Shown here: piece after piece, positions 1 through 64,000 of the stretch | How the letters are laid out: each line of letters starts with the position of its first letter | How positions within the stretch are numbered: position 1 is the stretch's first letter | IMG/VR virus record: IMGVR_UViG_3300005405_000309 | Length of the DNA stretch: 64,000 nt | Source of the DNA: an uncultured virus (IMG/VR IMGVR_UViG_3300005405_000309) | Lineage: Duplodnaviria > Heunggongvirae > Uroviricota > Caudoviricetes | Direction: 5' to 3' (one strand) | The notes under the pieces: model-generated | What the model saw: the letters and a program-made list of their open reading frames with translations, nothing else | Told to the model about the DNA's origin: nothing | The model's database searches: none | Made by a program: the position numbers and the translations under genes

Positions 1-261
1 GCTTTATACCGCCTGTCTCTTTCGGGTTAGGGAAACCTACAAGTCTTTACGTTTATCAGAATTTAGGGTCGCCTGAGAGCATTATTAATTATCTTGGGCA
101 AAATCAACACTAGAGTTTAACTAAGCCAAAAAATAAAACTTTCTTTCATTAACGGGAGTCCCTAGCTTTTGCGTGCATAGAGACTCCTTGATTATTACTA
201 TAGGCTTCTCTTATCCCGTTCGTACCGAATAACTGATTTTCATCATTTCTTCCTAAGTGTA

Positions 262-507
262 CATGTCAAACTACCTCCACCTTTTCAAGTTTATCATTAA
301 TCCTCTCCATCCGTTCGGCAACTTCACAAATGTGGTAACTGTTAGTCCCGACAAACAGGTGATACTCATCGATAAATTTACAAGTCTTAATAAATACCGT
401 ACCATCTGAATGGATATCTTGATTTGTCCCCCATCGGGAATCGCGAAGAGATCCTCGTATAGGGGGGGCGTGATAAACTTAATATCCTTTTTGATGACAT
501 TTTTCAT
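262..507 (-). pseudogene. Frameshifted small gene (YodL-associated-like domain)
   Basis: The N-terminus FITPPLYEDLFAIPDGGQI continues in another frame as CKFIDEYHLFVGTNSYHICEVAERMER, a pattern I recall from Firmicute mobile-element proteins. Left boundary approximate. Confidence 0.5.
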
Positions 508-535
508 ATCGATTTTCCCCTACCAAAATTAATCA

Positions 536-1174
536 TTAAGCAACCCTCAAATAGTCCCTTATCTCCGGATCATAACTATGCTTATAGTCCCGGAGATTAA
601 AACCACCACTCTTCGTCAAAAATCGCTTACCTAAATATTTCGCAATCAGGTCGCGGTTCTCTTCATATGAAAGACCGAGTGGGGAAAGAAGGTATTGTCC
701 ACCCCACATGAGATCTGCCTCATAATTACTGGCCAACTGAAAGGCCGACAGCATATCAGCCCGAAATCTGTAGGTCCCATCATAGTACCTGTCAATCTGA
801 AACTCATACAACTGCTTAAACTGCCTCTTATTAAGGAATTTATGATATCTAACGTTAATCTGTTGGCGCAGACTCAAAAATTTATGTTTAAGTGCAACTC
901 CTACTGGTTGAGTTTTAACAATCTTAACCGACCGGAAATGATCCTCAGTCCCTTTTTTATTAAAGTACACGATAATGCGCCCTAAATAAACATTGACCAC
1001 ATTGCGCACCTCCAGGAACCTTGTCTCAAAAAAATCACGTTCTAATTTAGTTAACCCAAGTCCCACAATACTAAATTGTAGGCCCTTCCACTGCCCTTTG
1101 CTAAGGAAGACATGATCTCCTAATGCTAACTCAGTGCTTCGCATATCGGTGAACTTCCAACTGATTAATTTCAT
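536..1174 (-). CDS. Hypothetical protein
   Basis: 212-aa ORF with GGAG RBS upstream. Confidence 0.7.
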   Translation of the reverse strand: MKLISWKFTDMRSTELALGDHVFLSKGQWKGLQFSIVGLGLTKLERDFFETRFLEVRNVVNVYLGRIIVYFNKKGTEDHFRSVKIVKTQPVGVALKHKFLSLRQQINVRYHKFLNKRQFKQLYEFQIDRYYDGTYRFRADMLSAFQLASNYEADLMWGGQYLLSPLGLSYEENRDLIAKYLGKRFLTKSGGFNLRDYKHSYDPEIRDYLRVA

Positions 1175-1283
1175 TTAATTTAACTCCTTCCGTCATGCAA
1201 AAGAAGGCATAGCAAAACCACCTAGCACACGGCTAACGATCTGCCCTACCTTCTAATTAAACACATTTAATTTTGATACAAAC

Positions 1284-1744
1284 TCACGAATGAGTGTCGA
1301 AATGACATCTTCTGCAATGGCCCGCTTGCTCCACATCGTAAGAGTAATATCCCGTAGAATATGCGTATGTTTCCCAATCATGTCCTTTGTGTTTACAAAT
1401 CAATTTATTTGCAAATTGAATAAAACCATTAATGTCCTCTTTGACTTTAAATACTACTCTTCCGAAAGCCCTCACTGGAGGACTTTGTAATTTGCTAAGT
1501 TTCTTGCTCTCTACCAATACTGCATCTAGCGAAGAAAGCTCAGGATCTCCCATTAGAAATTCTACGGGATAATCATCGTTTAGTGATTCCCAGTCAAAGG
1601 GAGAATAAATACCAGTACAACCTCCGCACTTAGTACAAATTTTTGTTTCGTTAAAATTGCATGGGTGGGATGGGTCATCTGTGTATGGCACATCCTTACG
1701 TCTCTTCATTCTTATGGGAGAATCTGAACATATGAATTTTATCC
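1284..1744 (-). pseudogene. 3' part of a Cys-rich gene interrupted by the ISL3 element
   Basis: Removing 1745-3820 plus one TSD copy joins ...NYGCRIK (ORF starting 4009) in frame to FICSDSPIRMKRRKD.... Confidence 0.8.
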
Positions 1745-1746
1745 GG

Positions 1747-3099
1747 CTATTCGGATAATCGTGTTGATGATGGTAGCTTTCTCTCTGCTAACATATTTTG
1801 GATGAGAGTTGAAAGATTAGCTCCAAGGTTAATCTCTGGTTCATAAATAAGTATCGGTTCGGCAATCATTTCAGGCAAGAAACCACGGTCGATATTATTA
1901 CTTTTATAGTTGAGTCTTTTCACTTTATGAACTCCTTCAGTGAATAGGATTTTGGTTCTAAGGACATCAAACGAGTAGCCCCTACCGTTCCTATTCATGA
2001 TTTTGATTAAGCCATTAAGCGTCTCAGTATAGGCGTTTGTGGCACGTTTGTTGGGTAAGTCGAAGTAGTTAAATATCTCTTGTTCCCAATTCTTCATTGA
2101 TGTGTTTAAGGGGGCAAAGTGGGGTTCCATAGACGAAGGCATCTGTCCCTTCCACTCCTGATAACGATTGAGTGCCTCATATCTATCCCTGCTAGTGTCG
2201 AAGATATCAAAGAACTCCTCCTTGAGGCTATGAGCCAAACCAAGTTCAGGATAGTTAAGAGTCCATAATTCCAGCTTCAATAGCTGAAATGGCTTAAGTT
2301 TTGATTTTCGTCTAAGGAGGGTGAATCGGTCATGCATTAGTGCTTTACGCTGTTTATCGGTAAGTGTTCGGCGTATCTCTTTGCGAATCTTCTCTAAAGC
2401 CTCATTAGCCCCTTTTATGACGTGAAACTTGTCTATTACTATCTTGGCATGGGGGAGGGCTAACTTAGCTGAATCACGGTACGTAGGCCACATATCCATG
2501 CATACGATTTCTACATTTTCTTTATTGGGCAACTGTTTCAGGTAATCAATGACTGTCGGCTTATTACGGTTCTTAAGTATCTCAACGATTGTCTTTTCTT
2601 TAACGTTGGATATCACACACCGATAGTTGTGTAATAGGTGAGCTTCATCTATTCCAAGCCACTGGGGAGTAGCAAACTGGGTATGTTTTTCAAGCTCTCT
2701 CGCGTAGTCCTTGAAGACATTGCGAATCGTCTTTTCATCAAGCCCTATTTCTTCACTGAGGCTCGTAAATGTACGTTTAAGGGAGTGTTTCTCAATGTAT
2801 TCCAGCAACCTTTTAGTCATTGAACGACTTTCATCAACAAACGTTAACGGCTCCATGAAGGTCCTGGTACATTCCTTACAACGGTAACGCCTACGATGCA
2901 GGTGGATGCCTACGCGTTTGCCATGGGAGGGTGTATCCATGAATAACTGTTCCTTGCCCCCATACCCTTGTAGATTGGCTACACAGCCACACTGGGGGCA
3001 GTAAGAAGGCGGAGAAGCCATCTCCGCACTAATGTGATAGTCGTTATCTGTTTCATCAACCCTAAGTACGCTTAGTTCTTCGATGTTGAGTATGTTCAT
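1747..3099 (-). CDS. ISL3-family DDE transposase
   Basis: CPQCG..CKEC zinc finger, GIDE, CMDMW, IDKFH and NAYTETLN motifs. The stop codon lies inside the right IR. Start placed at MNILN, as in the other two copies. Confidence 0.95.
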   Translation of the reverse strand: MNILNIEELSVLRVDETDNDYHISAEMASPPSYCPQCGCVANLQGYGGKEQLFMDTPSHGKRVGIHLHRRRYRCKECTRTFMEPLTFVDESRSMTKRLLEYIEKHSLKRTFTSLSEEIGLDEKTIRNVFKDYARELEKHTQFATPQWLGIDEAHLLHNYRCVISNVKEKTIVEILKNRNKPTVIDYLKQLPNKENVEIVCMDMWPTYRDSAKLALPHAKIVIDKFHVIKGANEALEKIRKEIRRTLTDKQRKALMHDRFTLLRRKSKLKPFQLLKLELWTLNYPELGLAHSLKEEFFDIFDTSRDRYEALNRYQEWKGQMPSSMEPHFAPLNTSMKNWEQEIFNYFDLPNKRATNAYTETLNGLIKIMNRNGRGYSFDVLRTKILFTEGVHKVKRLNYKSNNIDRGFLPEMIAEPILIYEPEINLGANLSTLIQNMLAERKLPSSTRLSE

Positions 3100-3123
3100 G
3101 ATTGGCTCCAATCGGTTGTAGTG

Positions 3124-3378
3124 TTAATTTGAAAGATTGTAATTAATCCTTACTACGAAAGAGATTTCAAGTTGTTCGAGATTGATTCCCAAATTAGCTT
3201 TTGCTTCGTTTATGAACCATAAACAAAGTTCTTTTTCAGTTGAGAATTTTTGCTGTATTTTTTTTTGAGATACAATGTCGGCCATCTTTTGGAGATTGTT
3301 TTTCTGCTCTTGAGTAAATCCGTTATCCTCGAAAAGAAACACATCACCACTTATTGTTAACTTTATTATCGACCGCAA
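3124..3378 (-). CDS. ISL3 passenger, hypothetical protein
   Basis: AGGAGG RBS before a TTG start at 3378. Confidence 0.65.
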   Translation of the reverse strand: MRSIIKLTISGDVFLFEDNGFTQEQKNNLQKMADIVSQKKIQQKFSTEKELCLWFINEAKANLGINLEQLEISFVVRINYNLSN

Positions 3379-3440
3379 TGTAACTCCTCCTTTCCTGGGA
3401 CTCCTAGGAATATCAATGGTTCTTGGGGTTGTGAACCTTC

Positions 3441-3680
3441 TCAATTCACAAACGCTACTGATGGAAACGCCCATCCTTCTTCATCCTCTTCAATAAGGTA
3501 TGCGTCTCCATTTTTGCTTTTCTCCTTAATAGTTACCTCTGTACCTAAATGAACGTCCATTTCAACAGGTATAGGTGGGTCTGTCATTATGTCATAGAGG
3601 TCATCCTCTCCACCAACACCAAATTGTTCAGCTAACTCCTCATAAGTTTTAAGCATTACCTTTTGCCCATTTTCAAACAT
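3441..3680 (-). CDS. ISL3 passenger, small acidic protein (paralog of 48480-48722)
   Basis: MFENGQK... is near-identical to the ORF at 48480; RBS present. Confidence 0.85.
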   Translation of the reverse strand: MFENGQKVMLKTYEELAEQFGVGGEDDLYDIMTDPPIPVEMDVHLGTEVTIKEKSKNGDAYLIEEDEEGWAFPSVAFVN

Positions 3681-3820
3681 TTTAATTCCCCCTAATTCTT
3701 AGCTTTCCTAATGATAAATATAACACAACAAAGGAGGTATATCAACACGATAATCCGATTTACACTATACAGATACACTTAACGTATTATATCAATATCA
3801 ACATGATAATCCGAATACCC

Positions 3821-4009
3821 TTTTATCCGACACCCATAATTGTGTACTAATCGTGATATCCTTTTTGGCGTTCTTGTTAATACTAAAAAACAATCACTAA
3901 GATCGCAAGGAAGACGACCATCTCGGCAATAACGCCTTAAATCGCATTTTTTCATTTCTAAGATCTCTCCCCACGTTACATACTTAAAGAGAGCTTGGCA
4001 TTTTTCCAA
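3821..4009 (-). pseudogene. 5' part of the gene interrupted by ISL3
   Basis: ORF runs into the left IR at the TSD. Confidence 0.7.
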
Positions 4010-4509
4010 ATAAACTTAGGGCATCTTTCTCTATATCGCCTGTTAAATAAAGCAGAAATTCTTGAAGGTGAACAACCGCAACGACGAGCAAATTCAGATT
4101 GCGACATTGGAGTTCTTTTCAGTGCAGCCTTAAGGCGATCAATATATTCTGGGCAGGAGGTCTCCTTAATCCATTGCTCCAACTCGTCTATTTCGGGATA
4201 CCCAAGAAAGACTAAGAGATTTTCCTTTGCAGGATCATCTTCCCATTCATACACGCCATCAATTGTTTCTTTCGTTTGATCATCTATGATTTCGCTAATC
4301 CTATTAGCAACGTGTTCCTCTTCCCAGCTTTTTTCATTGGCCGTCTCAGAAATAAACCCAATAGCTGTTGTGTTATTTTCTGAAATAATCAGAGGAATCA
4401 TCGTTTTTAAGTCCGGCAGCATATTCAAGAGCGTTTGGACTTGCCTCTTTGTTAGACCTTCTTCGAGCGGTACTTGGTATGCTACAACATCAAAAATTAA
4501 TTCTTCCAT
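3976..4509 (-). CDS. Protein with C-terminal XRE-type HTH
   Basis: MSQSEFARRCGCSPSRISALFN. Confidence 0.7.
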   Translation of the reverse strand: MEELIFDVVAYQVPLEEGLTKRQVQTLLNMLPDLKTMIPLIISENNTTAIGFISETANEKSWEEEHVANRISEIIDDQTKETIDGVYEWEDDPAKENLLVFLGYPEIDELEQWIKETSCPEYIDRLKAALKRTPMSQSEFARRCGCSPSRISALFNRRYRERCPKFIWKNAKLSLSM

Positions 4510-4511
4510 AA

Positions 4512-5174
4512 TCAAAACTCCCTTCCCATACTGATTAATTCAAATTCGACGCCCCATACCCAAGGGTTACTGATCCATCTATGCCCTCGCTTGGCACGGA
4601 TACTATTCCATAAGTCTCTAAATTGCCCTATATGATTTACCACTATAGCACAATGAACCGTTCCATCATGATGCGGCCTGTGCTTGAATATGGTTTTAAT
4701 TCCTTCAGCTATGGCATCCTCTTCACGGATGTCCTGTAAACGTTCAGCTCTTACAGACTTCACTTTGAGAAATAATCTAGCAGCTGCTCTCGGCATACAA
4801 GTTGACGACTTCCATTGATAAGGAAAACCGCTCATAATATAATCCTGCCGGTAGCGTTCACTTTCGGGATCCGCATTTGCTTTGTATGAATACTTTTTCC
4901 CATCGATAACATGTTCCGGAACAAATTCGTACCAGGCTTCCCGAATCCACAAGATGTCTCCTGGTTGATATGGGCATTTCAATTCACGGCACCCTTTTAG
5001 TTTCCCGGGTAATGCATCGTTTTGCATTTCTACCAGTCGTCTACCGTATTTGTTATCAAACCATTCAATATCAGTGTTCTCGTACTTCTTCTTGATCACA
5101 AGTCGGATCATTGTCTGGTTCCCTGACGAGATATTGTTAACGACTACAGTAGCACACGGTAATCCCTTCTCCAT
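4512..5174 (-). CDS. Phage-type ASCH/PUA-like domain protein
   Basis: CPYQPGDILWIRE..MPRAAARLFLKV..ERLQDI.EEDAIAEG..NPWVW pattern. Confidence 0.7.
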   Translation of the reverse strand: MEKGLPCATVVVNNISSGNQTMIRLVIKKKYENTDIEWFDNKYGRRLVEMQNDALPGKLKGCRELKCPYQPGDILWIREAWYEFVPEHVIDGKKYSYKANADPESERYRQDYIMSGFPYQWKSSTCMPRAAARLFLKVKSVRAERLQDIREEDAIAEGIKTIFKHRPHHDGTVHCAIVVNHIGQFRDLWNSIRAKRGHRWISNPWVWGVEFELISMGREF

Positions 5175-5201
5175 AAAATAGTCCCCTCTCTTACCATAAC
5201 C

Positions 5202-5414
5202 TTATAGACATGAATCAATATGAAAGCCTTCATGATATGAAACCGACCTATAGCGCAAAGGCTCTCCGCAGTAGCCACAATGCACGACTTCCTCTCCTTC
5301 AGGATAGGACTCATATGCTTTTTTACGCTCACTTTCTAGGAACTCCTGAGTACCATCCGGATCTTCCATCATACTTTCGTTATACTGCTCTTGATACCTG
5401 TCAAGATTATTCAT
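5202..5414 (-). CDS. Small hypothetical protein (CxxC)
   Basis: RBS-like sequence before MNNLD; HCGYCG. Confidence 0.55.
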   Translation of the reverse strand: MNNLDRYQEQYNESMMEDPDGTQEFLESERKKAYESYPEGEEVVHCGYCGEPLRYRSVSYHEGFHIDSCL

Positions 5415-5523
5415 CTCCAGATACGCCTCCTTGTTTTTAATACAGAAACGTGGCCAAACTTGCACAAAGCAAATCAAGCCACGCTCCCACCACTTTCATA
5501 AATGTCTAACTAAATACTCAACC

Positions 5524-5871
5524 TCAATGTGTTTTAAAAAATCTTCTTAATGCCCGATTCTGCCGATTCCATCGATAATACAGATGGTAAGTCAAATTTA
5601 ATTTAACCCAATAATGTTTAAGATACGAGAATTTTACGGGTTCCCCGTCCACTTCTGCCATATGCCACCTTAAATCATTCCACTTCTTTTTTGCAATAGG
5701 CAGCATGTACTTTTTGACTGCATCTTTTTCATAAGCTTTCTCTTCTGAACCAACATCAAGCCACTCAGTCCACATCTCAGTAATAACATAGTAGAGCCTT
5801 TTTTGATGGTCAATAGCATAAATTAACCAATCTTCACAAAATACGTACTTAAGGTCTTTCGGTTTTTTCAT
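5524..5871 (-). CDS. Hypothetical protein
   Basis: 115-aa ORF with ATGA overlap with the upstream gene. Confidence 0.7.
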   Translation of the reverse strand: MKKPKDLKYVFCEDWLIYAIDHQKRLYYVITEMWTEWLDVGSEEKAYEKDAVKKYMLPIAKKKWNDLRWHMAEVDGEPVKFSYLKHYWVKLNLTYHLYYRWNRQNRALRRFFKTH

Positions 5872-6767
5872 ACCTTTTCACCATCTTCCTGTCCTACAGC
5901 AGGTCCGCTATACTTTCCGAAAACGCAGAGACAACCCTCTTCATCTTTTTCGACAATGACAATGTAATTATTCTCAAAGGCAGTCTCAATCAAAGAAGTG
6001 CATTGAGTTGGTTTCTGGTAAAGGATCGCGTTACCAATATCATCGCTAAAACAATCGTCTCCACTCTCTTCTCGTAGATACTCTTCGTGTCCAAACTCAT
6101 TTTCCATTGCAATCGCATAATAAGTTTTAATGGGCCCTATAATTTCTTTTTTATACGAATTATGCAAGCAAACCGGACAAGTAAAGTCTGTATCATCTTC
6201 AGCTTCATTGCTTTCTAAACAATCGATTTTTCCACCAAAATCAAATAATGTTGCTCTATTCCACGCCAGTGCTGTCGCAACTCCATTACACAAAGAGCAT
6301 CTATATTTTTTATCACTGCCCGTCATATCGTAATGATCTACTACTCTGACACTTGCTGTATCAACTACCCCCGCCTGATCTAGTGCCATCTTGATTTCAT
6401 CAATTACCCCTTTTGGATGACAGCAACTTTTATCTGGATAAAGAATATCAAGATACTCTAGTGCACTTCTGCAAGCTCGTATTAGCTTTGGCTCTGCTTT
6501 AGCAAGTTGAGCACTATCAATTCGCTTAGCTGAAGGCATGTTATGCTCAGCATAAGCCTTTTGGAAATCATCGTGATTATAATCTAATAAAGAGTACACA
6601 TCGATGCCCAGTTCGTTTATTTGTTTCAAAGTAAGTTGGGTAAAAGCTGCACCCATCAGCATGTAAATTGCTCCGCTCTTAGATTGATAAATATTGAAAT
6701 GACTATGAACTACAGTGTTACCACTTACCTTATATGAGAAGTAATTTACCTTGTCTTTTTTAGTCAT
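5868..6767 (-). CDS. Hypothetical protein with Cys pairs
   Basis: 299-aa ORF, GGAG RBS. Confidence 0.7.
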   Translation of the reverse strand: MTKKDKVNYFSYKVSGNTVVHSHFNIYQSKSGAIYMLMGAAFTQLTLKQINELGIDVYSLLDYNHDDFQKAYAEHNMPSAKRIDSAQLAKAEPKLIRACRSALEYLDILYPDKSCCHPKGVIDEIKMALDQAGVVDTASVRVVDHYDMTGSDKKYRCSLCNGVATALAWNRATLFDFGGKIDCLESNEAEDDTDFTCPVCLHNSYKKEIIGPIKTYYAIAMENEFGHEEYLREESGDDCFSDDIGNAILYQKPTQCTSLIETAFENNYIVIVEKDEEGCLCVFGKYSGPAVGQEDGEKV

Positions 6768-6782
6768 CTTTATTCTCTCCTT

Positions 6783-7016
6783 CTAAATCAATTCATTCGA
6801 CTCTATTTCTTGCACAAATAAATAATCTAGTGCGTTATTAAGTGCCTTATGATCACCGAAGTCCGTGGGCATTTCGCAATCCTCATTTAAATCGATACGA
6901 CCGTTCTTTAAAAGCGTTCGAATATCCTTTGCAAACTTCCTTTTGTCTGTGTAAACACCAACTAAACTCATTGATCCGCTTGATTTCCATATGTCGCAAG
7001 TAAACATAGTTAGCAT
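6783..7016 (-). CDS. Hypothetical protein, first gene after leader A
   Basis: GAGG RBS. Confidence 0.65.
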   Translation of the reverse strand: MLTMFTCDIWKSSGSMSLVGVYTDKRKFAKDIRTLLKNGRIDLNEDCEMPTDFGDHKALNNALDYLFVQEIESNELI

Positions 7017-7049
7017 CTAAAAGCCATCCTCTCGTATAAATTTAATTAT

Positions 7050-7260
7050 AAAAAAAGAGGCCCTATGTCTGCTTGCCTAAAAATGGCAATAAAAACATAA
7101 GGTCTCTTGTTATTTTTTTGAAATTCAGGGTTTCTCAGAAATAATCCAGAGAAAGGATGTAAGGGAACCGAAGTCATCCGATTCGTAAACTCTCGTTCGC
7201 ACCAATCCTAATAGCACGAAGAAACAATTTCGCAAAGGCGAAGGGAAATAGTAATAAATA
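7050..7260 (-). ncRNA. Conserved structured leader/attenuator, copy A
   Basis: TGgTATACT -10 at 7268-7276, shared hairpin core, terminator with U-tract at 7050-7056. Confidence 0.75.
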
Positions 7261-7327
7261 TGTGCTTAGTATACCACATGAAATGTCTAAAGAAAATACG
7301 TATTAAGCTCCCGGCTGGCTTTTGGTT

Positions 7328-7819
7328 TTATACTGCTACTTTTAAAGTCAGATTAATTAATTCCTCTAGCTGTTCAGCTCTTAACTCGTTAGCACGTGCG
7401 AATAGGTTCTGTATTTCTTTCTGACAGTTCTTGTACTGTGGTAATTTCTTAACTTGATTATGTCCCCATTCAAGCAATTCCTTTTGAGCGTTTCTGAGGT
7501 CTTTACGGCTTTTATGGTCGGCTGTGGTGTTATAGTCCGGCACATTGATTCCTAATCGTATATATTCGGCGTGGGTTAGCTTACAGTATGTTATAAAATC
7601 TTCTTCACTCATTCTGAAGTCTGAGATAGGATCTAATATTCTCTCAACCTTTTCACCAAGTGCTATTTCTTCTTCGATAAGTTTAGTATAGAAAAGGTTC
7701 TCTCTCAGGATCTTTACCTTAGCTTGTTTTTCAAGCTTCTTGATTGTTTCGTGCATTGCCTTAGCTTCCATGTATTTAATTTGTGCGGGAGCGAATAATT
7801 TTTTCATATTTGTTTTCAC
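7328..7819 (-). CDS. Hypothetical protein
   Basis: 163-aa ORF. Confidence 0.7.
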   Translation of the reverse strand: MKTNMKKLFAPAQIKYMEAKAMHETIKKLEKQAKVKILRENLFYTKLIEEEIALGEKVERILDPISDFRMSEEDFITYCKLTHAEYIRLGINVPDYNTTADHKSRKDLRNAQKELLEWGHNQVKKLPQYKNCQKEIQNLFARANELRAEQLEELINLTLKVAV

Positions 7820-8344
7820 CTCAACTCATTTCTTCTGGATTTCACAACGAAATACCAGTATCCAGCAATCTTCTTTTTGTCATTCTTTTGAATTTGTTAT
7901 AAAACAATTTCCCTTTGATTTTCTGATTAACATAAAAGTGATTACATTGTGTAATTTTTATAACCCATACCTTTGCAGGGTTATATATATCAGTTACCTC
8001 AAGTATTTTCATTTTATCCTTCCTCTCATAGGGAGTATCGTTTTCACCCAAACTCTTTTATAATAATATTAATACGCCTCCACAATTCGCCAGGCAACCT
8101 CTATAAACTTAGCTGAACTTATATAGGTTGACTATTACACCATACCCTATAACTCTCTGCCTGTATCGCTTCTTCTGCTTGATCTAAAAGGTGATTTTTT
8201 CTCTGGGTCTCTTTTGGTGTAAGAATTTCTTTGTCTAATAATTTATTCAACTCAACATAATCTTTGTCCGACATAGCAAATTCCCCCTTGTTTATAAATA
8301 AGCCGAAGCCTACACGAGTAAACGCATAGACCCCTTACAACTCC

Positions 8345-8689
8345 TTACGCATCTATCTTAAAAGTTAAGACAGAATTGCCCCTATGATTTTGCAAATCGC
8401 CTGCATCTAAATCCCTTTCTACCAGGTTATTACCTAGGGCCCGCTCAATAGCTTGATGTAACCTAACGTTGAAATCGCCATATCCAAGCCCCGGCATTTT
8501 TTCTTTAATGTTTCGAGCAAGGACAGGATCTTTTGCAGTTTTTTCAATTAGAAAGTTCATAACCTCATCGCCATCAAACATTTCAAAGCAGTCGTCAAAA
8601 ACCCGTCCAAAGGTAAGATTCTTATTAATCATGTTCGCTGCAATACTAGCCCTCTGTCTTGCTGTTTTTGCTTTGGTTGCTAAACTCAT
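8345..8689 (-). CDS. Hypothetical protein
   Basis: GAGGGG RBS. Confidence 0.7.
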   Translation of the reverse strand: MSLATKAKTARQRASIAANMINKNLTFGRVFDDCFEMFDGDEVMNFLIEKTAKDPVLARNIKEKMPGLGYGDFNVRLHQAIERALGNNLVERDLDAGDLQNHRGNSVLTFKIDA

Positions 8690-8705
8690 TTAATAATCCC
8701 CCTCA

Positions 8706-9623
8706 TTAGTAATTAAATGCCCACTTCCCCCGCTCAGTCGAGACGAAATCCTTGCATTTTTGCAATGTTTGACGAACCTTAGCCTGCCAAGTAGTATTGG
8801 TAGCACACTTAGCATGCCCTTCGATCTCCCTGTAAAGATTGTTCAGGTTTGCTTTTCCGCCCAATGCCTCCATTGCAGCATGCACGACATCGTGCCAGGT
8901 CAATGTTGCTCGGGTTCGCAAATCCACATCAACTTGCTTCACTACTCGAACCGGCACGACATATCCTGAATTTCTTTTAAAAATAAGCACGTATTCATGA
9001 GTAATAGGAATAAATTTTCCACTATACTTTGTCTGCGAAGAAACACAGTTATGCTGCGTCTTAATAATGACTTGCTCCGGGCTCCCAATCCAAGACATAT
9101 CTTTCATCATACTGAACAATTTCCCTTTTTGCTTATAATCGCCGACTAAAATAGCCATCCTTCCACCTTGTCGCAGAGACGAAAAAAGCTTGGCCTGGAC
9201 TTTGTCACTTTTACGAATAAACTCAGCCCAGCTCCCACAACGACTTAAATCTCTGGGATCAGGCGCATCCCCCCACATATTACCCGAGTATTCGATCATG
9301 GTATGATACGGCGGGTGCCAAAAGATAAAGTCGGCTGATTCTGGCACCTCATCATTCAGCGCGTCCCAACCACCGAACTTAGGGTTTAGATCGAGCGCAT
9401 AATGATTAATGCCAAGTTCCTTCGAAACATCGACAAAGGTTCCCGATCCAACCATAGGATCAAACGCCTTCTTTGGGGAATACCATTCAAGAAGGTCTTT
9501 GATTAATAAGCCAGAACAGTTTCCTCTCCATCGATTATCGCCGTACTTCCCTCTTTCGGGATAACTTACCACCGTCGTTAAATGAGGCTTGGATGATACA
9601 AGCTTAAGTGCTTCATTCGCCAT
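8706..9623 (-). CDS. Orphan amino (N6A/N4C) DNA methyltransferase with C-terminal winged-helix-like domain
   Basis: DPMVGSGT (SAM-binding) and HPPY (catalytic) motifs. Confidence 0.8.
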   Translation of the reverse strand: MANEALKLVSSKPHLTTVVSYPERGKYGDNRWRGNCSGLLIKDLLEWYSPKKAFDPMVGSGTFVDVSKELGINHYALDLNPKFGGWDALNDEVPESADFIFWHPPYHTMIEYSGNMWGDAPDPRDLSRCGSWAEFIRKSDKVQAKLFSSLRQGGRMAILVGDYKQKGKLFSMMKDMSWIGSPEQVIIKTQHNCVSSQTKYSGKFIPITHEYVLIFKRNSGYVVPVRVVKQVDVDLRTRATLTWHDVVHAAMEALGGKANLNNLYREIEGHAKCATNTTWQAKVRQTLQKCKDFVSTERGKWAFNY

Positions 9624-9733
9624 GTCTATTTCTCCCTTCTAAATAGCAGGAGTCTATACGAAAATACGTACAGACTCCTTAAATATGTTACCCCATTATC
9701 ACGTTACAAAAAATCGAAGATGATCTTAAATCT

Positions 9734-9943
9734 CTATTTCACAGACAATTTTAAGCCGTGCTTTAAATATTTAATTACCTTCACTATCTCTTTACGCAAA
9801 ATTTCCGAACCTATTGCGAAGTGAATACTCTCTAAAATAGTTAATGCCGACTCCATATCTTTAACTATCTCATCAGGTACCCGATACTCTTCTGCTATTG
9901 TCCTTACAGCAATACCGTTATCCAACACGAACACTCCCTCCAT
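9734..9943 (-). CDS. Small hypothetical protein
   Basis: ORF co-oriented in the operon; start uncertain. Confidence 0.5.
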   Translation of the reverse strand: MEGVFVLDNGIAVRTIAEEYRVPDEIVKDMESALTILESIHFAIGSEILRKEIVKVIKYLKHGLKLSVK

Positions 9944-10014
9944 CCTTGAATAACACTAACGAACTATCGTTTTAATAACTTCTTCATGGCTTCAATCTGA
10001 AGCTTGCCACAACA

Positions 10015-10257
10015 TTAATCGTTAGCAACAGCCCCAGTAAGCGATAGACTTGAACTAAGTGCCTCCTCAAGAATCTTTAAAACGCGCTGTATTCGCACCA
10101 CATTCATTCCTCCAGGACCATAAATCGTAAGATCTTCGTTAAACTCCTTCTCCCCTTGCAATAACGATAGAGCCTGGGAACATGCATCCATAAGAATTGT
10201 CAAAGGCTCAGCATGAGCAATAACACCTTGCTCGATCCGTTCTAGTGGATTTTGCAT
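10015..10257 (-). CDS. Hypothetical protein
   Basis: GGAGG RBS. Confidence 0.65.
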   Translation of the reverse strand: MQNPLERIEQGVIAHAEPLTILMDACSQALSLLQGEKEFNEDLTIYGPGGMNVVRIQRVLKILEEALSSSLSLTGAVAND

Positions 10258-10763
10258 AAGTTTACCCCTCCCCTATGCTGATTTTCTTCATTTTTTTCAA
10301 TTGCTTGTATTCCCCATCCAAAATGGCCATTCCTCAATAAAAAATTGATGAACTCATGTACCGACAAAATCGTTCCTCCTGCTAATCTAACGGTGCAAAA
10401 CCCTAAAACGTAGTTTAATTCTCTCGCAAACGGCTCCTCATAGAGAGTTACAAGATTCGAAAGATAATTTTCTTCTTCTAAATGTTTAAACGCCAATATA
10501 ACTAACCCAAATCTCTTAATGTCATCTTTTATGGTTTGAATCAAATTATTTTCGTCAACGATCCCACTGTAAAAAAATCGATTCCCCTCGAACAAGTAAT
10601 AACGTTCACCCTTACTATATACGTCGATAAGTTCACCGTGAATATTCTCCTTATAGACACTCGATGTTTTGTAAGCCTCTACATGATCCTCTGTTGCTCT
10701 CATAATACCCATATAGTTCGTAAGAACCGGTTTGATCAAATCTGCAAATAACATGTTCGACAC
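10242..10763 (-). CDS. Hypothetical protein
   Basis: AGGAG RBS. Confidence 0.7.
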   Translation of the reverse strand: MSNMLFADLIKPVLTNYMGIMRATEDHVEAYKTSSVYKENIHGELIDVYSKGERYYLFEGNRFFYSGIVDENNLIQTIKDDIKRFGLVILAFKHLEEENYLSNLVTLYEEPFARELNYVLGFCTVRLAGGTILSVHEFINFLLRNGHFGWGIQAIEKNEENQHRGGVNLCKIH

Positions 10764-10793
10764 TCCTTATTCCTTTAAATTAGCTTATTTTAT

Positions 10794-11432
10794 CTAGTGG
10801 CGCAGTACGGTGGAATACCCACATCTGGACAATTCCGCGCCACTATTACCAATCTCAACCATATGCGCTCTCAGCCAGATAAACCATTCTTTATTCGACC
10901 GGTCTCTTGGAAACATACCATGTGTATCGGACGCTTCCCGATACATAGGTAACTCCCCTGTGAGATTCGCTCTAAGTAAGTATAGCCACATTGGGTCGTA
11001 TGCGATTGACAGTTTGTCAGCATAACATAATCGACTAGGCAACTTGCCCTGACACTCAGAGTATCGTCTACTGTGATAAAGGCAAAGATCACCATATGTC
11101 ACGCCAAAGAATTTACGAGCTATCTTACCAGCTAACTCAGGGTGCATACTTCCTTCCTCATCGTCCATATCAGCGCACCCAAAGTAGCCCCAATCATGGA
11201 TAAATATGCATAGCACTTCTCTGTAATTTGGTAAGCCATATAAATGTACCCATGCAAACAATACTGTCAAAGGGTGCCAGATCACACTATGCACACCAAA
11301 AATTAAGCTTTTCGTCCCAACCTTCACAGTGATCCTCCTTTCACCTCGCTCCTTATCGAGCTGCAGGCAACGTTTCTGAAAGAGAGAAAAAAGAATATCC
11401 TCTTCTCCCTTTGACAACTCCGCAACTTTCAA
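10794..11432 (-). CDS. HD-like phage protein
   Basis: GVH..WHP, IHDWGY, HSR and YADK motifs. True start may be downstream (VKVGTKS). Confidence 0.55.
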   Translation of the reverse strand: MKVAELSKGEEDILFSLFQKRCLQLDKERGERRITVKVGTKSLIFGVHSVIWHPLTVLFAWVHLYGLPNYREVLCIFIHDWGYFGCADMDDEEGSMHPELAGKIARKFFGVTYGDLCLYHSRRYSECQGKLPSRLCYADKLSIAYDPMWLYLLRANLTGELPMYREASDTHGMFPRDRSNKEWFIWLRAHMVEIGNSGAELSRCGYSTVLRH

Positions 11433-11481
11433 TCTGCGAAGTTCTTAAAGAAATAAGAAAATACTTCACAGACCAATATAT

Positions 11482-11740
11482 AAAAAAAAGAAACCCGTCT
11501 ATCAATCTCATGATTTCAGGGTTTCTCTTGCATAATCAATATTTAAAAATGTCAAAAAACCGTCCGCAACCTTTTTGGGGTTATATCGAACAGATTACAA
11601 TTAACTACGGGTGTTTTCGCTAAAACGAAAACAATATGTCCGCGAATTCGAAGTGATCCGAACCCTAAACTCTCATTCGCACCAATCCAGTAGCACGAAG
11701 AAACACTATCGCAAATGCGAAGGGAAAAAGTAATAATTAT
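11482..11740 (-). ncRNA. Conserved structured leader/attenuator, copy B
   Basis: TGcTATACT at 11747-11755, shared core 11645-11735, terminator 11482-11528. Confidence 0.75.
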
Positions 11741-11842
11741 GCTTTCAGTATAGCACTGTGAACTCAAAAAGAAAAGAGTTAGAACATAGTTGTCCCAACC
11801 CTTTCCTATTAATCTTCAGTGATACTTTCAAATATGTCAAAA

Positions 11843-12232
11843 CTATAATCTTTCAAATGGGGCACCATAACCATATTTTACGATAACCATACTACTTTCA
11901 ATTTTCATAATAACTTTCATAGGGAATCTTTCGTCCATATCAGGGATATGAGATTCTATAGCTGCTTGTAACAAAATTTCTTTTGGCTCATAGTCGGTAG
12001 ACAAAGTAATTTGTTCGCAAGTTTCCATATTTTCCATGATTATATTGAATAGGGCTTGTGCAAAGGCATCTACTGAACTTTTGTCTAGGGCTTCAATGCT
12101 ATCGCTTTCAGTTCTGAAAACGTTTACGTTCATACCATGTTCTCTTGTAGGCTTTTGTAACAAGAATTCTGACCACCAAGAGACAGCTTTTTTCACAACT
12201 TCGAATTGATTCGTGGATTTCATATGCCACAA
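11843..12232 (-). CDS. Hypothetical protein
   Basis: 129 aa; AVSWW and STDYEP..L..A pattern typical of phage-like proteins. Confidence 0.7.
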   Translation of the reverse strand: MWHMKSTNQFEVVKKAVSWWSEFLLQKPTREHGMNVNVFRTESDSIEALDKSSVDAFAQALFNIIMENMETCEQITLSTDYEPKEILLQAAIESHIPDMDERFPMKVIMKIESSMVIVKYGYGAPFERL

Positions 12233-12600
12233 TCCCCCTTTTAGAAAACCGTTTTAATATCAATTAAAACATTTTGCTAGGAAAAATCAGCACCATAATT
12301 CAGTTTCATCCATAATGTTTTTGTTTCTATTCTGTATACTTCAACACCGGGTTCCAGAAGCCCCTGTATATTATTGCTCTTTCTTTTGCCCATCACACCA
12401 TGGGCAGGATTCCGGTGGGCAGGCTTTTAAAATGACATCCCTTTCGTCTAGGACACTCTTCCCATCTTTCCCCAACGTATCCCAATGGCAACCCAGTTCC
12501 ATTCCACCCCACGGACTAATAACCTTATAGTGCTGTTGGCTATCACTAGACATACTCTTCTCTCCTTTTTTACGTAAGGAAGACAAAGACATTGTCCTCA

Positions 12601-13875
12601 TTACGCACTCTTTCTCTGTTGTTTCTTTTTCCTTTTTTCTAGTGGTAAAAGAGTAGGTTCCGACTGTTTAAGTATGGCTTCCCTTGTGATGACGCACTCT
12701 TCAACATCGGACCGTGACGGTAAATCATACATAACATTAAGCATAGTTTCCTCCATAATTGCTCGAAGTCCCCTGGCCCCCGTATTCCGTCGTATTGCTT
12801 CGGCCGCTATGGCAAGCAAAGCATCTTCTTTGAACGTAAGCATGACTCCATCAAGTTCCATCAGTTTCTGATATTGCTTAACGAGAGCATTTTTAGGTTC
12901 TGTTAAAATGCGAACTAGATCAACTACATTCAAAGTATCTAAGGTAACGATCACCGGCACACGCCCTATGAACTCTGGAATTAACCCAAATTTCACTAAA
13001 TCGCCTGGTAAGACTTGTTTTAGAACGTTATCTTTACTAAATGCTTTTTTCGTCTGAATATCTGCTCCAAACCCCATCAGCTTTTTCCCGTCGCGGTTTT
13101 GAATAATCCGTTCGATGCCATCAAATGCTCCACCAACAATAAAGAGAATATTGGTCGTATCTAGTTGGATAAATTCCTGGTTCGGATGCTTACGACCACC
13201 TTGGGGCGGTACATTAGCAACCGTTCCTTCGATAAGCTTTAAGAGCGCCTGCTGCACCCCTTCGCCTGAAACATCCCTTGTAAGAGAAGGGTTTTCTGAT
13301 TTTTTCGCGCACTTATCAATTTCATCAATATAGATAATGCCTCGTTCAGCCTTTTCCACGTTATAGTCAGCAGCCTGTAGTAGTTTCAGCAAAATATTTT
13401 CTACATCTTCCCCCACGTAACCCGCTTCAGTTAACGATGTGGCATCAGCTACTGCAAAGGGCACATCAAGAACTTTCGCTAAGGTAGATGCAAGTAGGGT
13501 TTTCCCCGTCCCTGTCGATCCCAGCATTAGAATGTTTGATTTTTGTAACTCTATTCCATCATTTCCAGTTGTGGCATGAATTCGTTTGTGATGATTATAT
13601 ACGGCTACAGCCAGAGCCTTTTTAGCTTGGTCCTGGCCAATAACATATTGATCAAGAATTGCTCGAATCTCCTGCGGTTTTAATCTATTGGCAATTATGG
13701 AACCATTTTCTGCAGAGTCATGTCCTAATTCCTCTAACTTCTCATTGATAATTTCATTACATAAATCGATACAATCGTTGCAGATATACACCCCTGGTCC
13801 CGCTATTAACTTTTGTACTTCCCCAGAGTCTTTACCACAGAAGCTGCATTTTAAATTATTGTCTTTTTTAACCAT
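12601..13875 (-). CDS. clpX: ATP-dependent Clp protease ATP-binding subunit ClpX
   Basis: CSFCGK..CNDC zinc domain, GSTGTGKT Walker A, IDEIDK Walker [20 protein letters not shown] and MGF loop. RBS supports MVKKD at 13875. Confidence 0.97.
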
Positions 13876-13939
13876 ACATCCACTCTCCCTATAACATCTA
13901 AAGTATTCTTTTAATCCATGCGCTATTATCGACTTTACG

Positions 13940-14332
13940 TTAGATAAACTTCTGAGTCTCAATAAATCGTTCGATCATTGTTACAGATTCCTCACCTACT
14001 GTACAAACTAAATAATTACTCGTCCACAATGTCGGAATCCGGCTTTTAATCCATGAAAACTCTTGTCTCAGTACCCGAGACGTTTGACCCTTAAGTTGGC
14101 GCACTAACCGGTGGATGCCATATTGCGGATCTATCTCTAATAGGAGGTGCACTTGATCGGGCAATATCTCCAATTTAATAATTTCCGCTGCATGAAGTAC
14201 GGCGACCTCTTTTATCAACTCCTCCAACCGTCGTTCAGCTCCATCCACTAGTACGTTACGCCGAAGCTTCGAACACCATATGACGCGATACCTACAAGAA
14301 TAAGTCACTCCGCCATTAATTTTATATTTCAT
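13940..14332 (-). CDS. tnpA: IS200/IS605 TnpA-like Y1 transposase with substituted catalytic residues
   Basis: Fold motifs [25 protein letters not shown] and LWTSNY. HUH reads DQVH; the catalytic Tyr position reads IERFIETQ. Confidence 0.85.
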
Positions 14333-14631
14333 GATAACACTATATAGCAAAGGCCTGTATAGTTCAATCATTTATATAACTTTTTATACCAAAAAACGAG
14401 GAGAGAACAGAAAACCCGGGCCTTCGAGCTATTCGAATTCTATGGTGGAAGGGAAAGTTGCTGATCCATATATGGTAATTATAGTCAATGAAAATAAACA
14501 CACGTTTTTACATGTGTATAAGTTCATCGGTTTAAGGACGTTCCCAGAAGCAGTCTATCGTCAGGCGGGGGAAGACTACACATCGGCTTAAAAAGAGAGA
14601 GGCCCCGAAGGACCTCCGCACGATTCGCAAA

Positions 14632-15081
14632 CTACTCAACATAAACTGTAAAAATTTTTTTACCCCTTGAGTCAATCCAGACCTTTGCCGATGTCTCAAA
14701 TAATTTTGCTACTTCTGCGGCAATGCTCTCTTGGTATGTTCTATTTGTGATTGCGTCCCATTTGAAGCCCATTTTTGTTAATTGCTCAATAACTTTGTAA
14801 CGTATAGCTTTTGCCCATGCGATTTGATTTTCTGACCCTGTCAATTCAGGCAGTACAATTCCAGCCTCATTAAGCTTTGTGTTAACTTTTTCGACTAGTT
14901 GAGCTTGCTCCGCTTCCCGTTTAAGTTGTTGGGCCTTCTTCCAGCATTCTGTACAAAGCCCGTCACGTCCCTCCATATAACTCTCCCAGCTATCTGCTTC
15001 CGTACGATTATGACAGGTCTTAGTCATTGTATATTCTGTTTCACATTGTGTACAATGTAAGCTTACGCTTGCTTTTGCCAT
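14632..15081 (-). CDS. Hypothetical phage-like protein
   Basis: CxxC pairs and LPELTGSENQIAWA motif; GGAGG RBS before MAKAS. Confidence 0.7.
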   Translation of the reverse strand: MAKASVSLHCTQCETEYTMTKTCHNRTEADSWESYMEGRDGLCTECWKKAQQLKREAEQAQLVEKVNTKLNEAGIVLPELTGSENQIAWAKAIRYKVIEQLTKMGFKWDAITNRTYQESIAAEVAKLFETSAKVWIDSRGKKIFTVYVE

Positions 15082-15149
15082 TCTATTTTCCTCCTTTTTA
15101 GCGGGATGAGACCACTTATCCCGTATTAACACCGGAATTAATGAGCTGA

Positions 15150-15398
15150 TTAAGCTGAAATTTTCACGCTATCGCTTACGTCACTATAGTGGTCATCGAG
15201 AATAGACCATGGGTTTTCCCAATCGCAGGCCAGGGATTCATCATCGGCGTCGGGGTGGGATACTTTCCAAATGATCCGATATACATTTCCCTCGGCATCT
15301 TTTGCAGATGCCTCGTACCATTCCGTTAATTCGCATACCCCAGCTTGCACAAAACCACCTTGCGCGTAGGCATCTTGGGTTAATGAAATCTTTGCCAT
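15150..15398 (-). CDS. Hypothetical phage-like protein
   Basis: GGAGG RBS; ACDWENP motif. Confidence 0.7.
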   Translation of the reverse strand: MAKISLTQDAYAQGGFVQAGVCELTEWYEASAKDAEGNVYRIIWKVSHPDADDESLACDWENPWSILDDHYSDVSDSVKISA

Positions 15399-15566
15399 TT
15401 TAAAACCTCCACATTGGTGTAATATAATATCACCTTCTTGATATTATATTACATCTTAACGAAAAGGCCGTCAACACCTTTGTGTAAATTATTTATAGGA
15501 AATAAAAAATAATTTACACCTTCGCGATATTATGCTAATGTACAATTAAGAGAGGAAGGTAATAGA

Positions 15567-15785
15567 ATGATTAGTTATGAGCCATTGCGGATACTGATGG
15601 TAAAACGGTCTTTAAAAAAGATGGATATCGTAGAAATGGCGAAGCTATCTCCGACCACAGCTAAAAAAATGTGGGACGACGAGTATGTTGCGCTGTCCGT
15701 GATCGATAGGCTATGTGCTGTTTTAGATTGCCAGCCGGGTGATTTGATAGAGTATCGACCGTCGCAAAAAAGCGCCGGCAAGTAA
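15567..15785 (+). CDS. Cro/C1-type HTH regulator (YozG-like)
   Basis: MISYEPL...IDRLCAVLDCQPGDLIEY; divergent from 15398. Confidence 0.9.
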   Translation: MISYEPLRILMVKRSLKKMDIVEMAKLSPTTAKKMWDDEYVALSVIDRLCAVLDCQPGDLIEYRPSQKSAGK

Positions 15786-15811
15786 CCGACGCTTAAGTAC
15801 ATAGATTATTA

Positions 15812-16513
15812 TTAAGGCCATATTGTCTCTTCTGGTACGACCCAGATATCCACACCACCGTGAGGATTACGTACCTTCTTAGCAGCAGGGACGAAGGTGG
15901 GGAAGTTTGCTAATATATCTTGAGCACGGGATTGACTTCTTCCATGTTTATGTGCCCATTCTTTTGCCGTGATGTATCCCTCTGGGATATCCAAGAGAGG
16001 CCTATCTCTTTTTACGTCTTGGGCTGCTTTGGCTGCGGCTAACCGTAACGCTTTGATGTGTTTGGTTTGGCACTCAGGGCATCGTTTTTGGCGATCGGTT
16101 TTAGCGGCAAAGCTGATACCGCAGTCTTTACAGATTCTTGGTATATGTTGTTCCTCATTATTGATTGGCTCATCCGGTTCGTCTTGTGAATCTGATTTGT
16201 ATTGCGCATCATCCACGACTGTTGCTTGGGGGACTTTTTCAGGGGAGGCTTGTTCTGCGGTATCGGTTTCGATGAGACGTAAAAATATATTTGGCAATGC
16301 ACTAAATCTCTTTTGAGCTACAGCTTTAAGCTGCCCGGTATTAATACATAACTGGTCGTAATCCATGGTTCTTACGGCCCGTTCAAGATTACGAATGAGT
16401 TCCATAGTTTCATTTTCCCATGACTTAGACCAATTTATCATAACAGCTCTTTTTAATTCGGCAGATTTCGCTCGGTCAAGGAGCTGTGATATAGATCTAT
16501 GTTTCTTTTTCAC
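15812..16513 (-). CDS. Hypothetical protein with Zn ribbon
   Basis: CKDCG..CPEC; GGAGG RBS. Confidence 0.7.
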   Translation of the reverse strand: MKKKHRSISQLLDRAKSAELKRAVMINWSKSWENETMELIRNLERAVRTMDYDQLCINTGQLKAVAQKRFSALPNIFLRLIETDTAEQASPEKVPQATVVDDAQYKSDSQDEPDEPINNEEQHIPRICKDCGISFAAKTDRQKRCPECQTKHIKALRLAAAKAAQDVKRDRPLLDIPEGYITAKEWAHKHGRSQSRAQDILANFPTFVPAAKKVRNPHGGVDIWVVPEETIWP

Positions 16514-16689
16514 TATTTTCCTCCTTATTAGTCTTGATATTTATCATTATTTAGATTATATTATAGTCAAGATCTTCCTTCAAGAAAATGTCGCTGTTAA
16601 GGCGTGGATTAAAATGAAAACAAATTTATAGCAAAAAGGAGAGGCGAACCCTCTCCTTTTTACTATAATACAAAAACCAAATCGAAATT

Positions 16690-17230
16690 CTGCTCATTGA
16701 GTGGTTTTCGAGGCACTTTTTCGATTTTAAGATTCCACGAACCGGTTGGTGTTAGGTCTACCTCGGCTTCGTGAAGAACTTCAATTCTTGATGCTTCAAA
16801 GCCAAATTCCTCGTTAATAAGAATTTTCGATTGTTCGTCGGACAGAACCGTGCTACTATCAAAATGCCCTATAAGAGATTCGGCGGCTTTTCCAACTTCC
16901 TATAATCTTCCTCTGACATATGAGTGCCGGTTGGGTAAGCCTTTTTTTGCGGGACTACATTCCCCTTGCTTTTCATCGTTTGTTGGTAAAGCCATTCAAT
17001 CCCCTTCATGGTGTGCTTTTTCTAGAATTCTGCGATTTCTTCTGCTTTACCATTCGTTTCGGAAAAGATCGGGCAGTTAAGATAGACATATTCGATACGC
17101 TCATAGCATTCCAGTGTGGTTGTTAGGTCCACCAGTTTGTCAAATTCATCCTCCTACATTGATTGATTTCCGCCTTTACCTGTCCGCTCGTTTCGCGCTC
17201 CCAAGAGCTCTATCAAGGCGTTGAGATATG
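16690..17230 (-). pseudogene. Degraded gene with several frameshifts and stops
   Basis: Protein-like fragments in different frames (DEFDKLVD..YERIEYVY; LSDEQSKILINEEFGFE). Boundaries approximate. Confidence 0.4.
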
Positions 17231-17240
17231 GACCTGTGTT

Positions 17241-17573
17241 TCAAGCTGACTCCTCCTGTAGTTCAACAATTGCACCCCGGGATTCTAAATCTTCTAACTG
17301 ACATAAAACCATTGGTAAACACTCCAAAAATGATCCATCTTCAAAAACCATCTTGACACCATACACTGTAGTAAAGCCCTCTTCCGCTGAGCGTATTGTT
17401 GTAACATACTTGTATGGGTATCGTTTTAATATTTTGTTTCTCGCCTTAATTTCTTGCTCTATATACATTTCTTGTTGGCGTGTCGATATTTTAGGATTTG
17501 CACTCCATGTTGACCTGGAGTTAAATTTATCAAGATTTATAGATGCTTTGCAATAATCATCAGCCATTGACAT
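17241..17573 (-). CDS. Hypothetical protein
   Basis: GAGGGG RBS. Confidence 0.65.
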   Translation of the reverse strand: MSMADDYCKASINLDKFNSRSTWSANPKISTRQQEMYIEQEIKARNKILKRYPYKYVTTIRSAEEGFTTVYGVKMVFEDGSFLECLPMVLCQLEDLESRGAIVELQEESA

Positions 17574-17590
17574 CTTAATCCCCTCTTTCT

Positions 17591-18454
17591 TTATCCCTCA
17601 TTGATCCCATAGCTTTCTTCACGCGCGATCTCCGAAACCATACGCTGTAGTTTACGAGGGTCAATCCCATGCTGTGTCTCAATATAAGGAGTCCATTTAT
17701 CAATAAGAGCCCAAGATGATTCGTCTTCCTTTTCCCATGCAAGATCTGAATCTCCGTGATAATAGTTGTAAGCCTCTAAAGCTTCCGGAGGAATTACGGT
17801 TTCAGTTAACTCTTTTTGCCGAGCCTCTTTTCGAGCTTGATTGAGTGCCGATTTTTCCTCCTGCTCTTTTTTGATCTGTTCAACCTTTTCTTTGGCAATA
17901 GACACAACATAGATCCGGGCAAACGATCCTAAAGCACCTGGGCGAATCGCGCTTGCAACACCAATATGATTGATCTTGTCCCAAGGTAATTCAACACCAT
18001 CGACTGAGTATTTTAAATTGGGATAGCCATCAAAATCACCCTTATCCTCGACATCAACCTCGATATGTCCGGCTGGAATCCTTTTCCGTAATTTGGCAGC
18101 TTCCGCTTTCATAGCCTCTAGTAAGGGATTGTCCACAGCTTCCCGTTCAGCTTGATACGCAGCAGCTCGGGCATTATACCTTGCCTGTTGTTCGGCTTGC
18201 AACTTGTTATACTCATCCACTAGTGCGGCTAAATCGGGGCGGCTGTCGTATCTTATGCCGACAGGCTTACCAATGGTTGCAACATGTTCAAACCAAACAA
18301 GTTTTTGGCTGTTAATTTCCTTTGGCTTACCGCCAGTTAGTTTAAGCCCAGCAACAGGTCCGCAGTCCTTGTCGGCATCATAGCTTATGCTTATGCCAAA
18401 AGCTTCACCAGTTTCATCCCATTTGTAGTATTCCTTGACGACTTCATTTGCCAT
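17591..18454 (-). CDS. Hypothetical protein
   Basis: 287 aa, GAGGAG RBS, TTGACA promoter upstream. Confidence 0.75.
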   Translation of the reverse strand: MANEVVKEYYKWDETGEAFGISISYDADKDCGPVAGLKLTGGKPKEINSQKLVWFEHVATIGKPVGIRYDSRPDLAALVDEYNKLQAEQQARYNARAAAYQAEREAVDNPLLEAMKAEAAKLRKRIPAGHIEVDVEDKGDFDGYPNLKYSVDGVELPWDKINHIGVASAIRPGALGSFARIYVVSIAKEKVEQIKKEQEEKSALNQARKEARQKELTETVIPPEALEAYNYYHGDSDLAWEKEDESSWALIDKWTPYIETQHGIDPRKLQRMVSEIAREESYGINEG

Positions 18455-18523
18455 TTTATATTCTCCTCTCGCCCCGCCCCATCCAGGCTGTCGGGTTCAT
18501 GTAATCTCTTGCTGTTAATACTA

Positions 18524-18565
18524 TTAACAGCGTATCGTACAATTTGTCAAGCGATAACGCTGTTA
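18524..18565 (-). promoter_or_regulatory. Promoter with inverted-repeat operator
   Basis: TTAACAGCG...CGCTGTTAA brackets a minus-strand TTGACA. Confidence 0.5.
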
Positions 18566-18834
18566 AGTAAACCTTTTGCTTTTTGTTTGGGTATATACAG
18601 TACTTATACGTTTAAGCATTAATTTGCCCACCTATATAGAGGATGGGAGACTTCTTGTAAGACTATGTTAAAACGGGCCATACCAATTTCATGGCTTATT
18701 ACCACTCCTCCTAACAAAAATTACAGAAGTGAAACTCTTGTAATCCAGATATGTTCTTATACATAGTGTTCTTTGCTCCATCTTTGGAGCAATTGAACCC
18801 CCTCTGTCCGAGAAATATCTGAAAAGATATTTTC

Positions 18835-19475
18835 GGCTATCCGGATTATATGGTGGAAAGGTAGTATTCAATTACCAGTAATCTCAAGTGACCATTTGTT
18901 AATTACATCATGACCTAATTCTTGTTCATCACAACGAACTGCTAAAAATTGAATCCCTTTTTCTGTATAATAAATCAAATAAGGATGTTCAACTTCATCA
19001 CGATTTAGGAAACCTAAAAAACTCAGCCAAACCTCATCTATGTAATGGAATATCCAATCGAAGAATAACTCCGCTTCGCCCCTATCCCGATAAATTGAGC
19101 GAACACATAATGACCAATAGGATAAACGTTCATTATAAATTAGAGAAGAGAAATGTCCTAAAACACCAGTGTCATCAGAAAACGAATTAAGCATTGTATC
19201 CCATTTCTCTTTCAAGAAGAAGTCATGAGACGGTAATGTTGAACATTTCTTATTTACTCCTATCATATACTCAAGCACATCTATAACATCATTAGGAGTA
19301 TCCTTTTTTAAATTGAATCGAATGTTTAATTCTGCAAAATCACCCATATTCACACCAGCCTTATATTCACATATCGGGTATTCGGATTTTATACTTCCAC
19401 CATAAAATCCGATTTAGCAATTATAATCTATATGATGCCTTAAGAGTATAATTCCACCACATAATCCGCAGAGCC
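18835..19475. mobile_element. Non-autonomous ISL3-type cassette with one passenger gene
   Basis: IRs GGCTATCCGGATTATATGGTGG and CCACCACATAATCCGCAGAGCC. TSD ATATTTTC at 18827-18834 and 19476-19483. Confidence 0.9.
18868..19353 (-). CDS. Cassette passenger, phage-like hypothetical protein
   Basis: 161-aa ORF filling the cassette. Confidence 0.75.
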   Translation of the reverse strand: MNMGDFAELNIRFNLKKDTPNDVIDVLEYMIGVNKKCSTLPSHDFFLKEKWDTMLNSFSDDTGVLGHFSSLIYNERLSYWSLCVRSIYRDRGEAELFFDWIFHYIDEVWLSFLGFLNRDEVEHPYLIYYTEKGIQFLAVRCDEQELGHDVINKWSLEITGN

Positions 19476-19511
19476 ATATTTTCATAAAAGAGGGGGCAAC
19501 AACAATAATAT

Positions 19512-19961
19512 TCAATTAACTCTTTTGTTCCCAAGGTATTCCTCCCTTAGGAGTTCTTCGATGGACATTCTTTCAGGTACCTCTTTTTGATATCGCAGAG
19601 CATCTTTCGCCAGCTGATCCACGAGCTCATCCACACTTATTTCAAAATCAAGGCTATGAGATACCTCACCACAATTACACTTCATAACAGGTACATCTGT
19701 TATAACGAGGGTGTGTTTCCGATCAACTAGCTCGAGCGGAAACTCCCAGTTCGTCGTACTAGGGGACATAACCTGACTACAATTCCCACAAATCTCCGTT
19801 TGAGGTGTAGGCTTATATGCTTCAACTGCTCGTCTAATAACTTCAGATTTGCCCACGCCTTCAATACTTGCCTTCATTTGTATCATTGCAACCTCTCCTT
19901 TGGTCAATCTTAAATTTGGTCTTTCTGTTCTTTTCCTATCAGAAAAAGGTCTAGCACACAA
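19512..19961 (-). CDS. RHH/CopG plus YgiT(MqsA)-type zinc-finger protein, putative antitoxin
   Basis: KSEVIRRAV; CGNC...ITDVPVMKCNCGE. Confidence 0.7.
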   Translation of the reverse strand: MCARPFSDRKRTERPNLRLTKGEVAMIQMKASIEGVGKSEVIRRAVEAYKPTPQTEICGNCSQVMSPSTTNWEFPLELVDRKHTLVITDVPVMKCNCGEVSHSLDFEISVDELVDQLAKDALRYQKEVPERMSIEELLREEYLGNKRVN

Positions 19962-20033
19962 TTTATTGCACCTACCCTACTTGTTTTTCTTAATTATAAC
20001 AGATTCAAGTAGTTTTTGTACGTACAAAAACAG

Positions 20034-20468
20034 TTATTTGCAAAAACATTTACGTTCCTGGTAATTATTACCCCACTTATATTCTTTAGATCGAGGATCA
20101 TACACAGTGGTTACTTTCCACAAATCAGACCCGGGGTTCTTTATAAGTATAACGTGAATTGGTCTGTACTTTTTCTCTCCCGCCTTAACATGCCCTACAA
20201 GCTCCAATTTTTCTATTCCATATGAGTTTTTGTAATACCAAAAGGGCCATGCCTCATCACAAACAAGCATGCGAATCGTTGCCCCAGAAATGCAGCGATC
20301 AGTTTGTCGGGTATCTCCATGATATGAGATCCGTAGGTTGCTTTCTCCTCTTTCGAGTGATTCTCTTAGCTCGGCGAGGACTTTCTCTCCAATCTCTACA
20401 TACCTTTCTTGTTGGGCTTTCCAACTTGCGGCTTGATGCGCACACCTTTCTGGATTCTGACAACTCAT
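20034..20468 (-). CDS. DUF4258-like protein, putative toxin
   Basis: RPIHVI...VTTVYDP...W pattern, upstream of the YgiT-type gene. Confidence 0.6.
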   Translation of the reverse strand: MSCQNPERCAHQAASWKAQQERYVEIGEKVLAELRESLERGESNLRISYHGDTRQTDRCISGATIRMLVCDEAWPFWYYKNSYGIEKLELVGHVKAGEKKYRPIHVILIKNPGSDLWKVTTVYDPRSKEYKWGNNYQERKCFCK

Positions 20469-20510
20469 TTCAAACCTCTCCTTTTTTAACTTCGATGGCC
20501 TTGGCTTCAA

Positions 20511-20663
20511 CTAACTGGCAATCTTTAAATTTTTATATTTCAACGCGACAACGATACTATTTGCCTCATCTATGTCTTTTTTTCTTGTGTACAGCACATT
20601 CCGTAACCATATCTCGATATTTTCATCATTGAACTTCAACACAACAAGGTTATTATCACTCAT
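20511..20663 (-). CDS. 50-aa hypothetical protein (not in ORF track)
   Basis: AGGAGG RBS; MSDNNLVVLKFNDENIEIW... Confidence 0.5.
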   Translation of the reverse strand: MSDNNLVVLKFNDENIEIWLRNVLYTRKKDIDEANSIVVALKYKNLKIAS

Positions 20664-20796
20664 AAAAAAATTACCTCCTTTTTATTGAATAAGTACAAGA
20701 AATATAAAGAGCCCAGTACCCGTCGATTCGAACAGGTCTGCGCTCTTTTCTTGTCCCTACCATTCATTTAATTATACTTTGCGTGAGTACAATTTC

Positions 20797-21012
20797 CTAC
20801 ACTACCTTTTTTCTGTGGTTTCGCCTTAATAGTTGTTCCAAGTTCTCCATCTCAGAATAAGTTACGTCTTTTCCCGTAACGATTACGACGTTATCGATGT
20901 CAGCGATGCTCTCTATCTGTTCTTGTGTCAACTCAAAATCCTTGTGCTGCTGCATCATTTGCCCTGGTTGTTTAACCATAATTTTTTCTCCTATCCCCCG
21001 ACGCCTTTTCAC
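20797..21012 (-). CDS. Small hypothetical protein after leader C
   Basis: GGAG RBS before MVKQP (the likelier start). Confidence 0.5.
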   Translation of the reverse strand: MKRRRGIGEKIMVKQPGQMMQQHKDFELTQEQIESIADIDNVVIVTGKDVTYSEMENLEQLLRRNHRKKVV

Positions 21013-21041
21013 GTCTGCAGGTTAATCCTTATTTACACATT

Positions 21042-21295
21042 AAAAAAAGAAACACCAAAAACAAGATGGCCTATAAGCAATCCTGTTAAATGTTTCTTAA
21101 TCTCCTGCATTGTCTCGCATCAATCCGTTAACGCGAAACCTAAGGTATAGCGAATTCGAAGAAATCCGAATCCTTAATTACTCGTTCGTGCCTCAAAGTT
21201 TTTAATCTTTAAATAAGCACGAAGAAAACTCCAGTCCGCACCAATCAAATAGCACGGAAGTGATTTCGCAAAAGCGAAGAAATAGTAATATATAT
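21042..21295 (-). ncRNA. Conserved structured leader/attenuator, copy C (divergent, extra hairpin)
   Basis: TGgTATAAT at 21302-21310, core hairpins with compensatory changes, terminator U-tract at 21042-21048. Confidence 0.7.
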
Positions 21296-21507
21296 ACCCT
21301 TATTATACCACCCTACCTATATTATTTCCATAAATAAAAATGATCGATCCCCGAGAAACCAGGGAGCGGTTTAGTTGCGTTGATAATATAATATAATCTT
21401 GTAATTCACTTGAATTGTAGCGCCCCTTCATAAATGTTGAGGAGGCGCTATGAGAAGGAATCAGCAATTTTTCCAATACTAAGTATTGAGGCAATCGAGT
21501 AAAGCTG

Positions 21508-22056
21508 CTATTGAATCTGCACGGGTCTTTCAATATCCGTATTCTCTAATAAATTAAATTTGTCTACCCGTTGCCCATTTTCGTTTACGTAATAACGGTT
21601 TCTATAAATCGTTTTATAATCAATATCGTTAATACTGGATGTCGCTACTTTTCTATAATCTCTCGTGCGACAATTCCTTAATAGAACTTGATCTTTATCT
21701 ATCGCCTTAATAATGAAGTATAAACCGTTATTCAAAACAACCGCATAGTTTTTTCGGTTAAAGAGTATCAATGGCACTACTATTGCCCCAATTATCTCCA
21801 ATGCCGTTATCGCTAGGGCGGCCACTAAAAGTATTCTCACGTTCAATGGGTCTAGTGCCGACTCACCCACAGCGAGGTAAACCCAAATCATAGTGATTAC
21901 ATATATCATTACAAAGATTTCTAATTGAAACCTTGTTCGATCTGGTGTCAAAATCTTTTCTAGTTTTGACATCAATGCATACTTAACAATATGAACGAGA
22001 ATCCCCGTAGAAAAAATGATCGAAATTGCCTTTATCATAAAATTGATATCAAACAT
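21508..22056 (-). CDS. Membrane protein
   Basis: Three hydrophobic segments. Confidence 0.7.
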   Translation of the reverse strand: MFDINFMIKAISIIFSTGILVHIVKYALMSKLEKILTPDRTRFQLEIFVMIYVITMIWVYLAVGESALDPLNVRILLVAALAITALEIIGAIVVPLILFNRKNYAVVLNNGLYFIIKAIDKDQVLLRNCRTRDYRKVATSSINDIDYKTIYRNRYYVNENGQRVDKFNLLENTDIERPVQIQ

Positions 22057-22205
22057 GAAAGTTCCCCCCTTCTTTTATTACTCATTAATTTTCGCCACCT
22101 CAATGTACTTATTGCCCGTCAGTATACTTATTTCATCCTACCATAATACATTATAGTTGCTAAGTAGCAATTGTGCGATATTTAACACAGATACGCTCTC
22201 CCCAC

Positions 22206-23747
22206 TTAAAACTCAAAAGCCAACTGAGATGACTTCTTCAAGAACGGCACCACGTTACTTTTAACCGCTCCAAAAGCCAACCTTATCTGTCTTGCCAGGG
22301 CCTGAGCCATAGTAACCGGAACACCGTTGCCTACCATCTGTTGTTTTTCACTGAGCGGCCCATAGAATACAAAATCATCAGGCACATCGAACAACCTTGC
22401 TGCTTCACGTACCGATAGTATGCGATTCTCCTCGGGATGAAGCAGCATTGCCTTGCGTATATTGGGCAAGGTTATCGACGGCTCGTCCCATTTCAACCGC
22501 CTTAGATAACTGGAATGATGGTCTGAATCCATTAATTCAGGAACATCGCGCCAATTACCGCCTTCTGTAATTTGCTCCATACGCGCTACCGTAGATTCTT
22601 TAGCTTTGGTAAAGTCCAGTTGATTTGCAATCCTATTATGAAGTCCACTAAACGCATCACGCACTGTTCTTGCCGCTGATCTTATGGCCGGTGGAAGCTC
22701 AATCCTCCCGATCTTACTTCCAATTACAAACGCACGTTTACGAGCCTGAGCACTCCCGTAATCTGTTGCTGTGAGAACACCTGACGTAATTTCAAAGTCC
22801 CCCAGTACTTGCTCAATCTCACGCAGAAATACGCCATCATCTCCTGCCGTGAGAAACTGTGGAACGTTTTCTATCAGAAAGACTTTTGTCGCTGGATTAC
22901 TTTGAACGACTCTAATAAATTCCTTCACTAGCCAATTCTTCGGGTTGTTTAAGTAATTCGTTAGCCGGTTAGCATTACTTAATCCTTGGCAGAGAAGACC
23001 GCCAATAATAATTGGCACTTCCGGGATCTCTTTGAAATTCAATACATCTTTGCATTCAACGTGATTACCGAGATTTCGTCGGTATGTTTCGCTGGCCCAA
23101 TGGTTAATTTCGACAGCTTTTACAATGTCGAATCCCTCGTTTATAAAGCCTAGGTCCATTAATCCCGCGCCAGAAAATAAACTGAGCACTTTGAGCGGTA
23201 TCTTTGTTTGCTTAAGTGCTGTTCGTACCATCGAAGATTGTGGATGATACGCCGCTTCATCAAACAAAGAGTCAACGAATCGATACTCGGATCCAACCGC
23301 TTGCTGAAGTTCCTTAACCGACATGACAACTTTCGCTGTCTGGCGTACAGAAAGCAGCTGGCGTATATCCCGAACATTGCTTTCTACCTTTATATCCTGC
23401 TGAAGTTCATCTGCCTTAACGGTTTCTGCTGTTTCATCATGTACAAATCCCTGGACCGTAACTCGATCATTAAAAATCGTGATTTGAAGGTATTCGCAAC
23501 CTTCAAAAGCGGAGAATGCTGACTTTCTACGGATATCGATGAGCGGGATAGCATTTCCGTTGCGAACCTCGCGAACCGAAACGGTATTCCCTTCATCTGC
23601 CGGCAGAATAATCATCTTCTTATTGACGATATCCACCAAATACCGATAATGCGTTCCAGGCTTGAAGACCGTCCCTATTAGTTCTTTATCATGCAAAAAG
23701 AGCCTTGGCACATTTTTACCAAGACGCTGTTTAATAAAATTCAACAT
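22206..23747 (-). CDS. C5-cytosine DNA methyltransferase with long N-terminal extension
   Basis: LFSGAG, GGLLCQG, ENV, QARKR and QMVGNGV motifs. Confidence 0.9.
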   Translation of the reverse strand: MLNFIKQRLGKNVPRLFLHDKELIGTVFKPGTHYRYLVDIVNKKMIILPADEGNTVSVREVRNGNAIPLIDIRRKSAFSAFEGCEYLQITIFNDRVTVQGFVHDETAETVKADELQQDIKVESNVRDIRQLLSVRQTAKVVMSVKELQQAVGSEYRFVDSLFDEAAYHPQSSMVRTALKQTKIPLKVLSLFSGAGLMDLGFINEGFDIVKAVEINHWASETYRRNLGNHVECKDVLNFKEIPEVPIIIGGLLCQGLSNANRLTNYLNNPKNWLVKEFIRVVQSNPATKVFLIENVPQFLTAGDDGVFLREIEQVLGDFEITSGVLTATDYGSAQARKRAFVIGSKIGRIELPPAIRSAARTVRDAFSGLHNRIANQLDFTKAKESTVARMEQITEGGNWRDVPELMDSDHHSSYLRRLKWDEPSITLPNIRKAMLLHPEENRILSVREAARLFDVPDDFVFYGPLSEKQQMVGNGVPVTMAQALARQIRLAFGAVKSNVVPFLKKSSQLAFEF

Positions 23748-23761
23748 ATCCAGTGCCCTCC

Positions 23762-24061
23762 TTATCCAGCGTGAGTTAAATTACAACATTGAACGCCCGA
23801 AGTTTTTCTAATGTCAAAAATCTCCGTCAACCCATAAACATAATTTCTTGGCGTACGATAATAGCTATAATCCACCTGACTACTTGGATAAGCACCTTGA
23901 CACAAAACAGCACCTTGAATATAGATTTTCCCGCTATGGCTACTTTGAAAAACACCTTGTAAAACGCCCACATCACCGATTACGAATGTTATGTGGTCCC
24001 CTTGCAATAGTTCTATATCATGCTTTTGACGGGTTTCCCAATCTATAAATTTTACCAACAC
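23762..24061 (-). CDS. Hypothetical protein
   Basis: GGAG RBS. Confidence 0.6.
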   Translation of the reverse strand: MLVKFIDWETRQKHDIELLQGDHITFVIGDVGVLQGVFQSSHSGKIYIQGAVLCQGAYPSSQVDYSYYRTPRNYVYGLTEIFDIRKTSGVQCCNLTHAG

Positions 24062-24164
24062 GAATATTCTCTCCTTTTGCGCTCCCTACAGGGAAGAGCG
24101 CTAATTTAATAGTCACTCCCCCTGAGGAGTCGAAAAGAATTTGGTATTCAATTACTCGCGTTTA

Positions 24165-26180
24165 CTAATCACTAAGCATTTCATTAAACATATCTTCTGA
24201 GATAATTGGTACCTCTTTACTAAGAGCATCCTTGTGTTTATTCGTTCCTTCGGCATCTGGTCCCATGAGTAAATAGTTAGTTTTCTTACTGATCGTACCC
24301 GTCACCTTTCCGCCCAATGATTCGATTAATGATTTGAAGTAAGTTCTATCCTTCGAGAGTTCTCCAGTAATGACAAATACCTTACCCCCGAACGTATCCC
24401 CTTTGACCTCTAGCGTTTCGCTTTTCATCGTTAATCCAAGGGCCTGAAGTTCATATAGAGTAGCTATATTTACGTCACTTGAGAAAAAATTAACCAAACT
24501 GTTAGTCATTTCTTCGCCAAATCCTTTCAATGACATAATCTTTGCCCTAAAATAGTCTGGGTTTTGAGCGGTTTCCAATATTTCATCCATGTTTTTAAAT
24601 CGTTTCGCCAATTCCTTAGAATTAGTCTCTCCAATATGGAATATGGACAGAGCATTGAGAACCTTATTTAATGGTGCAGTCTTCGATGCCTCAATCTCGG
24701 TCATCATATTGATGAATTTCTTCTTACCATAACCTTCAAGTGCTACGATTTCCGCTTCTCGTTGATCAAGCAGATAGATATCTGAAAACGTTTGAACAAA
24801 CCCTTTCTCGATAAACGTCTTAATTGATTCCTTCCCCAGTCCCTCAATGTTCATAGCCGGCTTACTGGCAAAGTGAATCACCTTGGCTTCAAGTTGAGGC
24901 CTGCAGTTAAGACCGGTGCAATAAAGCAATTTTCCATCAAACTCTGTCTTTGAGCCACATTCAGGGCAAGTACTTGGAGCGGTAACAATAACCTCATTTC
25001 CCGTGCGATCTTCCTCAGCCACACCGCAAATATGCGGTATCACATCCCCCGCTTTTTCTACAATGCCCGTATCCCCCTCGCGAATATCTCGCTCGGCTAA
25101 AAGGATATAGTTATGCAAAGTTGCCCGTGTTATCGTCGTTTCAATCATTACCGGTTTTAAGTTAGCAACTGGTGTGATTAGGCCCGTCTTTCCGACTTGA
25201 TGAACGATTTTTAAAATTTTCGTCGGTGTTTTGAGGCTTGTAAATTTGTAGGCTGTTGACCATCTTGGGAATTTGGTATTATACCCTAGACGTTCACGCT
25301 CTGCTATATCGTTAAACTTTAATACAATTCCATCGATCGCATGGTCGAGCGTCCCGCGTACCTTATCATTAAATTCGGAACAATACTTAACCAACGCAGC
25401 CACGCCGTCCGTCGTATTGTCAAACTTCTCATAAGGACCAATCTCGAAACCCTGCTGTTGTAAAAAGACTAGCTGTTCCTCATCGGTTTCAAAAGACATG
25501 CCTTCTGCTGAAAGTAGAGCAAAAACAATACTCTTTAGACCTCTCTCTTTAGCCACCTTGCTGTCTAAAAGCCGAACTGTGCCGGCTGCCAAGTTCCTTG
25601 AAGACTTAAAAAGCTTATCTTCAGGTACTCCGGATTTCCGCAACTCATCATTTATTCGCTCAAATTTCTTGAAAGGAATAACAAACTCAGCCCGAACTTC
25701 TAATCGGCTCTTAAACGGTATAACTTGGGGAATATTCTTAACCGTCTTGACATTGTGAGTCACATCCTGCCCCTCGTCATTCTGCCCTCTCGTCGAAGCC
25801 AAGGAAAGTCGCCCATTAAGATAAAGCATATAAATTGTAAGCCCATCTTCTTTACGTTGGGCCAGTATATCACTCTTAGACTTAGTAGAAAACGCAACAA
25901 TTTCTTCGCTCGTATAAACTTTATCCTCTGATCCAAGAAAGATATCATCGCCGTATTTGACGTCCGTTAGGCCCCCAACTTTCTCCGCATAGATCCTTTG
26001 GGTTGGTGAATTTGGATCGTAAAATTCGGGATTTTCCTTTTCTATGGTTTCGAGTTCCCGATAGAGTTGATCATATTTCAGATCACTCATAATAGGTTCT
26101 CCTTTGTCATAAGCAATATCAGCTTTGATTAATAACTCTCTCAACTCCAGGATTCTATCTTCCACAAATAATGATGTCAT
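24165..26180 (-). CDS. ligA: NAD-dependent DNA ligase
   Basis: KEDG, STRG, RNLAAG, DGIVLK, AGDVIP, Zn finger, HhH and BRCT domains. Confidence 0.97.
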   Translation of the reverse strand: MTSLFVEDRILELRELLIKADIAYDKGEPIMSDLKYDQLYRELETIEKENPEFYDPNSPTQRIYAEKVGGLTDVKYGDDIFLGSEDKVYTSEEIVAFSTKSKSDILAQRKEDGLTIYMLYLNGRLSLASTRGQNDEGQDVTHNVKTVKNIPQVIPFKSRLEVRAEFVIPFKKFERINDELRKSGVPEDKLFKSSRNLAAGTVRLLDSKVAKERGLKSIVFALLSAEGMSFETDEEQLVFLQQQGFEIGPYEKFDNTTDGVAALVKYCSEFNDKVRGTLDHAIDGIVLKFNDIAERERLGYNTKFPRWSTAYKFTSLKTPTKILKIVHQVGKTGLITPVANLKPVMIETTITRATLHNYILLAERDIREGDTGIVEKAGDVIPHICGVAEEDRTGNEVIVTAPSTCPECGSKTEFDGKLLYCTGLNCRPQLEAKVIHFASKPAMNIEGLGKESIKTFIEKGFVQTFSDIYLLDQREAEIVALEGYGKKKFINMMTEIEASKTAPLNKVLNALSIFHIGETNSKELAKRFKNMDEILETAQNPDYFRAKIMSLKGFGEEMTNSLVNFFSSDVNIATLYELQALGLTMKSETLEVKGDTFGGKVFVITGELSKDRTYFKSLIESLGGKVTGTISKKTNYLLMGPDAEGTNKHKDALSKEVPIISEDMFNEMLSD

Positions 26181-26281
26181 AATTTATTCCTCTTTCTTAA
26201 CGTAAGGTCTATTTAACCCCAACTATATAGTGTCCACTCCCAGCCATAGATGAGCCCCTTCTCTTTCACGCTAGAGAGTCA

Positions 26282-27478
26282 TTAAGCACTCGCCAACCCA
26301 TTCCACTTGCATAAATACCAATTGGTATCGTTAATTACTGTATTGCCTGATCGATTTTTTTTAATGGATCGCCTTTCTTGCTTTTCACTAATAAACGCAT
26401 TAGGCATAGGATTATATTCCTTAACATCAATGCGCCTGATTGTCACCGTTTTGCTGGTGGCTTTTGTGATTTGATATGCTCTGCTTATTTTATCGCTGCC
26501 TATATAATGGCCGACAACAATGTCATCCACTTTAAATGGATTCTCGAATGTATCTTTTTCTTCTACCCATCCGTCAGGAATTTTGACATCCTTAATTTCG
26601 GAATATGGGTGTTTTATAACTAAGGAATATTGAGTTATCGTTTCAACCGTTTTAGGATTTGCTTTCCTTACTAAATCCCAACCGCCCCTAATCTTGACAT
26701 AGTATCCAGGCTTAATATTACTATTATCGTACTGGATACCGCCTAATTCATCTAATTTATTATTGAAAAAGGCTAGTTTGTCCATTTTATACTCCATTTG
26801 TTCAAGTAATTCCATAAGTATCTCGTAATTGGGATTTTCGGAATTATTATTTCGGGCTTCGAGTTCAACAATTCTTTTTTGCAATTTCTTAATTGAAGCG
26901 TTCATTTCTCTAATACGATTGTCTAAATAAACCTTATCTTTAAGTTGTTGCATAGAAGCGGTTTCGTTGGCCGTTATAGCTTTTTGCTGAAAATACTCCG
27001 ATTTCCTATATTCTTCAAAACCCTTTTCAAAACGTTCAACAATTCTATTTCGGTAGTTTGTGAACGCTCTGCCGCCAGAACTATTAACATTAGGTTGTGT
27101 TAAAAATGCAATATCGCCACGATGGCTATTAAATGCAGATTGTAATTGTTCCCCTCTAGTGGCCGCATTATGGGCATACTGGATATATCGTTCAGCTCTA
27201 TCTACTGCTCTTTCCTCCTTACGCTCTAACTGTTCTTCATATGAAAGACGTTGACCAATTTTTTCGCCTTCAGTAAAACCTAATTTTTTTGCAGTCTCAA
27301 TTGCGTTATAGTGGTTATTAGTACTTTTCGATACCCATGCTCCTGCCAACTTTTTAAAAAGATATGCTCTTTTTAAATCCTTTTTTTGAGATTCTGCTAA
27401 TGCCTTGTATTCTTGTTTGGTAAAATGTAATTCGATTTTATTCGTTTCAAGATTAAGATGATAAGTTTTTTCACTCAT
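26282..27478 (-). CDS. DUF3560-like plasmid protein
   Basis: ERKEERAVDRAERY...FLTQP...KSEYFQQKA pattern. Confidence 0.6.
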   Translation of the reverse strand: MSEKTYHLNLETNKIELHFTKQEYKALAESQKKDLKRAYLFKKLAGAWVSKSTNNHYNAIETAKKLGFTEGEKIGQRLSYEEQLERKEERAVDRAERYIQYAHNAATRGEQLQSAFNSHRGDIAFLTQPNVNSSGGRAFTNYRNRIVERFEKGFEEYRKSEYFQQKAITANETASMQQLKDKVYLDNRIREMNASIKKLQKRIVELEARNNNSENPNYEILMELLEQMEYKMDKLAFFNNKLDELGGIQYDNSNIKPGYYVKIRGGWDLVRKANPKTVETITQYSLVIKHPYSEIKDVKIPDGWVEEKDTFENPFKVDDIVVGHYIGSDKISRAYQITKATSKTVTIRRIDVKEYNPMPNAFISEKQERRSIKKNRSGNTVINDTNWYLCKWNGLASA

Positions 27479-27511
27479 TTTTATAGTCCTCCTATTGATT
27501 TATAAATAATT

Positions 27512-28447
27512 TTAGAATGCAAAGTCCATCTGCACTCCTGACATAGGTTCAAATTTTAATAAAGACTGCCCCATCGATGAGTCCATTTTAATATCATCTT
27601 CATCTTCCTCTACCTGGGACAGCTTTTTCAGCACATCCGCCTCCATCCAACCCTGCCCCATAATATTACGAGCGAAGACGTTGGAAAACGTTTGAAATTC
27701 CCTTTGCATCTTTGGAATAACTAGACGCTTTCCATCACGTTCAATCTCAACCCATGAGTCGCCAAAAATCTGTTCTATTCGGATGGGTATCCAGGTGCGA
27801 ACCGTTTCATCGAGCCGAAACACGAGCACAGGATCGCTAATCAGATCACCGTTCTGTTCGCAATAATGACCGACCACGATAGATGGCCCGTTTCGCTCAA
27901 TCACCAGATCCATGTACGAAGCCTGATGAAGTTTTAAATAGACTGACAACCATTTTGGATCGTTAAACGCTTCCAGCAATCCGTGTTTATTAAGAAGTTT
28001 TTCAATCGCTACTTGAAACTTTGGGAGTCTGATCTCCGCTCGTTGCTCTGCAGTCGCAGGAAAAGGCAGCGCTTTTCCCATGAGTATAGCCTTCGTTTTC
28101 CATTCCCCGTTCTCTAATTCAGAAACTAAGGCTTCAGCCTTCGTTAAGAATAAATCATAATTTTTAGCACTGAAAAATGGCTTATTCTCAAATGAAAGAT
28201 ACGTTGGATATGTGACCTCATCTACCTTACAATTCGTCGTTCCCCAAGATGGGTTAAAGGGAAACCATTGAAAACCAAACCAATAATTAGGCTCTTTACT
28301 AATCTCAATATCATCGACGTGGCGTTTCACTACAAGTCGTTCTTCTCTCTTTTGGAACACATAGATCACATTTTGGCTATTGCGAAAGGTTTCAAGAACA
28401 TCGTTTTTAGCTAGTAGGTCCTCCACAATTCTTTGTAAAGATAACAT
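27512..28447 (-). CDS. Protein with DUF6908/DUF1249-like domain
   Basis: YMDLVIE..VGHYCEQNGDLISDP..NIMGQGW. Confidence 0.6.
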   Translation of the reverse strand: MLSLQRIVEDLLAKNDVLETFRNSQNVIYVFQKREERLVVKRHVDDIEISKEPNYWFGFQWFPFNPSWGTTNCKVDEVTYPTYLSFENKPFFSAKNYDLFLTKAEALVSELENGEWKTKAILMGKALPFPATAEQRAEIRLPKFQVAIEKLLNKHGLLEAFNDPKWLSVYLKLHQASYMDLVIERNGPSIVVGHYCEQNGDLISDPVLVFRLDETVRTWIPIRIEQIFGDSWVEIERDGKRLVIPKMQREFQTFSNVFARNIMGQGWMEADVLKKLSQVEEDEDDIKMDSSMGQSLLKFEPMSGVQMDFAF

Positions 28448-28528
28448 AAAATCATGCTCCTCTCATCAGTCATACAGGCGCAGGAATGGCCTTTTACCTT
28501 CCCTGCGCCTGTAAATATCTCTTACTGA

Positions 28529-28834
28529 TTAAGCTAAACGCGCTACAATGTATTTACCGGCACTCCTTTGATAAACACGAAAGCAAATCGTCGATTGTTC
28601 AAACTCGTAACGATCACCGGTTCTCCCCTTAACAAAGTGAACACCCATTCCAATTTGGATACTATCAGTTTCGTACATAGTTCTAGTTACTAATTCTAAC
28701 TTTTCTAGTTCCAACTTACTCCACCGATAAGGATCCTTAGAAGCAGCTGAAATCGCAGCTCTCTTAGATTCTGCAGTATAGCAAAACTCCTTGTCGTTGC
28801 ATGACTCATATTTTATCTTTTTAGCCGTAGCCAT
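28529..28834 (-). CDS. Hypothetical protein
   Basis: AGGAGG RBS. Confidence 0.7.
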   Translation of the reverse strand: MATAKKIKYESCNDKEFCYTAESKRAAISAASKDPYRWSKLELEKLELVTRTMYETDSIQIGMGVHFVKGRTGDRYEFEQSTICFRVYQRSAGKYIVARLA

Positions 28835-28908
28835 ATGTCATTCCTCCTTTAATTTCGCAACCTATTATTTGAAGACCATATACTTAAGAGCACTTCTCCT
28901 TATCTAGT

Positions 28909-29144
28909 CTAATCCACCTCACGATTGCCCTCACGATTGCCTGCAAAGCAAGTTTTTACAATCATCGAATACGCAGGATCTTCTAAAACTTGATCTGCGT
29001 AATCACCTATGCTCTGATTAAATTTTTCCCAAATGTAACTATCATTTAACATTAGCACTACAACAATCTCAACCTGCTCCTCAATAAGTCTTGCATGCCG
29101 GGTTGCGTACTTTTGTACTTCCCCCCGAATAGCTAACTTTAAGA
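28909..29144 (-). pseudogene. Headless gene fragment cut at an ISL3-type end; paralogous to part of 40166-40792
   Basis: LAIRGEV..EQVEIVV..LNDSYIWEKF resembles EAIRLEV..EQIEFIV..LNDNYVWEKF. Confidence 0.6.
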
Positions 29145-29166
29145 GGCTCTTCGGATTATATGGCGG
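29145..29166. repeat. Orphan ISL3-type terminal IR
   Basis: GGCTCTTCGGATTATATGGCGG; no partner end found. Confidence 0.8.
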
Positions 29167-29181
29167 TATGACAAATATTTA

Positions 29182-29355
29182 CTAATTATCATAAACAGTC
29201 ATTTTAACTTCATGATATACCCAAAAAGATTTCTCACAAGATTGACAGACAACTTCTTTAGATGGGATGTTTATACTATTGATTGAAACCGTCACCTGAA
29301 TAGTTGTTTTTTGTTCATGGTTGCAATGGTAACATTGAACATATTTTTCAAACAT
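29182..29355 (-). CDS. 57-aa Zn-ribbon protein (not in ORF track)
   Basis: AGGAG RBS; CYHC...CQSC. Confidence 0.6.
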   Translation of the reverse strand: MFEKYVQCYHCNHEQKTTIQVTVSINSINIPSKEVVCQSCEKSFWVYHEVKMTVYDN

Positions 29356-29368
29356 AATTTAATTCTCC

Positions 29369-29764
29369 TTAATCGATTTCTTTTAACAATGACATTGTAT
29401 TATGACCTTGGCCACCGTTTAATCTGTAAACCATCATAGCGCAATCTTCTGCAAAACATAAATAATCTCGTTTTTCATTGAATGAATTATACATAGTATA
29501 GGTATTATCATTAATTCTCCATGTAGAATCAATAGAATAACCTTTACTATTTACAGTTTTTGTTATTAGATTTGCATATTTTTTGGCAATGGCGAAATAA
29601 TCTCCTACAATAGAATTTCCATTGTCATAAATAATCTTCATTTGATCATAGATTTGTTTAGCTTGTTCAATTGGTGATTCATAATCAGTTACAACAAAAC
29701 CATTTTCGGTTTTGTTGATTTCGTACCCACTCCATTCGCCACGCTTTTCGTATGTTTTAGTCAT
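29369..29764 (-). CDS. Hypothetical protein
   Basis: AGGAG RBS. Confidence 0.65.
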   Translation of the reverse strand: MTKTYEKRGEWSGYEINKTENGFVVTDYESPIEQAKQIYDQMKIIYDNGNSIVGDYFAIAKKYANLITKTVNSKGYSIDSTWRINDNTYTMYNSFNEKRDYLCFAEDCAMMVYRLNGGQGHNTMSLLKEID

Positions 29765-29882
29765 TCTTCATTCTCCTTCTCTACAAATTAGATACTTGAC
29801 TCTAAACTAAGTCACTCATCGAATACGTAGCCGGAAACCCCTAGCCTCAGCTATGGGGAGGAAGGCGTCTCCGGCGTACCCC

Positions 29883-31109
29883 CTATCTTTGCACTTGCAT
29901 TAATAATGGGTTAGCCTTCTCAACTAACGTTAACTTTTTACAAGATACTCCAGCGGATAGTTTAACTCCGTCTAATCGTCGAATATCAAAACTACCGGTG
30001 GCTCTTCGACCAAAAATGAAACACTCTTGATTTTGGTACAGAACTTTATCAAACAACTGAAACCCTTTGACATAGCGTGGTGATTTGTTTGCTTTACGAA
30101 TACCACCTTTTAGAATCGTGTTTCTGTGAAGTTGTCTATTCTGTCCGCGAACCTGCTTGATAAGATACGTTTTACTAGAAATCGCTAAGGGATTTCCACT
30201 GATACAACGGGCATCTACGCTGTGTTCTTTTGGTAAACCATAAGCAATTCTTGTGTTTTTAGTAAGATAACCATACGCCAAACTTACTGCTGGATACGCT
30301 TCTTTTAAACGGTTATAGAAACTCCATCGCATAATTCCCATAAAAGCAGCATCTTTGAAAGATTGGCCTTTTTTTAAGTTTAATACAAGTTTCCCACAAT
30401 GATAGTTCTTATGACATTCCTCACAAAGAGTAATTAAGTTGCTAGGTGAATCGCCACCAACCTTTCTGCTTTCGATATGATGAACATTCAATATCTTATT
30501 TTTACAGTCTTTTTTGCCGTGGCATTTATGACCATCCCTAAATAACACATACTCTCTAACATTCCAGAAATCCAATTGTTTACCTTGCTGATAATCTGTG
30601 CCGTTAATATCCGGATGCTTGATTTTCTGGATATCAAAACTGGCCACCTCTACGATTGTCTTCGACACTGGAAGAATAGTGTAGATTAACTTAACGACCT
30701 TCAAGTGAGTTTCGATTTTATTAATGATTGACGGTGCTAACCATCCTGTCTTCTTGCCCTTTACCCTATTAAGGAATCGTGCTCGACGGTATCTAGTCTT
30801 GCGATTCCTTCTAGTTCGCCTATTTTGCCTGCGAGTTGATAACAAGTCCACAATATCTGTTCTGAGTTTAACATCTGCCTCAATTAAAACTTTAATGCGA
30901 GTCGTGGCGGATATTCCCATTGTTTTACTACCCGCGTCAACCCCTAAACTAATCTCTTGTTTTGTTTCCCCCGTTGCTACCATGAGTTGAATAGTAAAGG
31001 GCGTTCTCCTAAATACCTTTGCTTTTCCAGCTTTTAACAATAGTTTTGCTTTCCTCGGCGTTGTCGGCATTAATGCCTGATTCCTATGATTAATAACGAA
31101 TACTCGCAA
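29883..31109 (-). CDS. iscB: RNA-guided endonuclease IscB
   Basis: ALMP N-terminus, RuvC-I GVDAG, Arg-rich bridge helix, RuvC-II VEVASFD, HNH (HHI..NLITLCEECH), RuvC-III HSVDA. Confidence 0.95.
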   Translation of the reverse strand: MRVFVINHRNQALMPTTPRKAKLLLKAGKAKVFRRTPFTIQLMVATGETKQEISLGVDAGSKTMGISATTRIKVLIEADVKLRTDIVDLLSTRRQNRRTRRNRKTRYRRARFLNRVKGKKTGWLAPSIINKIETHLKVVKLIYTILPVSKTIVEVASFDIQKIKHPDINGTDYQQGKQLDFWNVREYVLFRDGHKCHGKKDCKNKILNVHHIESRKVGGDSPSNLITLCEECHKNYHCGKLVLNLKKGQSFKDAAFMGIMRWSFYNRLKEAYPAVSLAYGYLTKNTRIAYGLPKEHSVDARCISGNPLAISSKTYLIKQVRGQNRQLHRNTILKGGIRKANKSPRYVKGFQLFDKVLYQNQECFIFGRRATGSFDIRRLDGVKLSAGVSCKKLTLVEKANPLLMQVQR

Positions 31110-31114
31110 GTTCC

Positions 31115-31336
31115 GTCCCTCCTTTCGGAAGTTAGTTGTCCATCGCCAATGTTGTAAAGGCTTGTTATGTCTACAGCACCGTTCCTACCCTCAGAACTTT
31201 TAACCATAGACGACAGTTGCTACAAACTTGGACTCGCATTTGTAGGTGTCTTGACCTATACAACGTAGTCAGTTAAGACTTAGGCTAGTCAATCAGGCTT
31301 TGTTAAGCCCCTAGCTTTAGCTATGGGGTTATTGAC
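31115..31336 (-). ncRNA. omegaRNA (HEARO-like) scaffold
   Basis: Non-coding stretch upstream of iscB with GACTAGCC, CTACGTT and AACATTGGCGATGG elements. Confidence 0.8.
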
Positions 31337-31347
31337 GATTAATACTG

Positions 31348-31845
31348 CTAAAATCCTATAACGAGTTGCCCATTCGCCTCTGGTACAAAAATTGTATGCG
31401 TCTTCTTTTCAAAGGTATCAACGGACTTGCTACTCGTTATAGGTACACTTACTGAATGTTTCTCTAAGAGTTTCATAGCTAGCGCTAACTCTAACTTTTT
31501 TTGCTCTGCATCTAATTCGGCATAAATCGTCGGTGCTTGCAAAGTAACATAACGGGCCATGTCCTGGTTGATTTCCGTATAATCACCCCGCAACCAATGT
31601 CTCCAGTACACCGTTTCAGGATTATTAAGATCAAAATGCTCTACGAATTCTCGGAAACTTAGTCCACTATAATAACCGCGGAAACCAAAAATATCATAGT
31701 GTGCTATAAAATCACAGTGTACATGCAAGTGGTTATAAAGTGACTTCGTGATTAAACCACTGTCCCGCTTATCTATCACCTTTTTGAAATGCTTGAAGAC
31801 CTTCTCCTGCTCTTTACCAGATAGGTATTGAGTATCGGGATACAT
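31348..31845 (-). CDS. Hypothetical plasmid protein
   Basis: LYNHL..CDFIAHYDIFGF motif; GGAGG RBS. Confidence 0.75.
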   Translation of the reverse strand: MYPDTQYLSGKEQEKVFKHFKKVIDKRDSGLITKSLYNHLHVHCDFIAHYDIFGFRGYYSGLSFREFVEHFDLNNPETVYWRHWLRGDYTEINQDMARYVTLQAPTIYAELDAEQKKLELALAMKLLEKHSVSVPITSSKSVDTFEKKTHTIFVPEANGQLVIGF

Positions 31846-31860
31846 GACAATTCCTCCTTG

Positions 31861-32175
31861 TTATTCTTCAACTTCCTCTAACACTTCGGCTACCCCCAAG
31901 ATCATGCCCACTTCAACCAAGAAGGTCCGGCAGGCTCCCCATAACAGTGATAATGCACTTTCCTCAAGAATCTCCTCTTCAGGGGATCGTCGAATCCGCT
32001 CAGTCGGGAAGTCTACGACATTCCCTCTCAATTGTCTGCGAGTTGTTTTTGCATGACTATGACAAGTCACTCTAGCGTTACCACGGTTATCCTTGGCAAT
32101 AACAACTTCTCGCGTATTTGGGTTAGACTTCATCATCCCAACCACATTCTGCCATTGTCTTTCAGTTAAAATCAT
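31861..32175 (-). CDS. Hypothetical protein, first gene after leader D
   Basis: GGAGG RBS before MILTE. Confidence 0.65.
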   Translation of the reverse strand: MILTERQWQNVVGMMKSNPNTREVVIAKDNRGNARVTCHSHAKTTRRQLRGNVVDFPTERIRRSPEEEILEESALSLLWGACRTFLVEVGMILGVAEVLEEVEE

Positions 32176-32287
32176 TAAAAATTCCCTCCTAATAATTCGA
32201 GGCAAAGACAGCTCTCCCCAGCAAAGTGCCAGGAGGGAGCGGCACTTTGCCTTTTATCATTTCTTAAATCAACTTGTTACTTATTAT

Positions 32288-32497
32288 AAAAAAGAGGCCT
32301 CATGTTATTTCGCCGAAAAATGGCAATAAAAACATAAGGCCTCTTGTAATTTTTAAATTTCTGGCACCCCTGAACTAATCCAGAGACAGACGGTAATAAC
32401 GAACCGAAGTCATCCGATTCTTAAACTCTCGTTCGCGCCAATCCATTAGCACGAAGAAACACTATCGCAAAATGCGAAAAAAAATAGTAATTAATAT
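32288..32497 (-). ncRNA. Conserved structured leader/attenuator, copy D
   Basis: TGgTATAAT at 32504-32512, shared core, terminator 32288-32345. Confidence 0.75.
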
Positions 32498-32736
32498 ACT
32501 TGTATTATACCATGCAAGCATAGAAAAAACCACGAGTCCCCCTACACATCATTAATGAATTTTAGCTTTGTCCTTTATGATTGCTGCAATTATTTTACTT
32601 ACCCCCTTAAATTAGATCCCTCGTTCGTATTCGTAATTGGGATATTATTTTATACGAGGAGAAGGGTTAGTGTTGTAATGATTATAAAGCAAAGACTCTC
32701 AACAAATTCTTGTGACATATAAAGACACCCTTCAAT

Positions 32737-35433
32737 TCATTTTACCAATTGCTGATACTTTTCCATCAAGTCAGCAACCCTTTCAGCTTCGGACGAAAAG
32801 CCTTTACCACCATAAACGTTTACAACTATTCTATCAAGAGAATTATGTGCTTTTACGAGTTCTTGAGGCATTGTAAGGGTATCGTATAAATCGGCAAGGG
32901 AGCTGTCAGGGTATAACGCCCTTGCGTCCAAGATTCCTTGTGCGGCCTTTTCAATATCTTCTTTTTGCTTTTCAGAAGGATTTGGCCAGGGGAAATTGTT
33001 ATAAACTATACTTGCAGAATACTGATAATCACTTTTCATTCTGCCGCAAATTGCACGCATCCACCCCATGTGGACTCTTGATATGAGTACACCAAAATGA
33101 TAAAGGGTTGCATTTGGTATTATTAATAAACTTCCATTGGCAATAATATCTGAAGCAATAAGTGATATTGGCATGAATTTTCTATTTTCCGATGACACCT
33201 TTGGTATCGCAAGATAAGTGGCATCAGGTTGGCGAATTTCCCCAAACAATTGCGGTGTATCAGCAAGTTTATTTGTTGCAGTTCTCTTACTAGAATTTCT
33301 AAATTCTTTCGTTTTACCTATTCTCTCCATAGTAAGTTTTGACTTTTGAATATCCTTTGGAGAGATGTTTTTAAGCCACAGACACCAACGAATTGAGTTA
33401 TTAATCAATTCCTCTCCACCAACGTATTTTTTTATAAAAAGCTTAGTAATTGGTTCCTGTTGTATAAAGAGTTCCTTTTCTTCCTCTGATAGGATCAGAA
33501 ACCCATTATCGATTGGCATACTACCATAATTCATCTGTGGAACCGCACATATTGGTGTAGACCTTTTGGTAATAAATATATTACGTGCATCAACCAAATA
33601 TGGGTTAATATTATTTGCAATAATTTCTGTACCATCGCTTTCAAATATTATCTTTTTCCTAATTGAAGTAGCACCACTGAATCCAATAATAACGCAATGA
33701 ACTGCTGCCTTTCCTTTTGCTTCATTATTCCATTTAAATGTGCGATAAGTAAAGATTATATAAATGCCGTACTGTTTTATCAAAGGTTCCCATAGCACCG
33801 CAACTTGTTCTCCCTGAGTAATACTATTCGTAGAGACAAATGCAACTTTTATATTAGTGTTTTGAATATATTCCGCAGCCTTTTTATACCAAGCCGTAAC
33901 ATAATCTAATACATTACAACCTATGTATCCTTTGAAAATCTGTTGAATATCCGCTTTCTGTTCAGATGTTTGTTCTTTTTTTCCTACAAAAGGAGGATTA
34001 CCTAAAATATAATTCAATTCATTTTTCGAAATGACGCTATTCCAATCAGTAGTTAAAGCGTTGCCATGTACAATTGTTGCCGAATGTTTTAGTGGTAAAC
34101 GCGCAAAATACAGTCCAAAATGTTCCGCAACAAGTGTATTCATCTGATGATCGATAAGCCACATTCCAGCCTGTGCAATCTGGCTTGGAAATTCTTCATA
34201 TTCTATACCATAAAACTGATTAACATCTACTTGACAATATGGTGATATATCCATCACCATCTGTCCGCCAGACTCAATGAGCATTTTCAATACTTCAAGC
34301 TCTAAACGACGAAGTTCCCGATATGTGATGATGAGAAAATTTCCGCAACCACATGCTGGATCTAAGAATTTGAGCTTACTGAGTTTTACATGGAATTGTT
34401 GGAGCTGTTTACTGTTTCCCTTAACGTGCTCAAATTCTTCCCATAATTCATCCATAAAGAGTGGCTTAATGACTTTCATAATATTATCTTCGCTTGTGTA
34501 GTGGGCTCCCAATTCTCTGCGTTCTTGCGGGTTCATAACTCCTTGGAACATCGCTCCGAAAATAGCTGGAGAAATGTAACCCCAATAGAGTGTACAACAT
34601 TCGAGAAGTATTTTTCTCATCTTGTTATCGAAATCCGCAAAAGGCAGTCTTTCCTCAAACAACTTTCCATTAATATATGCAAAGCGCTTAAGTTCGTCAG
34701 ATAACATCATTTGCTTGGCACGTAGTTCTGGTGGCATATCAAGCACCTCAAACAAACGGGCAATTCGAGACGATAAATCTGACCCATCTTCCTTTGATTT
34801 TGAGATATAATCGAAAAATATGTTCTTTTCAAAGATACTTGTATCATCAGCAAACATACAGAATAATAGTCTTACTAAATAGACCTCAAGCTGATGTCCT
34901 TCATAACCGTGAGATTTCAAAATGTCGTGGAGCTTTGCCATCTTTACGGCGGCCTTAATATCTACTTCTTTGTCTGTTGGTAATTCAGCAGATGTTTTAT
35001 ATCCTGCTAAGTCTGAAAATAGCTTTACATTTTTGTGAAGCTGCGAGGTTTTGAAATTCCATACTTGTCCAGTGGTATCACGGTATAGTCTTATATTTCT
35101 AAAGTCACAAACCATTATGTATTCAGGCAGATCCTCATCTTCAAGATGAAATGCATAGTCTTTTGCCTGGTTATAGGCTTTGTCCAGACTTTTCCCAATA
35201 GACTTCATCTCAATTAATATTACGCCCTTCCACAAGAGATCTATGTAACCATTCCTATGTTTACCCATATGAACCTTTGTCTCAAAGGTCGCAACACGCT
35301 TACGGTCAACCCCAAAAATACTAAAAAAATCGTTTAAAAAACTCTGTGCTTCAGAATCTTCACCAGTTACATCCTTCCATTTCTTAGAGAAGCTCAATGC
35401 TCTAGCTGTAATATCGTTCCAACTTAATGCCAT
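32737..35433 (-). CDS. MmeI-like type IIL restriction-modification enzyme
   Basis: YIDLLWKGVILIEMKS nuclease motif, GAHYTS, LDPACGCGNF, GNPPF and YNNFPWP. Confidence 0.92.
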   Translation of the reverse strand: MALSWNDITARALSFSKKWKDVTGEDSEAQSFLNDFFSIFGVDRKRVATFETKVHMGKHRNGYIDLLWKGVILIEMKSIGKSLDKAYNQAKDYAFHLEDEDLPEYIMVCDFRNIRLYRDTTGQVWNFKTSQLHKNVKLFSDLAGYKTSAELPTDKEVDIKAAVKMAKLHDILKSHGYEGHQLEVYLVRLLFCMFADDTSIFEKNIFFDYISKSKEDGSDLSSRIARLFEVLDMPPELRAKQMMLSDELKRFAYINGKLFEERLPFADFDNKMRKILLECCTLYWGYISPAIFGAMFQGVMNPQERRELGAHYTSEDNIMKVIKPLFMDELWEEFEHVKGNSKQLQQFHVKLSKLKFLDPACGCGNFLIITYRELRRLELEVLKMLIESGGQMVMDISPYCQVDVNQFYGIEYEEFPSQIAQAGMWLIDHQMNTLVAEHFGLYFARLPLKHSATIVHGNALTTDWNSVISKNELNYILGNPPFVGKKEQTSEQKADIQQIFKGYIGCNVLDYVTAWYKKAAEYIQNTNIKVAFVSTNSITQGEQVAVLWEPLIKQYGIYIIFTYRTFKWNNEAKGKAAVHCVIIGFSGATSIRKKIIFESDGTEIIANNINPYLVDARNIFITKRSTPICAVPQMNYGSMPIDNGFLILSEEEKELFIQQEPITKLFIKKYVGGEELINNSIRWCLWLKNISPKDIQKSKLTMERIGKTKEFRNSSKRTATNKLADTPQLFGEIRQPDATYLAIPKVSSENRKFMPISLIASDIIANGSLLIIPNATLYHFGVLISRVHMGWMRAICGRMKSDYQYSASIVYNNFPWPNPSEKQKEDIEKAAQGILDARALYPDSSLADLYDTLTMPQELVKAHNSLDRIVVNVYGGKGFSSEAERVADLMEKYQQLVK

Positions 35434-35544
35434 TATTTCTATCCCCTCGAATTAAGCATCTTACTGCTAAGAATTCCACATCTTTCTTTCGTATCCCTCC
35501 TTAATAGCAAAATAATTCTAGAAAGAACATAAGATACCAGAGCA

Positions 35545-35934
35545 TTGATTAGAGAAGAGGTTAATGTTGTTATGAGATATAAAGTAAAAGGCTTTAACCG
35601 AAAAAATTTGATATCCTATGTAGCGAAACCCCATTATCCTCTATCGTCATTTGGTTTTTTGGAAATACCGGCACTCGGTAATCAATTCGGATTAACATTA
35701 TATTTACCGTCTCTTAGCAAAGATTATTTTTTATATTTTAAAATAAACAAGACCCATGCTACTCTTAATGTTTATAAAGAGGAAATGGAACTCCCTTTTG
35801 AAATTCCTCATTATGTCGCCAATCCCCAGCAAGAGAAATTATTATTACAAAACAAAGAGCGTATTACAAAGTGGGTATCCCAATGGTTGCTGTACCGCTC
35901 TCTTCCACTCCATCGTGACTTAATATGGAATTGA
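35545..35934 (+). CDS. Hypothetical protein
   Basis: Plus-strand ORF in an otherwise empty gap. Confidence 0.55.
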   Translation: MIREEVNVVMRYKVKGFNRKNLISYVAKPHYPLSSFGFLEIPALGNQFGLTLYLPSLSKDYFLYFKINKTHATLNVYKEEMELPFEIPHYVANPQQEKLLLQNKERITKWVSQWLLYRSLPLHRDLIWN

Positions 35935-36020
35935 CCTCTCATCGTAGTTTGACTATAGAGAGACCAGCGGCAGTTGTGCCTATGGTCTCTCTGATCTTTG
36001 TTTACTCTATACTCATTCTT

Positions 36021-36230
36021 CTACCCTATGGTTCTGAACGAAAGTTGATACCATCCTTTGTCATAATCCCAAAATATCTTCTCTCTCCTTACGTTATACC
36101 TCGCCATCACATCATCCATTACATTATCTAATTCCCAAGCAAAATTAGGATATCTCAAAAAATGATAATTGCCCTCAATATATATGTCGGGACTTTGCAA
36201 TAGATTTAAATCCGAATGCTTGCAACGCAA
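36021..36230 (-). CDS. Small hypothetical protein
   Basis: GGAGG RBS. Confidence 0.55.
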   Translation of the reverse strand: MRCKHSDLNLLQSPDIYIEGNYHFLRYPNFAWELDNVMDDVMARYNVRREKIFWDYDKGWYQLSFRTIG

Positions 36231-36280
36231 ATAATAGAACCTCCTTTGGCATTAAAGTATTCACTCTATGATTTTCTAGG

Positions 36281-37492
36281 CTAAAACAACAACGAACCGG
36301 CCTCTGGAAATCGAAGATAGGCTTGCTTCAAAAACCAATACGATTGATCAGAAATTAAGAACCTCCGGTCCAAATTACTCGCCGCTTTACCTGTGGTACC
36401 AGTTCCAGCGAAAAGATCTGCTACCAAATCTCCAGCATCCGTTAAAAACTTAATAAACCATTCGGGTACCGCAATTGGCATTCTTGCATTGTGTATTTTA
36501 TCTTTAGAAATACCCTGGGCATAGCAAGCTTTCACGAAGTCCCGATCATCTTTACAATAAGGAAACGTCAGGATATTTCCGGGGATAGCACCACCATTAT
36601 CCACCTTAAACGCTGGCGCGATACTTAGATTCGGGCGCTTTTGTCGCTCAAAATTACCAGTCTTGTCTGCCTGTTTCTTTGCCCTGATATAGCTATCAGA
36701 ATAGGGCTTTAAGACATTTCGATTATCCGCCTTCGGAAATGGCGTCTTGGAAAACCAATAGATCTCCTCCACAGCATTCCTCACCCTCACCCTATCTTTC
36801 GTCACCCAAGGCGTTTTAGGGGGTTTATTCCCATCCCAATAGAATTTTCCAGCCACATGAAAGCCGATCCGGTCTTCCAGTGCTATCACCAGACGCTCAA
36901 AATGAGTTGAGAGCACTGGTGCACCCTTCAGGTAAGTCGGGCCTATGTTCAATATAAAGCTACCGTCATTAGCAAGAGTACGAAAGATTTGCTCGGCCAT
37001 AGGCAAAAACCAAGAGACGTATTCTTGTGATTTTACGTTGCCATAATCTAGCGGTGTATTGAGCGGATATGGAGGGCTCGTAAAATGTAGGTTAACTGCT
37101 CCATCCCCAATAGCCCTTGCAACCGTTTGAAATGCTCCAAGAAAACAATCGCCCTTAGGAGTGTAGAATACATGGATCATCACTCCTGGGCGACAGTTTC
37201 TTAGATACTCTTTACCTTTCTCACTAAGTGCCCAAACACCACGTTTCGGAGTTTCTACAAGGCCCTTGTGCTTCAAACTCTCCTTCAACCAGCGTAGATG
37301 TCGATGGAAAGTGTAAAAATTGTTCTTCTCGTCTTTCGCATTGATTTCATCAGGCGTTAATCCCATGCTAAGACCAACTTTTTTATAAATTTCCTTGGGT
37401 TTCGCCTGTCCTCCCGCTTCCTCGATCGAATTAAGGAGCGGAAAGGTGAATTGTATCTGTTTCGGATATCGTTTCGTATTCACCCCAGACAC
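36281..37492 (-). CDS. Beta-class N4C/N6A DNA methyltransferase with Mrr-N-like winged helix
   Basis: N-terminal LRW..LKHKGLVETPKRGVWALSEKG; TSPPY; DLFAGTGTTG. Confidence 0.88.
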   Translation of the reverse strand: MSGVNTKRYPKQIQFTFPLLNSIEEAGGQAKPKEIYKKVGLSMGLTPDEINAKDEKNNFYTFHRHLRWLKESLKHKGLVETPKRGVWALSEKGKEYLRNCRPGVMIHVFYTPKGDCFLGAFQTVARAIGDGAVNLHFTSPPYPLNTPLDYGNVKSQEYVSWFLPMAEQIFRTLANDGSFILNIGPTYLKGAPVLSTHFERLVIALEDRIGFHVAGKFYWDGNKPPKTPWVTKDRVRVRNAVEEIYWFSKTPFPKADNRNVLKPYSDSYIRAKKQADKTGNFERQKRPNLSIAPAFKVDNGGAIPGNILTFPYCKDDRDFVKACYAQGISKDKIHNARMPIAVPEWFIKFLTDAGDLVADLFAGTGTTGKAASNLDRRFLISDQSYWFLKQAYLRFPEAGSLLF

Positions 37493-37495
37493 CCC

Positions 37496-37861
37496 CTATA
37501 ACTTAATTTTTTGCTTAGTGACCACATCAACAACCACAGTGCCGATCCCAAACGCAGCACGCATCTCTGCTAACTCTTCTTCACTGTACTTATGATTGTC
37601 CATTCGTTTTTTATAGGTATCCAAGAATTCTTGTGTTTCCTTGTCACTCATTTGGAGACTCTTCTCAGCGTCAAACTGTTTACCGACAAATTGCCAAAAT
37701 TCCAGAACATCTTTTGGAGGGACAGTGTCATTACTCTTCCACCGCACAACCCCATCTTGTATATACACCTCATGTTCGAAATTTTCACTAAGGCGCTCAG
37801 CTTCAGCACGAAATGGATGAGGTAACTCATGGCTTAATCCCTCAATGTATGAATTACTCAA
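37496..37861 (-). CDS. Hypothetical protein
   Basis: EELAEMRAAFG..VVDVVT motif; RBS present. Confidence 0.7.
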   Translation of the reverse strand: MSNSYIEGLSHELPHPFRAEAERLSENFEHEVYIQDGVVRWKSNDTVPPKDVLEFWQFVGKQFDAEKSLQMSDKETQEFLDTYKKRMDNHKYSEEELAEMRAAFGIGTVVVDVVTKQKIKL

Positions 37862-38240
37862 AGTTGTATTTCTCCTCTCAAAATAGTTAATACAAACCCG
37901 CTCCCTCTAGACAAACGACTAAAGGGAGCGATACGTTGACTCTGCCAAAGCAGCAGATTATGTAAATGCAGAAATACTTTTTCGCTTCATATCGAAGACA
38001 GAATTTACTTTGCTTCAATTTCCTCCCATCCGCAATTAATCCTTAATTTTTCGATGTTCACCAATTGATTTCGTTGTTCCCTTATCTCACAAAAATCTTC
38101 CATAGCGTTTTCTTCCTAAGTTATCCAATAAACTCTGTAATAGACTTTTTTTATCTTTGTTTACCTCCTTACAAAATTTGTGATTAGTAGGACTATCAAA
38201 AGACTCTCCTACATTCTTCGTTCCCTTTAGGACCGCATTA

Positions 38241-38843
38241 CTAGCCTTGGAACAACCGAACCAAGATATTATTGATCTTCAGTGCTTCCTCAATATTCTC
38301 AGAAAGGGTTTTCCCAAGGTAAAGCAACTGCCGATTCCCATCAATAACTTCAATATGGAAATAATACCCTTCAGAATCACCTTTTACCAAGAAAACACTG
38401 ATCCAACGGTAGTCTGGAAATACTTCATCACCTTTTGATTCGTCGTTTGAAGAGATATTAAAGTAATCCAACAGTTCCATAACCTCTTGCTCATTCAACG
38501 CTTGTTTGATATCTTGGAAAACCTCCCCCACGGTTCGCTTACGTTCTAACTTCACATAGCGCAGATCTTCTGGATCAGGCAGATAGATTTCAATTTCTAT
38601 TCTCTCCATAGGCTCTAATTGGCGCACTATATAAAACCGCTTTGCATCTGGTGATGTATAGTAAGGACGAGATTTATCAGTCCCGTCTTTCCCGCCTTCT
38701 ATAACCACATCGTGTCCATTACCTTGAATTGTAAGCGTCTGCCTATCATCCGTTAGATAACCAATATATTGCTTTTTTGCTTCGACGATGGCAACTTCAT
38801 TTTCTGTTAAAGTATCCCGCGAATAAACAAGTAATTTTTTCAT
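38241..38843 (-). CDS. Hypothetical protein
   Basis: AGGAGG RBS. Confidence 0.75.
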   Translation of the reverse strand: MKKLLVYSRDTLTENEVAIVEAKKQYIGYLTDDRQTLTIQGNGHDVVIEGGKDGTDKSRPYYTSPDAKRFYIVRQLEPMERIEIEIYLPDPEDLRYVKLERKRTVGEVFQDIKQALNEQEVMELLDYFNISSNDESKGDEVFPDYRWISVFLVKGDSEGYYFHIEVIDGNRQLLYLGKTLSENIEEALKINNILVRLFQG

Positions 38844-38895
38844 AAGTAAAATTCCTCCTTATTTACATGGGTCTTTCTCCCGTAAATGATTTAGG

Positions 38896-39597
38896 TTAAA
38901 ACACAAGCGAAAGTTGCCCGCTTTCATGATCCACAAGCGGAACGGGCATAGTATCCACTTGTACAGTTGCTTGATCTTTCTCAGTCGTAGTATCAAATCC
39001 TTCTACAACAAGCTCCTCAACACCAGCATTATCCCAATGCCTAGCGGAAAGCTCATCCGCAAACTCTATTGACGATTCCTTAAAAAGAGTTGCTCCTAAC
39101 GAACTCCACTCCGGTCCGTCTTTTTCGGTAACCCTCACGTCTCGTACTGTTCCTGCTTTAGCAAAACGATCTTCTCTCCACTTCCCGTTAATAAGCGTAT
39201 ATTCAAATGCGGGATCAGCATACTGCTTCCCTCCGCTTTGATGCAAAAACCCAATCTGGATCGAAATCCCTTGGCGCTGGATTAACAACTCCGGTTCACC
39301 TGGAAGAGATAAACGCATCCTTAATGCACCGGTCTTCTGATAAAAAGACTTCCATTGCCCATGTGCATGAAGAATGTCTTTGATAACATCCATCAAATTT
39401 ACGTTAGGCTTTTGTTCATCTAGTTTCCGGTGCTTAGCTTCCGCACGGAGGCGTTGTAATCCTGACTTGCGCTTTTCGTTTTCCAAACAGTAGCGGAGCG
39501 TATCATCTGACAAACGCGGGATTGCAGATATATAATTCAGGTCGCCACAGCTGCAGTTAAGTATTCGCGTTGCTTCCGGAAACGGATAGTCACTCAT
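38896..39597 (-). CDS. Hypothetical protein ending QLSLVF
   Basis: GAGGAG RBS. Confidence 0.75.
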   Translation of the reverse strand: MSDYPFPEATRILNCSCGDLNYISAIPRLSDDTLRYCLENEKRKSGLQRLRAEAKHRKLDEQKPNVNLMDVIKDILHAHGQWKSFYQKTGALRMRLSLPGEPELLIQRQGISIQIGFLHQSGGKQYADPAFEYTLINGKWREDRFAKAGTVRDVRVTEKDGPEWSSLGATLFKESSIEFADELSARHWDNAGVEELVVEGFDTTTEKDQATVQVDTMPVPLVDHESGQLSLVF

Positions 39598-39667
39598 AAA
39601 TTATTCTCCTCTCGCAGGTATTAAAAAGGAGAGAGAAAACCCATAGTGTTTCCCTCTCTCCTCAACA

Positions 39668-40096
39668 TTAAGCTACTATTTCGATTCCGTAACAAAAGAC
39701 AGCGTAAGCGCTTCGTTCCTGAGCCTCAAACCGCGATACCCCGACTTCATAGTGGTTTAACCCCTTGAGGGCTTCAATTGGCACCAGGCGCCTTAGCTCA
39801 TCTTCCCTTTGCTCCATCTGTTTTTTGCCCGGTTTACGTGCAAAGTCTGACAACCCAAACTTCTTATATCGTACACGGCAAGGAATTACAAGCACTCCAT
39901 TTGTGATATCAACCTCAGCGGCCGTCTTTTCGATTGTTATTCGATTAATTGTAAATGTCCCCTGCAGACCAGCATCTAAAATACTACGCAATTCAGTCTG
40001 CACCGTCGCCTCTTCTACTTTGATATCATCAACCGACAATTTTTCGCTATACCTACGAAGAGTTTTATTCGTCAATGCGTGTTGTCGAGCATACAA
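39668..40096 (-). CDS. Hypothetical protein
   Basis: ORF in the operon; RBS suggests a start near 40119. Confidence 0.6.
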   Translation of the reverse strand: MYARQHALTNKTLRRYSEKLSVDDIKVEEATVQTELRSILDAGLQGTFTINRITIEKTAAEVDITNGVLVIPCRVRYKKFGLSDFARKPGKKQMEQREDELRRLVPIEALKGLNHYEVGVSRFEAQERSAYAVFCYGIEIVA

Positions 40097-40165
40097 TTCT
40101 TTAACTTTATCTTTTAAAATGTTAAATCCCCCTCGATTTTTAAATATATCAGGCTACCTAAATAC

Positions 40166-40792
40166 TCAACGATTTTGAACGCTCTTGCGGAAATCATGAA
40201 GCAGATATGCAACGCCTTGGGAATGTTTGGTATTGAACCAATGCCAAATCTCATCGCGGCCCGTTCCTGATTTCCATATGTGATAATCCTCTGCTAGAAC
40301 CATTCCAGTATTGTCATCGCAATCGTTATCGAAAGCAACATCCGTCATTTCAAGCCAGATTTTCTCAATTCCTTTGTCTCTCTCAATCGTTAAGGCAAGT
40401 TCGAATAATTCATCCATATTTTGTTCAAATTTTTCCCATACATAGTTATCATTGAGCAAACCTCCCACAATAAATTCAATTTGCTCTAACGTTAAATTGT
40501 GCTGATGCCTTTTGTCGCTGGCTAACACCTCTAACCTAATAGCTTCTTTCATGGTAGCATCTTTGTTTAAAATGGTAACAACCGGGGTTGCTAATTCCCG
40601 TTCATCTTGATTGAGATTAAAGATACCCTTTATATCCTCAATCGCTTTTGATACAACTGCTTCTACTTGAGTCAGTTTCTCCTTAGATAAGCCTTGAAAG
40701 CAAGGATTAATCCTTGTTATTAGCTCGTAATCCTTTTCTGTGTTCGCTATTTTCTTCATGTTTACTGAAAAAAAGTCAATTTCTTCACTCAC
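40166..40792 (-). CDS. Hypothetical protein
   Basis: 208 aa; C-terminal GTGRDEIWHWF motif. Confidence 0.7.
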   Translation of the reverse strand: MSEEIDFFSVNMKKIANTEKDYELITRINPCFQGLSKEKLTQVEAVVSKAIEDIKGIFNLNQDERELATPVVTILNKDATMKEAIRLEVLASDKRHQHNLTLEQIEFIVGGLLNDNYVWEKFEQNMDELFELALTIERDKGIEKIWLEMTDVAFDNDCDDNTGMVLAEDYHIWKSGTGRDEIWHWFNTKHSQGVAYLLHDFRKSVQNR

Positions 40793-40949
40793 CTATTTTC
40801 ACTCCTTACGCCGGAAGGTAGCCCCGGCTTAGCCTTTAGTCATTACTTCTTTGGATAAAATACCAAACTGGAGGTGACGGAATTAACAATACGATTCCGG
40901 TCTCTCCTATACATTATTAACCGCCTCCTAACAAGCCCCGGTACTTCCT

Positions 40950-41324
40950 TCAATAGGGCTTATGATCCTCCCAAATGCAGGCGAAGCCAACCTCTTGCAT
41001 TTTTTCAGCTAATACCTCAGGCTCCACAACTTCTAAATTCTCTAACGTTCCCCATCCCCACAATACAATGTGATCTGGGTGAAAATATGCATCAATGACC
41101 GTCTTTGTCTTCGATTCGCCAGTTTGAGGGTGATAGTCTGGCACATTTGATACAAATTCCATGTGTCTGTCATAAGGCATGTCCATATTACTCCCATCTA
41201 CTTTAAATAACCCTATACACTGGCTAAGTTCATTTCCCCAGCAAATTACTATCGCTGAATCGAATAATCCCTTCCTTATAAAAATAAATAGAAGAAGGCA
41301 ACAAAATTGCCCTCTCCTTAACAA
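40950..41324 (-). CDS. Hypothetical protein, 5' end possibly frameshifted
   Basis: ORF downstream of dnaN. Confidence 0.45.
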   Translation of the reverse strand: MLRRGQFCCLLLFIFIRKGLFDSAIVICWGNELSQCIGLFKVDGSNMDMPYDRHMEFVSNVPDYHPQTGESKTKTVIDAYFHPDHIVLWGWGTLENLEVVEPEVLAEKMQEVGFACIWEDHKPY

Positions 41325-41334
41325 CTACGATTTA

Positions 41335-42489
41335 CTAGGCAGTCTTCCGAACTGGCGCAGCACTCTTTTGTGCTGTATCATCTACCGTCCGTACAGGCAG
41401 CACAATACAGAGATAGGTTGAATCTCCTGCCGGTTTTAATAATGCAGGACTTAATGTCCCACTTGTCTCAAATATAACATCATCCGTATCCAAGACCCGT
41501 AGCACATCTGTAAAATACTGCGGATTAAAACTAATAGACAATTCTTCATCAGTTGCACCGCTCCGCGATATAAGCGATACTCTTTCTTTAACCTTCCCTT
41601 TTTCCCCAGCAGCCGTTAATAAGATGGCATCTCCCTCAACCCCAAATCGTATGAATTTTGAGTCTTTAGATGCCAATAGAGCTGCTCGATCAATTGCCTC
41701 CGTTAGTTCCTTTGCCTTCATTGTTATTTGTTGCTGAGTAGAAGTTGGAATAACACGCTTGTAATCTGGAAAATTCCCTGCTACCAATCGCGTTAGAATT
41801 GAGATATCCCCAAATGAGAACGTCACAAAATTGTCACCAAACCCAATTTCAACAGTTTCAGTATCATCTCGTACTAAACGGAAGACTTCATTGACGGTTT
41901 TTTCTGGTACGACGGCCTTTGCCTCAACCCCATTTGTAATGGCATCAATCTGTTTTATACTCAAGCGGTGAGTATCGGTCGCAACAAGATTCACTTTATC
42001 CTCTTCAACTTGGAATAAGATACCCGTGAAGACTTGTCGAGCCGCATCCGTATCATCTCCTGTTGCAAATGCCACTTGACGGAAAGCACTTCGAAGAACG
42101 TTCCCCTGGATGGTAATAACCTTGGTTTCTTTATTCTCAGGAAGTGGAAATTCGTCAAACGGAAATGTCTTAATACTCGCACTGGATAAGAAGTAATTAA
42201 TCGTTAATTCTTCTCCCTCAAGGACAAGTTCAATATCAATATCGGGTAACTTTTTAACCAACTCACTAAAGAGCTTTGCTGGCACAACAACACCACCAAC
42301 GCCTTCAACGTTTGCAGGTACTCTACACTTGGCTACAACCGTTAGATCTGTGGCGGTAAATGTTAGATGATCATTTTCAGCAACCATCTGAATTCCCGTT
42401 AGAACGGATAATGTAGTTTTTGTTGCCGCTGCCTTAATAACACCATTGATTCCATAAATAAGTTGAGCTTTGTTAATTGTTACTTTCAT
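41335..42489 (-). CDS. dnaN: DNA polymerase III beta sliding clamp
   Basis: ATDL, VATDTHRL, GNFPDYKRVIP, FNPQYF and VLPVR motifs. Confidence 0.96.
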   Translation of the reverse strand: MKVTINKAQLIYGINGVIKAAATKTTLSVLTGIQMVAENDHLTFTATDLTVVAKCRVPANVEGVGGVVVPAKLFSELVKKLPDIDIELVLEGEELTINYFLSSASIKTFPFDEFPLPENKETKVITIQGNVLRSAFRQVAFATGDDTDAARQVFTGILFQVEEDKVNLVATDTHRLSIKQIDAITNGVEAKAVVPEKTVNEVFRLVRDDTETVEIGFGDNFVTFSFGDISILTRLVAGNFPDYKRVIPTSTQQQITMKAKELTEAIDRAALLASKDSKFIRFGVEGDAILLTAAGEKGKVKERVSLISRSGATDEELSISFNPQYFTDVLRVLDTDDVIFETSGTLSPALLKPAGDSTYLCIVLPVRTVDDTAQKSAAPVRKTA

Positions 42490-42526
42490 AATTAAAAGTC
42501 CCCTTTCAAATTGGCGGTTAAACCGC

Positions 42527-43372
42527 TTATTTTTGTATCCCTTTTAAATAATCACTCGTTATGTACTCCGTCCGCACCACTTGATTTCGTGCATTGAAAT
42601 TCGTGTAATGACTCACTGCCACTCCTTCTGATAAGATCGTGTTTAAATATCCCAGTACAACGGTCGTTGCCATTAGATTCGTCTGCATTCGTTGTGGGTA
42701 ATTCACGACCGCCCTTCCACAAGCTTGCGATGGAAAAAAATCAGTCGCATTCCCTAAAACATCTGAGTACACACCACCAACAGGTTCCAAGATCGTACGA
42801 GAGTTATGTCGTACCCCAAGCACAACCTGGCCAGAATACCCACTCTCTCGTTCATCCTCTTCAGATATTTCCTCAGAGATAGGAAGAACTCCATCATTGC
42901 CAGCATCAATATAGATTAAACTAGGCGAATCCATAAAATGGTCATGAAGTAATCGGCGTGTAGCGTTATTGTCCACTGCACCGATTAAAACCTTAATGAC
43001 CTGAACTCCGGGATAGCTATTAAAATCGCTCTTCATAGTAAACAACTGCTTAACTGCGTCCATCGTTTCTAGGTAATTACCAATCTTGCGAATATCCATA
43101 TCATAGACATTCCCATATCGTCGGGCTAAAACATCGACTTTCTTTTTCCCCACATCTGCCTGAATGAAATTTTGGCGCCTCAGATTATGCTCTTCGACAA
43201 CATCACCGTCAGCCAAAGTAAGACAACCTTCAGTATCAAACGCTTTAAACATCCGGGTCAAAGACTGCAGGATATAGCCACCCGTGCCTCCAACCCCTAC
43301 TAATGCGATATCCCAAATGATTCTAGCCTGTGTACTTGATGGAATAACGCGCAACTCAATCGTTTTTGACAT
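42527..43372 (-). CDS. ThiF/E1-like adenylyltransferase (PRTRC-type)
   Basis: VGVGGTGG, DGDVVEEHNLRRQNF, AVDN and candidate Cys in SQACG. Confidence 0.9.
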   Translation of the reverse strand: MSKTIELRVIPSSTQARIIWDIALVGVGGTGGYILQSLTRMFKAFDTEGCLTLADGDVVEEHNLRRQNFIQADVGKKKVDVLARRYGNVYDMDIRKIGNYLETMDAVKQLFTMKSDFNSYPGVQVIKVLIGAVDNNATRRLLHDHFMDSPSLIYIDAGNDGVLPISEEISEEDERESGYSGQVVLGVRHNSRTILEPVGGVYSDVLGNATDFFPSQACGRAVVNYPQRMQTNLMATTVVLGYLNTILSEGVAVSHYTNFNARNQVVRTEYITSDYLKGIQK

Positions 43373-44771
43373 TCACTTCGCCCCCAGATCGTTCAATCCT
43401 CATGTGCCATGTTTTCTTTTCAGCGTCGGTTGGTAAGTGCCTAGGTGCGTAAGAATCGTTACCAACGATATCGAACGGATTAATACGATGAAGATTCCCG
43501 CCACAAGCAATTCGACAGTCAAAACTCTGTCCTTTTTCATCTAACTTGTCCAGGTTTCCCCATACACCAAAAATGCCCGTCGAGACGGTTTCATCAATAT
43601 CGTCCGCTTCACTAAAAAAAGCATCCCATGTATTGTGCGAATGCATTTCTAAGACTTTTGTATATTTTGCCTCTATTAGTAAGTCTTCCGAATGATTTGT
43701 CGGGAAAACTTCATCAATAGTGACTACCTGGTAAGGAACATGCGCAAAATAACGCTGACCATCCCAATATATTCGTGCAAGAGCCTCCACCGGACTTGGC
43801 CCAATTGCAAGTTTAATAAAAAAATCTCTTACGACTCGTATCAAATCCGCAGGGATTTTGGGCATGAAAAGCTTAACGCCCTCTTGAACCTGTTCAGCAT
43901 TCGGATATGCTTCGTCGTTGAGTTTTATTGCAAAAATCCCAACCTTACTAATCCTCACTTCATAAAGTCCATCCTTACCTTGCAGAAGATTGCTTATTGA
44001 AGGCCTATTAAGAAGCGCTTGCCAACTTGAATGCGTCCGGACCCATGACATATCTTTATGCGCTGCCACAGCACCTTTTTTACCACCAAAAACATCTGCA
44101 AGTACCATCCCGTGTGGTCCAAGGGCCTTGATAACTGCTTGCAAAAGGTGATGTTCAATTTCTTCAAGATCATCCAAACTCGAGATCAACGGATCTTCTA
44201 ACTCTGGTATTGAAACATGAACAACTACTCCATCTTCGACGGTATCATCATTATCCTTTGAGTCCTTCTCATTCAACGCGGGATCTTCTTCCTCTTCCTG
44301 AGTGTCATCCGCATCATCCATGACTTCTTGTGATTCCGGTACCGTCGTTTTCTCCTCTTCTTCTAGAGGCGTTACTTCTGTCTCACCCTTAGCCTTTTTC
44401 TTGGCCTTGGGAAGTTTCGGTGGAATATAACTCATCATTGTCCGTTCCTTCGATAACTCCGGAAAGCGTTTTGCCATTTCCTTACGTATCTCTTGCAATG
44501 TCAACGTTCTGTTTTTAATGAGAATGTAATGGGCCGAAAAACAGAATATCTTCATATAGTTTAGGTATTCAGGTGACTTGTCAGATACGGTCTTAGCCTG
44601 ACCAGGTTTAACATTCGTTGCAGCCATGCCGGTCGTTACTTGTGTACTTGCATTTTTTTCTTTGGCATGCTGTACAGCCCCAGCCGTAAGACCAATCGGC
44701 TTCGGCTTTTCTTTCTTATACTGTTCAGCCTCTTCAGTTGGCAAAAGCCCAAATAAATCTAATTGATCCAT
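43356..44771 (-). CDS. JAB/MPN metallopeptidase with N-terminal putative Ubl and acidic region
   Basis: VEALARIYWD and HSHNTWDAFFSEADDIDE (JAMM); internal GGKKG. Confidence 0.85.
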   Translation of the reverse strand: MDQLDLFGLLPTEEAEQYKKEKPKPIGLTAGAVQHAKEKNASTQVTTGMAATNVKPGQAKTVSDKSPEYLNYMKIFCFSAHYILIKNRTLTLQEIRKEMAKRFPELSKERTMMSYIPPKLPKAKKKAKGETEVTPLEEEEKTTVPESQEVMDDADDTQEEEEDPALNEKDSKDNDDTVEDGVVVHVSIPELEDPLISSLDDLEEIEHHLLQAVIKALGPHGMVLADVFGGKKGAVAAHKDMSWVRTHSSWQALLNRPSISNLLQGKDGLYEVRISKVGIFAIKLNDEAYPNAEQVQEGVKLFMPKIPADLIRVVRDFFIKLAIGPSPVEALARIYWDGQRYFAHVPYQVVTIDEVFPTNHSEDLLIEAKYTKVLEMHSHNTWDAFFSEADDIDETVSTGIFGVWGNLDKLDEKGQSFDCRIACGGNLHRINPFDIVGNDSYAPRHLPTDAEKKTWHMRIERSGGEVNVKND

Positions 44772-44796
44772 TCTTCAATTCCTCCTCAAACATTAA

Positions 44797-45474
44797 TTAC
44801 ATCCGTTGCCATAAATCGTCTAATGTTTCCTGTCTCGATACTAAGATATCCTTCGGAAACACGTCTTTCATCTGCATCGTTTCTATCAACTGACGATAAG
44901 ACATATTTAACATCGTTTGTGTGTTAGGACTATAAAGATGTCCATTATCAGGGCATCCAAAAAAGACCGTTGGCAACCCATTAACCTGCCAAAGCTCTTC
45001 GATCTCTGGTACATCATTCCAACAAGCTAGCGCATCGTCATAGACATTACTGTACGGATAACGATAGAGCTGAGTGTTAGGTTGAATAAACAGATCCTTA
45101 ACAGCCACAACATATTTCTTGGAAACCGCCGTCCCATTTAGAACAAACCCAAAGATTAGATCTGGAAATGGGAGATTTTGAATTCGCTGATCAAATAACC
45201 AGGTATCCCTTAACCCACTAGGAACATGAATTAATACCTTCTGCCCCCCATTGCCCGTTGCATGGCGAAGACAATTCTTAGGGAGCCAAGGTCCCTCTCT
45301 CCACACGGTACTCAAGTTAGCCTCAGCAGCATCGATGAGCATGTGCAATTTCTCAGGCAGCACTTCTTTTTCGATAACTCCGCCCTCGTCGTCTACGAAA
45401 TGCACAAACGGGAACTTGTATTTTCTTAAAAGTATGATAGCCGAACCTTTCTCCTCTAAATCCGTTAGTACCAT
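44797..45474 (-). CDS. Prokaryotic E2-like protein (family D / PRTRC B-like)
   Basis: LPFPDLIF..LYRYPYSNVYDDALACW..FF pattern; next to JAB and ThiF. Confidence 0.8.
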   Translation of the reverse strand: MVLTDLEEKGSAIILLRKYKFPFVHFVDDEGGVIEKEVLPEKLHMLIDAAEANLSTVWREGPWLPKNCLRHATGNGGQKVLIHVPSGLRDTWLFDQRIQNLPFPDLIFGFVLNGTAVSKKYVVAVKDLFIQPNTQLYRYPYSNVYDDALACWNDVPEIEELWQVNGLPTVFFGCPDNGHLYSPNTQTMLNMSYRQLIETMQMKDVFPKDILVSRQETLDDLWQRM

Positions 45475-45949
45475 GCTGCTTTAACATCTCCTTCACTTTA
45501 ATAAAATAGTGAATTACATCAACTAGCCCAAGCCAGTCACAACAAGTCTCCTCCTCCCAAATTCGGAAAAAGACAGCGCTCCCTCGAAGATTAATCTCAT
45601 AATTTTCCTCAAAATAATGAGGAAATTGTTCATCCCAACTAATGGATCTCGGCAGTTTCACCGCAAAAATAAAACTTTCATTTCTTTGCCTATTCCTGCG
45701 AATAATTGTAAACCCTAAAAATCTCAGTGTGCTCAAAGTGAATCTTAACGCCTCTTGAAAGTTATCCTCAGCATAGTAATTTCTTACCCCTTTAATTGCT
45801 GGCAACATGTCAATATGGTCATGAAACAGTTCTTGTCGATACCCACTATCTGTGAGAAGTTTCCTTGTAGATAGTTCTAATGTTGCGGCGTTAAATAGCG
45901 TAAAATCTCCCGGTGCAAACAAAAAAGGATCGAGAATATCCATCTCCAT
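45353..45949 (-). CDS. Hypothetical protein, putative paralog of 46311-46841
   Basis: DFTLFNAATLELSTRKLLTDSGY vs DVHLYNLAMSELLLRKTLYKHGY. Confidence 0.65.
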   Translation of the reverse strand: MEMDILDPFLFAPGDFTLFNAATLELSTRKLLTDSGYRQELFHDHIDMLPAIKGVRNYYAEDNFQEALRFTLSTLRFLGFTIIRRNRQRNESFIFAVKLPRSISWDEQFPHYFEENYEINLRGSAVFFRIWEEETCCDWLGLVDVIHYFIKVKEMLKQHGTNGFRGERFGYHTFKKIQVPVCAFRRRRGRSYRKRSAA

Positions 45950-45967
45950 CCACTCCTCTTGTAATAT

Positions 45968-46339
45968 TTAAAAATAGAGCTCCTCATGTCTTACTGCTGG
46001 TACTCGTCGTACTGTTTTTTCATAGTCTATGTCACCAGATTCCTGTTTTAAAAGCGTATGAAGCCATACTTGCTCTTCACCAACGTCTTCAAGCGTTGTA
46101 TCTCCGTCCATGCTTGGTACCGAGCTCAAAAGATAACTAATCCAAGCTAAATCATCAAGACTAAATTTTGTATAATCGACATTTAGAAAAAAGTCGGATT
46201 CTCCAAAATCCGTCGCCTCGATCATCAATCTGTGGAGCGGTATAAACCTTTTCACAAAGACTTCTTGATTTGTCAAAGGTGGAGGATTCTTTAAATAGTC
46301 TTCTAATACCTTAAGCAGTTCGGTCATGTATGAATTCAC
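45968..46339 (-). CDS. Hypothetical protein, paralog of 46857-47216
   Basis: Shared DY..L.W..P..D and VPA.R.EE.YF C-terminus. Confidence 0.7.
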   Translation of the reverse strand: MNSYMTELLKVLEDYLKNPPPLTNQEVFVKRFIPLHRLMIEATDFGESDFFLNVDYTKFSLDDLAWISYLLSSVPSMDGDTTLEDVGEEQVWLHTLLKQESGDIDYEKTVRRVPAVRHEELYF

Positions 46340-46841
46340 GAGCGAACACCTCCCCAGCTATCGATCTCCATGATAAAAAGTTCGATAGTAGTTGAGCCAA
46401 GTCAAGCAGGAGACACCTAATACTACTTTCTCGCTCCCAACAAAGAACCGTTTGACGATCCTTAGTAAAAAAATAGAGAGACGATAGAAAATGAAATTCT
46501 TTATTTAGAATATCCAGCCATACCTTTCTTTGACTGTTCAATCGCTGAGCACTCCACCCGTTAAGTTCTGGGAGAGTAATTTTATATACGACCTTTTTTA
46601 AAGAATGTAAACTCTTATAAGATCGCGCTACAGAATATCCAACGTATTCAAAAACTATCTTGAAGATATCCTCACCGAGATCTATGATATCCCAAGAAGA
46701 GATTTGACAATCACCAAACCATGGGAATTCTAAGGAAGAATTATACCCATGCTTATAAAGTGTTTTTCTAAGAAGCAATTCGCTCATCGCAAGATTATAT
46801 AGGTGAACATCTTCTTGGTCTAGTAAGATTAAGTCATTCAT
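46311..46841 (-). CDS. Hypothetical protein
   Basis: RBS; overlaps the next gene. Confidence 0.7.
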   Translation of the reverse strand: MNDLILLDQEDVHLYNLAMSELLLRKTLYKHGYNSSLEFPWFGDCQISSWDIIDLGEDIFKIVFEYVGYSVARSYKSLHSLKKVVYKITLPELNGWSAQRLNSQRKVWLDILNKEFHFLSSLYFFTKDRQTVLCWERESSIRCLLLDLAQLLSNFLSWRSIAGEVFAREFIHDRTA

Positions 46842-46856
46842 ATTAATTACCTTTCC

Positions 46857-47216
46857 TTAAAAATACACTTCCTCGATTCTAATTGCGGGTACCTCTTCAG
46901 GACTCACCATTGTATCCATTTGATATGCTTTACGGAATACCATATCACGCAACAACATATCCCGAGTTACCTTCTCCGCATCGTATCCATCATCAATCGT
47001 TGGAATCTGATTGATTTCCGAAATAACCCATAACAACTCTTCTTCATTAATCTGGGAGTAATCCAGATAACACGCAAAATCCTTCTCATTGGTCGTCGAT
47101 ATGATCATGTTGAATCCACTCAAGAGCCCTTTGGCATATGCTAGGCGCGATTCGCTTTCTTCATCCGGCGCTCGCATATACCGTTCAATCTCTTGTAGTA
47201 TCAGAGCGCTCATCAT
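46857..47216 (-). CDS. Hypothetical protein
   Basis: GGAGG RBS. Confidence 0.7.
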   Translation of the reverse strand: MMSALILQEIERYMRAPDEESESRLAYAKGLLSGFNMIISTTNEKDFACYLDYSQINEEELLWVISEINQIPTIDDGYDAEKVTRDMLLRDMVFRKAYQMDTMVSPEEVPAIRIEEVYF

Positions 47217-47297
47217 GGGGCATTCCTCCTATCTCAATTTTAAAAGCACCTAGTACTCAAAGTCGCTAAGTGCTTTTTATAACTCCGACAAAAATAA

Positions 47298-47771
47298 TCA
47301 TTTTGGGTTCACCCTGCGATCACGATGACGATACAAGATATTTTTAGCTAAATTACTCTTAGCTGTTACCATGTAGTAATCTTTTCGTGTTACCTCTTCA
47401 ATAAGAACATCAAACTGCTTATCTATATCTTCACGATTATTTTTTAAGAGCTTCCACATATAGGTTGTAAGAATAAAAAAACTAGGTTGCGCTACTTGCT
47501 CTGACAGAATTGATTGGATATTAGATATTTCGTGTTTTCGAGTAAAAGTATTTATCTTTGCGTTAGGAACACTCTCAATTATGTCTCTTTCACAAAAGCC
47601 TACCATCATAGGGTGGACTACCACCAGTACTTTATAATTATCCGTACAACTTTCATCAGTACTAATTATAATACTTGAAAAGGTCTCATTCCCCATTTCT
47701 TTTTCAATTAAAAGCAAATTGGTATCCCCTAAATCCTTGTTAACAAATACCGCTGACTCAAATGAATTCAT
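47298..47771 (-). CDS. Hypothetical protein, first gene after leader E
   Basis: AGGAG RBS. Confidence 0.7.
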   Translation of the reverse strand: MNSFESAVFVNKDLGDTNLLLIEKEMGNETFSSIIISTDESCTDNYKVLVVVHPMMVGFCERDIIESVPNAKINTFTRKHEISNIQSILSEQVAQPSFFILTTYMWKLLKNNREDIDKQFDVLIEEVTRKDYYMVTAKSNLAKNILYRHRDRRVNPK

Positions 47772-47809
47772 GCTCTAGCTCTCCTTTCAATTATATGTTG
47801 ATTTATAAT

Positions 47810-48017
47810 AAAAAAGAGGCTTATGTAAAATCGCCTAAAAATGGCAACGTTTAACATAAGCCTCTTGTATTTTTAAAATTTCAAGAATCCCCGAAATAAT
47901 CCAGAGATAGAAATATTGGTGAATCCGAAGTAATCCGAATTCTAAACTCTCATTCGCACCAATCCAGTAGCACGAAGAAACTCTATCGCAAAATGCGAAG
48001 GAAAATAGTAATAATAT
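47810..48017 (-). ncRNA. Conserved structured leader/attenuator, copy E
   Basis: TGcTATAAT at 48024-48032, shared core, terminator 47810-47866. Confidence 0.75.
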
Positions 48018-48051
48018 AAACTTATTATAGCATGGTTTTTTACGAAAATCT

Positions 48052-48473
48052 AAGGTTTTCTCCAGCCGATTTACGTAATCCCTAAAAATGTTACGAATAG
48101 ATTTTTCATCCAAACCTATTTCATCTGCAAGAAGACTAACGAAAGTACGCTTTAATGATTGCTGTTCTATGTACTCAATGAGCCTTTTAGTGCAGCCACG
48201 TTTATCATCCGTGCCAGGTAAAGGTTCATAGAACGTCTGCCCACATTACCTGCATTTATAACGCAGCCGGTGAACTTCAATTCCAACTCTCTTGCCGTGC
48301 ATGGGTAAATCCAAAATGAGTTGAACACGCTTTGTGTGCTTGTAGAGATTGGCTTTAGCACCACACTGGGTACAGAAAAGAGGTGGTTTAATCGTTTCCA
48401 CCCCCACTTTGTAAGCATCATCAGATTCTTGGATATTTAGGACACTGTATTCGGGTAGATTAAGTATGTTCAT
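48052..48473 (-). pseudogene. ISL3 transposase remnant
   Basis: Homologous to 50440-51525; in-frame TAA after YKCR; truncated after DYVNRLEKT. Confidence 0.9.
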
Positions 48474-48479
48474 TAGGTT

Positions 48480-48722
48480 CTACTCCTTAAACGCTACTAC
48501 TGGAAACGCCCATCCTTCTTCATCTTCTTCAATAAGGTATGAGTCCTCATTATAATTGCTTTTCTCCTTGATGGTTACTTCAGTACCTAAGAAAACATCC
48601 ATTTCAACAGGTATAGGAGGGTCTGTCATTATGTCGTAAAAATTATCTTCCCCACCGACCCCAAATTGTTCGGCTAACTCCTCATAAGTTTTTAACATTA
48701 ACTTTTGACCATTTTCAAACAT
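48480..48722 (-). CDS. ISL3 passenger, paralog of 3441-3680
   Basis: MFENGQK...; GGAGG RBS. Confidence 0.85.
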   Translation of the reverse strand: MFENGQKLMLKTYEELAEQFGVGGEDNFYDIMTDPPIPVEMDVFLGTEVTIKEKSNYNEDSYLIEEDEEGWAFPVVAFKE

Positions 48723-49001
48723 TTTCGTTTCCTCCTAAATATGAAATACTTTCTAAGTGTTAATCTACTTCCCCTACTTGAATATCGCATTTCCCACAAT
48801 ACAGTGCACGTAATAACCATCTATATGGTTCTTGTCAATTCCGTATACTGTTTTTAAATCTTCACCCTTATTATTAACCTTGAGTTTTGCCACAACAGAT
48901 ATTTGCCTATTTATCGTTTCCGCACTTAGGACATTTCAACCTCGTACTATCCATATGAACAATCAACTCCTATTCGAGGATAGCCTTTTGAATACTGGAT
49001 T

Positions 49002-49202
49002 TTATGTGTTTAGGTCAAATGGAGGCAAACACAAAGTGTTTCTAGTATCGGGCAAAATCTTGAATTCTTTATTACATTCACTACAATAAGCATGAGTAAG
49101 AATTTCAAAACCGTCTTCAATAAGGATACTTTGTATACTATTACATTTACACTCAGGACAAATAACAGCTACAGGTTTATATTCCAAAATAAACACCCCC
49201 AT
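49002..49202 (-). CDS. Small Zn-ribbon protein
   Basis: CPEC...CSEC. Confidence 0.55.
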   Translation of the reverse strand: MGVFILEYKPVAVICPECKCNSIQSILIEDGFEILTHAYCSECNKEFKILPDTRNTLCLPPFDLNT

Positions 49203-49398
49203 GAAATTATTTTGCCACTAAACAAAGCAAGTGTCCACCATATAATCCGATCTTACATTGAATGACAATGACATTAAAACTCAATGCTTTCCAATAAAAG
49301 GATAAGTGTGAAAAAATGATTTGCGAACAATTTCACCTTTTTCTTTTTTGGAACGGTTGTTCAAAATTGAAGTTCGCGATTTGAAATAGCCATCCGGA

Positions 49399-50208
49399 TC
49401 ACGGACATTGCATCTCACGGATACTAGCCAGTATCATCTGCAAAAAGATCAATTCTACTCTGCTGAAAAGTCGCACCTCATCTGTCCGAAGTGGTAAGAT
49501 AAAAACATTTAAGACTTTCACTGCCTCTTGTATAGAAGTTGTTTGCAAGCAGAAATGATCAATAATCTCTATTTCCTGAATTGAGCTGAGATAGTCCCGT
49601 AGTTGGCGCTTGTGCGCGACGAGATTCAAATCCTTGAGTTGTAATAATCCTTCGAAATCCTGCACAGCAGCAAGCACATCATGAGGTGGACATTCCATCT
49701 GAAGTAATGTCTCTGTTCGATCAAAAATGGATCTTCTGATATCAGATACTCTTTTTTCGACAGATGAACATATCGCACGGCATTTGTCACCTAGCTTATT
49801 GCACTGCTTAATATCATCATAGTCCGTGGCATACGATAAAGTAATTTCTATCTGTGAGTACAATCTATGCATTTCTTCAATAAATGTATCCATGTGGAGA
49901 ATGAGGTCTTCGCTTGTGGCCAAAGCCTCCAAAGCCTTAATGCCATCGGAAAGAACATTTTTTTCGTAAGGCGTATTGGTTCTCCCTATAGTACGTTCGA
50001 CCCTTCTCCCGGTTAAGTAGTTCTTGTATTCTTGCGGGCTAAGTATACCCGCCAAAAAACCAGCTGCTTCCATTTCTCTAAGCCTGTCGAACGTGTCGGT
50101 ATCGGGCCACCGCTTCTTGAACCTGTAGCCCTCTAACGTCAGTCGCTCTAAACGTTTATAATCAAGGTGAGCTTGGAAGGCCCTAATGAGCCGGGTAACG
50201 ATATTCAT
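49399..50208 (-). CDS. Hypothetical protein
   Basis: 269 aa, AGGAG RBS. Confidence 0.7.
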   Translation of the reverse strand: MNIVTRLIRAFQAHLDYKRLERLTLEGYRFKKRWPDTDTFDRLREMEAAGFLAGILSPQEYKNYLTGRRVERTIGRTNTPYEKNVLSDGIKALEALATSEDLILHMDTFIEEMHRLYSQIEITLSYATDYDDIKQCNKLGDKCRAICSSVEKRVSDIRRSIFDRTETLLQMECPPHDVLAAVQDFEGLLQLKDLNLVAHKRQLRDYLSSIQEIEIIDHFCLQTTSIQEAVKVLNVFILPLRTDEVRLFSRVELIFLQMILASIREMQCP

Positions 50209-50439
50209 GGATTACTCCTTTCCGCCCCAGTTTCCTAATCTGTAACAGGTCTTTGCAATCGTGCTATTTATCAGCTCTCTTGTCTGTAGTACTTGCAATT
50301 ACCTTGAATCTGCAACATGCCAACCCCTTCCCTCCCATCTGCTTTCACAGAATTCTATGGTACTATGGGTTAGTCGGATTTCCTATAATGCATTTGCTTA
50401 CCTTGCTCGTTCCATTGCTTGAGTTCGCATACTGATTCC

Positions 50440-51525
50440 TCAGACATTATAGGACCTCAGCTGTTCTATTAGTATACTTATCATCAAACTCGCCAAGCTC
50501 TGACCCCCCGGAAGAGTCATGTTCTTCAGAGCAGTAAGCAAGTCCTTAAAAGCAAATATTAAGTGCTCAGGAATCTGCTCACGCCACTCTTTAAGGCGAA
50601 TTAGTGCTTCCTGCTGGCTTTGAGTCTCCCATATCCGATAAAACTCTTCCTTAAGCTCATAGGCCAGTCCTAAGTCCTTTAGCGTGCCGGTCCAAGCACT
50701 AAGGATTAATTGTTCTCTGATATCTAGTTTTGCTTTCCGTTTGAGCAAGATATGCCTATCGTGCATAAGAGTTCGCCGTTCCTTGGGAGTCAGCCCTTCT
50801 CGTACAGACTTCCGCACAGTTTCTAACGCTTGGTTAGCCATCTTAACGACGTGGAACTTATCGACCACGACTTGAGCCTGGGGCAATACAAGGCTAACTG
50901 CATCACGATAAGGTCTCCACATATCCATGGCAACGTACCTGATCCGTTGACGGTCAGGTAGACTTTGTAAGTAGGTAATCACTGTCGGTTTGTTGCGATC
51001 CGGAAGAATGTCGATGATGGTGTTATCTTGAATATTAGTTATCACACACCTGGGCTTAATAATGTAAATTTCGTCAATCCCAAGCCATTGAGGAGTTTGA
51101 ACCCGAAATGTTTTCTCTAACCGATTCACATAATCCCTAAAGATATTGCGGATCGTCTTTTCATCCACTCCAATTTCATCGGCAAGACTTACAAAAGTAC
51201 GTTTTAAGGACTGTTTTTCTATGTAGCCTACAAGCCGTTTAGTGCATCCCCGTTTATCGTCTGTGTGAGGCAGAACCTCATAAAAGGTCTGCCCACACTC
51301 ACGGCATTTATATCGCTGACGGTTCACATGGATACCTACACGCTTGCCATGCATGGGTAGATCCATGATGAGTTGCTTATGCTTAGTATGTTTGTAGAGA
51401 TTAGCCTTACAACCACATTGAGTACAACAAAGAGGTGGATTAGCTGTCTCCACCTCGATTCGGTAAGCCTCGTCACTTTCTTGGACGTTTATGACGTTGT
51501 ATTCAGGTAAATTTAGTATATTCAT
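50440..51525 (-). pseudogene. ISL3 transposase, C-terminally truncated
   Basis: GIDE, AMDMW and VDKFH present. Homology ends at TALKN (~50520), before the third catalytic (E) motif. Confidence 0.88.
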
Positions 51526-51539
51526 TATGTCTTACTTCC

Positions 51540-51752
51540 TTATAACTCCATATTTTTCGCTTTATCATCTATGTATTTTTCAAATCCTTTAATTGTTGGC
51601 CTAACATTTTTATCAACACAATCGCTTATATACCTTTTAAAACCCTCTCCTATATTTTCTAGCCAATCGGAACCATATCCTCCTGCATAAGCACTCCGTT
51701 CATACTTTTCAAGCTTATCTAATAACTTTTTGCTCATCACTTTATTTTCCAT
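51540..51752 (-). CDS. Small hypothetical protein (probable ISL3 passenger)
   Basis: Ends 14 bp before the transposase start. Confidence 0.6.
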   Translation of the reverse strand: MENKVMSKKLLDKLEKYERSAYAGGYGSDWLENIGEGFKRYISDCVDKNVRPTIKGFEKYIDDKAKNMEL

Positions 51753-51945
51753 TTACAACTTCAATAGAATCAACCTGCGGAGAACCAACATCCGAAGCAT
51801 TAGCCAATTTATTTTCCTGCTCTACAAATTTATCAATTGCCTTAAGACCAGCTTCATTTTCGTCCTTTGCATTAACTGTAATAGTTCGTTTCACAAAGCG
51901 TGTGCAAAATGACCCAACTTCAACACTATATTTCATGAAAATCAT
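51742..51945 (-). CDS. Small hypothetical protein (probable ISL3 passenger)
   Basis: Overlaps the next gene; RBS present. Confidence 0.6.
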   Translation of the reverse strand: MIFMKYSVEVGSFCTRFVKRTITVNAKDENEAGLKAIDKFVEQENKLANASDVGSPQVDSIEVVNGK

Positions 51946-51960
51946 CTTCCTTTTAAAAAT

Positions 51961-52110
51961 GGCTCAATAGCTTCACTTTCGTTTCGGCTCGTTTGTTCCC
52001 CGCCCTACGCTTAAACCTAATGTTACCATTTCGGCTCCAAGGACTAGGTACAGGCTACTGGTTAGGTATTACCTGATAGGCTTTTCCTACTGTATGTTAA
52101 TAGCTTACTA
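51961..52110 (-). other. Possible group II intron 5' (domain I) fragment
   Basis: Minus strand AGCTATTAACATACAGTAGG..AACCAGTAGCC..CTTGGAGCCGAA..GGTAAC..TTTAAGCGTAGG resembles, from memory, bacterial group II intron D1. No RT gene. Confidence 0.4.
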
Positions 52111-52381
52111 ATGAAAATAGAATTGCTTCAATTTCCAAGAGGAAACATCACGCATTTGCGTGCTGCTTCGCAGCTCGCGCCTGTGAGGCTATTATAGCCC
52201 TTTTTTCCAATCCATTCCACTTGCTGTTTTCATAATATAAATCCTCCATCAATTTATAAGGCTATCCGGATATCAGTCCATGTATGTTGAATTATTTGCG
52301 CTGTAATAGAACCATACATATATCGATGCATATTAGCCTATCCAATATCGACCGTGTGTAGGAATCGAAGTCTAATTTTTC

Positions 52382-53449
52382 TTATTTATATCGTACTACC
52401 CTATTGCGCCCGCCCTCTTTCGCCTGATACAACGCCCTATCCGCTTGATCAATCAGAACGTTCAACTCGCTCTTGCGATCCCATTCCGCCACCCCGATAC
52501 TGATCGTAACCTTTGCTTTAATTTTTTTCTCAGGATCAATAAACTCATAGCCTTCAACCCCTGCTCGTAATCGTTCAGCTGCAATCATTGACATATCTAC
52601 CGAGCTGTCTGGCAATACAATTATAAACTCTTCCCCACCATAACGAATAGGTATATCGTGTTGCCGGATGCTCTTCTTTGCCAATTTAGATACTTCTTTC
52701 AAGACAATATCACCAAAAAGATGTCCGTACTGATCATTAAATTTCTTGAAATGATCCACATCAAACATCACGAGTGATAAAGGATGCCCATTTCGTTTGC
52801 AATGTGACATCTCTTCCGGGCAGCGTTCCGCCATATAAAGCCGGTTAAACATTTTTGTCATGGGATCCGTGTGCGCTTTTTCACCAAGATCAAGAGCCTT
52901 TGCTTGTATTTTGGTATAATTTGAAACATTAATGAAGGCCGTCGTAGCTTGGCTGCTCAGAACGTCAAGAAAGTCTATAGTATCTTCTTCTAGCTCTTTC
53001 GCCTGGTAAATAAGTAAAACACCTAAAACATGTTGATGATTAAAAAGAGGCACGGCACATTGCGTATGTAAAATGGATATCTCTACAAGCGAGTCTGCCG
53101 TCATCACCTCGCCTTTGAGAACTGCTCGCCAAGCCAAAGTATCTTGAAATTTATTTTCAAATATTACTTTTTCTTCTTTGAAATTTTCGAAGCCACGACT
53201 AGCTACCAAACTAAGTCTTGTAGAGTCTTTATTCAGTAGCGCTATAGCTACCCCTGTCGCTTGACAAACAGCTTGTGCCGCTTGAATCACCTGATGTAAA
53301 ACATCTTCTTTACTCTCAGCACTGTTTAATGAGCGAATAATCTCGATGAGTAAAGCGAGTCTGAACGTTTGCTTCTCTAACTCGTTTTCAGCATCAGCAA
53401 GTGATTGTCTCTGTTGTTTAAATTGTTTCCAGAGTGAAAAGAAAAACAT
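52382..53449 (-). CDS. GAF-GGDEF diguanylate cyclase
   Basis: DVDHFKKFNDQYGH, RQHD I-site, RYGGEEF, AKEGGRNR. Confidence 0.93.
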   Translation of the reverse strand: MFFFSLWKQFKQQRQSLADAENELEKQTFRLALLIEIIRSLNSAESKEDVLHQVIQAAQAVCQATGVAIALLNKDSTRLSLVASRGFENFKEEKVIFENKFQDTLAWRAVLKGEVMTADSLVEISILHTQCAVPLFNHQHVLGVLLIYQAKELEEDTIDFLDVLSSQATTAFINVSNYTKIQAKALDLGEKAHTDPMTKMFNRLYMAERCPEEMSHCKRNGHPLSLVMFDVDHFKKFNDQYGHLFGDIVLKEVSKLAKKSIRQHDIPIRYGGEEFIIVLPDSSVDMSMIAAERLRAGVEGYEFIDPEKKIKAKVTISIGVAEWDRKSELNVLIDQADRALYQAKEGGRNRVVRYK

Positions 53450-53453
53450 GAGC

Positions 53454-54200
53454 TCACCCCCTTAAATAATGATACACAGGCATTAATGAAGGGCTAACCT
53501 TATCCCATACTGGACCCACAATTCTATAAGTTGCAAACGATAATAAACAGTAACGACAAACTACTTTATCCAAAAGACTATTCGTACTAATTGAAATAGG
53601 TAAACGAATACGCTTTTTAATAAGAGGATATAAAAGAGGTACCCCATCTGAAATAAGATCTAAAAGCAAATGACTAAAATAGCCGGCACCGAAAACAACT
53701 AATAGCGATATACGCCATGGAAGTAGAAAACTTAATCCCTTTAAGCCTAACAAAGTGTCTAAGCCCCACATGAAAACTCCCATACCCAGTAATGTATGCG
53801 TGATCCCTCGATGTTTGAGAGAAGCGATGATGACCAACGTAGCCCCTAAAATCCCAACAATAAGACTTACCCAAAAAGAATGACGTTGGATTAAGTTCAA
53901 TAAAACAGCGGAGTCTAAAACTCGTCCAAGTACATTAGGAGTGCGCAACACAAAACTTATTACGAGGAGCAGTAATCCACCTAACATCGCGCCAATGCGC
54001 GTCTTCCCGAGCGGTCCGAAAAGTTCTTGATCAATTGTGCTACCTGGTTGATCGATATCAGGTAATATTCCACCAATCAGTGCTAATCCAAGACCCACTC
54101 CCATAACTATTGTTTCTTGCTCATTCATAGGTTGAAGAGTCGCTGGAAGCATATACGACCAAGCGGCCAACGCGCCCGCTAAATGGGTTTTACCCATCAT
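53454..54200 (-). CDS. YdjM-like membrane metal-dependent hydrolase
   Basis: GKTH, LPDID, HRGITH and SHLLLD motifs. Confidence 0.88.
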   Translation of the reverse strand: MMGKTHLAGALAAWSYMLPATLQPMNEQETIVMGVGLGLALIGGILPDIDQPGSTIDQELFGPLGKTRIGAMLGGLLLLVISFVLRTPNVLGRVLDSAVLLNLIQRHSFWVSLIVGILGATLVIIASLKHRGITHTLLGMGVFMWGLDTLLGLKGLSFLLPWRISLLVVFGAGYFSHLLLDLISDGVPLLYPLIKKRIRLPISISTNSLLDKVVCRYCLLSFATYRIVGPVWDKVSPSLMPVYHYLRG

Positions 54201-54363
54201 AACGTCCAGTCTCCTTTTTTTGATTCCCACTCACGCGAACCCACGTAAGTGCTGTTATTTTTTGGGTAATAAACGTCCATGGTTGACATTGCAGCCATTT
54301 CTATCATTCCCGACCCGCGAAAACCCAATAAAACCCCCATAAAAATTAAAAACCACATAAGCT

Positions 54364-54663
54364 TTATCCCCCTTCTTTTGTGTACATAGCCCGATTGATC
54401 GCCATATAAACCAAATCGGGACGGGTTCGATTATCAAACTCTCTGCAGAGTTCATTTAATCCCCTTGCCATCTCTACTTCCAATTGGAAAAACTTCCGGA
54501 TAGGTCGCGGCGGTAAATCTTTTGGAGGCCTCGTCGGGTTCTTTAAATAAGCCTCTACAATTTCATTGAAAACTTTATTATCGCTCTTACCCTCCCTGGA
54601 TGCCGTTTTTTCTAGATAGTTTGATTGTTCTTCTGTAAGGGCTATCAATAGACGAAATCCCAT
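54364..54663 (-). CDS. Tandem ribbon-helix-helix-like protein
   Basis: Two beta-alpha-alpha-like units; abuts the VWA gene. Confidence 0.5.
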   Translation of the reverse strand: MGFRLLIALTEEQSNYLEKTASREGKSDNKVFNEIVEAYLKNPTRPPKDLPPRPIRKFFQLEVEMARGLNELCREFDNRTRPDLVYMAINRAMYTKEGG

Positions 54664-56129
54664 TATTCAAACACTCCCTGATATAAAGATGCAGCATCAC
54701 GCTCTAAACACTGAATTTTTAAGACTTTATCTGATATGTCATCAAGTACTGGTTGATTTTCTTGACTAAACAATACCCCGAAAAGACGAAATCCCAACTT
54801 CTTCTTATCTTCCGTTATCCGGTTTGTGAATTCAACGCTACTTTTAAACTCTCCATCTGTTAAAAGTACCATATCTCCACCCTGGGCTAAATCGTCCTCG
54901 AATATCTCTAATGCATGCACAATCGCCTCGGCATAATAGGTGCCATGTCCAAAATATGCTGTAAGGAGAAGTTGCTTGATGTCCTCATCCCTAGAATCGC
55001 CAGTGAAACGTAAAACCATCCGCTCGCCAATTCCACTGAATAATATTACATGGAAATCCTGCTTACGTGCTTTTGCAATCTCATAAAGTCCTAATGCCAA
55101 AGCCTTTTCATCACGCTCTTTTCCTGGGGTAATCGACTCAGATACATCAATGAGAACAACCATAGAACCGCGTTTCTTCTCCGGTACCTCAGGGGTCTGA
55201 ATCCCCCATAATACCCCTTTCTTATAGCGGTCCATGAATAATTCTTGACCCAAAGAGTGTGCTCCTAACGCCATTTCACTCGGTAAAAGTGCACTTATAT
55301 CGTTACTCATACCGAACTCTATATCATTTTCTATCCCCCGCTCCCGGATTGTTCGGTTCGCGAGGCTCATCATTCGCCCAATCTGATCTGCAAAACCCTG
55401 AATATCGAGTTGCCGATCTAGAAAATGACCTAGGCAGAGGGGATTAGCTTGCCAGCGTGGCCGTTTCTGCCCTAAACTATGCGACAGTCTTTCGGCATCC
55501 AGAACATCCCCCAAAACAGCTGCCACATCCAAATTTATTCGCGCCTCGTCGATGGTTACATTTGCAAGGCCCTGACCTAATCCCTGTTGGTCCTTCGAGC
55601 GTACACCTGACGACTTAGTTTGAATCTGCTCTTCGTATTGTTCTGGAGCTGGCGAGATGCTTACAAATAACCGCTTTATAAACTCCCATAATCGCTTCAT
55701 AAAGCTATCCTTAGTGTGCGTTATCTCAAATCGCTCCTTAGAATGTAGGAGTTCAGTTGCTTCATTATCAGTACCCTGGTTCATCGTTTGGTTACGATAA
55801 AAGGTTGCCCATCGCTCTAGGGCTCTTTGAGTGGCAACATAAGCAAGCCCTGGATTGCTAACTGTCTTCTTGCGTAGCTTATGAAAAAAGGCTGAGCGAA
55901 AAAAAGCATCTAACCAGAGAAAGCGAACCATGTCCTCCATTGTGGCGTTTAATGGCTTGGTTAGGGTAACACCAACAAATAGTAGTAAGGTAAAAAGATC
56001 TTCTGACATTGATCTCATTAAGGGATCTGTCTTTTTCTTATGATGGCCTCTATTTTCCCACAAAGATTCATCTCTTAACCAGCGTTGATGTTCTTGATTA
56101 ATTGGCACATTGCTTAATCGTTGGCTCAA
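54663..56129 (-). CDS. VWA-domain protein (ViaA-like)
   Basis: LLPSE, IDVSES MIDAS, GT and LTDG motifs. Confidence 0.85.
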   Translation of the reverse strand: MSQRLSNVPINQEHQRWLRDESLWENRGHHKKKTDPLMRSMSEDLFTLLLFVGVTLTKPLNATMEDMVRFLWLDAFFRSAFFHKLRKKTVSNPGLAYVATQRALERWATFYRNQTMNQGTDNEATELLHSKERFEITHTKDSFMKRLWEFIKRLFVSISPAPEQYEEQIQTKSSGVRSKDQQGLGQGLANVTIDEARINLDVAAVLGDVLDAERLSHSLGQKRPRWQANPLCLGHFLDRQLDIQGFADQIGRMMSLANRTIRERGIENDIEFGMSNDISALLPSEMALGAHSLGQELFMDRYKKGVLWGIQTPEVPEKKRGSMVVLIDVSESITPGKERDEKALALGLYEIAKARKQDFHVILFSGIGERMVLRFTGDSRDEDIKQLLLTAYFGHGTYYAEAIVHALEIFEDDLAQGGDMVLLTDGEFKSSVEFTNRITEDKKKLGFRLFGVLFSQENQPVLDDISDKVLKIQCLERDAASLYQGVFE

Positions 56130-56374
56130 ATAAAATCATCACCTTGCTGTTTGAATAACACCCTCTGCTCATTTTCGATCTCCATTTTCATATCTTCGTA
56201 TCCATTCCACTCACTCATCGTCACGCATTCAAGCTCATGTGTTGCAAATCGAACTACTGTTAAGGTGAAATCTCCATTGGCCAACGGACGGACAAGGGAC
56301 ACTACGCCTCCTCCATTGGGGGTATCAATACATTGACCTAATTTTGGCAAGAAATTTCCTCTCATCTTCTTCAC
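56126..56374 (-). CDS. Small hypothetical protein
   Basis: Coupled between the ATPase and VWA genes. Confidence 0.55.
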   Translation of the reverse strand: MKKMRGNFLPKLGQCIDTPNGGGVVSLVRPLANGDFTLTVVRFATHELECVTMSEWNGYEDMKMEIENEQRVLFKQQGDDFI

Positions 56375-57549
56375 CCACTCTTTTTTAAACTTTTGAGGTC
56401 GTCTAAATCATCCTCGATCCATGCAATAGCACCTTCAATACGACTTATAAAAATAGTTATAAAGGAGGTTTCCTGCTGGTGTTTAGCCTGCTCCAATAAG
56501 AAATTATCGTCCTTACAATATGACCGAAACAGTTTTAAAAGCCCAAGCCCCTTGCTTATTCTTATCGATGAATTTAATCGTTTGTAATCTTCCAATAATT
56601 GCGCAGCCTCTAATGCGTGCTGTTCTGTTTGCGCCATAGAAGGCCAGATCGTCCGATAGACTAAAAAGCGCATTTTATCAATTTCTTCAGGAATATTCCA
56701 TAACACATGTTGTAATATAAGTAGATCCTCTGACTCAACATTCATGCGCCCTTGGAAATACGCCTCGGCCTTAATAAGCGTAGCCGCTTGGATAAACTTT
56801 CGCGTAGATCGGTCAATGCCCTGAAACTCCAGTTGCTCCCAAAGATGAATTAAAACTTCCCTTGTGGTTCCTAATTCAACACGCTTTACCATATCCTGCG
56901 CAGATTTTAATTCATCCATCGTGATCTTTGTCTCAAATGCATGAATCTCTCCTCGCGCCTCTGCTTCGATCCGGTCTAAAAGCCTGTTGCCATAGTTACT
57001 AATGCTTAACCTCTTTACTGAATACCGCAAGGCAAACCGGTCCCAAAACGCTTCCAATCCATCCCCATTTTTCGGCAGTTCATTCGACGCCCCAATAAGG
57101 CTCATTAGGGGTACTTGGATAGTGGTCCTCCCATTCACAAAACGACGATTCTCCATCATATCAAGATTCATGTTTAATAAACCTGGATTTGTTTTAAAAA
57201 TCTCGTCCAGAAAGACCACGTCGGCCACTGGCATTTTTTGATCAATAACATGTTCAAAACTACCTTCTTCGAAGTATTTCTTTATTGCAACCGGCCCTAC
57301 CAGTTCATCTTCTTTAGTATACTTACCTACTAACCAGTGAAAGAATTGTCCTCCCACCCTGTTGCAGATAGCCGTGATTATTGATGTCTTCCCCTCTCCC
57401 CAAGGTCCGATCAAAGCAACGTGCTGCTTTGAAAGAATGGCAAGGAGGATTCCATGAATAACATCTTCTTGGTCAAAATATTGATCGTTGACTTCTTCTT
57501 CTATCTTACGGAGGAGATGACATATGGAAGTTCGTTCGTTTCTGTCCAC
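56371..57549 (-). CDS. MoxR/RavA-like AAA+ ATPase
   Basis: GPWGEGKT, FLDEIFK, GASNELP and AFWDRF motifs. Confidence 0.9.
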   Translation of the reverse strand: MDRNERTSICHLLRKIEEEVNDQYFDQEDVIHGILLAILSKQHVALIGPWGEGKTSIITAICNRVGGQFFHWLVGKYTKEDELVGPVAIKKYFEEGSFEHVIDQKMPVADVVFLDEIFKTNPGLLNMNLDMMENRRFVNGRTTIQVPLMSLIGASNELPKNGDGLEAFWDRFALRYSVKRLSISNYGNRLLDRIEAEARGEIHAFETKITMDELKSAQDMVKRVELGTTREVLIHLWEQLEFQGIDRSTRKFIQAATLIKAEAYFQGRMNVESEDLLILQHVLWNIPEEIDKMRFLVYRTIWPSMAQTEQHALEAAQLLEDYKRLNSSIRISKGLGLLKLFRSYCKDDNFLLEQAKHQQETSFITIFISRIEGAIAWIEDDLDDLKSLKKSG

Positions 57550-57989
57550 CCAGACACCTTCTTTCAGCCTTAAGTTATGTATTAATTATATATCTATATA
57601 TTAAGAAGTCAACACTTTTGAGTGTTGACTAAAATGTTATTTCTAATTATGATAAGGGTTTTATAATATCCAGATTATATGGTGGAAAACCTTCTGATAA
57701 TTTCTAGTTACAATAATCGTTAAACCTTAAGAGAGGCAACATTAGAGACTAGAAAAAATAGACTGTAAAACCCTCGCCATACCCCACAGAACAAACATGT
57801 TTACACTTACAGCGTTCAAATTTTTCATCGAGAGACCGCATAATGACGAATATCGTCTTTCCCTGTGAGATTTCCCGGAACTAAATTTAGGATACCTTTT
57901 AGAAAAAAACGGCTCTTCGGATTATATGGTGGAATAGGAATATGCCATAATCCAAATTTGGAGATTTGTGTAAATATATAAATTGCCCA

Positions 57990-58307
57990 TTATTGGGTAC
58001 TAATTCCGAATAATCTATTCATACCCTGGCGTGTAACGCGCCAATTCCCTTTTGATTTTCTCGCTTCATTGCTACCGAAACGATTTTCGGACAAATATCG
58101 TTTCAATGTAGGCTCAGTAGCATTTGACCATTTTGTAGCTGCTTCAGGCACTGACATCACATCTGTAAGGGATATGATGTTATCCGGTCCGTAAGCTGTG
58201 CCATCTGGAGAAACTAATACAATCTGACCGTAACTACTAGAAGCGTGTCCCTTGGTTAGCCTCCAACCCTCCCATGGACCAGTGCCTTTCCAAATGTCAC
58301 TCATCAA
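57990..58307 (-). CDS. HTH-domain protein (cassette passenger)
   Basis: VMSVPEAATKW...EARKSKGNWRVTRQGMNRLFG. Confidence 0.75.
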   Translation of the reverse strand: MMSDIWKGTGPWEGWRLTKGHASSSYGQIVLVSPDGTAYGPDNIISLTDVMSVPEAATKWSNATEPTLKRYLSENRFGSNEARKSKGNWRVTRQGMNRLFGISTQ

Positions 58308-59290
58308 TTTTCCTCCTTAAACCTGTCGGGGTAGGCTGCTCTTATGGCTTTTTTGGGGTTCTGAGAATAGTATTTTTGCATTGGAGCAGAGAGTCCGTAT
58401 TTCTGAAAGGTTTCAATTTTGATATTTAAAATATCTGTTTCAGGGTTAAGCCTAAGCTTTTCTTCGACCATCCATTTTATCGCAACAATAGCTCTTTCCT
58501 CGTTCCAATAATTTCTCGAAACTACATTTAGTTCCCAAGGTTTATATTTATCGGGATAAGCATCATCTAGTGCGCTAAAAGGGCTGGATTCATACACTAC
58601 ATCTAACATTCCCTCAAGCCCGTTGTCGATAAAGACTTGCTTTGTAAGTTTATTAATAATATCCTTGTTATTCCACTGTAATCTCTCATTAAGTAGCCAT
58701 TTTGTTGCACTTATGGCTGTATTTTTATTCCAAAATTCCCTTGTTACGCTGCTCAGCTCCCAGGGTAAATATTCTTTAGGATATGCCAAGTCCAACGCCT
58801 CAAATACCCCGTTTACTTTAAATAAAACGGTCCTTAATCCATTATCGCCAAATACTTGTGCTTTCAGATTCTTTTTTATATCATCTCTATTCCATTTTAG
58901 TTTTTCTTCGATCAGCCATTTTGTAGCCTGTATCATCGTATCGTTGTTCCAGAAGCCCATTGGCGTACTTGCCAATTCCCATTCCTTAAATCTCCCAGGA
59001 TAGGCAGCATCGAGCGCCTTGAATGGAGTGTTTTCATAAACGATAGTCAGCATTCCGTAGAGTTTATTATCAATGTATATTTTTCCGGAATGCTTTTTTA
59101 TGAAATCATCATCATTCCAACTTAGAATATTTTCAAACATATAACGAGTAACCGTGATAGCGTTTTCAGGTGCTTCTGGGAGTTGCCAAAACCCTTTAGG
59201 GAATTTTTTTATATCTCTCTTTAGTACTAGCTTATAGATTTCTACAGCTGTTAGTCCAAACACCTTAGTTGCAACACTTAGTTTGGCCAT
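58304..59290 (-). CDS. DUF4046-like repeat protein (cassette passenger)
   Basis: About four repeats of ATKWLIEEKL.W..F..NGL..AYP..WEL. Confidence 0.75.
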   Translation of the reverse strand: MAKLSVATKVFGLTAVEIYKLVLKRDIKKFPKGFWQLPEAPENAITVTRYMFENILSWNDDDFIKKHSGKIYIDNKLYGMLTIVYENTPFKALDAAYPGRFKEWELASTPMGFWNNDTMIQATKWLIEEKLKWNRDDIKKNLKAQVFGDNGLRTVLFKVNGVFEALDLAYPKEYLPWELSSVTREFWNKNTAISATKWLLNERLQWNNKDIINKLTKQVFIDNGLEGMLDVVYESSPFSALDDAYPDKYKPWELNVVSRNYWNEERAIVAIKWMVEEKLRLNPETDILNIKIETFQKYGLSAPMQKYYSQNPKKAIRAAYPDRFKEEN

Positions 59291-59375
59291 GAATAGCCCC
59301 CCTTTTATTCGCCTATTCCTCCGAAAGTACACCTAAACATTAGATGCACTTTCGGGAGAATAATCTCTTTGGTGA

Positions 59376-59552
59376 TCAGTACGCTTTTTCCAGTTCAAGC
59401 ATTTCCTCAAAACTGATTACCTTGTCAAGTTCGGCGAATGCGCTAAAATCTGAACGAACACTTGATTCTCCTGAGTCGATGTATTTTCCATCTTGTTCTA
59501 ATTCGGCTTGAAGCTCGCGCCATTCTTTGTAAAGGTTAGTTAGCTTCATCAT
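59376..59552 (-). CDS. Small hypothetical protein (cassette passenger)
   Basis: AGGAG RBS before MMKLT. Confidence 0.6.
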   Translation of the reverse strand: MMKLTNLYKEWRELQAELEQDGKYIDSGESSVRSDFSAFAELDKVISFEEMLELEKAY

Positions 59553-59626
59553 ATCGTAAAACTCCTTCTTGCCCCGCCTCATATAGGCTGCCGGGTTGTT
59601 CTGCCGTATCAATTGCTGTTAAGATA

Positions 59627-59666
59627 ATTATAAGCGAATTCGCTCATAATATCAAGCGAATTCGCT
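59627..59666 (-). promoter_or_regulatory. Sigma-A promoter with two palindromic operators
   Basis: TTGATA-17 bp-TATAAT; AGCGAATTCGCT at 59633-59644 and 59655-59666. Confidence 0.8.
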
Positions 59667-59728
59667 TATAATTCAAAATTTAAACTGGAAATTAAAATTG
59701 CATTTTCCACCATAAAATCCGGATAGCC

Positions 59729-60202
59729 AAAAAAACTACCATATATAAAAGTAAACAGTGAAAACAAAAAGACGACTAACGTTTTCATAGGCGGTATTAC
59801 AGATGCTACGGTAACGTTCAACTTGTTGAAATATAGCCACCCTATTACGACTAAACTACTTAACGTAAGTATCTTCACGAATGCTCTGAAATTGATAGCT
59901 TGTGGGATTGGCTTAAAAAACACATACGCCAATAGATATATAATGCGATTCCCAGTGGTTATCGGTACATAAGTTAATTCTAAAATATCCTTTTGATTAA
60001 GCCGAACTAGACCGTTAGGTTTAGTTATTAGATAGTCTGAAATAGACAACTCGGAAGAGGTAAACCATTTTTGGAAATCAGGAAAATCGGACATCGCAAC
60101 AAAAAAACTCATTTTCGTATCATTTCTAAGTGTTACATTAACAACGTATTTAAGTTGTTGGTTCATAGAATTAAGGAGATTTTTAAACGATATGGTTTTC
60201 AT
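59729..60202 (-). pseudogene. Membrane-protein gene interrupted by the cassette
   Basis: Reads ..YGSFF into the IR; continues in frame at 57902 as LKGILNLVPG... Confidence 0.75.
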
Positions 60203-60263
60203 TTTGTATACCTCCCCGAAATTTATTCTACATTTTTACATAACTGGTACAACTACTCCTAAA

Positions 60264-62348
60264 TTAGAGCAGATAATCACTGGGTTTTCCGCAAGAACTC
60301 ACAATAACAGACGTTTTAGCACGGGTTAAGGCAACGTAAAACAGAGATCGCTCTTGCAAATCTTGTTCATCTGTCAAAGCTGCACCCATGGGAACGATCC
60401 CTTTATTTACTCCGGCAATGAAGATGTGCTCAAACTCCAGCCCTTTTACACGATGCATCGTGGCGATTCTAAGCCCCTGTTTTGTACGATCATCAGTGTT
60501 TTGGCGTGGTAACCGATATGTTAACACTCCCAAGTTATTAAGTTGTTGTTCATACTCATGTAATTGTTTTGAGGTACGTGCGACTAAGCAAGAATCTTTC
60601 AAGGCCTCTTTAGGCAGCATCATTATACGTTCTGCAATGCCCTCGACCTCTGCATTTGAATTAATATAATTAAGGATTTCCGGCTTAGTCCCTTTTCTAA
60701 GTGCTATCGTTTCACTTGAAGTATCGAAACCATCATCTAGATCATCAACTGGCAACCCTTCTAACAGACGAATTGCAAACTTCCGTATTTCCTCTGGTGT
60801 TCGGTAACTTAATTTAAGCTTGCGACTTCGCCCACGAATGTTTATTCCACAAATTGACAATGATGTTTTGCGTGGATAAATACGTTGGTGAGAATCTCCT
60901 GCGATCATAAGATTATTCTCATGGTCCAAACCCGCCAAAACCGAAAGGAGCTTTAACGCCTGAATTCCCATATCTTGTGCCTCATCAACGACAACGGATC
61001 GATAAGGAGAACTCCATTCTCCCTTTTCGATGAGCTCACGCACTAATCTCATGGCATCAGCCGGTTCGATGTATCTCTCAGTTCGCAGAATTTCTCTATA
61101 AGCTTGAAAAACACTCCACGCCTCTTGTCTAGCTTTCTCATTTAGAGACTTTCCACGTCCAGCCCTTGAAGCACGAAGATAGTCCTCCAACGTTAAAATC
61201 CCTTGGGCAAGTATAATACGGTCCCATTCTTCACTTAAAAATGAATATGTCAACGACTGATGTACGTTAAGAATTGCTTGTTTCCAAAGTTCTTGTTTCT
61301 TATCATTGTCATATAGCAGCTGCAACGTCGGTTCTAATTTATGCAAAACCCCATTCAGCCATTGATCCAGGTTAACAACATCTAGACGTACAAATGCTTC
61401 TGGCTCAGTAATTTCAGACAGTCGCTCTCTAATATCGGACGCTAAGTTACGACTAAATGTCGTAACTAAAACCCGATCGCTTGATTGTGTATATATTCGT
61501 TCCACAAGCACCTTGGCTCTATGCAATATGACCACGGTTTTCCCCGTTCCCGCTTCCCCTAAAACACGCACTGCCCCGCTCCAATTCTTTTCAACTAATA
61601 CTCGCTGACTTGGATGCAAAAAAACCCTCCACGCTTCAAGGGGAGACCTTAAAGCCTCACGAAAGCTATGATCTCCCCCCGAAACAAACGATTGAAGCGA
61701 CAAGGGATTCGTCGCCGCTGCACTATAGTCCTCCGTATCAACGAGAACTGGCAAACTGTCGTATGAGTGTTCGTTCAATAGTGTTTCCATGGGGGTTCCT
61801 GCGGCCAATCGAAGTAAGGACTCGTAAACAGTTTCAGATAAACTGTAATAAACAGAACTTAACTCGTCGGCTGTCGCGACATTTTTGATCCATAGCAACA
61901 AATCTTCGGGAACCCCAAGTTTAAGAAGAAGTCGGTCATCTTGATTCGCAAAGATCCCTTGTTTAAACGGATCGGGCATCGATTCTGTCTTCTGCGCCTC
62001 AGACAACTTTCCAGAAACCTGAATCGCACCGGTATAGGAATTAACGAGGCAACGGTGATCTCGTGCCCACTCATAGGCAGATTGTTGTAATGATACACAT
62101 AACATAAGATATAGGTTTCCTCTGTCCGGCTTTTTGACCACACCATAGATACTCGATGTTATGCAAACCGCTCGATAATTGTTATCTAGACTCTCCGGAA
62201 TCTTTTCATAGATAATCCCTGAAGCAGTTGGTATTTCCCCAAATTTATAAAGAAATTTCTCAACCACCTTTCGCTCTTTTAATGGCATCGTTTGTACTTG
62301 TTGAATAACGGATCTATGAATTAACGTTTGTGGCACAATAGGATTCAT
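60264..62348 (-). CDS. UvrD/Rep-like SF1 helicase
   Basis: FLHPSQ, GEAGTGKT, VDEAQD, GDSHQRIY, HRVKGLEF and YVALTRA motifs. RBS supports MNPIV. Confidence 0.92.
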   Translation of the reverse strand: MNPIVPQTLIHRSVIQQVQTMPLKERKVVEKFLYKFGEIPTASGIIYEKIPESLDNNYRAVCITSSIYGVVKKPDRGNLYLMLCVSLQQSAYEWARDHRCLVNSYTGAIQVSGKLSEAQKTESMPDPFKQGIFANQDDRLLLKLGVPEDLLLWIKNVATADELSSVYYSLSETVYESLLRLAAGTPMETLLNEHSYDSLPVLVDTEDYSAAATNPLSLQSFVSGGDHSFREALRSPLEAWRVFLHPSQRVLVEKNWSGAVRVLGEAGTGKTVVILHRAKVLVERIYTQSSDRVLVTTFSRNLASDIRERLSEITEPEAFVRLDVVNLDQWLNGVLHKLEPTLQLLYDNDKKQELWKQAILNVHQSLTYSFLSEEWDRIILAQGILTLEDYLRASRAGRGKSLNEKARQEAWSVFQAYREILRTERYIEPADAMRLVRELIEKGEWSSPYRSVVVDEAQDMGIQALKLLSVLAGLDHENNLMIAGDSHQRIYPRKTSLSICGINIRGRSRKLKLSYRTPEEIRKFAIRLLEGLPVDDLDDGFDTSSETIALRKGTKPEILNYINSNAEVEGIAERIMMLPKEALKDSCLVARTSKQLHEYEQQLNNLGVLTYRLPRQNTDDRTKQGLRIATMHRVKGLEFEHIFIAGVNKGIVPMGAALTDEQDLQERSLFYVALTRAKTSVIVSSCGKPSDYLL

Positions 62349-62472
62349 AGATTCACCTCCCCAATAATACGACCATGTTAAAACTAGAAACTTGAGGATT
62401 TTATAGAATAATGGACTACTTGAAAATAACATTTTACGCGGACCGCTTGAATAGCAGTTGGCCAAAAAACAC

Positions 62473-63174
62473 TTAATTTGGCACCGAGGCCATTCCTTTG
62501 ATAACGCCTAACATTAAAGGCCCCCACCAGATCACGAGGTACGAAAGAAACACCGTCCCAATCATACCCCATCCTACCCTTCGCTTCATGGGCCCGCCAC
62601 CCGGGAAAAGTAACACCATGGCTCCCAAAATGAGCATGATATACATATAGGGAGATGAAACATTCCTGAAAAAGGTAACGATGGATACCGCTTTCGCTAA
62701 TACAAGCGCCTCAAACTCTTCCATTGAAACAGATCTAATTTTTATGAGTTCTGGGATATCGTCCGATGAGATGCTTGGGAATGAAGGAAGGTCTAGAGCA
62801 TTATTCGGTACCTTAGGAGTAACCAGAGGAGCGGGATTTACGATAGGTGCCGATACAGCGGGAGTTGGTGTAATTATAGGTGTAGATATCGAATCAGTGG
62901 TTGTATCTGGCGTCACGGTGTTATTTGTCTCCGTTGCATTGGTGCTACCTGCAGGTTCCTTTGTTGTTGGAGTAACTTGGGTATCCGCCGTTGAAGATGT
63001 CGTTTCATTGGATGTTGAGCTGGGTGTTTCATTTGTCGTTGAAGTAGTAACCGTTTCTTGCTTTACCGTTGTAAATTCCACAGTCGTGTTAGGTGTTTTT
63101 GTGTCTGCCAAAACAGTACCCGTCCAACATAAGAACATGATAAGAATGGGCAAAAAAACTAACTTTAACCTCAC
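62473..63174 (-). CDS. Exported membrane protein with Thr/Pro-rich linker and pilin (VirB2/TrbC)-like C-terminus
   Basis: Signal peptide, low-complexity linker and two C-terminal TM helices. The pilin call is inference. Confidence 0.5.
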   Translation of the reverse strand: MRLKLVFLPILIMFLCWTGTVLADTKTPNTTVEFTTVKQETVTTSTTNETPSSTSNETTSSTADTQVTPTTKEPAGSTNATETNNTVTPDTTTDSISTPIITPTPAVSAPIVNPAPLVTPKVPNNALDLPSFPSISSDDIPELIKIRSVSMEEFEALVLAKAVSIVTFFRNVSSPYMYIMLILGAMVLLFPGGGPMKRRVGWGMIGTVFLSYLVIWWGPLMLGVIKGMASVPN

Positions 63175-63220
63175 AAGTGAGCCCCCCTTTCAAAATTAAT
63201 GGCACAATGTTCAATTATTA

Positions 63221-64000
63221 TTAAATTCTTGGGGGTGGAACGATCGTAACAGGATTCGTTGCGATACCATTAAGCCGTAGTTCAAAATGTAGATGCGGTC
63301 CTGTGCTACGCCCCTCCGATCCGACAGGAGCGATGGATTGCCCAACAGACACATGTTGTCCTACACGTACATAAGATTGAGACATGTGTCCATAAAACGA
63401 TGTTTGTCCATTGCCATGGTCAATCGTAATGCTTGTCCCATAAATCGAGTCGCTAGAGACTATACTCGTTATCGTCCCGTCCTTTGTGGCAACGATATCT
63501 GCACCTAATGGAGCGGCTATGTCGATACCCGTATGGTAAGAATTCGTTTGCCCAGTAACAGGATGTGTCCTAGTCCCAAATGGATCTGTTATTTGGAAAT
63601 ATCCTGGCACAGGCCATGTGAAACCCTGTGGATTTGTTTCCATCCATCCGGAATATTTACCATAAAAATACATACGCCCTACCACTAAATTCACATATTC
63701 CGAGCTATGGTTATATCCGAAGACAGCCTGTTGTATCCCACTTATTGATCCCATTGCAGCCCCTTGTTGGGACAGCATATTGGCTGCACCCATGATCGAT
63801 TTTTTAACATCCCAAATATCTGTACTCGAGTAGCCTAATTCTCCTCCATAAGCCAACCAGCTGGATGGTAAAAATTGCATAGGTCCTTGCGCCCCGGCAG
63901 AGGACGTATTGCCCATAGGATAAGTAGCAAATGAGGATTCTGTATAACATATCGCCATTAGAAGCGCTTCAAATTGATCAACATCGGTAGCCCCATGAAA
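63221..64000 (-). CDS. Lytic transglycosylase plus M23 peptidase (VirB1-like); 5' end outside the window
   Basis: TES, GAQGPMQF, YNHS; HTGID and STGPHLHFE. Confidence 0.9.
   Translation of the reverse strand, partial: FHGATDVDQFEALLMAICYTESSFATYPMGNTSSAGAQGPMQFLPSSWLAYGGELGYSSTDIWDVKKSIMGAANMLSQQGAAMGSISGIQQAVFGYNHSSEYVNLVVGRMYFYGKYSGWMETNPQGFTWPVPGYFQITDPFGTRTHPVTGQTNSYHTGIDIAAPLGADIVATKDGTITSIVSSDSIYGTSITIDHGNGQTSFYGHMSQSYVRVGQHVSVGQSIAPVGSEGRSTGPHLHFELRLNGIATNPVTIVPPPRI

What the first reader, a model, noticed from the sequence alone, without database searches (positions are those of the whole stretch)
7050..48035. Five-copy structured leader RNA with terminator heading five operons: candidate element-wide attenuation regulon
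Seen: one non-coding unit recurs at ~7050-7276, 11482-11755, 21042-21310, 32288-32512 and 47810-48032, always on the minus strand. Each copy has an extended -10 (TGnTATAAT/TATACT), a 5' AUUACU(A/U)UUU segment, hairpin UUCGC..GCGA, hairpin UUCGUGCU..GAUUGGY GCGAA-type, one or two GGA-UNNN-UUC hairpins and a long-stem terminator with U-tract. The first gene of an operon follows. The stems rely on G.U pairs that work only on the minus strand. The operons include the E1/E2/JAB-dnaN-MTase run and the ligA/C5-MTase run. Established: conserved upstream sequences control establishment genes in pLS20-family plasmids (EGeRS) and IncN plasmids (CUP repeats). Inference: a default-off attenuator, or an antitermination loading site, switches these operons together, for example after transfer. 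It could instead be a multi-copy sRNA. I do not recognise it as a known riboswitch.
Basis: partly seen in the sequence, partly recalled or inferred. Interest (0 to 1): 0.9.

Follow-up and report, generated by a model that had tools for sequence, protein, structure and literature searches.

The report
Five-copy promoter–leader RNA–terminator module
A mobile element from a groundwater metagenome carries five copies of one small unit (a strong promoter, a folded RNA of about 200 bases and a very strong stop signal), each placed just before a block of accessory genes, which looks like a shared on/off gate of a kind not yet catalogued.

Summary
A covariance model of the core finds exactly five hits in the window, all on the minus strand (84-117 bits; next best 13 bits). 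Each unit has an extended -10 promoter, a conserved 5' segment, hairpins P1, P2 and P3, often P4, and one or more intrinsic terminators. A co-oriented gene starts 33-110 nt after the terminator.

The fold is an RNA fold of the sense strand. P3, P4 and the terminator show compensatory changes, while P1 and P2 hardly vary in sequence. No Rfam family matches. Outside the window I found only three other non-redundant copies: two Desulfosporosinus MAGs (one also on a metagenome contig) and one further metagenome contig. In each, only the unit is shared and the flanks are not.

I found no conserved antiterminator pairing, so a classical attenuator or riboswitch is unlikely. My best reading (about 0.45) is a leader-plus-terminator gate read through only when the hairpins recruit a factor or modify RNA polymerase, as in nut, put, canT or conAn2. 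The main rival is a multi-copy small RNA gene (about 0.25). No trans factor was identified and no RNA data exist. It is analogous to the pLS20/p576 EGeRS sequences but is not a member of either type.

The parts
47810..48032 (-). Copy c5, whole unit: extended -10 TGCTATAAT 48032-48024; 5' segment 48012-48003; P1 47999-47986; P2 47980-47947; P3 47942-47921; P4 47907-47888; terminator stem 47864-47816; U-tract 47815-47810.
   Evidence: CM R1 115 bits. Motif coordinates. Terminator dG -23.3 kcal/mol. Whole-leader fold -65.3 kcal/mol, z -6.8.
32288..32512 (-). Copy c4, whole unit: extended -10 32512-32504; P1 32478-32465; P2 32459-32426; P3 32421-32401; P4 32386-32367; terminator stem 32343-32294; U-tract 32293-32288.
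   Evidence: CM R1 116.4 bits.
21042..21310 (-). Copy c3, whole unit: extended -10 21310-21302; P1 21278-21266; P2 21262-21229; an inserted extra P2-like hairpin of about 50 nt; P3 21173-21152; a further P2-top-like piece 21136-21115; an unrelated shorter terminator 21096-21049; U-tract 21048-21042.
   Evidence: CM R1 83.7 bits, plus a weak 13.3-bit partial hit at 21115-21136. Alignment A3.
11482..11755 (-). Copy c2, whole unit: extended -10 11755-11747; P1 11721-11709; P2 11703-11670; P3 11665-11644; then unrelated hairpins and two terminator-like hairpin + T-tract sites (stems 11593-11560 and 11525-11490; T-tracts 11559-11554 and 11489-11482).
   Evidence: CM R1 117.4 bits.
7050..7276 (-). 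Copy c1, whole unit: extended -10 TGGTATACT 7276-7268; P1 7242-7230; P2 7224-7190; P3 7185-7163; P4 7152-7133; terminator stem 7106-7057; U-tract 7056-7050.
   Evidence: CM R1 113.8 bits.
36281..47771 (-). Gene run after c5. The first gene is 47771-47298 (157 aa, no family), with its ATG 38 nt after the U-tract. The run includes the PRTRC cassette (ThiF-like 43372-42527, PRTRC_A-like 44771-43356, E2/PRTRC_B-like 45474-44797), dnaN 42489-41335 and an Mrr_N-N6/N4 methyltransferase 37492-36281. There is an internal terminator-like site at 39661-39628.
21508..32205 (-). Gene run after c4. It contains small unknown genes, an IscB + HEARO insertion, DUF6908, DUF3560, NAD-dependent LigA (26180-24165) and a C5 methyltransferase (23747-22206). 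A hairpin at 32238-32183 pairs UCCCUCC with the GGAGGGA ribosome-binding site.
11843..20979 (-). Gene run after c3. The first ORF starts at ATG 20979 (60 aa), 62 nt after the U-tract. The run includes an RHH/NikA-like + YokU-like protein (19961-19512), an IS200-type TnpA and a ClpX-like ATPase. There are internal terminator-like sites at 16656-16638 and 15792-15772.
7328..11432 (-). Gene run after c2: unknown genes and an N6/N4 methyltransferase (9623-8706). A terminator-like hairpin at 11806-11771 lies just upstream of the c2 promoter and closes the preceding run.
3976..7016 (-). Gene run after c1. The first ORF is 7016-6783 (77 aa), with its ATG 33 nt after the U-tract. Then come 6767-5868 and further unknown genes, ending with an HTH protein at 4515-3976.

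Best explanation
Each unit is a promoter-proximal leader that gates the gene run behind it.

Proposed sequence of events:
1. A strong sigma-A type extended -10 promoter with no conserved -35 starts an RNA of about 190-250 nt.
2. The RNA folds into a row of independent hairpins. P1 and P2 are almost invariant in sequence. P3 and P4 share the apex GGA-UNAN-UUC.
3. The RNA then meets a very strong intrinsic terminator (a 16 + 5 bp stem and U6-7 in three copies).
4. By default the transcript ends there.
5. The genes are transcribed only when the polymerase is made terminator-resistant, and the leader hairpins are the loading signal. They would either bind a protein, as in N-nut or the LoaP hairpin, or act on the polymerase directly in cis, as in put, canT or conAn2.

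The same signal heads five runs of methyltransferase, ligase, sliding-clamp, PRTRC and unknown genes, so these runs would be switched together.

Shown here: the repeat, the promoter and terminator motifs, the strand-specific RNA fold with compensatory changes, the position before genes, and the lack of an alternative fold.

Inferred: that termination is the default, that read-through is regulated, that the hairpins are the recognition site, and that the switch relates to transfer or establishment.
For: 1. It is a transcription unit, not just a repeat. The extended -10 sits at a fixed distance from P1 in 5 of 5 window copies. TGn is kept in 6 of the 8 non-redundant copies known (5 in the window plus L004, L017 and L018), read from alignments A3 and A4. 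A hairpin plus T-tract closes every one of the 8 copies, including c2 and c3, where the hairpin sequence is unrelated. The terminator function is therefore kept while its sequence is replaced.

2. It is an RNA structure of the sense strand.
- On 6 full-length copies, 94.6% of cells pair.
- 9 pairs show changes on both sides, against 3.6 in shuffles (0 of 500 shuffles reach the observed value).
- Pairing falls to 39-58% when partners are slid by 1-3 columns.
- The compensatory changes lie in P3, P4 and the terminator stem.
- For P1-P4, sense RNA gives z -2.9 and antisense RNA z +0.2.
- As single-stranded DNA, neither strand beats shuffles (z -0.9 and -0.8).

3. There is little room for another promoter. 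A co-oriented ORF with a ribosome-binding site starts 33 nt (c1), 38 nt (c5), 62 nt (c3), about 50 nt (c2) and about 85-110 nt (c4) after the T-tract. Co-oriented ORFs also follow in L004, L017 and L018.

4. There is no conserved competing fold. With the terminator's 3' arm removed, P1-P4 remain and the 5' arm pairs differently in each of 6 copies. Any read-through must therefore work on the polymerase or on the terminator itself, not through an alternative hairpin.

5. P1 and P2 barely vary. In 8 sequences, 4 of 4 P1 pairs and 9 of 13 P2 pairs never vary, while P3, P4 and the terminator drift. This fits a sequence-specific recognition site.

6. The hairpin modules vary in number. Copy c3 has an extra P2-like hairpin. 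L004 has [P3-P4-terminator] twice in tandem before its gene.

7. There is precedent. cis-acting antiterminator RNAs that pair with insulating terminators are described for conjugative elements of Gram-positive bacteria: conAn2 (PMC8191782, passages read) and canT of Tn916 (PMC11658703, passages read). Multi-copy conserved regulatory sequences head establishment operons in pLS20 and p576 (PMC8708921).

8. A few internal terminator-like sites lie within the runs, at 39661-39628, 16656-16638 and 15792-15772.
Against: - No read-through, transcript ends or expression could be examined. Nothing here shows that termination is conditional.
- No candidate factor was found. No NusG/LoaP, ConAn1 (PF17362), Q, ANTAR or CAT/PRD-type family turned up among 72 ORFs in Pfam, 57 in NCBIfam or 56 in PHROGs. 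The window is only part of the element.
- Stems of 16 bp or more are the class reported to resist conAn antitermination in pLS20, where TerR has a 15 bp stem and average stems are 7-9 bp (PMC10325885, passages read). Such a terminator fits a definitive RNA end better than a gate.
- In the three other non-redundant loci the unit occurs once, or once plus a partial copy. A regulon is seen only in this window.
- A TATAAT-like hexamer follows the T-tract in several copies. A weak independent promoter for the downstream gene cannot be excluded.
- The covariation rests on 6-8 related sequences. The tool itself warns that related sequences can exceed the shuffles without any structure.
Confidence: 0.45

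Rival explanations
1. The unit is a stand-alone small RNA gene present in five copies. A constitutive promoter and a strong terminator give an abundant, stable RNA of about 190-250 nt. This RNA acts in trans, for example as a sponge or partner for a host or element protein that recognises the P2, P3 or P4 hairpins, or by base pairing. The genes behind it get only leak-through or their own weak promoter.
For: - What is conserved between the window and the other loci is exactly promoter-to-terminator, about 210-245 nt. The flanks are unrelated at DNA level and almost entirely at protein level.
- The terminator is very long-stemmed and followed by U6-7, typical of a definitive RNA 3' end. Long stems resist processive antitermination in pLS20 (PMC10325885).
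- No alternative fold exists.
- Repeated, similar hairpins in variable number are typical of protein-sequestering RNAs. This last point is general knowledge, recalled.
Against: - In 8 of 8 copies a co-oriented gene with a ribosome-binding site begins 33-115 nt after the terminator, with no conserved promoter in between.
- In the window the five copies sit only at the heads of gene runs.
- The GGA/GGATT motifs are not consistently present: 1-5 per copy. GGA in the P2 loop is lost in c3, L004 and L018. A CsrA-type sponge is therefore not supported.
Confidence: 0.25
2. The unit is a fixed, unregulated dosage and insulation cassette. A strong promoter is damped by a leaky terminator, so each run gets a low, constant level of transcription. 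The terminator, with an A-tract before it and a U-tract after it, also stops antisense transcription and read-through between runs. The hairpins mainly stabilise the 5' end of the RNA.
For: - The terminator is flanked by a conserved A-tract upstream and a T-tract downstream, so it would work in both directions.
- A terminator-like hairpin also lies directly upstream of the c2 promoter.
- The pLS20 EGeRS1-B sequence blocks read-through from upstream promoters (PMC8708921).
Against: - It does not explain why about 100 nt of P1-P2-P3 are kept nearly identical across eight copies in unrelated contexts, while the terminator itself is free to change.
- 5' stabilisers do not need four hairpins.
Confidence: 0.12
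3. The conserved stretch just after the -10 is a DNA operator, possibly extending into the hairpin region. An element-encoded repressor binds there and blocks the five promoters, as in the p576 EGeRS2/Reg576 system. One candidate is the RHH protein at 19961-19512. The RNA fold would be secondary.
For: - An RHH/NikA-like protein is encoded in the run after c3.
- p576 uses an RHH repressor on four establishment promoters, and some of its operators lie just downstream of the start site (PMC8708921; PMC6294495, abstract only).
- The segment ATTACT(A/T)TTT next to the -10 is invariant in the window.
Against: - The compensatory changes in P3 and P4 keep RNA pairs while making the DNA half-sites less alike. 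In L004, for example, C-G becomes U-A.
- G.U pairs make the fold strand-specific.
- The Reg576 heptamer TTATCCC is absent from all five units.
- An operator of more than 100 bp would be unusual.

A short operator overlapping the 5' segment could nevertheless coexist with the RNA mechanism.
Confidence: 0.08
4. The unit works as single-stranded DNA after transfer, either as an Frpo-like single-strand promoter or as a single-strand origin (sso) for complementary-strand synthesis.
For: - The copies are orientation-specific, multi-hairpin and multi-copy in a conjugative element.
- Frpo-like promoters occur in multiple copies in leading regions: 13,089 in 6,006 elements (PMC11541004, passages read).
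Against: - As DNA, the promoter + P1-P4 region folds no better than shuffles on either strand (z -0.9 and -0.8).
- The -10 is not inside a conserved hairpin, and nothing upstream of it is conserved.
- The T-tract after a hairpin is conserved even where the hairpin is replaced, which is a transcription-termination feature.
Confidence: 0.04
5. The unit is a ligand-sensing riboswitch, a classical attenuator with competing folds, or a small mobile repeat (MITE).
For: - The leader-plus-terminator layout is that of many riboswitches.
- The unit is a discrete repeat found in unrelated contexts.
Against: - No Rfam family reaches threshold. The only gathering-level hit in the window is HEARO, elsewhere. 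The best E-value-mode hit on copy 5 is sok at 20 bits, against a gathering score of 59.
- There is no multi-helix junction and no competing antiterminator.
- No conserved leader peptide exists. An ATG in the P3 loop occurs only in c1 and c4.
- No terminal inverted repeats and no flanking direct repeats beyond 3-6 nt AT-rich chance matches were found in 5 of 5 copies.
Confidence: 0.04

Closest known systems
EGeRS1 of pLS20-family plasmids (Val-Calvo et al. 2021, PMC8708921)
   Same: - Several copies (five in pLS20) of one conserved, hairpin-rich non-coding sequence.
- All copies lie within one part of a conjugative element of a Gram-positive host.
- Each copy sits immediately upstream of the ribosome-binding site of a putative establishment operon.
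- It prevents read-through.
- One copy carries an internal duplication, as do c3 and L004 here.
   Different: - EGeRS1 is 420-750 bp and GC-rich (51% against 38% for the plasmid). It has no detectable constitutive sigma-A promoter.
- The unit here is 223-274 bp and slightly AT-richer than its surroundings (33-37% against 40%).
- It starts with a consensus extended -10 and ends in a canonical terminator.
- It shows no DNA similarity to any PLSDB plasmid at E <= 0.01.
EGeRS2 / Reg576 system of p576 (PMC6294495, PMC8708921)
   Same: - Strong promoters are repeated before several establishment operons.
- An RHH protein is encoded within the regulon, and an RHH-type protein is also present here.
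   Different: - Control in p576 is by dual TTATCCC operators on DNA, with no leader RNA and no terminator.
- The heptamer is absent from all five units.
cis-acting antiterminator RNAs of conjugative elements: conAn2 (+ConAn1) of pLS20-like plasmids and canT of Tn916
   Same: - An RNA element upstream of terminators in a conjugative element of a Gram-positive host.
- It is orientation-specific.
- Terminators act as insulators that only properly initiated transcripts pass.
- conAn2 alone works only over short distances, which would fit a terminator placed right behind the hairpins.
   Different: - Both are single-copy, larger (260-600 bp and 452 nt) and placed at the start of, or upstream of, the conjugation operon.
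- conAn needs ConAn1 (PF17362) for processivity, and that family was not found here.
- No sequence or structure comparison with conAn2 or canT was possible.
- Here there are five copies, each with its own promoter and its own long-stem terminator.
Phage antitermination sites: lambda N-nut, HK022 put, lambda PR'-tR' (6S RNA)/Q (recalled, not tested)
   Same: - Small hairpins in a promoter-proximal transcript make the polymerase terminator-resistant.
- In lambda, a constitutive promoter gives a short terminated RNA of about 194 nt unless an antiterminator acts.
- The invariant TACTAT-like hexamer in the initially transcribed region could be a sigma-dependent pause element. This is inference.
   Different: - No N, Q or Nus-recruiting sequence was identified.
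- The hairpin sequences are unrelated.
- The element is conjugative rather than a phage.
- All these resemblances are recalled, not computed.
Type III toxin-antitoxin loci (toxIN-like; recalled)
   Same: The layout is the same: constitutive promoter, structured RNA, leaky terminator, then a protein gene immediately downstream.
   Different: - There are no short tandem RNA repeats.
- The first downstream proteins are unrelated to each other in all copies, so a specific RNA-protein pair is implausible.

Membership tests
Any Rfam 15 family | Covariance-model score at or above the family's gathering score | tested here: not met
   In the whole window at gathering thresholds, the only hit is HEARO at 31131-31336, outside the units. 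In E-value mode on copy 5, the best hits are ceN102 at 24 bits (gathering 50) and sok at 20 bits (gathering 59). The other four copies were not scanned separately in E-value mode.
EGeRS1 (pLS20 type) | More than 60% identity to the pLS20 EGeRS1 sequences | tested here: not met
   blastn (word size 11) of copy 5 against 72,556 PLSDB plasmids gave no match at E <= 0.01. I did not verify that pLS20 itself is in that collection.
EGeRS1 (pLS20 type) | 420-750 bp, GC-rich relative to the element, no constitutive sigma-A promoter | tested here: not met
   The units are 223-274 bp and 33-37% GC, against 40% for the window. A consensus extended -10 is present in 5 of 5. Promoter activity itself was not tested.
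EGeRS1 (pLS20 type) | Multiple copies, each directly upstream of the ribosome-binding site of a putative establishment operon | tested here: met
   Five copies, each 33-110 nt upstream of a co-oriented first gene.
EGeRS2 / Reg576 (p576 type) | Dual TTATCCC heptamer operators flanking the promoter | tested here: not met
   The heptamer is absent on both strands in 5 of 5 units.
conAn bipartite antitermination system | A ConAn1 protein (Pfam PF17362, pXO2-34) encoded next to the RNA element | tested here: not met
   No PF17362 hit among 72 window ORFs at E <= 0.001. Only this 64 kb window was examined; the rest of the element was not.
conAn bipartite antitermination system | A single 260-600 bp RNA element at the start of the conjugation operon, with a GC-rich region, SL1 and a 20-bp inverted repeat | tested here: not met
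   Here there are five copies of 223-274 bp, downstream of the conjugation genes, AT-rich, with no 20-bp flanking inverted repeat.
Frpo-type single-strand promoter | -35 and -10 lie inside a stable DNA hairpin of the transferred strand | tested here: not met
   DNA folding of the promoter + P1-P4 region of copy 5 gives z -0.9 (minus strand) and -0.8 (plus strand). 40 and 44 of 200 shuffles fold as well. Nothing upstream of the -10 is conserved. Only copy 5 was folded as DNA.
Riboswitch / classical attenuator | A conserved alternative (antiterminator) pairing that competes with the terminator | tested here: not met
   Six copies were folded without the terminator's 3' arm. The partner of the 5' arm differs in each, and P1-P4 are unchanged.
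MITE / small mobile repeat | Terminal inverted repeats and target-site duplications | tested here: not met
   The longest end-to-end inverted match is 3-4 nt, and the longest flank-to-flank direct match is 3-6 nt of AT-rich sequence, in 5 of 5 copies. The unit boundaries are only approximate.
Intrinsic-terminator-gated leader (generic) | Promoter, structured 5' RNA, hairpin + U-tract, then a co-oriented gene without an intervening promoter | tested here: inconclusive
   The sequence features are present in 8 of 8 copies. The absence of a downstream promoter and conditional read-through cannot be shown from sequence. A TATAAT-like hexamer follows the T-tract in some copies.

The most novel reading that the evidence does not exclude
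The unit is a new, compact class of antitermination module. A hairpin array of about 145 nt (P1-P4) loads an unknown factor onto RNA polymerase, or acts on it directly. This lets the polymerase pass an unusually long-stemmed terminator that would stop every other transcript. Packaged with its own promoter and terminator as a portable cassette of about 230 bp, it has been copied to the heads of five accessory operons, making an element-wide, RNA-addressed regulon. In this reading the module is an RNA counterpart of the Reg576 and EGeRS establishment regulons, and it also moves singly between unrelated mobile elements.
Probability: 0.3. Interest if true: 0.75.

Novelty: new variant of a known kind. 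Interest (0 to 1): 0.58.

Why it matters
Two things are already described: conserved regulatory sequences that tie scattered accessory or establishment operons of a conjugative element into one regulon (pLS20, p576, IncN CUP), and terminator/antiterminator pairs in Gram-positive conjugative elements (conAn, canT). This unit combines the two in a small, self-contained cassette with a clear RNA fold and no database match.

If read-through proves to be regulated, it would give:
- a short, portable switch of about 230 bp, and a new RNA motif for study of how polymerase is made terminator-resistant;
- a sequence tag for finding co-regulated anti-restriction and establishment genes in elements of poorly studied anaerobic Firmicutes.

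If it proves to be an sRNA, a five-copy sRNA carried by a conjugative element would be of interest in its own right.

The limits are its rarity (four non-redundant loci in all collections searched) and the lack of any expression data.

Tried and rejected
- **Whole genome of the window:** none is held.
- **Expression data:** no RNA holder is listed for window 5000-14000. The only run listed is a DNA run (X1, labelled groundwater metagenome) that may be the source.
- **Earlier notes of this scan:** none.
- **More relatives, pattern scans:**
  - Viral contigs: 0 hits with a P2 pattern and 0 with a 5'-segment/P1 pattern.
  - Genome contigs: 9 loci, of which the model confirms 2 (L004, L008); the other 7 are chance matches to the P2 top only.
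  - Metagenome contigs: 7 loci, of which 2 are confirmed (L017, L018). L018 gives the same model score and the same blastn matches to the window as L008.
  - These scans required an exact P2 core, so diverged relatives would be missed.
- **More relatives, model R1 on whole genomes:** 2 of 69 in the family of G001, 2 of 112 in its class and 1 of 151 in a phylum sample. The hits were always the same two MAGs.
- **blastn of copy 5:** no match in PLSDB plasmids or INPHARED phages.
- **Related elements by protein:**
  - The 119-aa ORF at 47216-46857: 0 of 401 genomes.
  - The DUF6908 protein: 2 weak partial hits in 112 genomes, and 2 distant plasmid hits.
  - The PRTRC_A-like protein: 0 of 112.
  - None of these gave a related element to compare.
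- **Shared proteins between the window and the other loci:** only a 69-aa helical ORF (9943-9734, about 35-44% identical to one in L017), a C5-methyltransferase fragment in L004, and an 82-aa ORF in the MoxR region. No candidate co-occurring factor emerged.
- **CsrA-sponge idea:** GGATT counts vary from 1 to 5 per copy, and GGA in the P2 loop is not conserved.
- **Antisense promoter inside the unit:** a promoter-like site, TTGAAA-16-AATAAT, lies on the plus strand in c1. Its -10 is the complement of the P4 loop and is lost in L004 and L018, so I dropped it.
- **Leader peptide:** no conserved ORF in the leader.
- **R-scape:** not available here. The count of structure pairs was used instead.
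- **Supplements of the cited papers:** not consulted.

Full report
**Observation.** The repeat finder recovered them independently as families D2, D5, D6, D8 and D9. An alignment of the five minus-strand stretches shows a shared core running from a TGnTATA(A/C)T box to a GGAUUCGGAU..UUCG hairpin. A covariance model of that core (R1: 104 positions, 26 pairs) was run with filters off over both strands of the window. It gives five hits at 83.7-117.4 bits and nothing else above 13.3 bits. Motif coordinates for every copy are; the outer limits are 7276-7050, 11755-11482, 21310-21042, 32512-32288 and 48032-47810.

**Anatomy.** Reading the minus strand, each unit has the following parts.
- An extended -10 promoter, with no conserved -35 and no conservation further upstream.
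- An AU-rich 5' segment, ATTACT(A/T)TTT.
- P1, a 4-5 bp UCGC/GCGA hairpin with a variable U-rich loop.
- P2, a 13-bp hairpin with four G.U pairs and a conserved top, CGUGCUA..GAUUGGnGCG.
- P3, a 9-bp hairpin with the apex GGA-UNAN-UUC.
- In c1, c4 and c5: P4, a second hairpin with the same apex; an A-rich linker; then a terminator with a 16-bp outer stem, a 5-bp inner stem and U6-7.
- In c2 and c3, P1-P3 are kept but the 3' part is replaced. Copy c3 has an inserted extra P2-like hairpin and a shorter, unrelated terminator. Copy c2 has unrelated hairpins and two hairpin + T-tract sites.

Every copy still ends in a hairpin plus T-tract, even where the hairpin sequence is unrelated. That is the strongest sequence-level argument that the end is a transcription terminator and that the unit is a transcription unit.

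**RNA, not DNA, and only the sense strand.**
- On six full-length copies (three from the window, three from elsewhere), 94.6% of cells form standard pairs.
- Nine pairs change on both sides, against 3.6 in shuffles; 0 of 500 shuffles reach the observed value.
- Pairing falls to 39-58% when partners are slid by 1-3 columns.
- The compensatory changes sit in P3 (3 pairs), P4 (2) and the outer terminator stem (4). P1 and P2 do not vary, so their pairing is untested, but their sequence is under strong constraint.
- For P1-P4 of copy 5, the sense RNA folds at -38.2 kcal/mol (z -2.9; 2 of 200 shuffles as good). The antisense RNA gives z +0.2.
- Folded as single-stranded DNA, the promoter + P1-P4 region is no better than shuffles on either strand (z -0.9 and -0.8).
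- The data set is small and the sequences are related, so the shuffle counts are indicative and not a probability.

**Context in the window.** The window is part of a conjugative element. Nearly all genes lie on the minus strand.
- Pfam finds an M23/SLT cell-wall hydrolase, a UvrD-type helicase and an excisionase-like HTH at the upstream (right) end.
- Downstream come methyltransferases, an MmeI-type enzyme, NAD-dependent LigA, DnaN, a ClpX-like ATPase, DUF3560, DUF6908, a NikA/RHH-like protein, and insertion sequences.
- NCBIfam identifies the ThiF/E2 run as a PRTRC cassette.
- Each unit sits at the head of a run of co-oriented genes. The next start codon, with a ribosome-binding site, lies 33 nt (c1), about 50 nt (c2), 62 nt (c3), about 85-110 nt (c4) and 38 nt (c5) after the T-tract.
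- A terminator-like hairpin closes the preceding run just upstream of the c2 promoter.
- A few terminator-like sites lie inside the runs: 39661-39628, 16656-16638 and 15792-15772.
- Calling these genes 'establishment' genes is an inference from their content only.

**Distribution.** No whole genome is held for the window. The only sequencing run that holds the stretch is a DNA run labelled groundwater metagenome.
- Exact-pattern scans anchored on P2 found, after confirmation with the model, 2 of 9 loci in 185,579 species genomes. Both are Desulfosporosinus MAGs: L004, and L008 on a 1-kb contig.
- The same approach confirmed 2 of 7 loci in the metagenome collection: L017 and L018. L018 gives the same model score and the same matches as L008.
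- Viral contigs gave 0 hits with two patterns. PLSDB plasmids and phage records gave none.
- Model searches of whole genomes found only the same two MAGs: 2 of 69 (family), 2 of 112 (class) and 1 of 151 (phylum sample).
- In the outside loci, what matches the window is exactly the unit, promoter to terminator, at about 76-82% identity over 166-246 nt. The flanks do not match, and only three short protein similarities were found.
- Those loci look like mobile or defence contexts: an integrase, Fic, an Mrr-type endonuclease, an exonuclease. Each has a co-oriented ORF behind the unit.
- L004 carries [P3-P4-terminator] twice in tandem before its gene.
- The five-copy arrangement is so far unique to this window.

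**How it most likely works.** The default state should be termination. The terminator is canonical and very stable (-21 to -27 kcal/mol for the long form). I found no conserved competing structure: when the 3' arm is withheld, P1-P4 stay folded and the 5' arm finds a different weak partner in each of six copies.

This argues against a riboswitch or classical attenuator. It leaves two live readings.
- **A gate.** Read-through would have to come from a change in the polymerase, triggered by the leader hairpins. They would act either as a binding site for a protein or as a cis-acting RNA.
- **A stand-alone small RNA.**

I favour the gate (0.45), for four reasons.
- A gene with no evident promoter of its own follows in all eight copies.
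- In the window the copies sit only at run heads.
- The near-invariance of P1-P2 fits a recognition site.
- Conjugative elements of Gram-positive bacteria are known to combine insulating terminators with cis-acting antiterminator RNAs: conAn2 (PMC8191782) and canT (PMC11658703).

Against it:
- No antiterminator-type protein family was detected among 72, 57 and 56 ORFs in Pfam, NCBIfam and PHROGs.
- Stems as long as these are the class shown to resist conAn antitermination in pLS20 (PMC10325885).
- A TATAAT-like hexamer after the T-tract in some copies could be a weak promoter.
- There are no RNA data.

The sRNA reading (0.25) is favoured by the unit being conserved as a promoter-to-terminator cassette in unrelated contexts. 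Lesser rivals are a fixed dosage/insulator cassette (0.12), a DNA operator for an RHH-type repressor (0.08), a single-stranded DNA element (0.04), and a riboswitch or MITE (0.04). These are set out with their evidence in the rival section.

**Comparison with what is known.** The closest concept is the establishment-gene regulatory sequences of pLS20-family plasmids. In pLS20, five copies of EGeRS1 head five operons and block read-through. In p576, EGeRS2 consists of promoters with Reg576 operators (PMC8708921, Results read; PMC6294495, abstract and outline only).

The unit here shares that logic but fails the defining features of both types.
- It is short, not GC-rich, and has a consensus promoter and a canonical terminator.
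- It lacks the TTATCCC heptamer.
- It has no similarity to PLSDB plasmids.

It also differs from conAn and canT in size, copy number, position and the absence of ConAn1. It has no Rfam match. Resemblances to lambda N-nut, HK022 put, lambda PR'-tR'/Q and type III toxin-antitoxin layouts are recalled, not tested.

My literature searches found no description of this motif. They searched by concept, since a sequence cannot be searched in text, so they cannot prove the motif is unpublished.

**Verdict.** I class it as a new variant of a known kind, namely multi-copy regulatory cassettes heading accessory operons of a conjugative element, here built as promoter + RNA hairpin array + long-stem terminator. 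The RNA motif itself appears uncatalogued and rare. Interest is moderate to high (0.58).

Noticed in passing
window 29883-31336 (-): An IscB gene (RRXRR + HNH domains, 31109-29883) with its HEARO/omega RNA (31336-31131; Rfam RF02033, 151.6 bits) is inserted inside the gene run that follows copy c4.
   Followed up: partly
window 1747-3690 and 48052-51525: There are ISL3-family transposase genes at 3111-1747 (454 aa) and 51525-50440 (361 aa, shorter). An N-terminal fragment at about 48473-48052 ends within about 10-20 nt of the c5 promoter. A neighbouring stretch of about 240 bp with an 80-aa ORF is duplicated at 85-90% identity (3450-3690 and 48489-48732). All five units therefore lie between two ISL3-associated repeats.
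   Followed up: partly
window 32183-32238 (-): In the 5' UTR after copy c4, a stable hairpin (-22.5 kcal/mol) pairs UCCCUCC with the GGAGGGA ribosome-binding site of the first gene. This could be an extra, translational layer of control, and it is seen only at this copy.
   Followed up: no
window 42527-45474 (-): The 'E1/E2' genes match the PRTRC cassette models of NCBIfam (PRTRC_ThiF, PRTRC_A, PRTRC_B). All score below the curated cut-offs, so this is a distant variant. No JAB domain was detected by Pfam at E <= 0.001.
   Followed up: partly
L004 4133-4320 (+), i.e. G001:C32 about 14955-15140: A promoterless second [P3-P4-terminator] module lies in tandem right after the complete unit, so the downstream gene is preceded by two long-stem terminators.
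   Followed up: partly
window 21115-21228 (-): Copy c3 carries an inserted hairpin that reuses the P2 5' arm with a fully Watson-Crick partner. Further on it has a piece resembling the P2 top (CGGAUUGAUGCG). The hairpins behave as shufflable modules.
   Followed up: partly
window 12601-14371 (-): An IS200-type Y1 transposase gene (14371-13940) overlaps the start of a ClpX-like AAA+ ATPase gene with a zinc finger (13962-12601), within the run after c3.
   Followed up: no
window 52382-57549 (-): Upstream of the five units lie a GAF-GGDEF diguanylate cyclase, a YdjM-like membrane protein and a MoxR-VWA pair (bpMoxR type). An 82-aa ORF between MoxR and VWA has a 62% identical relative on the G001 contig that also carries the L004 unit.
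   Followed up: no
window 32737-35433 (-): A complete MmeI-family type IIL restriction-modification enzyme (all five MmeI domains) lies between the c5 run and the c4 unit.
   Followed up: no

Follow-up and report, generated by a model that had tools for sequence, protein, structure and literature searches.

To our knowledge, mobile insertion cassettes (MICs) have been documented for very few families of insertion sequence (IS), and among elements of the ISL3 family, ISPpu12 is one that carries passenger genes. As defined in PMC6199540, a MIC has the inverted repeats (IRs) of an IS and no transposase, and holds at least one coding sequence unrelated to transposition. The example summarised there from Chen et al. 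1999 and De Palmenaer et al. 2004 is MIC231 of the Bacillus cereus group, which derives from IS231 of the IS4 family and whose mobilisation in trans is described as shown experimentally (PMC6199540). Passenger genes also occur in ISPst2, an ISL3 element of 2985 bp that encodes an ArsR regulator, a permease and a transposase (PMC6305408); its ends are given as GGGTATCCGGAATTTCTGGTTGAT and GGGTATACGGATTTAATGGTTGAT, and its repeats as TTTTTAAA and CAAAAAAG (PMC6305408, Table 3). Published ISL3 ends start with GGCTCTTCG and are accompanied by 8-nt repeats according to PMC11448079, where a 187-nt MITE of Microcystis aeruginosa is assigned to ISL3 by matching ends with the same start and by 8-nt direct repeats. 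Within the open-access literature, no ISL3-derived cassette family was found.

The locus considered here occupies positions 18835-19475 of the window, i.e., the whole 64-kb stretch of DNA that was analysed, and is very probably a mobile insertion cassette: a non-autonomous ISL3 derivative, inserted via 8-bp-duplicating DDE transposition by an ISL3 transposase made elsewhere. The initial annotation had described a 641-bp unit with ISL3-type IRs, an exact 8-bp target-site duplication and a single ORF, and had placed an outer IR, a TATAAT box and an inner IR copy at the upstream end, with an inverted IR copy pairing with the inner one. All of these features are present, the unit and the elements of its upstream end within 1-2 nt of the positions first given. 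The components are listed below.

18827-18834, no strand: left copy of the target-site duplication, ATATTTTC, 8/8 identical to the right copy
18835-18858, plus strand: terminal IR on the 3' side of the cargo gene (IRR-type end), GGCTATCCGGATTATATGGTGGAA, from a repeat search
18859-18878, minus strand: subterminal trailer, CTGGTAAT...TTCCACC on the cargo strand, extending across the final codons and the stop of the cargo ORF
18868-19347, minus strand: cargo gene, 159 aa from the ATG at 19347 or 161 aa from a GTG at 19353
19344-19362, minus strand: ribosome-site and start-codon context, AAGGCTGGTGTGAATATGG, 18/19 as in the first ORF of locus L065
19377-19393, plus strand: 17 nt equal to the outer 17 nt of an IRR-type terminus (GGGTATTCGGATTTTAT), hairpin partner of the inner IR copy
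19396-19413, minus strand: inner (subterminal) copy of the IR core, without the 6 terminal bases, from a repeat search
19420-19425, minus strand: TATAAT box between the outer and inner IR copies, read from the sequence
19452-19475, minus strand: terminal IR on the 5' side of the cargo gene (IRL-type end), GGCTCTGCGGATTATGTGGTGGAA, from a repeat search
19476-19483, no strand: right copy of the target-site duplication, ATATTTTC, 8/8 identical to the left copy

The arms of the 24-nt terminal IRs are alike at 21/24 positions (88% complementary), and a degenerate form of the 24-mer has 5 matches in the window, where 0.00 are expected from 100 shuffles. The inner IR copy is also apparent from the 86% identity between 19390-19411 and 19447-19468, and it contributes one arm of a leader hairpin with two 11-nt arms (19382-19392 and 19402-19412) that are 100% complementary. 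Folded as RNA, this hairpin has an energy of -13.1 kcal/mol (z = -4.05), which 0/500 mononucleotide shuffles equal. Apart from the cargo gene, the unit contains no ORF of 40 aa or more, and alignment with six homologues sets the start of the gene at the ATG, the 161 aa of the initial annotation corresponding to the upstream GTG. Two other classifications fail on the coding content, since the unit encodes no PF01610 transposase, which excludes an autonomous ISL3 insertion sequence, and since a conserved ORF fills 480 of its 641 bp, which excludes a MITE in the sense of a short, non-coding element.

As for MIC231, two IS-type IRs without a transposase surround one or more coding sequences in a member of the Bacillota, passengers vary from one member to another, and a stretch beside the left IR is shared with the parent IS (as summarised in PMC6199540). 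Unlike MIC231, for which the parent is IS231 of the IS4 family, the parent is here ISL3, with other ends and another target duplication (AT-rich and 8 bp long). Many of the related units are also smaller, with 316-641 bp and a single small ORF, compared with about 0.7-3 kb given for MICs in PMC6199540, and mobilisation in trans, an experimental result for MIC231, is plausible for the present cassette. ISPst2, as described in PMC6305408, is also alike: its ends are closely similar, its duplications are AT-rich and 8 bp long, and passenger genes lie between its IRs, but ISPst2 encodes its own transposase and the cassette none. The Microcystis aeruginosa MITE in PMC11448079 is likewise non-autonomous, with ISL3-type ends and 8-nt repeats; in contrast to the cassette, which has a conserved 159-aa gene, a leader and a trailer, it is cyanobacterial and presented as non-coding or with doubtful ORFs over the IRs.

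We assign the ends of the cassette to ISL3 because the same 24-mer type abuts the transposases of two loci, L025 and L065, and because published ISL3 ends are similar. In both loci the cassette-type ends lie 5-8 nt past the stop codon of a Pfam-verified ISL3 transposase (PF01610, DDE_Tnp_ISL3; E = 5e-66 for L025 and 3.8e-66 for L065), and the left arm of the cassette, 18835-18858, matches the IR abutting the L025 transposase stop at 23/24 positions. L065 is a whole 2519-bp element with its transposase and the exact repeat TGTTTAAA, and small ORFs lie between its IRL and the transposase, as they do in a complete element of the window. The window holds this element, two incomplete ISL3 transposase genes and a sister cassette.

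1745-3820, minus strand: complete ISL3 element of 2076 bp with exact repeat TTTTATCC, comprising a 454-aa transposase and two small upstream ORFs
48045-48473, minus strand: third ISL3 transposase, a fragment matching residues 15-157 of the L065 protein
50440-51525, minus strand: 3'-truncated ISL3 transposase of 361 aa, matching PF01610 with DDE domain positions 1-195 of 240
57911-59728, minus strand: sister cassette of 1818 bp with three ORFs and no transposase, the repeat AAAAAAAC being exact at 57903-57910 and 59729-59736

The transposase of the complete element, at 1747-3111, matches PF01610, and the IRs of this element match those of the cassette at only 17/24 positions. The cognate type for the cassette IRs is represented by the truncated transposase at 50440-51525, which is 90% identical to the L025 protein; within the 64-kb window this is the only copy of that type, and the end of its DDE domain is missing. 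Among 69 genomes of the family to which the L025 genome (G001) belongs, just one has a close relative, in a 5'-truncated copy.

The leader of the cassette has counterparts in the elements that carry transposases. Both L065 and the window's own IS (at 3742-3758) have an inner IR copy at a distance of 46-57 nt from the IRL, on its inner side, and a TATAAT between the IR copies is again seen in L065 and at 3786-3791 of the window. Because this layout and spacing recur in L065 and in the window's IS, and the ribosome-site/ATG context in L065, we regard the leader as derived from the IS. The L065 IRR begins with the same 17 nt as are found at 19377-19393; this extra copy of the terminus within the leader is not present in L065 or in the window's IS. 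The initial annotation had gone further in calling the cassette expression-ready, a description that we take as tentative, as the leader layout and ribosome-site context are those of the transposase-bearing relatives and a promoter scan of the cargo strand over 19354-19475 calls no sigma-70-like site at 9/12 or better. Probably it is the IS leader that drives transcription of the cargo.

Units bounded by the same type of IR form a family. Exact 8-bp repeats are present in 13 of 16 transposase-free units drawn from Bacillota genomes and viral contigs, and nearly all of these units differ in their small cargo genes (two share a two-gene cargo, and the other 14 are each unique). Including the transposase-bearing units (2/2), exact 8/8 flanks are found in 15/18 units, whereas the next 8 nt outward, taken as a control, match in 0/18; the exact direct repeats are 90% A+T. 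The transposase-free units, at least 16 in number, reside in plasmid-like replicons, in viral contigs, and in chromosomes of Desulfosporosinus, Paenibacillus, Caldifermentibacillus and a Bacillus sp. Most of them contain one small uncharacterised gene in a fixed orientation behind the IS leader, and leader and trailer are conserved among the units while the middle is not. This polarity, with the cargo in the sense of the IS leader, is followed by 10/13 short units and broken by 3/13, and a trailer resembling CTGGAAAT-N(about 12)-TTCCACC can be recognised by eye in 10/13 short cassettes.

For the family and for the sister cassette, insertion with target duplication is shown. The sister cassette sits in the 3' part of a membrane-protein gene and interrupts a 178-aa ORF, to which four homologues align as far as residue 157-158 only; with the cassette and one repeat copy removed in silico, the four align to residue 181-182. 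It has an empty-site allele in a Desulfosporosinus MAG, and at locus L066 colinearity runs through the site (63/85 in an ungapped alignment), the target being present once. The empty-site allele that the initial annotation had proposed to look for at 18835-19475 was not found in contigs of the source run, viral contigs, JGI metagenomes or three Desulfosporosinus genomes. In the one sequencing run with the region (the probable source, contigs only), a single contig spans the stretch without joints. Relatives of the flanking 287-aa gene were limited to one related viral record of 79 kb, where the gene lies in another context with no empty site, and the flanking 149-aa gene has no relatives in viral contigs and only 27%-identical ones in JGI metagenomes. 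The three Desulfosporosinus genomes yielded a 61-nt patch only, and no near-identical DNA to the stretch was matched in phage or plasmid collections. A comparable search for the L007 cassette across 37 Paenibacillus genomes gave no clean empty allele, the left flank being present and synteny stopping at the site. The insertion site of the cassette itself is an AT-rich hairpin arm, and the stop codon of a 149-aa ribbon-helix-helix/YokU-like gene lies 29 nt before it; joining the flanks without the cassette and one repeat gives a single hairpin (-26.6 kcal/mol, z = -5.6), a value that 0/500 shuffles reach. An arrival of this cassette by transposition is supported.

The cargo shows no similarity to the ISL3 transposase, has no family match in Pfam, and a tblastn search with the L065 transposase gives no match within 18835-19475, so that a decayed transposase fragment, the outcome named in the initial annotation as contrary to its reading, can be rejected. 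Its residues 3-135 match positions 1-140 of 190 in the profile of phrog_4334 (E = 2.9e-12), a family without known function. Homologues are numerous, with 934 cluster representatives at E<=1e-3, and include P0002, which is 56% identical and like the cargo has TGN at its end, and a 47%-identical Paenibacillus protein encoded within an operon that has no IRs inside 1.4 kb. Pfam searches with 16 members of the family returned nothing consistent. The cargo AlphaFold2 model has a mean pLDDT of 70.6, and a Foldseek search of it against the PDB gave no match at E<=1e-3, with weak ferredoxin-like/ABM rows at most. The family consists of uncharacterised alpha/beta proteins that are common in phages and prophages, and the cargo is, judging from these comparisons, an ordinary captured gene. 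The earlier label "phage-like" holds in a loose sense only, on the evidence of the phrog_4334 match and of the nearest clusters in a protein atlas, which are often from Uroviricota and all annotated "hypothetical protein".

A history in which the unit transposed once and is now a fixed ordinary gene, immobile because no compatible transposase is left and because its ends have drifted (3/24 arm mismatches), is a serious contender, if not one that we would favour. It is in line with the truncation of the cognate-type transposase in the window, with the single, 5'-truncated close copy among the related genomes, and with solo and partial ISL3 ends at 29145, 49235, 52260 and 57671, signs of an ISL3 activity that is old and in decay. 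However, the ORF has remained intact and the two direct repeats still agree at 8/8 positions, and relatives with exact repeats usually show 19-22/24 agreement between their arms; moreover, a transposase could sit on the host chromosome, and about 14.5 kb of the 78.5-kb contig lie outside the window. An unlikely course of events is that a 99-bp IRL-IRR element (19377-19475) landed upstream of a gene with an IRR downstream, and that the transposase then used the new IRL together with the distal IRR; the truncated inner IRR terminus would be a scar of this event, and the cassette would not be a deletion derivative of a passenger-carrying IS. Such an assembly would fit the orientation of the 17 nt at 19377-19393, which face the outer IRL, and the occurrence of family cassettes and MITEs side by side (in L012 two are separated by 140 bp, and L013 and L026 have additional ends). 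The L065-like ribosome-site/ATG context lies beyond the inner IRR remnant, though, which makes the leader colinear with the whole IS, and the 99-bp piece is without a target duplication, having ACATATCG on one side and ATATTTTC on the other.

It is very improbable that solo ends or MITEs inserted independently to the left and to the right of a resident gene and that the 641 bp never moved as one. The window does contain solo ends, at 29145 and 52260, the former with no partner end within 8 kb at <=8 mismatches, but the identical 8-bp repeats are found outside both ends of the unit and around neither end alone, and it is the removal of the whole unit that restores the single flank hairpin. Furthermore, the last codons of the ORF enter the family trailer, its start lies within the family leader, and 13 further units, all with exact repeats, have different cargo in this frame. 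Hardly tenable at all is the notion that the IRs are regulatory palindromes or operators of a plasmid or phage, flanked by 8-mers that match by chance. That IR core copies adjoin TATAAT boxes at 19396-19413 and 57671-57685 would suit a regulatory role, but it does not explain the five pattern matches against an expectation of 0.00, the same ends bounding true ISL3 transposases, the excess of exact flanks over the control, or the empty-site allele of the sister cassette.

We therefore retain the transposase-free, ISL3-ended single-gene cassette of the initial annotation, with IRs of a type that abuts real ISL3 transposases, an AT-rich 8-bp duplication and unrelated cargo. In this non-autonomous ISL3 derivative, both terminal IRs are kept, together with the IRL-side leader (outer IR, TATAAT, subterminal IR copy and ribosome site) and the IRR-side trailer, and the transposase slot is taken by one unrelated gene in the same orientation as the transposase. 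DDE transposition into the AT-rich hairpin arm would have duplicated 8 bp. The acting ISL3 transposase would have come from elsewhere, most likely of the type now truncated at 50440-51525, and mobilisation of the cassette in trans is plausible.

In a wider and tentative view, which we consider possible but doubtful, the ISL3 frame (IRL and leader, trailer and IRR) may serve Bacillota generally as a carrier of single genes, a transposon-borne counterpart of the integron cassette. Its slot would be refilled repeatedly with small accessory genes of phages and plasmids, oriented along the IS leader and each thereby arriving with its own expression signals, and transposases of rare autonomous copies would let it hop between plasmids, phages and chromosomes. 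If fixed-orientation single-gene cargo is general, accessory ("moron"-like) genes would be shuffled among phages, plasmids and hosts by a simple route that has been overlooked, and the ISL3 frame gives annotators a recognition rule for such genes as well as a list of candidate accessory functions.

The unit at positions 18835–19475 is a transposase-free cassette of 641 bp, with its cargo gene on the minus strand. The initial annotation had given it ISL3-type inverted repeats (IRs), an exact 8-bp target-site duplication, and an upstream end composed of an outer IR, a TATAAT box, an inner IR copy and a hairpin, all of which are present:

18835–19475, both ends: terminal inverted repeats of 24 nt, GGCTATCCGGATTATATGGTGGAA and GGCTCTGCGGATTATGTGGTGGAA, alike at 21 of 24 positions
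18827–18834 and 19476–19483: 8-bp direct repeat ATATTTTC, abutting both ends from outside
19396–19413: inner copy of the IR core (19390–19411 and 19447–19468 are 86% identical)
19425–19420, cargo strand: TATAAT, between the outer and inner IR copies
19382–19392 and 19402–19412: arms of an 11-bp perfect hairpin

A degenerate 24-mer for the IR matches the 64-kb window five times, against 0.00 expected from 100 shuffles. The hairpin lies in the leader, which adjoins the IR on the 5' side of the cargo (IRL), and folds with −13.1 kcal/mol (z = −4.05), a value matched by 0 of 500 shuffles. A sigma-70-like promoter scan of 19354–19475 on the cargo strand listed no site of at least 9/12. The hairpin is built by a 17-nt copy (19377–19393) of an IRR-type terminus, the type found on the 3' side of the cargo; such a copy is absent from the window's own complete insertion sequence (1745–3820) and from the transposase-bearing element L065 of a viral contig. 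Speculatively, it may mark where a 99-bp element, since collapsed, re-armed a cassette that had lost its 5' end. As annotated, a single ORF of at least 40 aa lies inside the cassette (18868–19353, minus strand), but alignment with six homologues puts the true start codon at ATG 19347, so that the protein has 159 aa and not 161.

When public collections were scanned with the IR pattern, the cassette-type 24-mer was found immediately 3' of the stop codon in Pfam-verified ISL3 transposase genes at two loci. The transposase of L025, from Desulfosporosinus metallidurans, matches PF01610 (5e-66) and has the ISL3 HTH and zinc ribbon; its IR, GGCTATCCGGATTATGTGGTGGAA, differs at one position from the left arm of the 641-bp cassette, and this copy is 5'-truncated. 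The viral contig L057/L065 encodes a 458-aa transposase (PF01610, 3.8e-66), and L065 is an entire 2519-bp element comprising IRL, four small ORFs, the transposase and IRR, flanked by the exact repeat TGTTTAAA. In PMC11448079, ends of published ISL3 members begin GGCTCTTCG and the repeats are of 8 nt. ISPst2, an ISL3 element of 2985 bp, carries two passenger genes; its ends are GGGTATCCGGAATTTCTGGTTGAT and GGGTATACGGATTTAATGGTTGAT and its direct repeats TTTTTAAA and CAAAAAAG (PMC6305408). The cassette ends belong to ISL3, because the same 24-mer abuts verified ISL3 transposases and the published ISL3 ends agree.

Further ISL3 material, absent from the initial annotation, is present in the window, where the L065 transposase as tblastn query matched three places (the first three lines below):

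1745–3820: complete ISL3 element of 2076 bp, ends GGCTATTCGGATAATCGTGTTGA and GGGTATTCGGATTATCATGTTGA, exact repeat TTTTATCC
50440–51525: truncated ISL3 transposase, ending at DDE-profile position 195 of 240
48045–48473: further ISL3 transposase fragment (tblastn)
29145, 52260, 49235, 57671 and 14427: solo or partial ISL3 ends
57911–59728: sister cassette of 1818 bp, transposase-free, arms alike at 21 of 24 positions, exact repeat AAAAAAAC

The complete element encodes a 454-aa transposase with full PF01610, zinc ribbon and HTH, and, between leader and transposase, has small ORFs of 116 and 79 aa, neither with a Pfam or PHROG match; only 17 of 24 positions, counted by hand, are common to its ends and those of the 641-bp cassette. 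The truncated transposase is 90% identical to the L025 protein and so belongs to the type with an IR like that of the cassette. Upstream of it and its two small ORFs, the gene-free 240-nt stretch 51960–52200 looks structured by eye; an Rfam search there gave no match at gathering-score level. The stretch 13943–14450 contains an IS200-type Y1 transposase gene (PF01797, 1.8e-31) and, 56 nt to the right of this gene, a remnant of an ISL3-like end at 14427–14450 (AGCTATTCGAATTCTATGGTGGAA, 4 mismatches). A complete IscB-type unit occupies 29883–31336 on the minus strand, with a 408-aa RRXRR (PF14239, 3.1e-61) and HNH protein directly preceded by a full-length HEARO RNA (31131–31336; RF02033, 151.6 bits, model 1–211 of 211). 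The solo end at 29145–29168 lies just past this unit, and a search for a partner end within 8 kb, at up to 8 mismatches, found none.

Eighteen IR-bounded units were compared, 16 without transposase and two with. Flanks are identical at 8/8 positions in 15 of the 18 (13 of 16 transposase-free, both transposase-bearing); L009 has 7/8, and a repeat is lacking in L001 (3/8) and L024 (2/8). In the control, for which the 8 nt lying immediately further out were compared, 0 of 18 units match. The exact repeats are 90% A+T. The family thus inserts by 8-bp duplication. The transposase-free units measure 316–2414 bp and come from several Paenibacillus species, Caldifermentibacillus, a Bacillus sp., Desulfosporosinus and six viral contigs, with one unit at the same site in two related viral contigs (L003, L005). 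In Paenibacillus xylaniclasticus, two unlike cassettes of 498 and 316 bp lie 140 bp apart (L012, 2071–3024), each flanked by an exact 8-bp repeat of its own, and elsewhere in this genome a third locus, L013, has another cassette plus an extra end; this clustering suggests insertion hot spots.

All 13 short units were oriented with the GGCTCT-type end first. Between them, the first 95 and last 70 nt (IRs excluded) have a mean identity of 61–62% and the middles 43%, about the value for unrelated AT-rich DNA under the same scoring. The trailer, which adjoins IRR, has the motif CTGGAAAT-N(about 12)-TTCCACC in 10 of 13 short units (by eye); its form in the 641-bp cassette is CTGGTAAT...TTCCACC, and there it runs over the final codons of the cargo ORF. 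A leader of about 70 nt is common to six Paenibacillus-type and viral units. The leader of the 641-bp cassette is of another type, common to L065 and window 3742–3820, in which the outer IR is followed by TATAAT and an inner IR copy 46–57 nt in; the ribosome-site/ATG context is identical to that of the first L065 ORF at 18 of 19 positions. The longest ORF runs from leader to trailer in 10 of 13 short units (L014 being placed by its trailer), which is also the transposase orientation in L025 and L065. L012b, L056 and L061 have the opposite polarity; in L012b, a 42-codon ORF behind a Shine–Dalgarno-like site obeys the rule. The larger units 57911–59728 and L001 carry their genes in reverse sense behind their own palindromic operator-like repeats, with an HTH_59 gene last in both. 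The cargo of L007 is a divergent TetR and short-chain-dehydrogenase pair, found without cassette ends in three other places (76–80% DNA identity).

The sister cassette encodes proteins of 78, 342 and 105 aa; the second matches DUF4046 weakly and the third has HTH_59. Two palindromic AAGCGAATTCGCT cores at 59620–59670, upstream of the 78-aa ORF, look like operators of its own promoter. The sister cassette interrupts a 178-aa membrane-protein ORF in its 3' part, and alignment of the encoded protein to four homologues (65–77% identical, 198–238 aa) stops at residue 157–158. After in-silico removal of the cassette and one repeat copy the alignments extend to residue 181–182 and the score increases, from 578 to 682 for P0158. 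In the Desulfosporosinus MAG encoding P0157, the DNA of locus L066 is colinear over the site (63/85 ungapped) and has a single copy of the target. The empty-site allele sought in the initial annotation therefore exists for the sister cassette; none was found for the 641-bp cassette among the contigs of the probable source run, viral contigs, the 79-kb virus record G474, JGI metagenomes and three Desulfosporosinus genomes. When the latter cassette and one repeat are removed, its flanks fold as a single long hairpin (−26.6 kcal/mol, z = −5.6; matched by 0 of 500 mononucleotide shuffles), 29 nt past the stop codon of a 149-aa RHH/YokU-like gene. Its target was therefore one hairpin arm.

That the cargo of the 641-bp cassette is a decayed transposase fragment, as the initial annotation had allowed, can be rejected, as it has no similarity to the ISL3 transposase. 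The protein has no Pfam family and matches phrog_4334 (E 2.9e-12); a profile from seven sequences retrieves 934 cluster representatives at E ≤ 1e-3, of which 335 reach E ≤ 1e-10. Among 401 genomes from the family to which the P. xylaniclasticus genome (G004) belongs, a protein search found homologues in 3. No IR, at up to 7 mismatches, lies near any of the four loci returned, and the best homologue (47% identity) sits within a tight operon; the cargo is therefore an ordinary gene that was captured. The predicted structure is alpha/beta (pLDDT 70.6) with only weak ferredoxin-like/ABM matches, and protein-atlas neighbours are hypothetical proteins, often of tailed phages. We guess that it serves phages or plasmids as an accessory protein.

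In the replicon, every one of the 49 ORFs of 130 aa or longer is on the minus strand. A Pfam scan of 39 of them identified several DNA methylases, an MmeI-type enzyme, NAD-dependent ligase, DnaN clamp, UvrD helicase, a ClpX-like ATPase, a ThiF/E2 pair, a MoxR-VWA pair, a GGDEF protein, an M23/SLT hydrolase and an IS200-type transposase. Because capsid, portal, terminase and tail proteins are absent among these 39, the replicon looks plasmid- or ICE-like rather than a typical phage. Consecutive genes at 42530–45474, for a ThiF-family E1-like protein, a 471-aa protein without family and Prok-E2_D, form a ubiquitin-like conjugation module of the kind met on mobile elements. The window's own contig (78,497 bp) is from a groundwater metagenome; G474 (79,361 bp) is catalogued as a complete viral genome with terminal repeats. 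At the DNA level the two have in common only a two-gene module (287- and 233-aa proteins, no family; window 15809–18561 and L001 3001–5181 in G474, 76–82% identity), which adjoins the 641-bp cassette in the window and in G474 sits within an ISL3 IR pair, with no direct repeat, alongside an HTH_59 gene.

The simplest origin for the cassette is that an ISL3 element with passengers, of the L065 or 1745–3820 kind with small ORFs between leader and transposase, lost its transposase; later movement would rely on transposase supplied in trans. By the definition in PMC6199540 (two IRs, no transposase, at least one coding sequence, and a left-IR-adjacent region common to the parent IS), the 641-bp cassette is a mobile insertion cassette. 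Unlike the IS231-derived cassettes, its parent is ISL3. Passenger-bearing ISL3 elements (ISPst2) and MITEs derived from ISL3 are already in print, and searches of an open-access library turned up no account of an ISL3-derived cassette family. What is worth following is the family-level pattern, one frame with many unlike small cargos.

Follow-up and report, generated by a model that had tools for sequence, protein, structure and literature searches.

Transporter ISs (tISs) and mobile insertion cassettes (MICs), the latter exemplified by MIC231 of Bacillus cereus, have usually been described singly and with fixed cargo, which consists mostly of resistance or metal genes. By definition, a tIS is an IS derivative that carries passenger genes (PMC9330008). 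According to the descriptions cited here, ISPst2 of the ISL3 family is 2,985 bp long and has two passenger genes and 8-bp repeats (PMC6305408), ISPpu12 has 24-bp inverted repeats (IRs), 8-bp duplications and the gene czcD (PMC3735179), and an ISL3-type MITE of Microcystis has GGCTCTTCG termini and 8-nt repeats (PMC11448079). Passenger genes in ISL3 elements and transposase-less IS derivatives are both already known kinds of arrangement.

We analysed a stretch of 64,000 nucleotides from an uncultured virus (Caudoviricetes), hereafter called the window, which contains three ISL3 copies near 3, 48 and 51 kb (E1, W48 and W51) and two transposase-less cassettes (E2 and E3; Table 1). The three copies probably represent one ISL3 subgroup, comprising tISs and MICs, in which the cargo turns over unusually fast. 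A common build can be read directly from the window and from related loci (L numbers). At the left end, a 24-bp outer IR is followed, 46-57 nt further in, by an inner repeat that copies the IR core. Next come between one and four small passenger genes, oriented like the transposase, whose start overlaps the stop codon of the last passenger or falls within a few bases of it, and the right IR overlies the transposase stop codon. The IR core has nine matches in the window (0.22 expected; none of 100 shuffles reached nine) and 18 in nine cargo regions (0.57 expected). Outer and inner repeat occur together in all eight left ends that possess an outer IR, and in L053, L071 and L083 the transposase begins inside the last cargo ORF.

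A perfect 8-bp duplication is present at 13 of the 18 IR pairs in the window and related loci, and one further pair matches at 7 of 8 positions, while no matching duplications occur at the IR pairs examined in L034, L053 and L028. The tIS layout, in which passengers lie inside the IRs with the element's own transposase and a perfect duplication, is seen in E1, L035, L071 and L083; L034 and L053 have both IRs without a perfect duplication. Because passengers and transposase are enclosed by the same IRs, the two would move together as a tIS. Transposition of the element as a unit with its passengers is likewise suggested by the duplications, which lie outside the cargo, by the ORF that E1 splits, and by a relative of E1 in a contig of run X2 that is differently flanked. 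We infer that passengers and transposase would be read as one operon from a predicted promoter whose -35 element lies inside the inner repeat. The strict pattern TGnTAnnnT occurs at 5 of 11 sites beside this repeat, and promoter-like sites are not more frequent than in shuffles.

Table 1. Coordinates of elements, genes and repeats in the 64,000-nucleotide window.
Feature	Position	Strand	Remarks
E1, intact ISL3 tIS, 2,076 bp	1745-3820	-	IRs, duplication, full-length Pfam domains
E1 IRR	1745-1768	-	GGCTATTCGGATAATCGTGTTGAT
E1 IRL	3797-3820	-	GGGTATTCGGATTATCATGTTGAT
E1 inner repeat	3741-3757	-	
E1 transposase, 454-aa ORF	1747-3111	-	probable start 3099
E1 116-aa ORF	3124-3474	-	likelier start: TTG at 3378 behind AGGAGG
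E1 MFENG gene	3441-3680	-	
Solo type-2 IR	14427-14450	+	partly decayed
E2, 641-bp transposase-less cassette	18835-19475	-	type-2 IRs GGCTATCCGGATTATATGGTGGAA, GGCTCTGCGGATTATGTGGTGGAA; perfect 8-bp duplication ATATTTTC
E2 161-aa ORF	18868-19353	-	matches phrog_4334
E2 inner repeat	19395-19411	-	
Solo type-2 IR	29145-29168	+	GGCTCTTCGGATTATATGGCGGTA
Repeated intergenic module	47809-48032	-	in place of remaining W48 transposase; repeat families D1, D3, D6
W48, decayed ISL3 copy	48050-49256	-	
W48 transposase remnant, 141 codons	48473-48050	-	TAA at codon 76 (48248-48246)
W48 MFENG gene	48480-48722	-	ends 6 nt ahead of transposase ATG at 48473
W48 Zn-ribbon remnant, ~63 codons	~48750-48955	-	CPKCG...CGKCD; six in-frame stops
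W48 66-aa Zn-ribbon gene	49002-49202	-	CxxC...CxxC
W48 inner repeat	49233-49256	-	core CGGATTATATGGTGGAC at 49249-49233
269-aa ORF between W48 and W51	49399-50208	-	
W51, 3'-truncated ISL3 transposase and two upstream ORFs	50440-51945	-	
W51 transposase ORF	50440-51525	-	homology to relatives up to residue 335 (50521)
W51 70-aa ORF	51540-51752	-	directly ahead of transposase start 51525
W51 67-aa ORF	51742-51945	-	
Inner-type repeat without GGCT terminus	57664-57687	+	247 bp outside E3
E3, 1,818-bp transposase-less cassette	57911-59728	-	type-2 IRs; perfect 8-bp duplication AAAAAAAC
E3 105-aa ORF	57990-58307	-	HTH_59
E3 342-aa ORF	58304-59332	-	weak match to DUF4046 (under Pfam's stretch threshold)
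E3 78-aa ORF	59376-59612	-	

Among the three copies, E1 alone is intact and has a whole transposase. Its IRL and IRR agree at 21 of 24 positions, and its 8-bp target duplication, GGATAAAA (- strand), is observed at 3821-3828 and 1737-1744. The transposase matches the Pfam profiles DDE_Tnp_ISL3 (1.8e-59, positions 1-240 of 240), Zn_ribbon_ISL3 (1.4e-10) and HTH_Tnp_ISL3 (8.4e-10). In silico excision of E1 together with one copy of the duplication restores a single 213-aa ORF across the junction; E1 sits in, and splits, this host ORF.

Both type-2 transposases of the window, those at 48 and 51 kb, are broken; the two copies are dead remnants. The W48 transposase matches only the zinc ribbon profile and breaks off at about 48050, where the intergenic module starts. 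This module has an extended -10-like box, a conserved leader of about 100 nt and a terminator hairpin, and five copies of it were aligned; three hairpins are conserved, in which 2 of 25 pairs show a compensatory change. No outer GGCT-type IRL stands some 55 nt ahead of the W48 inner repeat, its position in intact relatives, and no IRR was found for W48. The 269-aa ORF that separates W48 from W51 has no Pfam or PHROG match and falls among three protein clusters including its own, none named, in a search of 5.8 billion proteins. The W51 transposase lacks its last ~100 codons, which are nowhere else in the window; it matches the same three ISL3 domains as E1, with the DDE domain reaching only profile position 195 of 240.

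E2 and E3 are MICs, with IS-type IRs and a duplication around passengers and with the transposase absent. When E3 is removed in silico, a neighbouring ORF of 178 aa becomes one of 183 aa across the junction. The 161-aa gene of E2 has no usable relatives among viral contigs. Both cassettes would need a type-2 transposase acting in trans, and none that is intact is present in the window. Eight further transposase-less IR pairs occur in related loci (L063, L067, L046, L057, L048, L075, L077 and the 139-bp L069), and these pairs, like E2 and E3, have perfect 8-bp duplications except for L069 (7 of 8). Most such cassettes hold a small operon or a single small gene that is complete, and one carries HicA/HicB with an HTH gene. 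Several share a subterminal motif, AATTTCCAG, about 12 nt inside the IR; because motifs of this type are absent from the sampled transposase-bearing elements, the autonomous partner of those cassettes would lie outside the sample. An apparent pair of L028 cassettes in one 123-kb contig was rejected as a product of transposition, since their spacing of 79,284 nt nearly equals the length of a complete 79,361-nt record in which the same element occurs once; they are one locus seen twice. Between this 79-kb virus and the window, shared sequence is limited to 15809-16620, 17592-18561 and one end of E3.

Passenger turnover was assessed at ten transposase-bearing loci with 32 upstream ORFs, the relatives coming from metagenomes and viral contigs. 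Four of the ten lack a full left end (W51, L066 and L007, whose transposase is frameshifted, have none, W48 has the inner repeat only), so that 'cargo' at these loci is defined by position only. Only five cross-element homologous pairs exist among the 32 ORFs. Relationships among transposases were taken only from three well-supported pairs of a quick tree and from an identity matrix. Within clades, transposases are 70-96% identical, and the cargo is constant in none of the three clades sampled. For example, L071 and L083 have 96% identical transposases and perfect duplications, and yet a different gene stands beside each transposase, with 356 versus 388 nt differing from about codon 115 of the first gene to the transposase start. 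Similarly, E1, L034 and L035 have in common only the transposase and the IRs. In a contig of run X2, the left end and the MFENG gene are 97.5% identical to those of E1 and the transposase is 86% identical. There, a different stretch of 532 letters stands in place of E1 positions 3100-3378, and the sequence outside the left end is not the same; gaps in coverage of the contigs of runs X2-X4 outside 1787-3825 are without significance. Remnants of earlier cargo persist, as L053 retains 69 nt of the 3' end of MFENG, and L056 and L066 retain a methylase 3' remnant resembling that of L007. The cargo classes encountered include HicA/HicB, an RCC1-repeat protein, membrane proteins, a methylase fragment and, among DNA-binding proteins, a NikA-like ribbon-helix-helix protein in L034 and L035 and HTH_59 in E3 and L028.

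MFENG offers a measure of when such exchanges took place. The genes at 3 and 48 kb are 88% identical in amino acids (with C-termini ...VAFVN and ...VAFKE), their dS is 0.61 and their third-position identity 0.73, while the adjoining transposases have a third-position identity of 0.35, with synonymous sites saturated and dS not computable. This gap is observed directly and, judged from these substitutions, MFENG is far younger than the transposases beside it and came to be common to two transposase lineages long after their split. It is the first passenger of E1, the second of L053 and the last of the 48-kb copy. An earlier note on this DNA had proposed that genes are gained and lost ahead of the transposase, and the variable cargo of all three clades and the sharing of MFENG across two lineages bear this out. 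Its description of the copies was also accurate: at 48 kb, the inner-IR site, Zn-ribbon gene, stop-containing remnant and MFENG directly before the transposase are all in place; at 3 kb, the same MFENG with a different last two codons is separated from the transposase by another gene (the 116-aa ORF); and at 51 kb, the two small upstream genes (67 and 70 aa) are unrelated to those of the other copies.

MFENG and the 70-aa gene of W51 are also ordinary genes of large viral contigs. A homologue of MFENG lies in a 121-kb viral contig with no transposase or IR nearby, and a homologue of the 70-aa gene (83% amino acid identity) lies in a 166-kb viral contig with neither within the 4.2 kb examined. 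In runs X2-X4, MFENG reaches a depth in the thousands together with the flanks of its viral contig. MFENG belongs to no Pfam or PHROG family, falls among only eight protein clusters including its own (5.8-billion-protein search), yields an AlphaFold model with a mean pLDDT of 60, and has unnamed viral proteins as its nearest Atlas clusters (score 0.93, a lead only). Deposited plasmids contain no match to MFENG, and neither deposited plasmids nor phages contain close relatives of the elements. The best plasmid matches to the transposase reach about 65% DNA identity and cover the gene only in parts, deposited phage DNA gave one weak match, and the 37 phage records with ISL3 transposases are all below 60% amino acid identity, the best listed being 39-42%. 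In cultured genomes, we found a single decayed copy, one-ended and frameshifted, in Desulfosporosinus metallidurans, a genome with one IR; this is 1 of 69 genomes of the family and 1 of 112 of the class.

The genes ahead of the 51-kb transposase, and perhaps the 48-kb ones too, could instead be resident genes that came to adjoin the transposases when left ends were deleted, in which case the 'different cargo' at these sites would be an accident of decay. We consider this explanation unlikely. No IRL or IRR was detected for W51 between 47001 and 54000, even with up to 8 of 24 mismatches, and because W51 has no detectable IRs its 67-aa and 70-aa genes cannot be placed inside an element; they may be resident genes of the host replicon. 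The concern that the upstream genes lie outside the true element ends is half borne out: for W51, no end was found on either side, and for W48, the genes lie inside the inner repeat but the outer IRL is gone. The homologue of the 70-aa gene in the 166-kb contig, the truncation of both copies, the missing outer IRL at 48 kb, and the direction of the window's whole gene array, which is that of these genes, also agree with residency; the 67-aa gene has no usable relatives among viral contigs. A 12-nt IR-like word, GGCTATCCGGAT (52260-52271), was rejected as an element end, since about 0.1 such matches are expected by chance (with two free positions) and nothing IR-like follows it. Against residency, the Zn-ribbon gene at 48 kb directly follows the inner repeat, an arrangement that intact relatives show too; MFENG resides inside the intact E1, and its remnant inside L053; and an unrelated gene also abuts the transposase start in intact relatives with perfect duplications. 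Moreover, the evidence for turnover from E1, L034, L035, L071, L083 and contig X2 would be untouched.

Under the preferred reading of a fast-exchanging ISL3 subgroup, whole genes or gene parts from the small-gene pool of large phage-like genomes would replace one another. For this exchange, ordinary recombination of the illegitimate or short-homology kind, in which element copies and resident genes of phages or plasmids take part, is the likeliest route. The left borders of replaced segments fall inside genes, as at codon ~115 in L071/L083 and in the 3' remnants of MFENG and the methylase. At the right border, 10 of 11 comparisons show homology beginning again no more than 3 nt from the transposase start codon, including cases in which that codon differs (ATG versus GTG). 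We propose that only products with a transposase that is still expressed would survive, so that the right border would fall at its start codon. This border is sharper than random recombination and selection would lead one to expect, and alone among the features it has no obvious explanation in ordinary recombination. It is conceivable, if improbable, that in this lineage a true slot for cargo is anchored at the transposase start codon, where whole genes of abundant phages are fused base-exactly and co-translated by a dedicated route, such as use of the inner repeat as an alternative left end, and that the elements serve as a general shuttle. L035 has an extra inner repeat and a promoter-like box just ahead of its transposase, which hints at such an alternative end. 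If a cargo slot exists, the elements would sample phage accessory genes and carry them, with or without the transposase, between phages and plasmids that share a habitat.

A specific site ahead of the transposase at which cassettes are inserted by site-specific recombination, with the transposase or another enzyme as catalyst, would also account for the sharp right border, for the exchange of exactly the second passenger gene in contig X2 and for the extra repeat of L035. This possibility is very slight, and the earlier note's comparison with a variable, integron-like array finds no support here. A DDE transposase is the sole recombinase in any element, and no integrase family appears among Pfam matches of the 71 window ORFs or of 20 scanned cargo proteins from related loci. 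Cargo ORFs overlap or abut, which leaves no room for recombination sites, and attC-type sites were not seen, judging from ORF spacing and a scan for recurrent repeats between cargo genes. No repeat or motif recurs at cargo junctions, and IR-core matches in cargo regions are confined to the outer and inner left-end sites, with no remnant between cargo genes in eight of nine elements (L035 being the exception). The left borders that cut genes and the shifting position of MFENG, which indicates no fixed order of entry, are likewise at odds with cassette capture. It is similarly far-fetched that the upstream genes encode accessory transposition or regulatory proteins, as their orientation, tight coupling to the transposase start and occasional DNA-binding domains might suggest, given that unrelated families stand beside 70-96% identical transposases, that the cargo includes HicA/HicB, RCC1-repeat, membrane and methylase-fragment products, and that MFENG and the 70-aa gene are found in transposase-free settings as well.

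In this one ISL3 subgroup, nearly every sampled copy has a different passenger set, which comes from the small-gene repertoire of large phage-like genomes, and single-gene transposase-less derivatives occur alongside full elements. Should a larger sample confirm this pattern, such elements would offer phage accessory genes whose function is unknown a simple way to become mobile on their own, and they would also provide a natural marker for small genes that are selected to spread.

Like ISPst2 and ISPpu12 as described, these elements combine an ISL3 transposase with 24-bp imperfect IRs starting GG(G/C)TAT, 8-bp duplications and passengers inside the IRs, and the IRLs of ISPst2 and E1 match at 19 of 24 positions by our count. 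Terminal IRs of about 24 bp starting GGCT or GGGT, as is typical of the ISL3 family, are present in E1, E2 and E3, whereas W51 has none and W48 has the inner repeat only. The passengers differ, however: those of ISPst2 and ISPpu12 are the same metal- or regulator-type genes in every copy described in those reports, whereas here they are small, mostly unknown phage-type genes that vary even between 96% identical transposases, and the transposases themselves are only distantly related. E2, E3 and the eight further pairs resemble MICs and MITEs in having family IRs and no transposase. As in integrons, variable small co-oriented genes stand beside a gene for DNA recombination, with an end promoter that is predicted here; unlike integrons, there is no tyrosine-recombinase integrase, attI, attC or fixed entry order, the borders cut genes, and IRs enclose the entire unit, which generates target duplications. 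Borders in the mosaic genomes of tailed phages fall at gene boundaries. The elements described here share with this mosaicism sharp homology borders at gene starts and passengers that are also ordinary genes of large viral contigs, but the exchange takes place inside a transposable element, and each new combination would therefore be mobile by itself.

The 17-nt word CGGATTATATGGTGGAA occurs nine times in the window at up to three mismatches (0.22 expected), six times with an ISL3-type terminus, GGCT(A/C)T. Reading of the flanks yields three complete elements bounded by inverted repeats (IRs) and duplications, namely the transposase-bearing E1 at 3 kb and the transposase-less cassettes E2 and E3. 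The 454-aa ORF of E1 carries full-length ISL3 domains, and the right IR covers its stop codon. Removal of E1 in silico restores one 213-aa ORF, and removal of E3 extends a neighbouring ORF across the junction. Given the ends of E1, its duplication and the restored ORF, the small passenger gene MFENG and a 116-aa ORF lie inside a real transposed element.

The other two transposase copies are incomplete. The 48-kb copy (W48) retains 141 codons, with TAA at codon 76, and breaks off at about 48050, at the edge of a repeated intergenic module. Its sole end-like sequence is an inner repeat, a further occurrence of the IR core; no outer IR lies at the expected distance of about 55 nt upstream of this repeat, and there is no right IR. 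Homology between the 51-kb transposase (W51) and its relatives extends to residue 335 (50521) and gives way to unrelated sequence; the missing part was not found across the window, nor was a recognisable element end on either side of this copy. Elsewhere, the 12-nt word GGCTATCCGGAT, after which nothing IR-like follows, is a chance match or else all that is left of an element end. The earlier note held that different cargo precedes each of the three transposases. All of the features that it listed at 3, 48 and 51 kb are present in the sequence and the cargo of E1 is inside the element, but the two genes upstream of the 51-kb transposase, which cannot be placed relative to any ends, may or may not be passengers.

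Among cultured genomes, the closest match comes from Desulfosporosinus metallidurans: a copy with a frameshift, 90% identical to the 51-kb transposase, that has only a right IR and lies immediately downstream of a methylase fragment. It was the sole match among the scanned genomes, 69 from its family and 112 from its class. Other relatives were gathered from viral and metagenome scans using the transposases and both IR types as queries. Loci L034 (85% amino acid identity) and L035 (74%) join E1, L053 (78-79%) and L007 join the 48- and 51-kb copies, and L071 and L083 form a third clade (96% identical to each other, about 50% to the others). L056 and L066 share 97% DNA identity with each other and are 58-59% identical to the 51-kb clade. 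A quick tree, built with a mistranslated L007 row, supports the pairs E1 and L034, W51 and L053, and L071 and L083.

Turnover of the genes upstream of the transposase, as the earlier note proposed, is supported by these loci. Among 32 upstream ORFs (at least 40 aa) from 10 transposase-bearing loci, there are only five homologous pairs between elements: MFENG (E1 and 48 kb), a 152/134-aa protein and a NikA-like ribbon-helix-helix protein (both L034 and L035), the first gene of L071 and L083, and a methylase 3' end (L007 and L066). Every element carries its own set, and E1, L034 and L035 have only the transposase and IRs in common at the DNA level. The cargo block of L034 and L035 is 86% identical in DNA, versus 74% for their transposase genes, and about 540 nt in L035 stand in place of about 180 in L034. 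In L071 and L083, each flanked by a perfect duplication, identity is 88% between the IR and about codon 115 in the first gene and 91% from the transposase start onward, and the intervening 356 and 388 nt are unrelated. L053 retains a 69-nt remnant of the MFENG 3' end (91%), and L056 carries a 298-aa RCC1-repeat gene. One 3,125-nt contig of metagenome run X2 joins the E1 left end and MFENG (97.5%) to an E1 transposase at 86%; here 532 other letters replace 3100-3378, and the sequence outside the left IR is not the same. A further MFENG context is present in run X1.

The MFENG genes of E1 and the 48-kb copy differ by dN 0.08 and dS 0.61 (third-position identity 0.73), whereas the first 139 aligned codons of their transposases have a third-position identity of 0.35 and a dS that is not computable. 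Even the 48- and 51-kb transposases (dS 1.9) are farther apart than the two MFENG genes. It follows that one or both of the E1 and 48-kb elements acquired MFENG long after their transposase lineages diverged.

The right border of exchange is sharp. Of 11 pairwise comparisons, 10 show homology picking up again no more than 3 nt from the transposase start codon, and the eleventh no more than 16 nt from it; in two pairs even the start codon is not shared, being ATG in one member and GTG in the other. Left borders have no fixed sites and cut through genes. The likeness to an integron array suggested previously is not borne out, since no repeat, hairpin or motif was found at the cargo junctions inspected and the left borders cut genes. 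The likely process is recombination, after which selection retains products whose transposase is still expressed within a compact operon; the sharp border is the one feature for which such a process accounts only loosely.

Homologues of two of the upstream genes also occur outside of ISL3 elements. An MFENG homologue (61% identical to that of E1, with two frame breaks) resides among small genes in a viral contig of 121 kb, where the 5 kb on either side of it contain neither a transposase nor an IR, and the 70-aa gene has a homologue (83%) in a similar setting on a 166-kb viral contig. MFENG pieces in runs X2-X4, labelled groundwater metagenome, come from contigs with depths of about 500 to 6,800, and their flanks are exactly those of the 121-kb contig, which underlies locus L001. 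The depths and matching flanks make a very abundant phage seem the usual home of MFENG. Other cargo consists mostly of proteins with no family, and also includes HicA/HicB with an HTH gene, small membrane proteins and members of a few PHROG families whose function is unknown.

Beneath this variable content is a shared build. All eight left ends with an outer IR have a second IR-core copy 46-57 nt inside it; L035 has two extra copies, one 68 nt before the transposase. In all, there are 18 core matches versus 0.57 expected. By eye, a similar inner copy lies within the last transposase codons at right ends. The end of the inner repeat forms a -35-like hexamer that is followed, at 17-nt spacing, by an extended -10-like box, which conforms to the strict pattern at 5 of 11 sites and, by eye, to near variants at three more. 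This arrangement fits, but does not prove, a single putative promoter for cargo and transposase.

Thirteen of 18 IR pairs are flanked by perfect 8-bp, A+T-rich duplications and one more by a 7/8 match, with multi-contig copies that have identical flanks (L046/L047/L052; L057/L032) counted once. Ten of the 18 have a perfect or near-perfect duplication and no transposase, and range from 139 bp (no long ORF) to 1,818 bp. The motif AATTTCCAG, located about 12 nt inward of one IR, is common to many such cassettes (L077b, L075b, L067b, L057a, L046b, L028a, L063a and the window), and its absence from the sampled transposase-bearing elements points to an autonomous partner outside this sample. The window genes for 233- and 287-aa proteins are 71-80% identical to the cargo of a 2,181-bp IR-bounded element, and their DNA, including a palindrome-flanked promoter, is 76-82% identical. 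That element resides in a virus of 79,361 nt, complete and bearing terminal repeats, that otherwise has almost nothing in common with the window. In the window version, ~970 additional bp separate the genes, and the upstream side lacks an IR.

The surrounding window (G+C about 40%, with nearly all long ORFs on the - strand) has gene content of the mobile-element kind in Pfam and PHROG scans: orphan methylases, a MmeI-type enzyme, NAD-dependent ligase, DNA polymerase III beta clamp, ClpX-like and MoxR/VWA proteins, a ThiF/E2 pair, a UvrD-type helicase and an SLT/M23 peptidase. Among 48 other ORFs scanned, none except this peptidase matched phage structural PHROG families; its matches are endolysin, tail and head families. 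In the protein database, the proteins of the window are assigned to a 78,497-nt contig. By its sequence, 29883-31336 (-) is an IscB-type RNA-guided nuclease locus. The intergenic module consists of an extended -10-like box (TGGTATAAT) followed by roughly 100 conserved nt with three hairpins (compensatory changes in 2 of 25 pairs); a terminator hairpin closes three of the five copies. Rfam gave no match at or above a family's gathering score, and the module may be a small RNA or leader element of the replicon.

Locations of elements and neighbouring features (window positions unless a locus is named)
Feature	Position	Strand	Description
E1	1745-3820		IRs of second sequence type, 21/24 positions agree; duplication GGATAAAA
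Halves of gene split by E1	1284-1709; 3779-4009	-	ORFs
MFENG	3441-3680
E2	18835-19475		Duplication ATATTTTC; one ORF, 161 aa; no transposase
E3	57911-59728		Duplication AAAAAAAC; three ORFs including HTH_59 protein; no transposase
Inner repeat, 48-kb copy	49233-49256
GGCTATCCGGAT	52260-52271	+	IR outer half; 110 nt downstream of GGDEF gene
AATTTCCAG	59690-59704
L063 cassette	L063 305-1636		1,332 bp, ISL3, no transposase; perfect duplication GAATAAAA; HicA-like, HicB-like and HTH genes
2,181-bp element	L028 4001-6181
233-aa and 287-aa genes	15812-18454	-
Module DNA similar to 2,181-bp element	15809-16620; 17592-18561
RRXRR + HNH protein	29883-31109	-	408 aa; adjoins full-length HEARO RNA
HEARO RNA	31131-31336	-	151.6 bits (gathering score 83)
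Solo ISL3 IR	29145		About 700 bp downstream of IscB-type locus
IS200-like Y1 transposase	13940-14371	-	143 aa; E 1.8e-31
ClpX-like AAA+ gene	12601-13962	-	C4 zinc finger; start overlapped by Y1 transposase gene
ThiF/E2 and MoxR/VWA regions	42527-45474; 54663-57549	-	471-aa ORF flanked by ThiF-family and prokaryotic E2 (family D) proteins; VWA protein near MoxR-type ATPase, 241-nt gap
Intergenic module	7051-7277; 32288-32513; 47809-48032; partial 11644-11756, 21150-21311	-	Five copies

The mostly open literature covered here, which excludes ISfinder, yielded no description of hypervariable small-gene cargo in one ISL3 clade, and this is weak evidence of novelty. ISL3 elements with passengers are covered by the term transporter IS (PMC9330008), and an ISL3-type MITE is described from Microcystis (PMC11448079). 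ISPst2 and ISPpu12 (PMC6305408, PMC3735179) resemble the elements of the window in their 24-bp IRs, 8-bp duplications and passengers.
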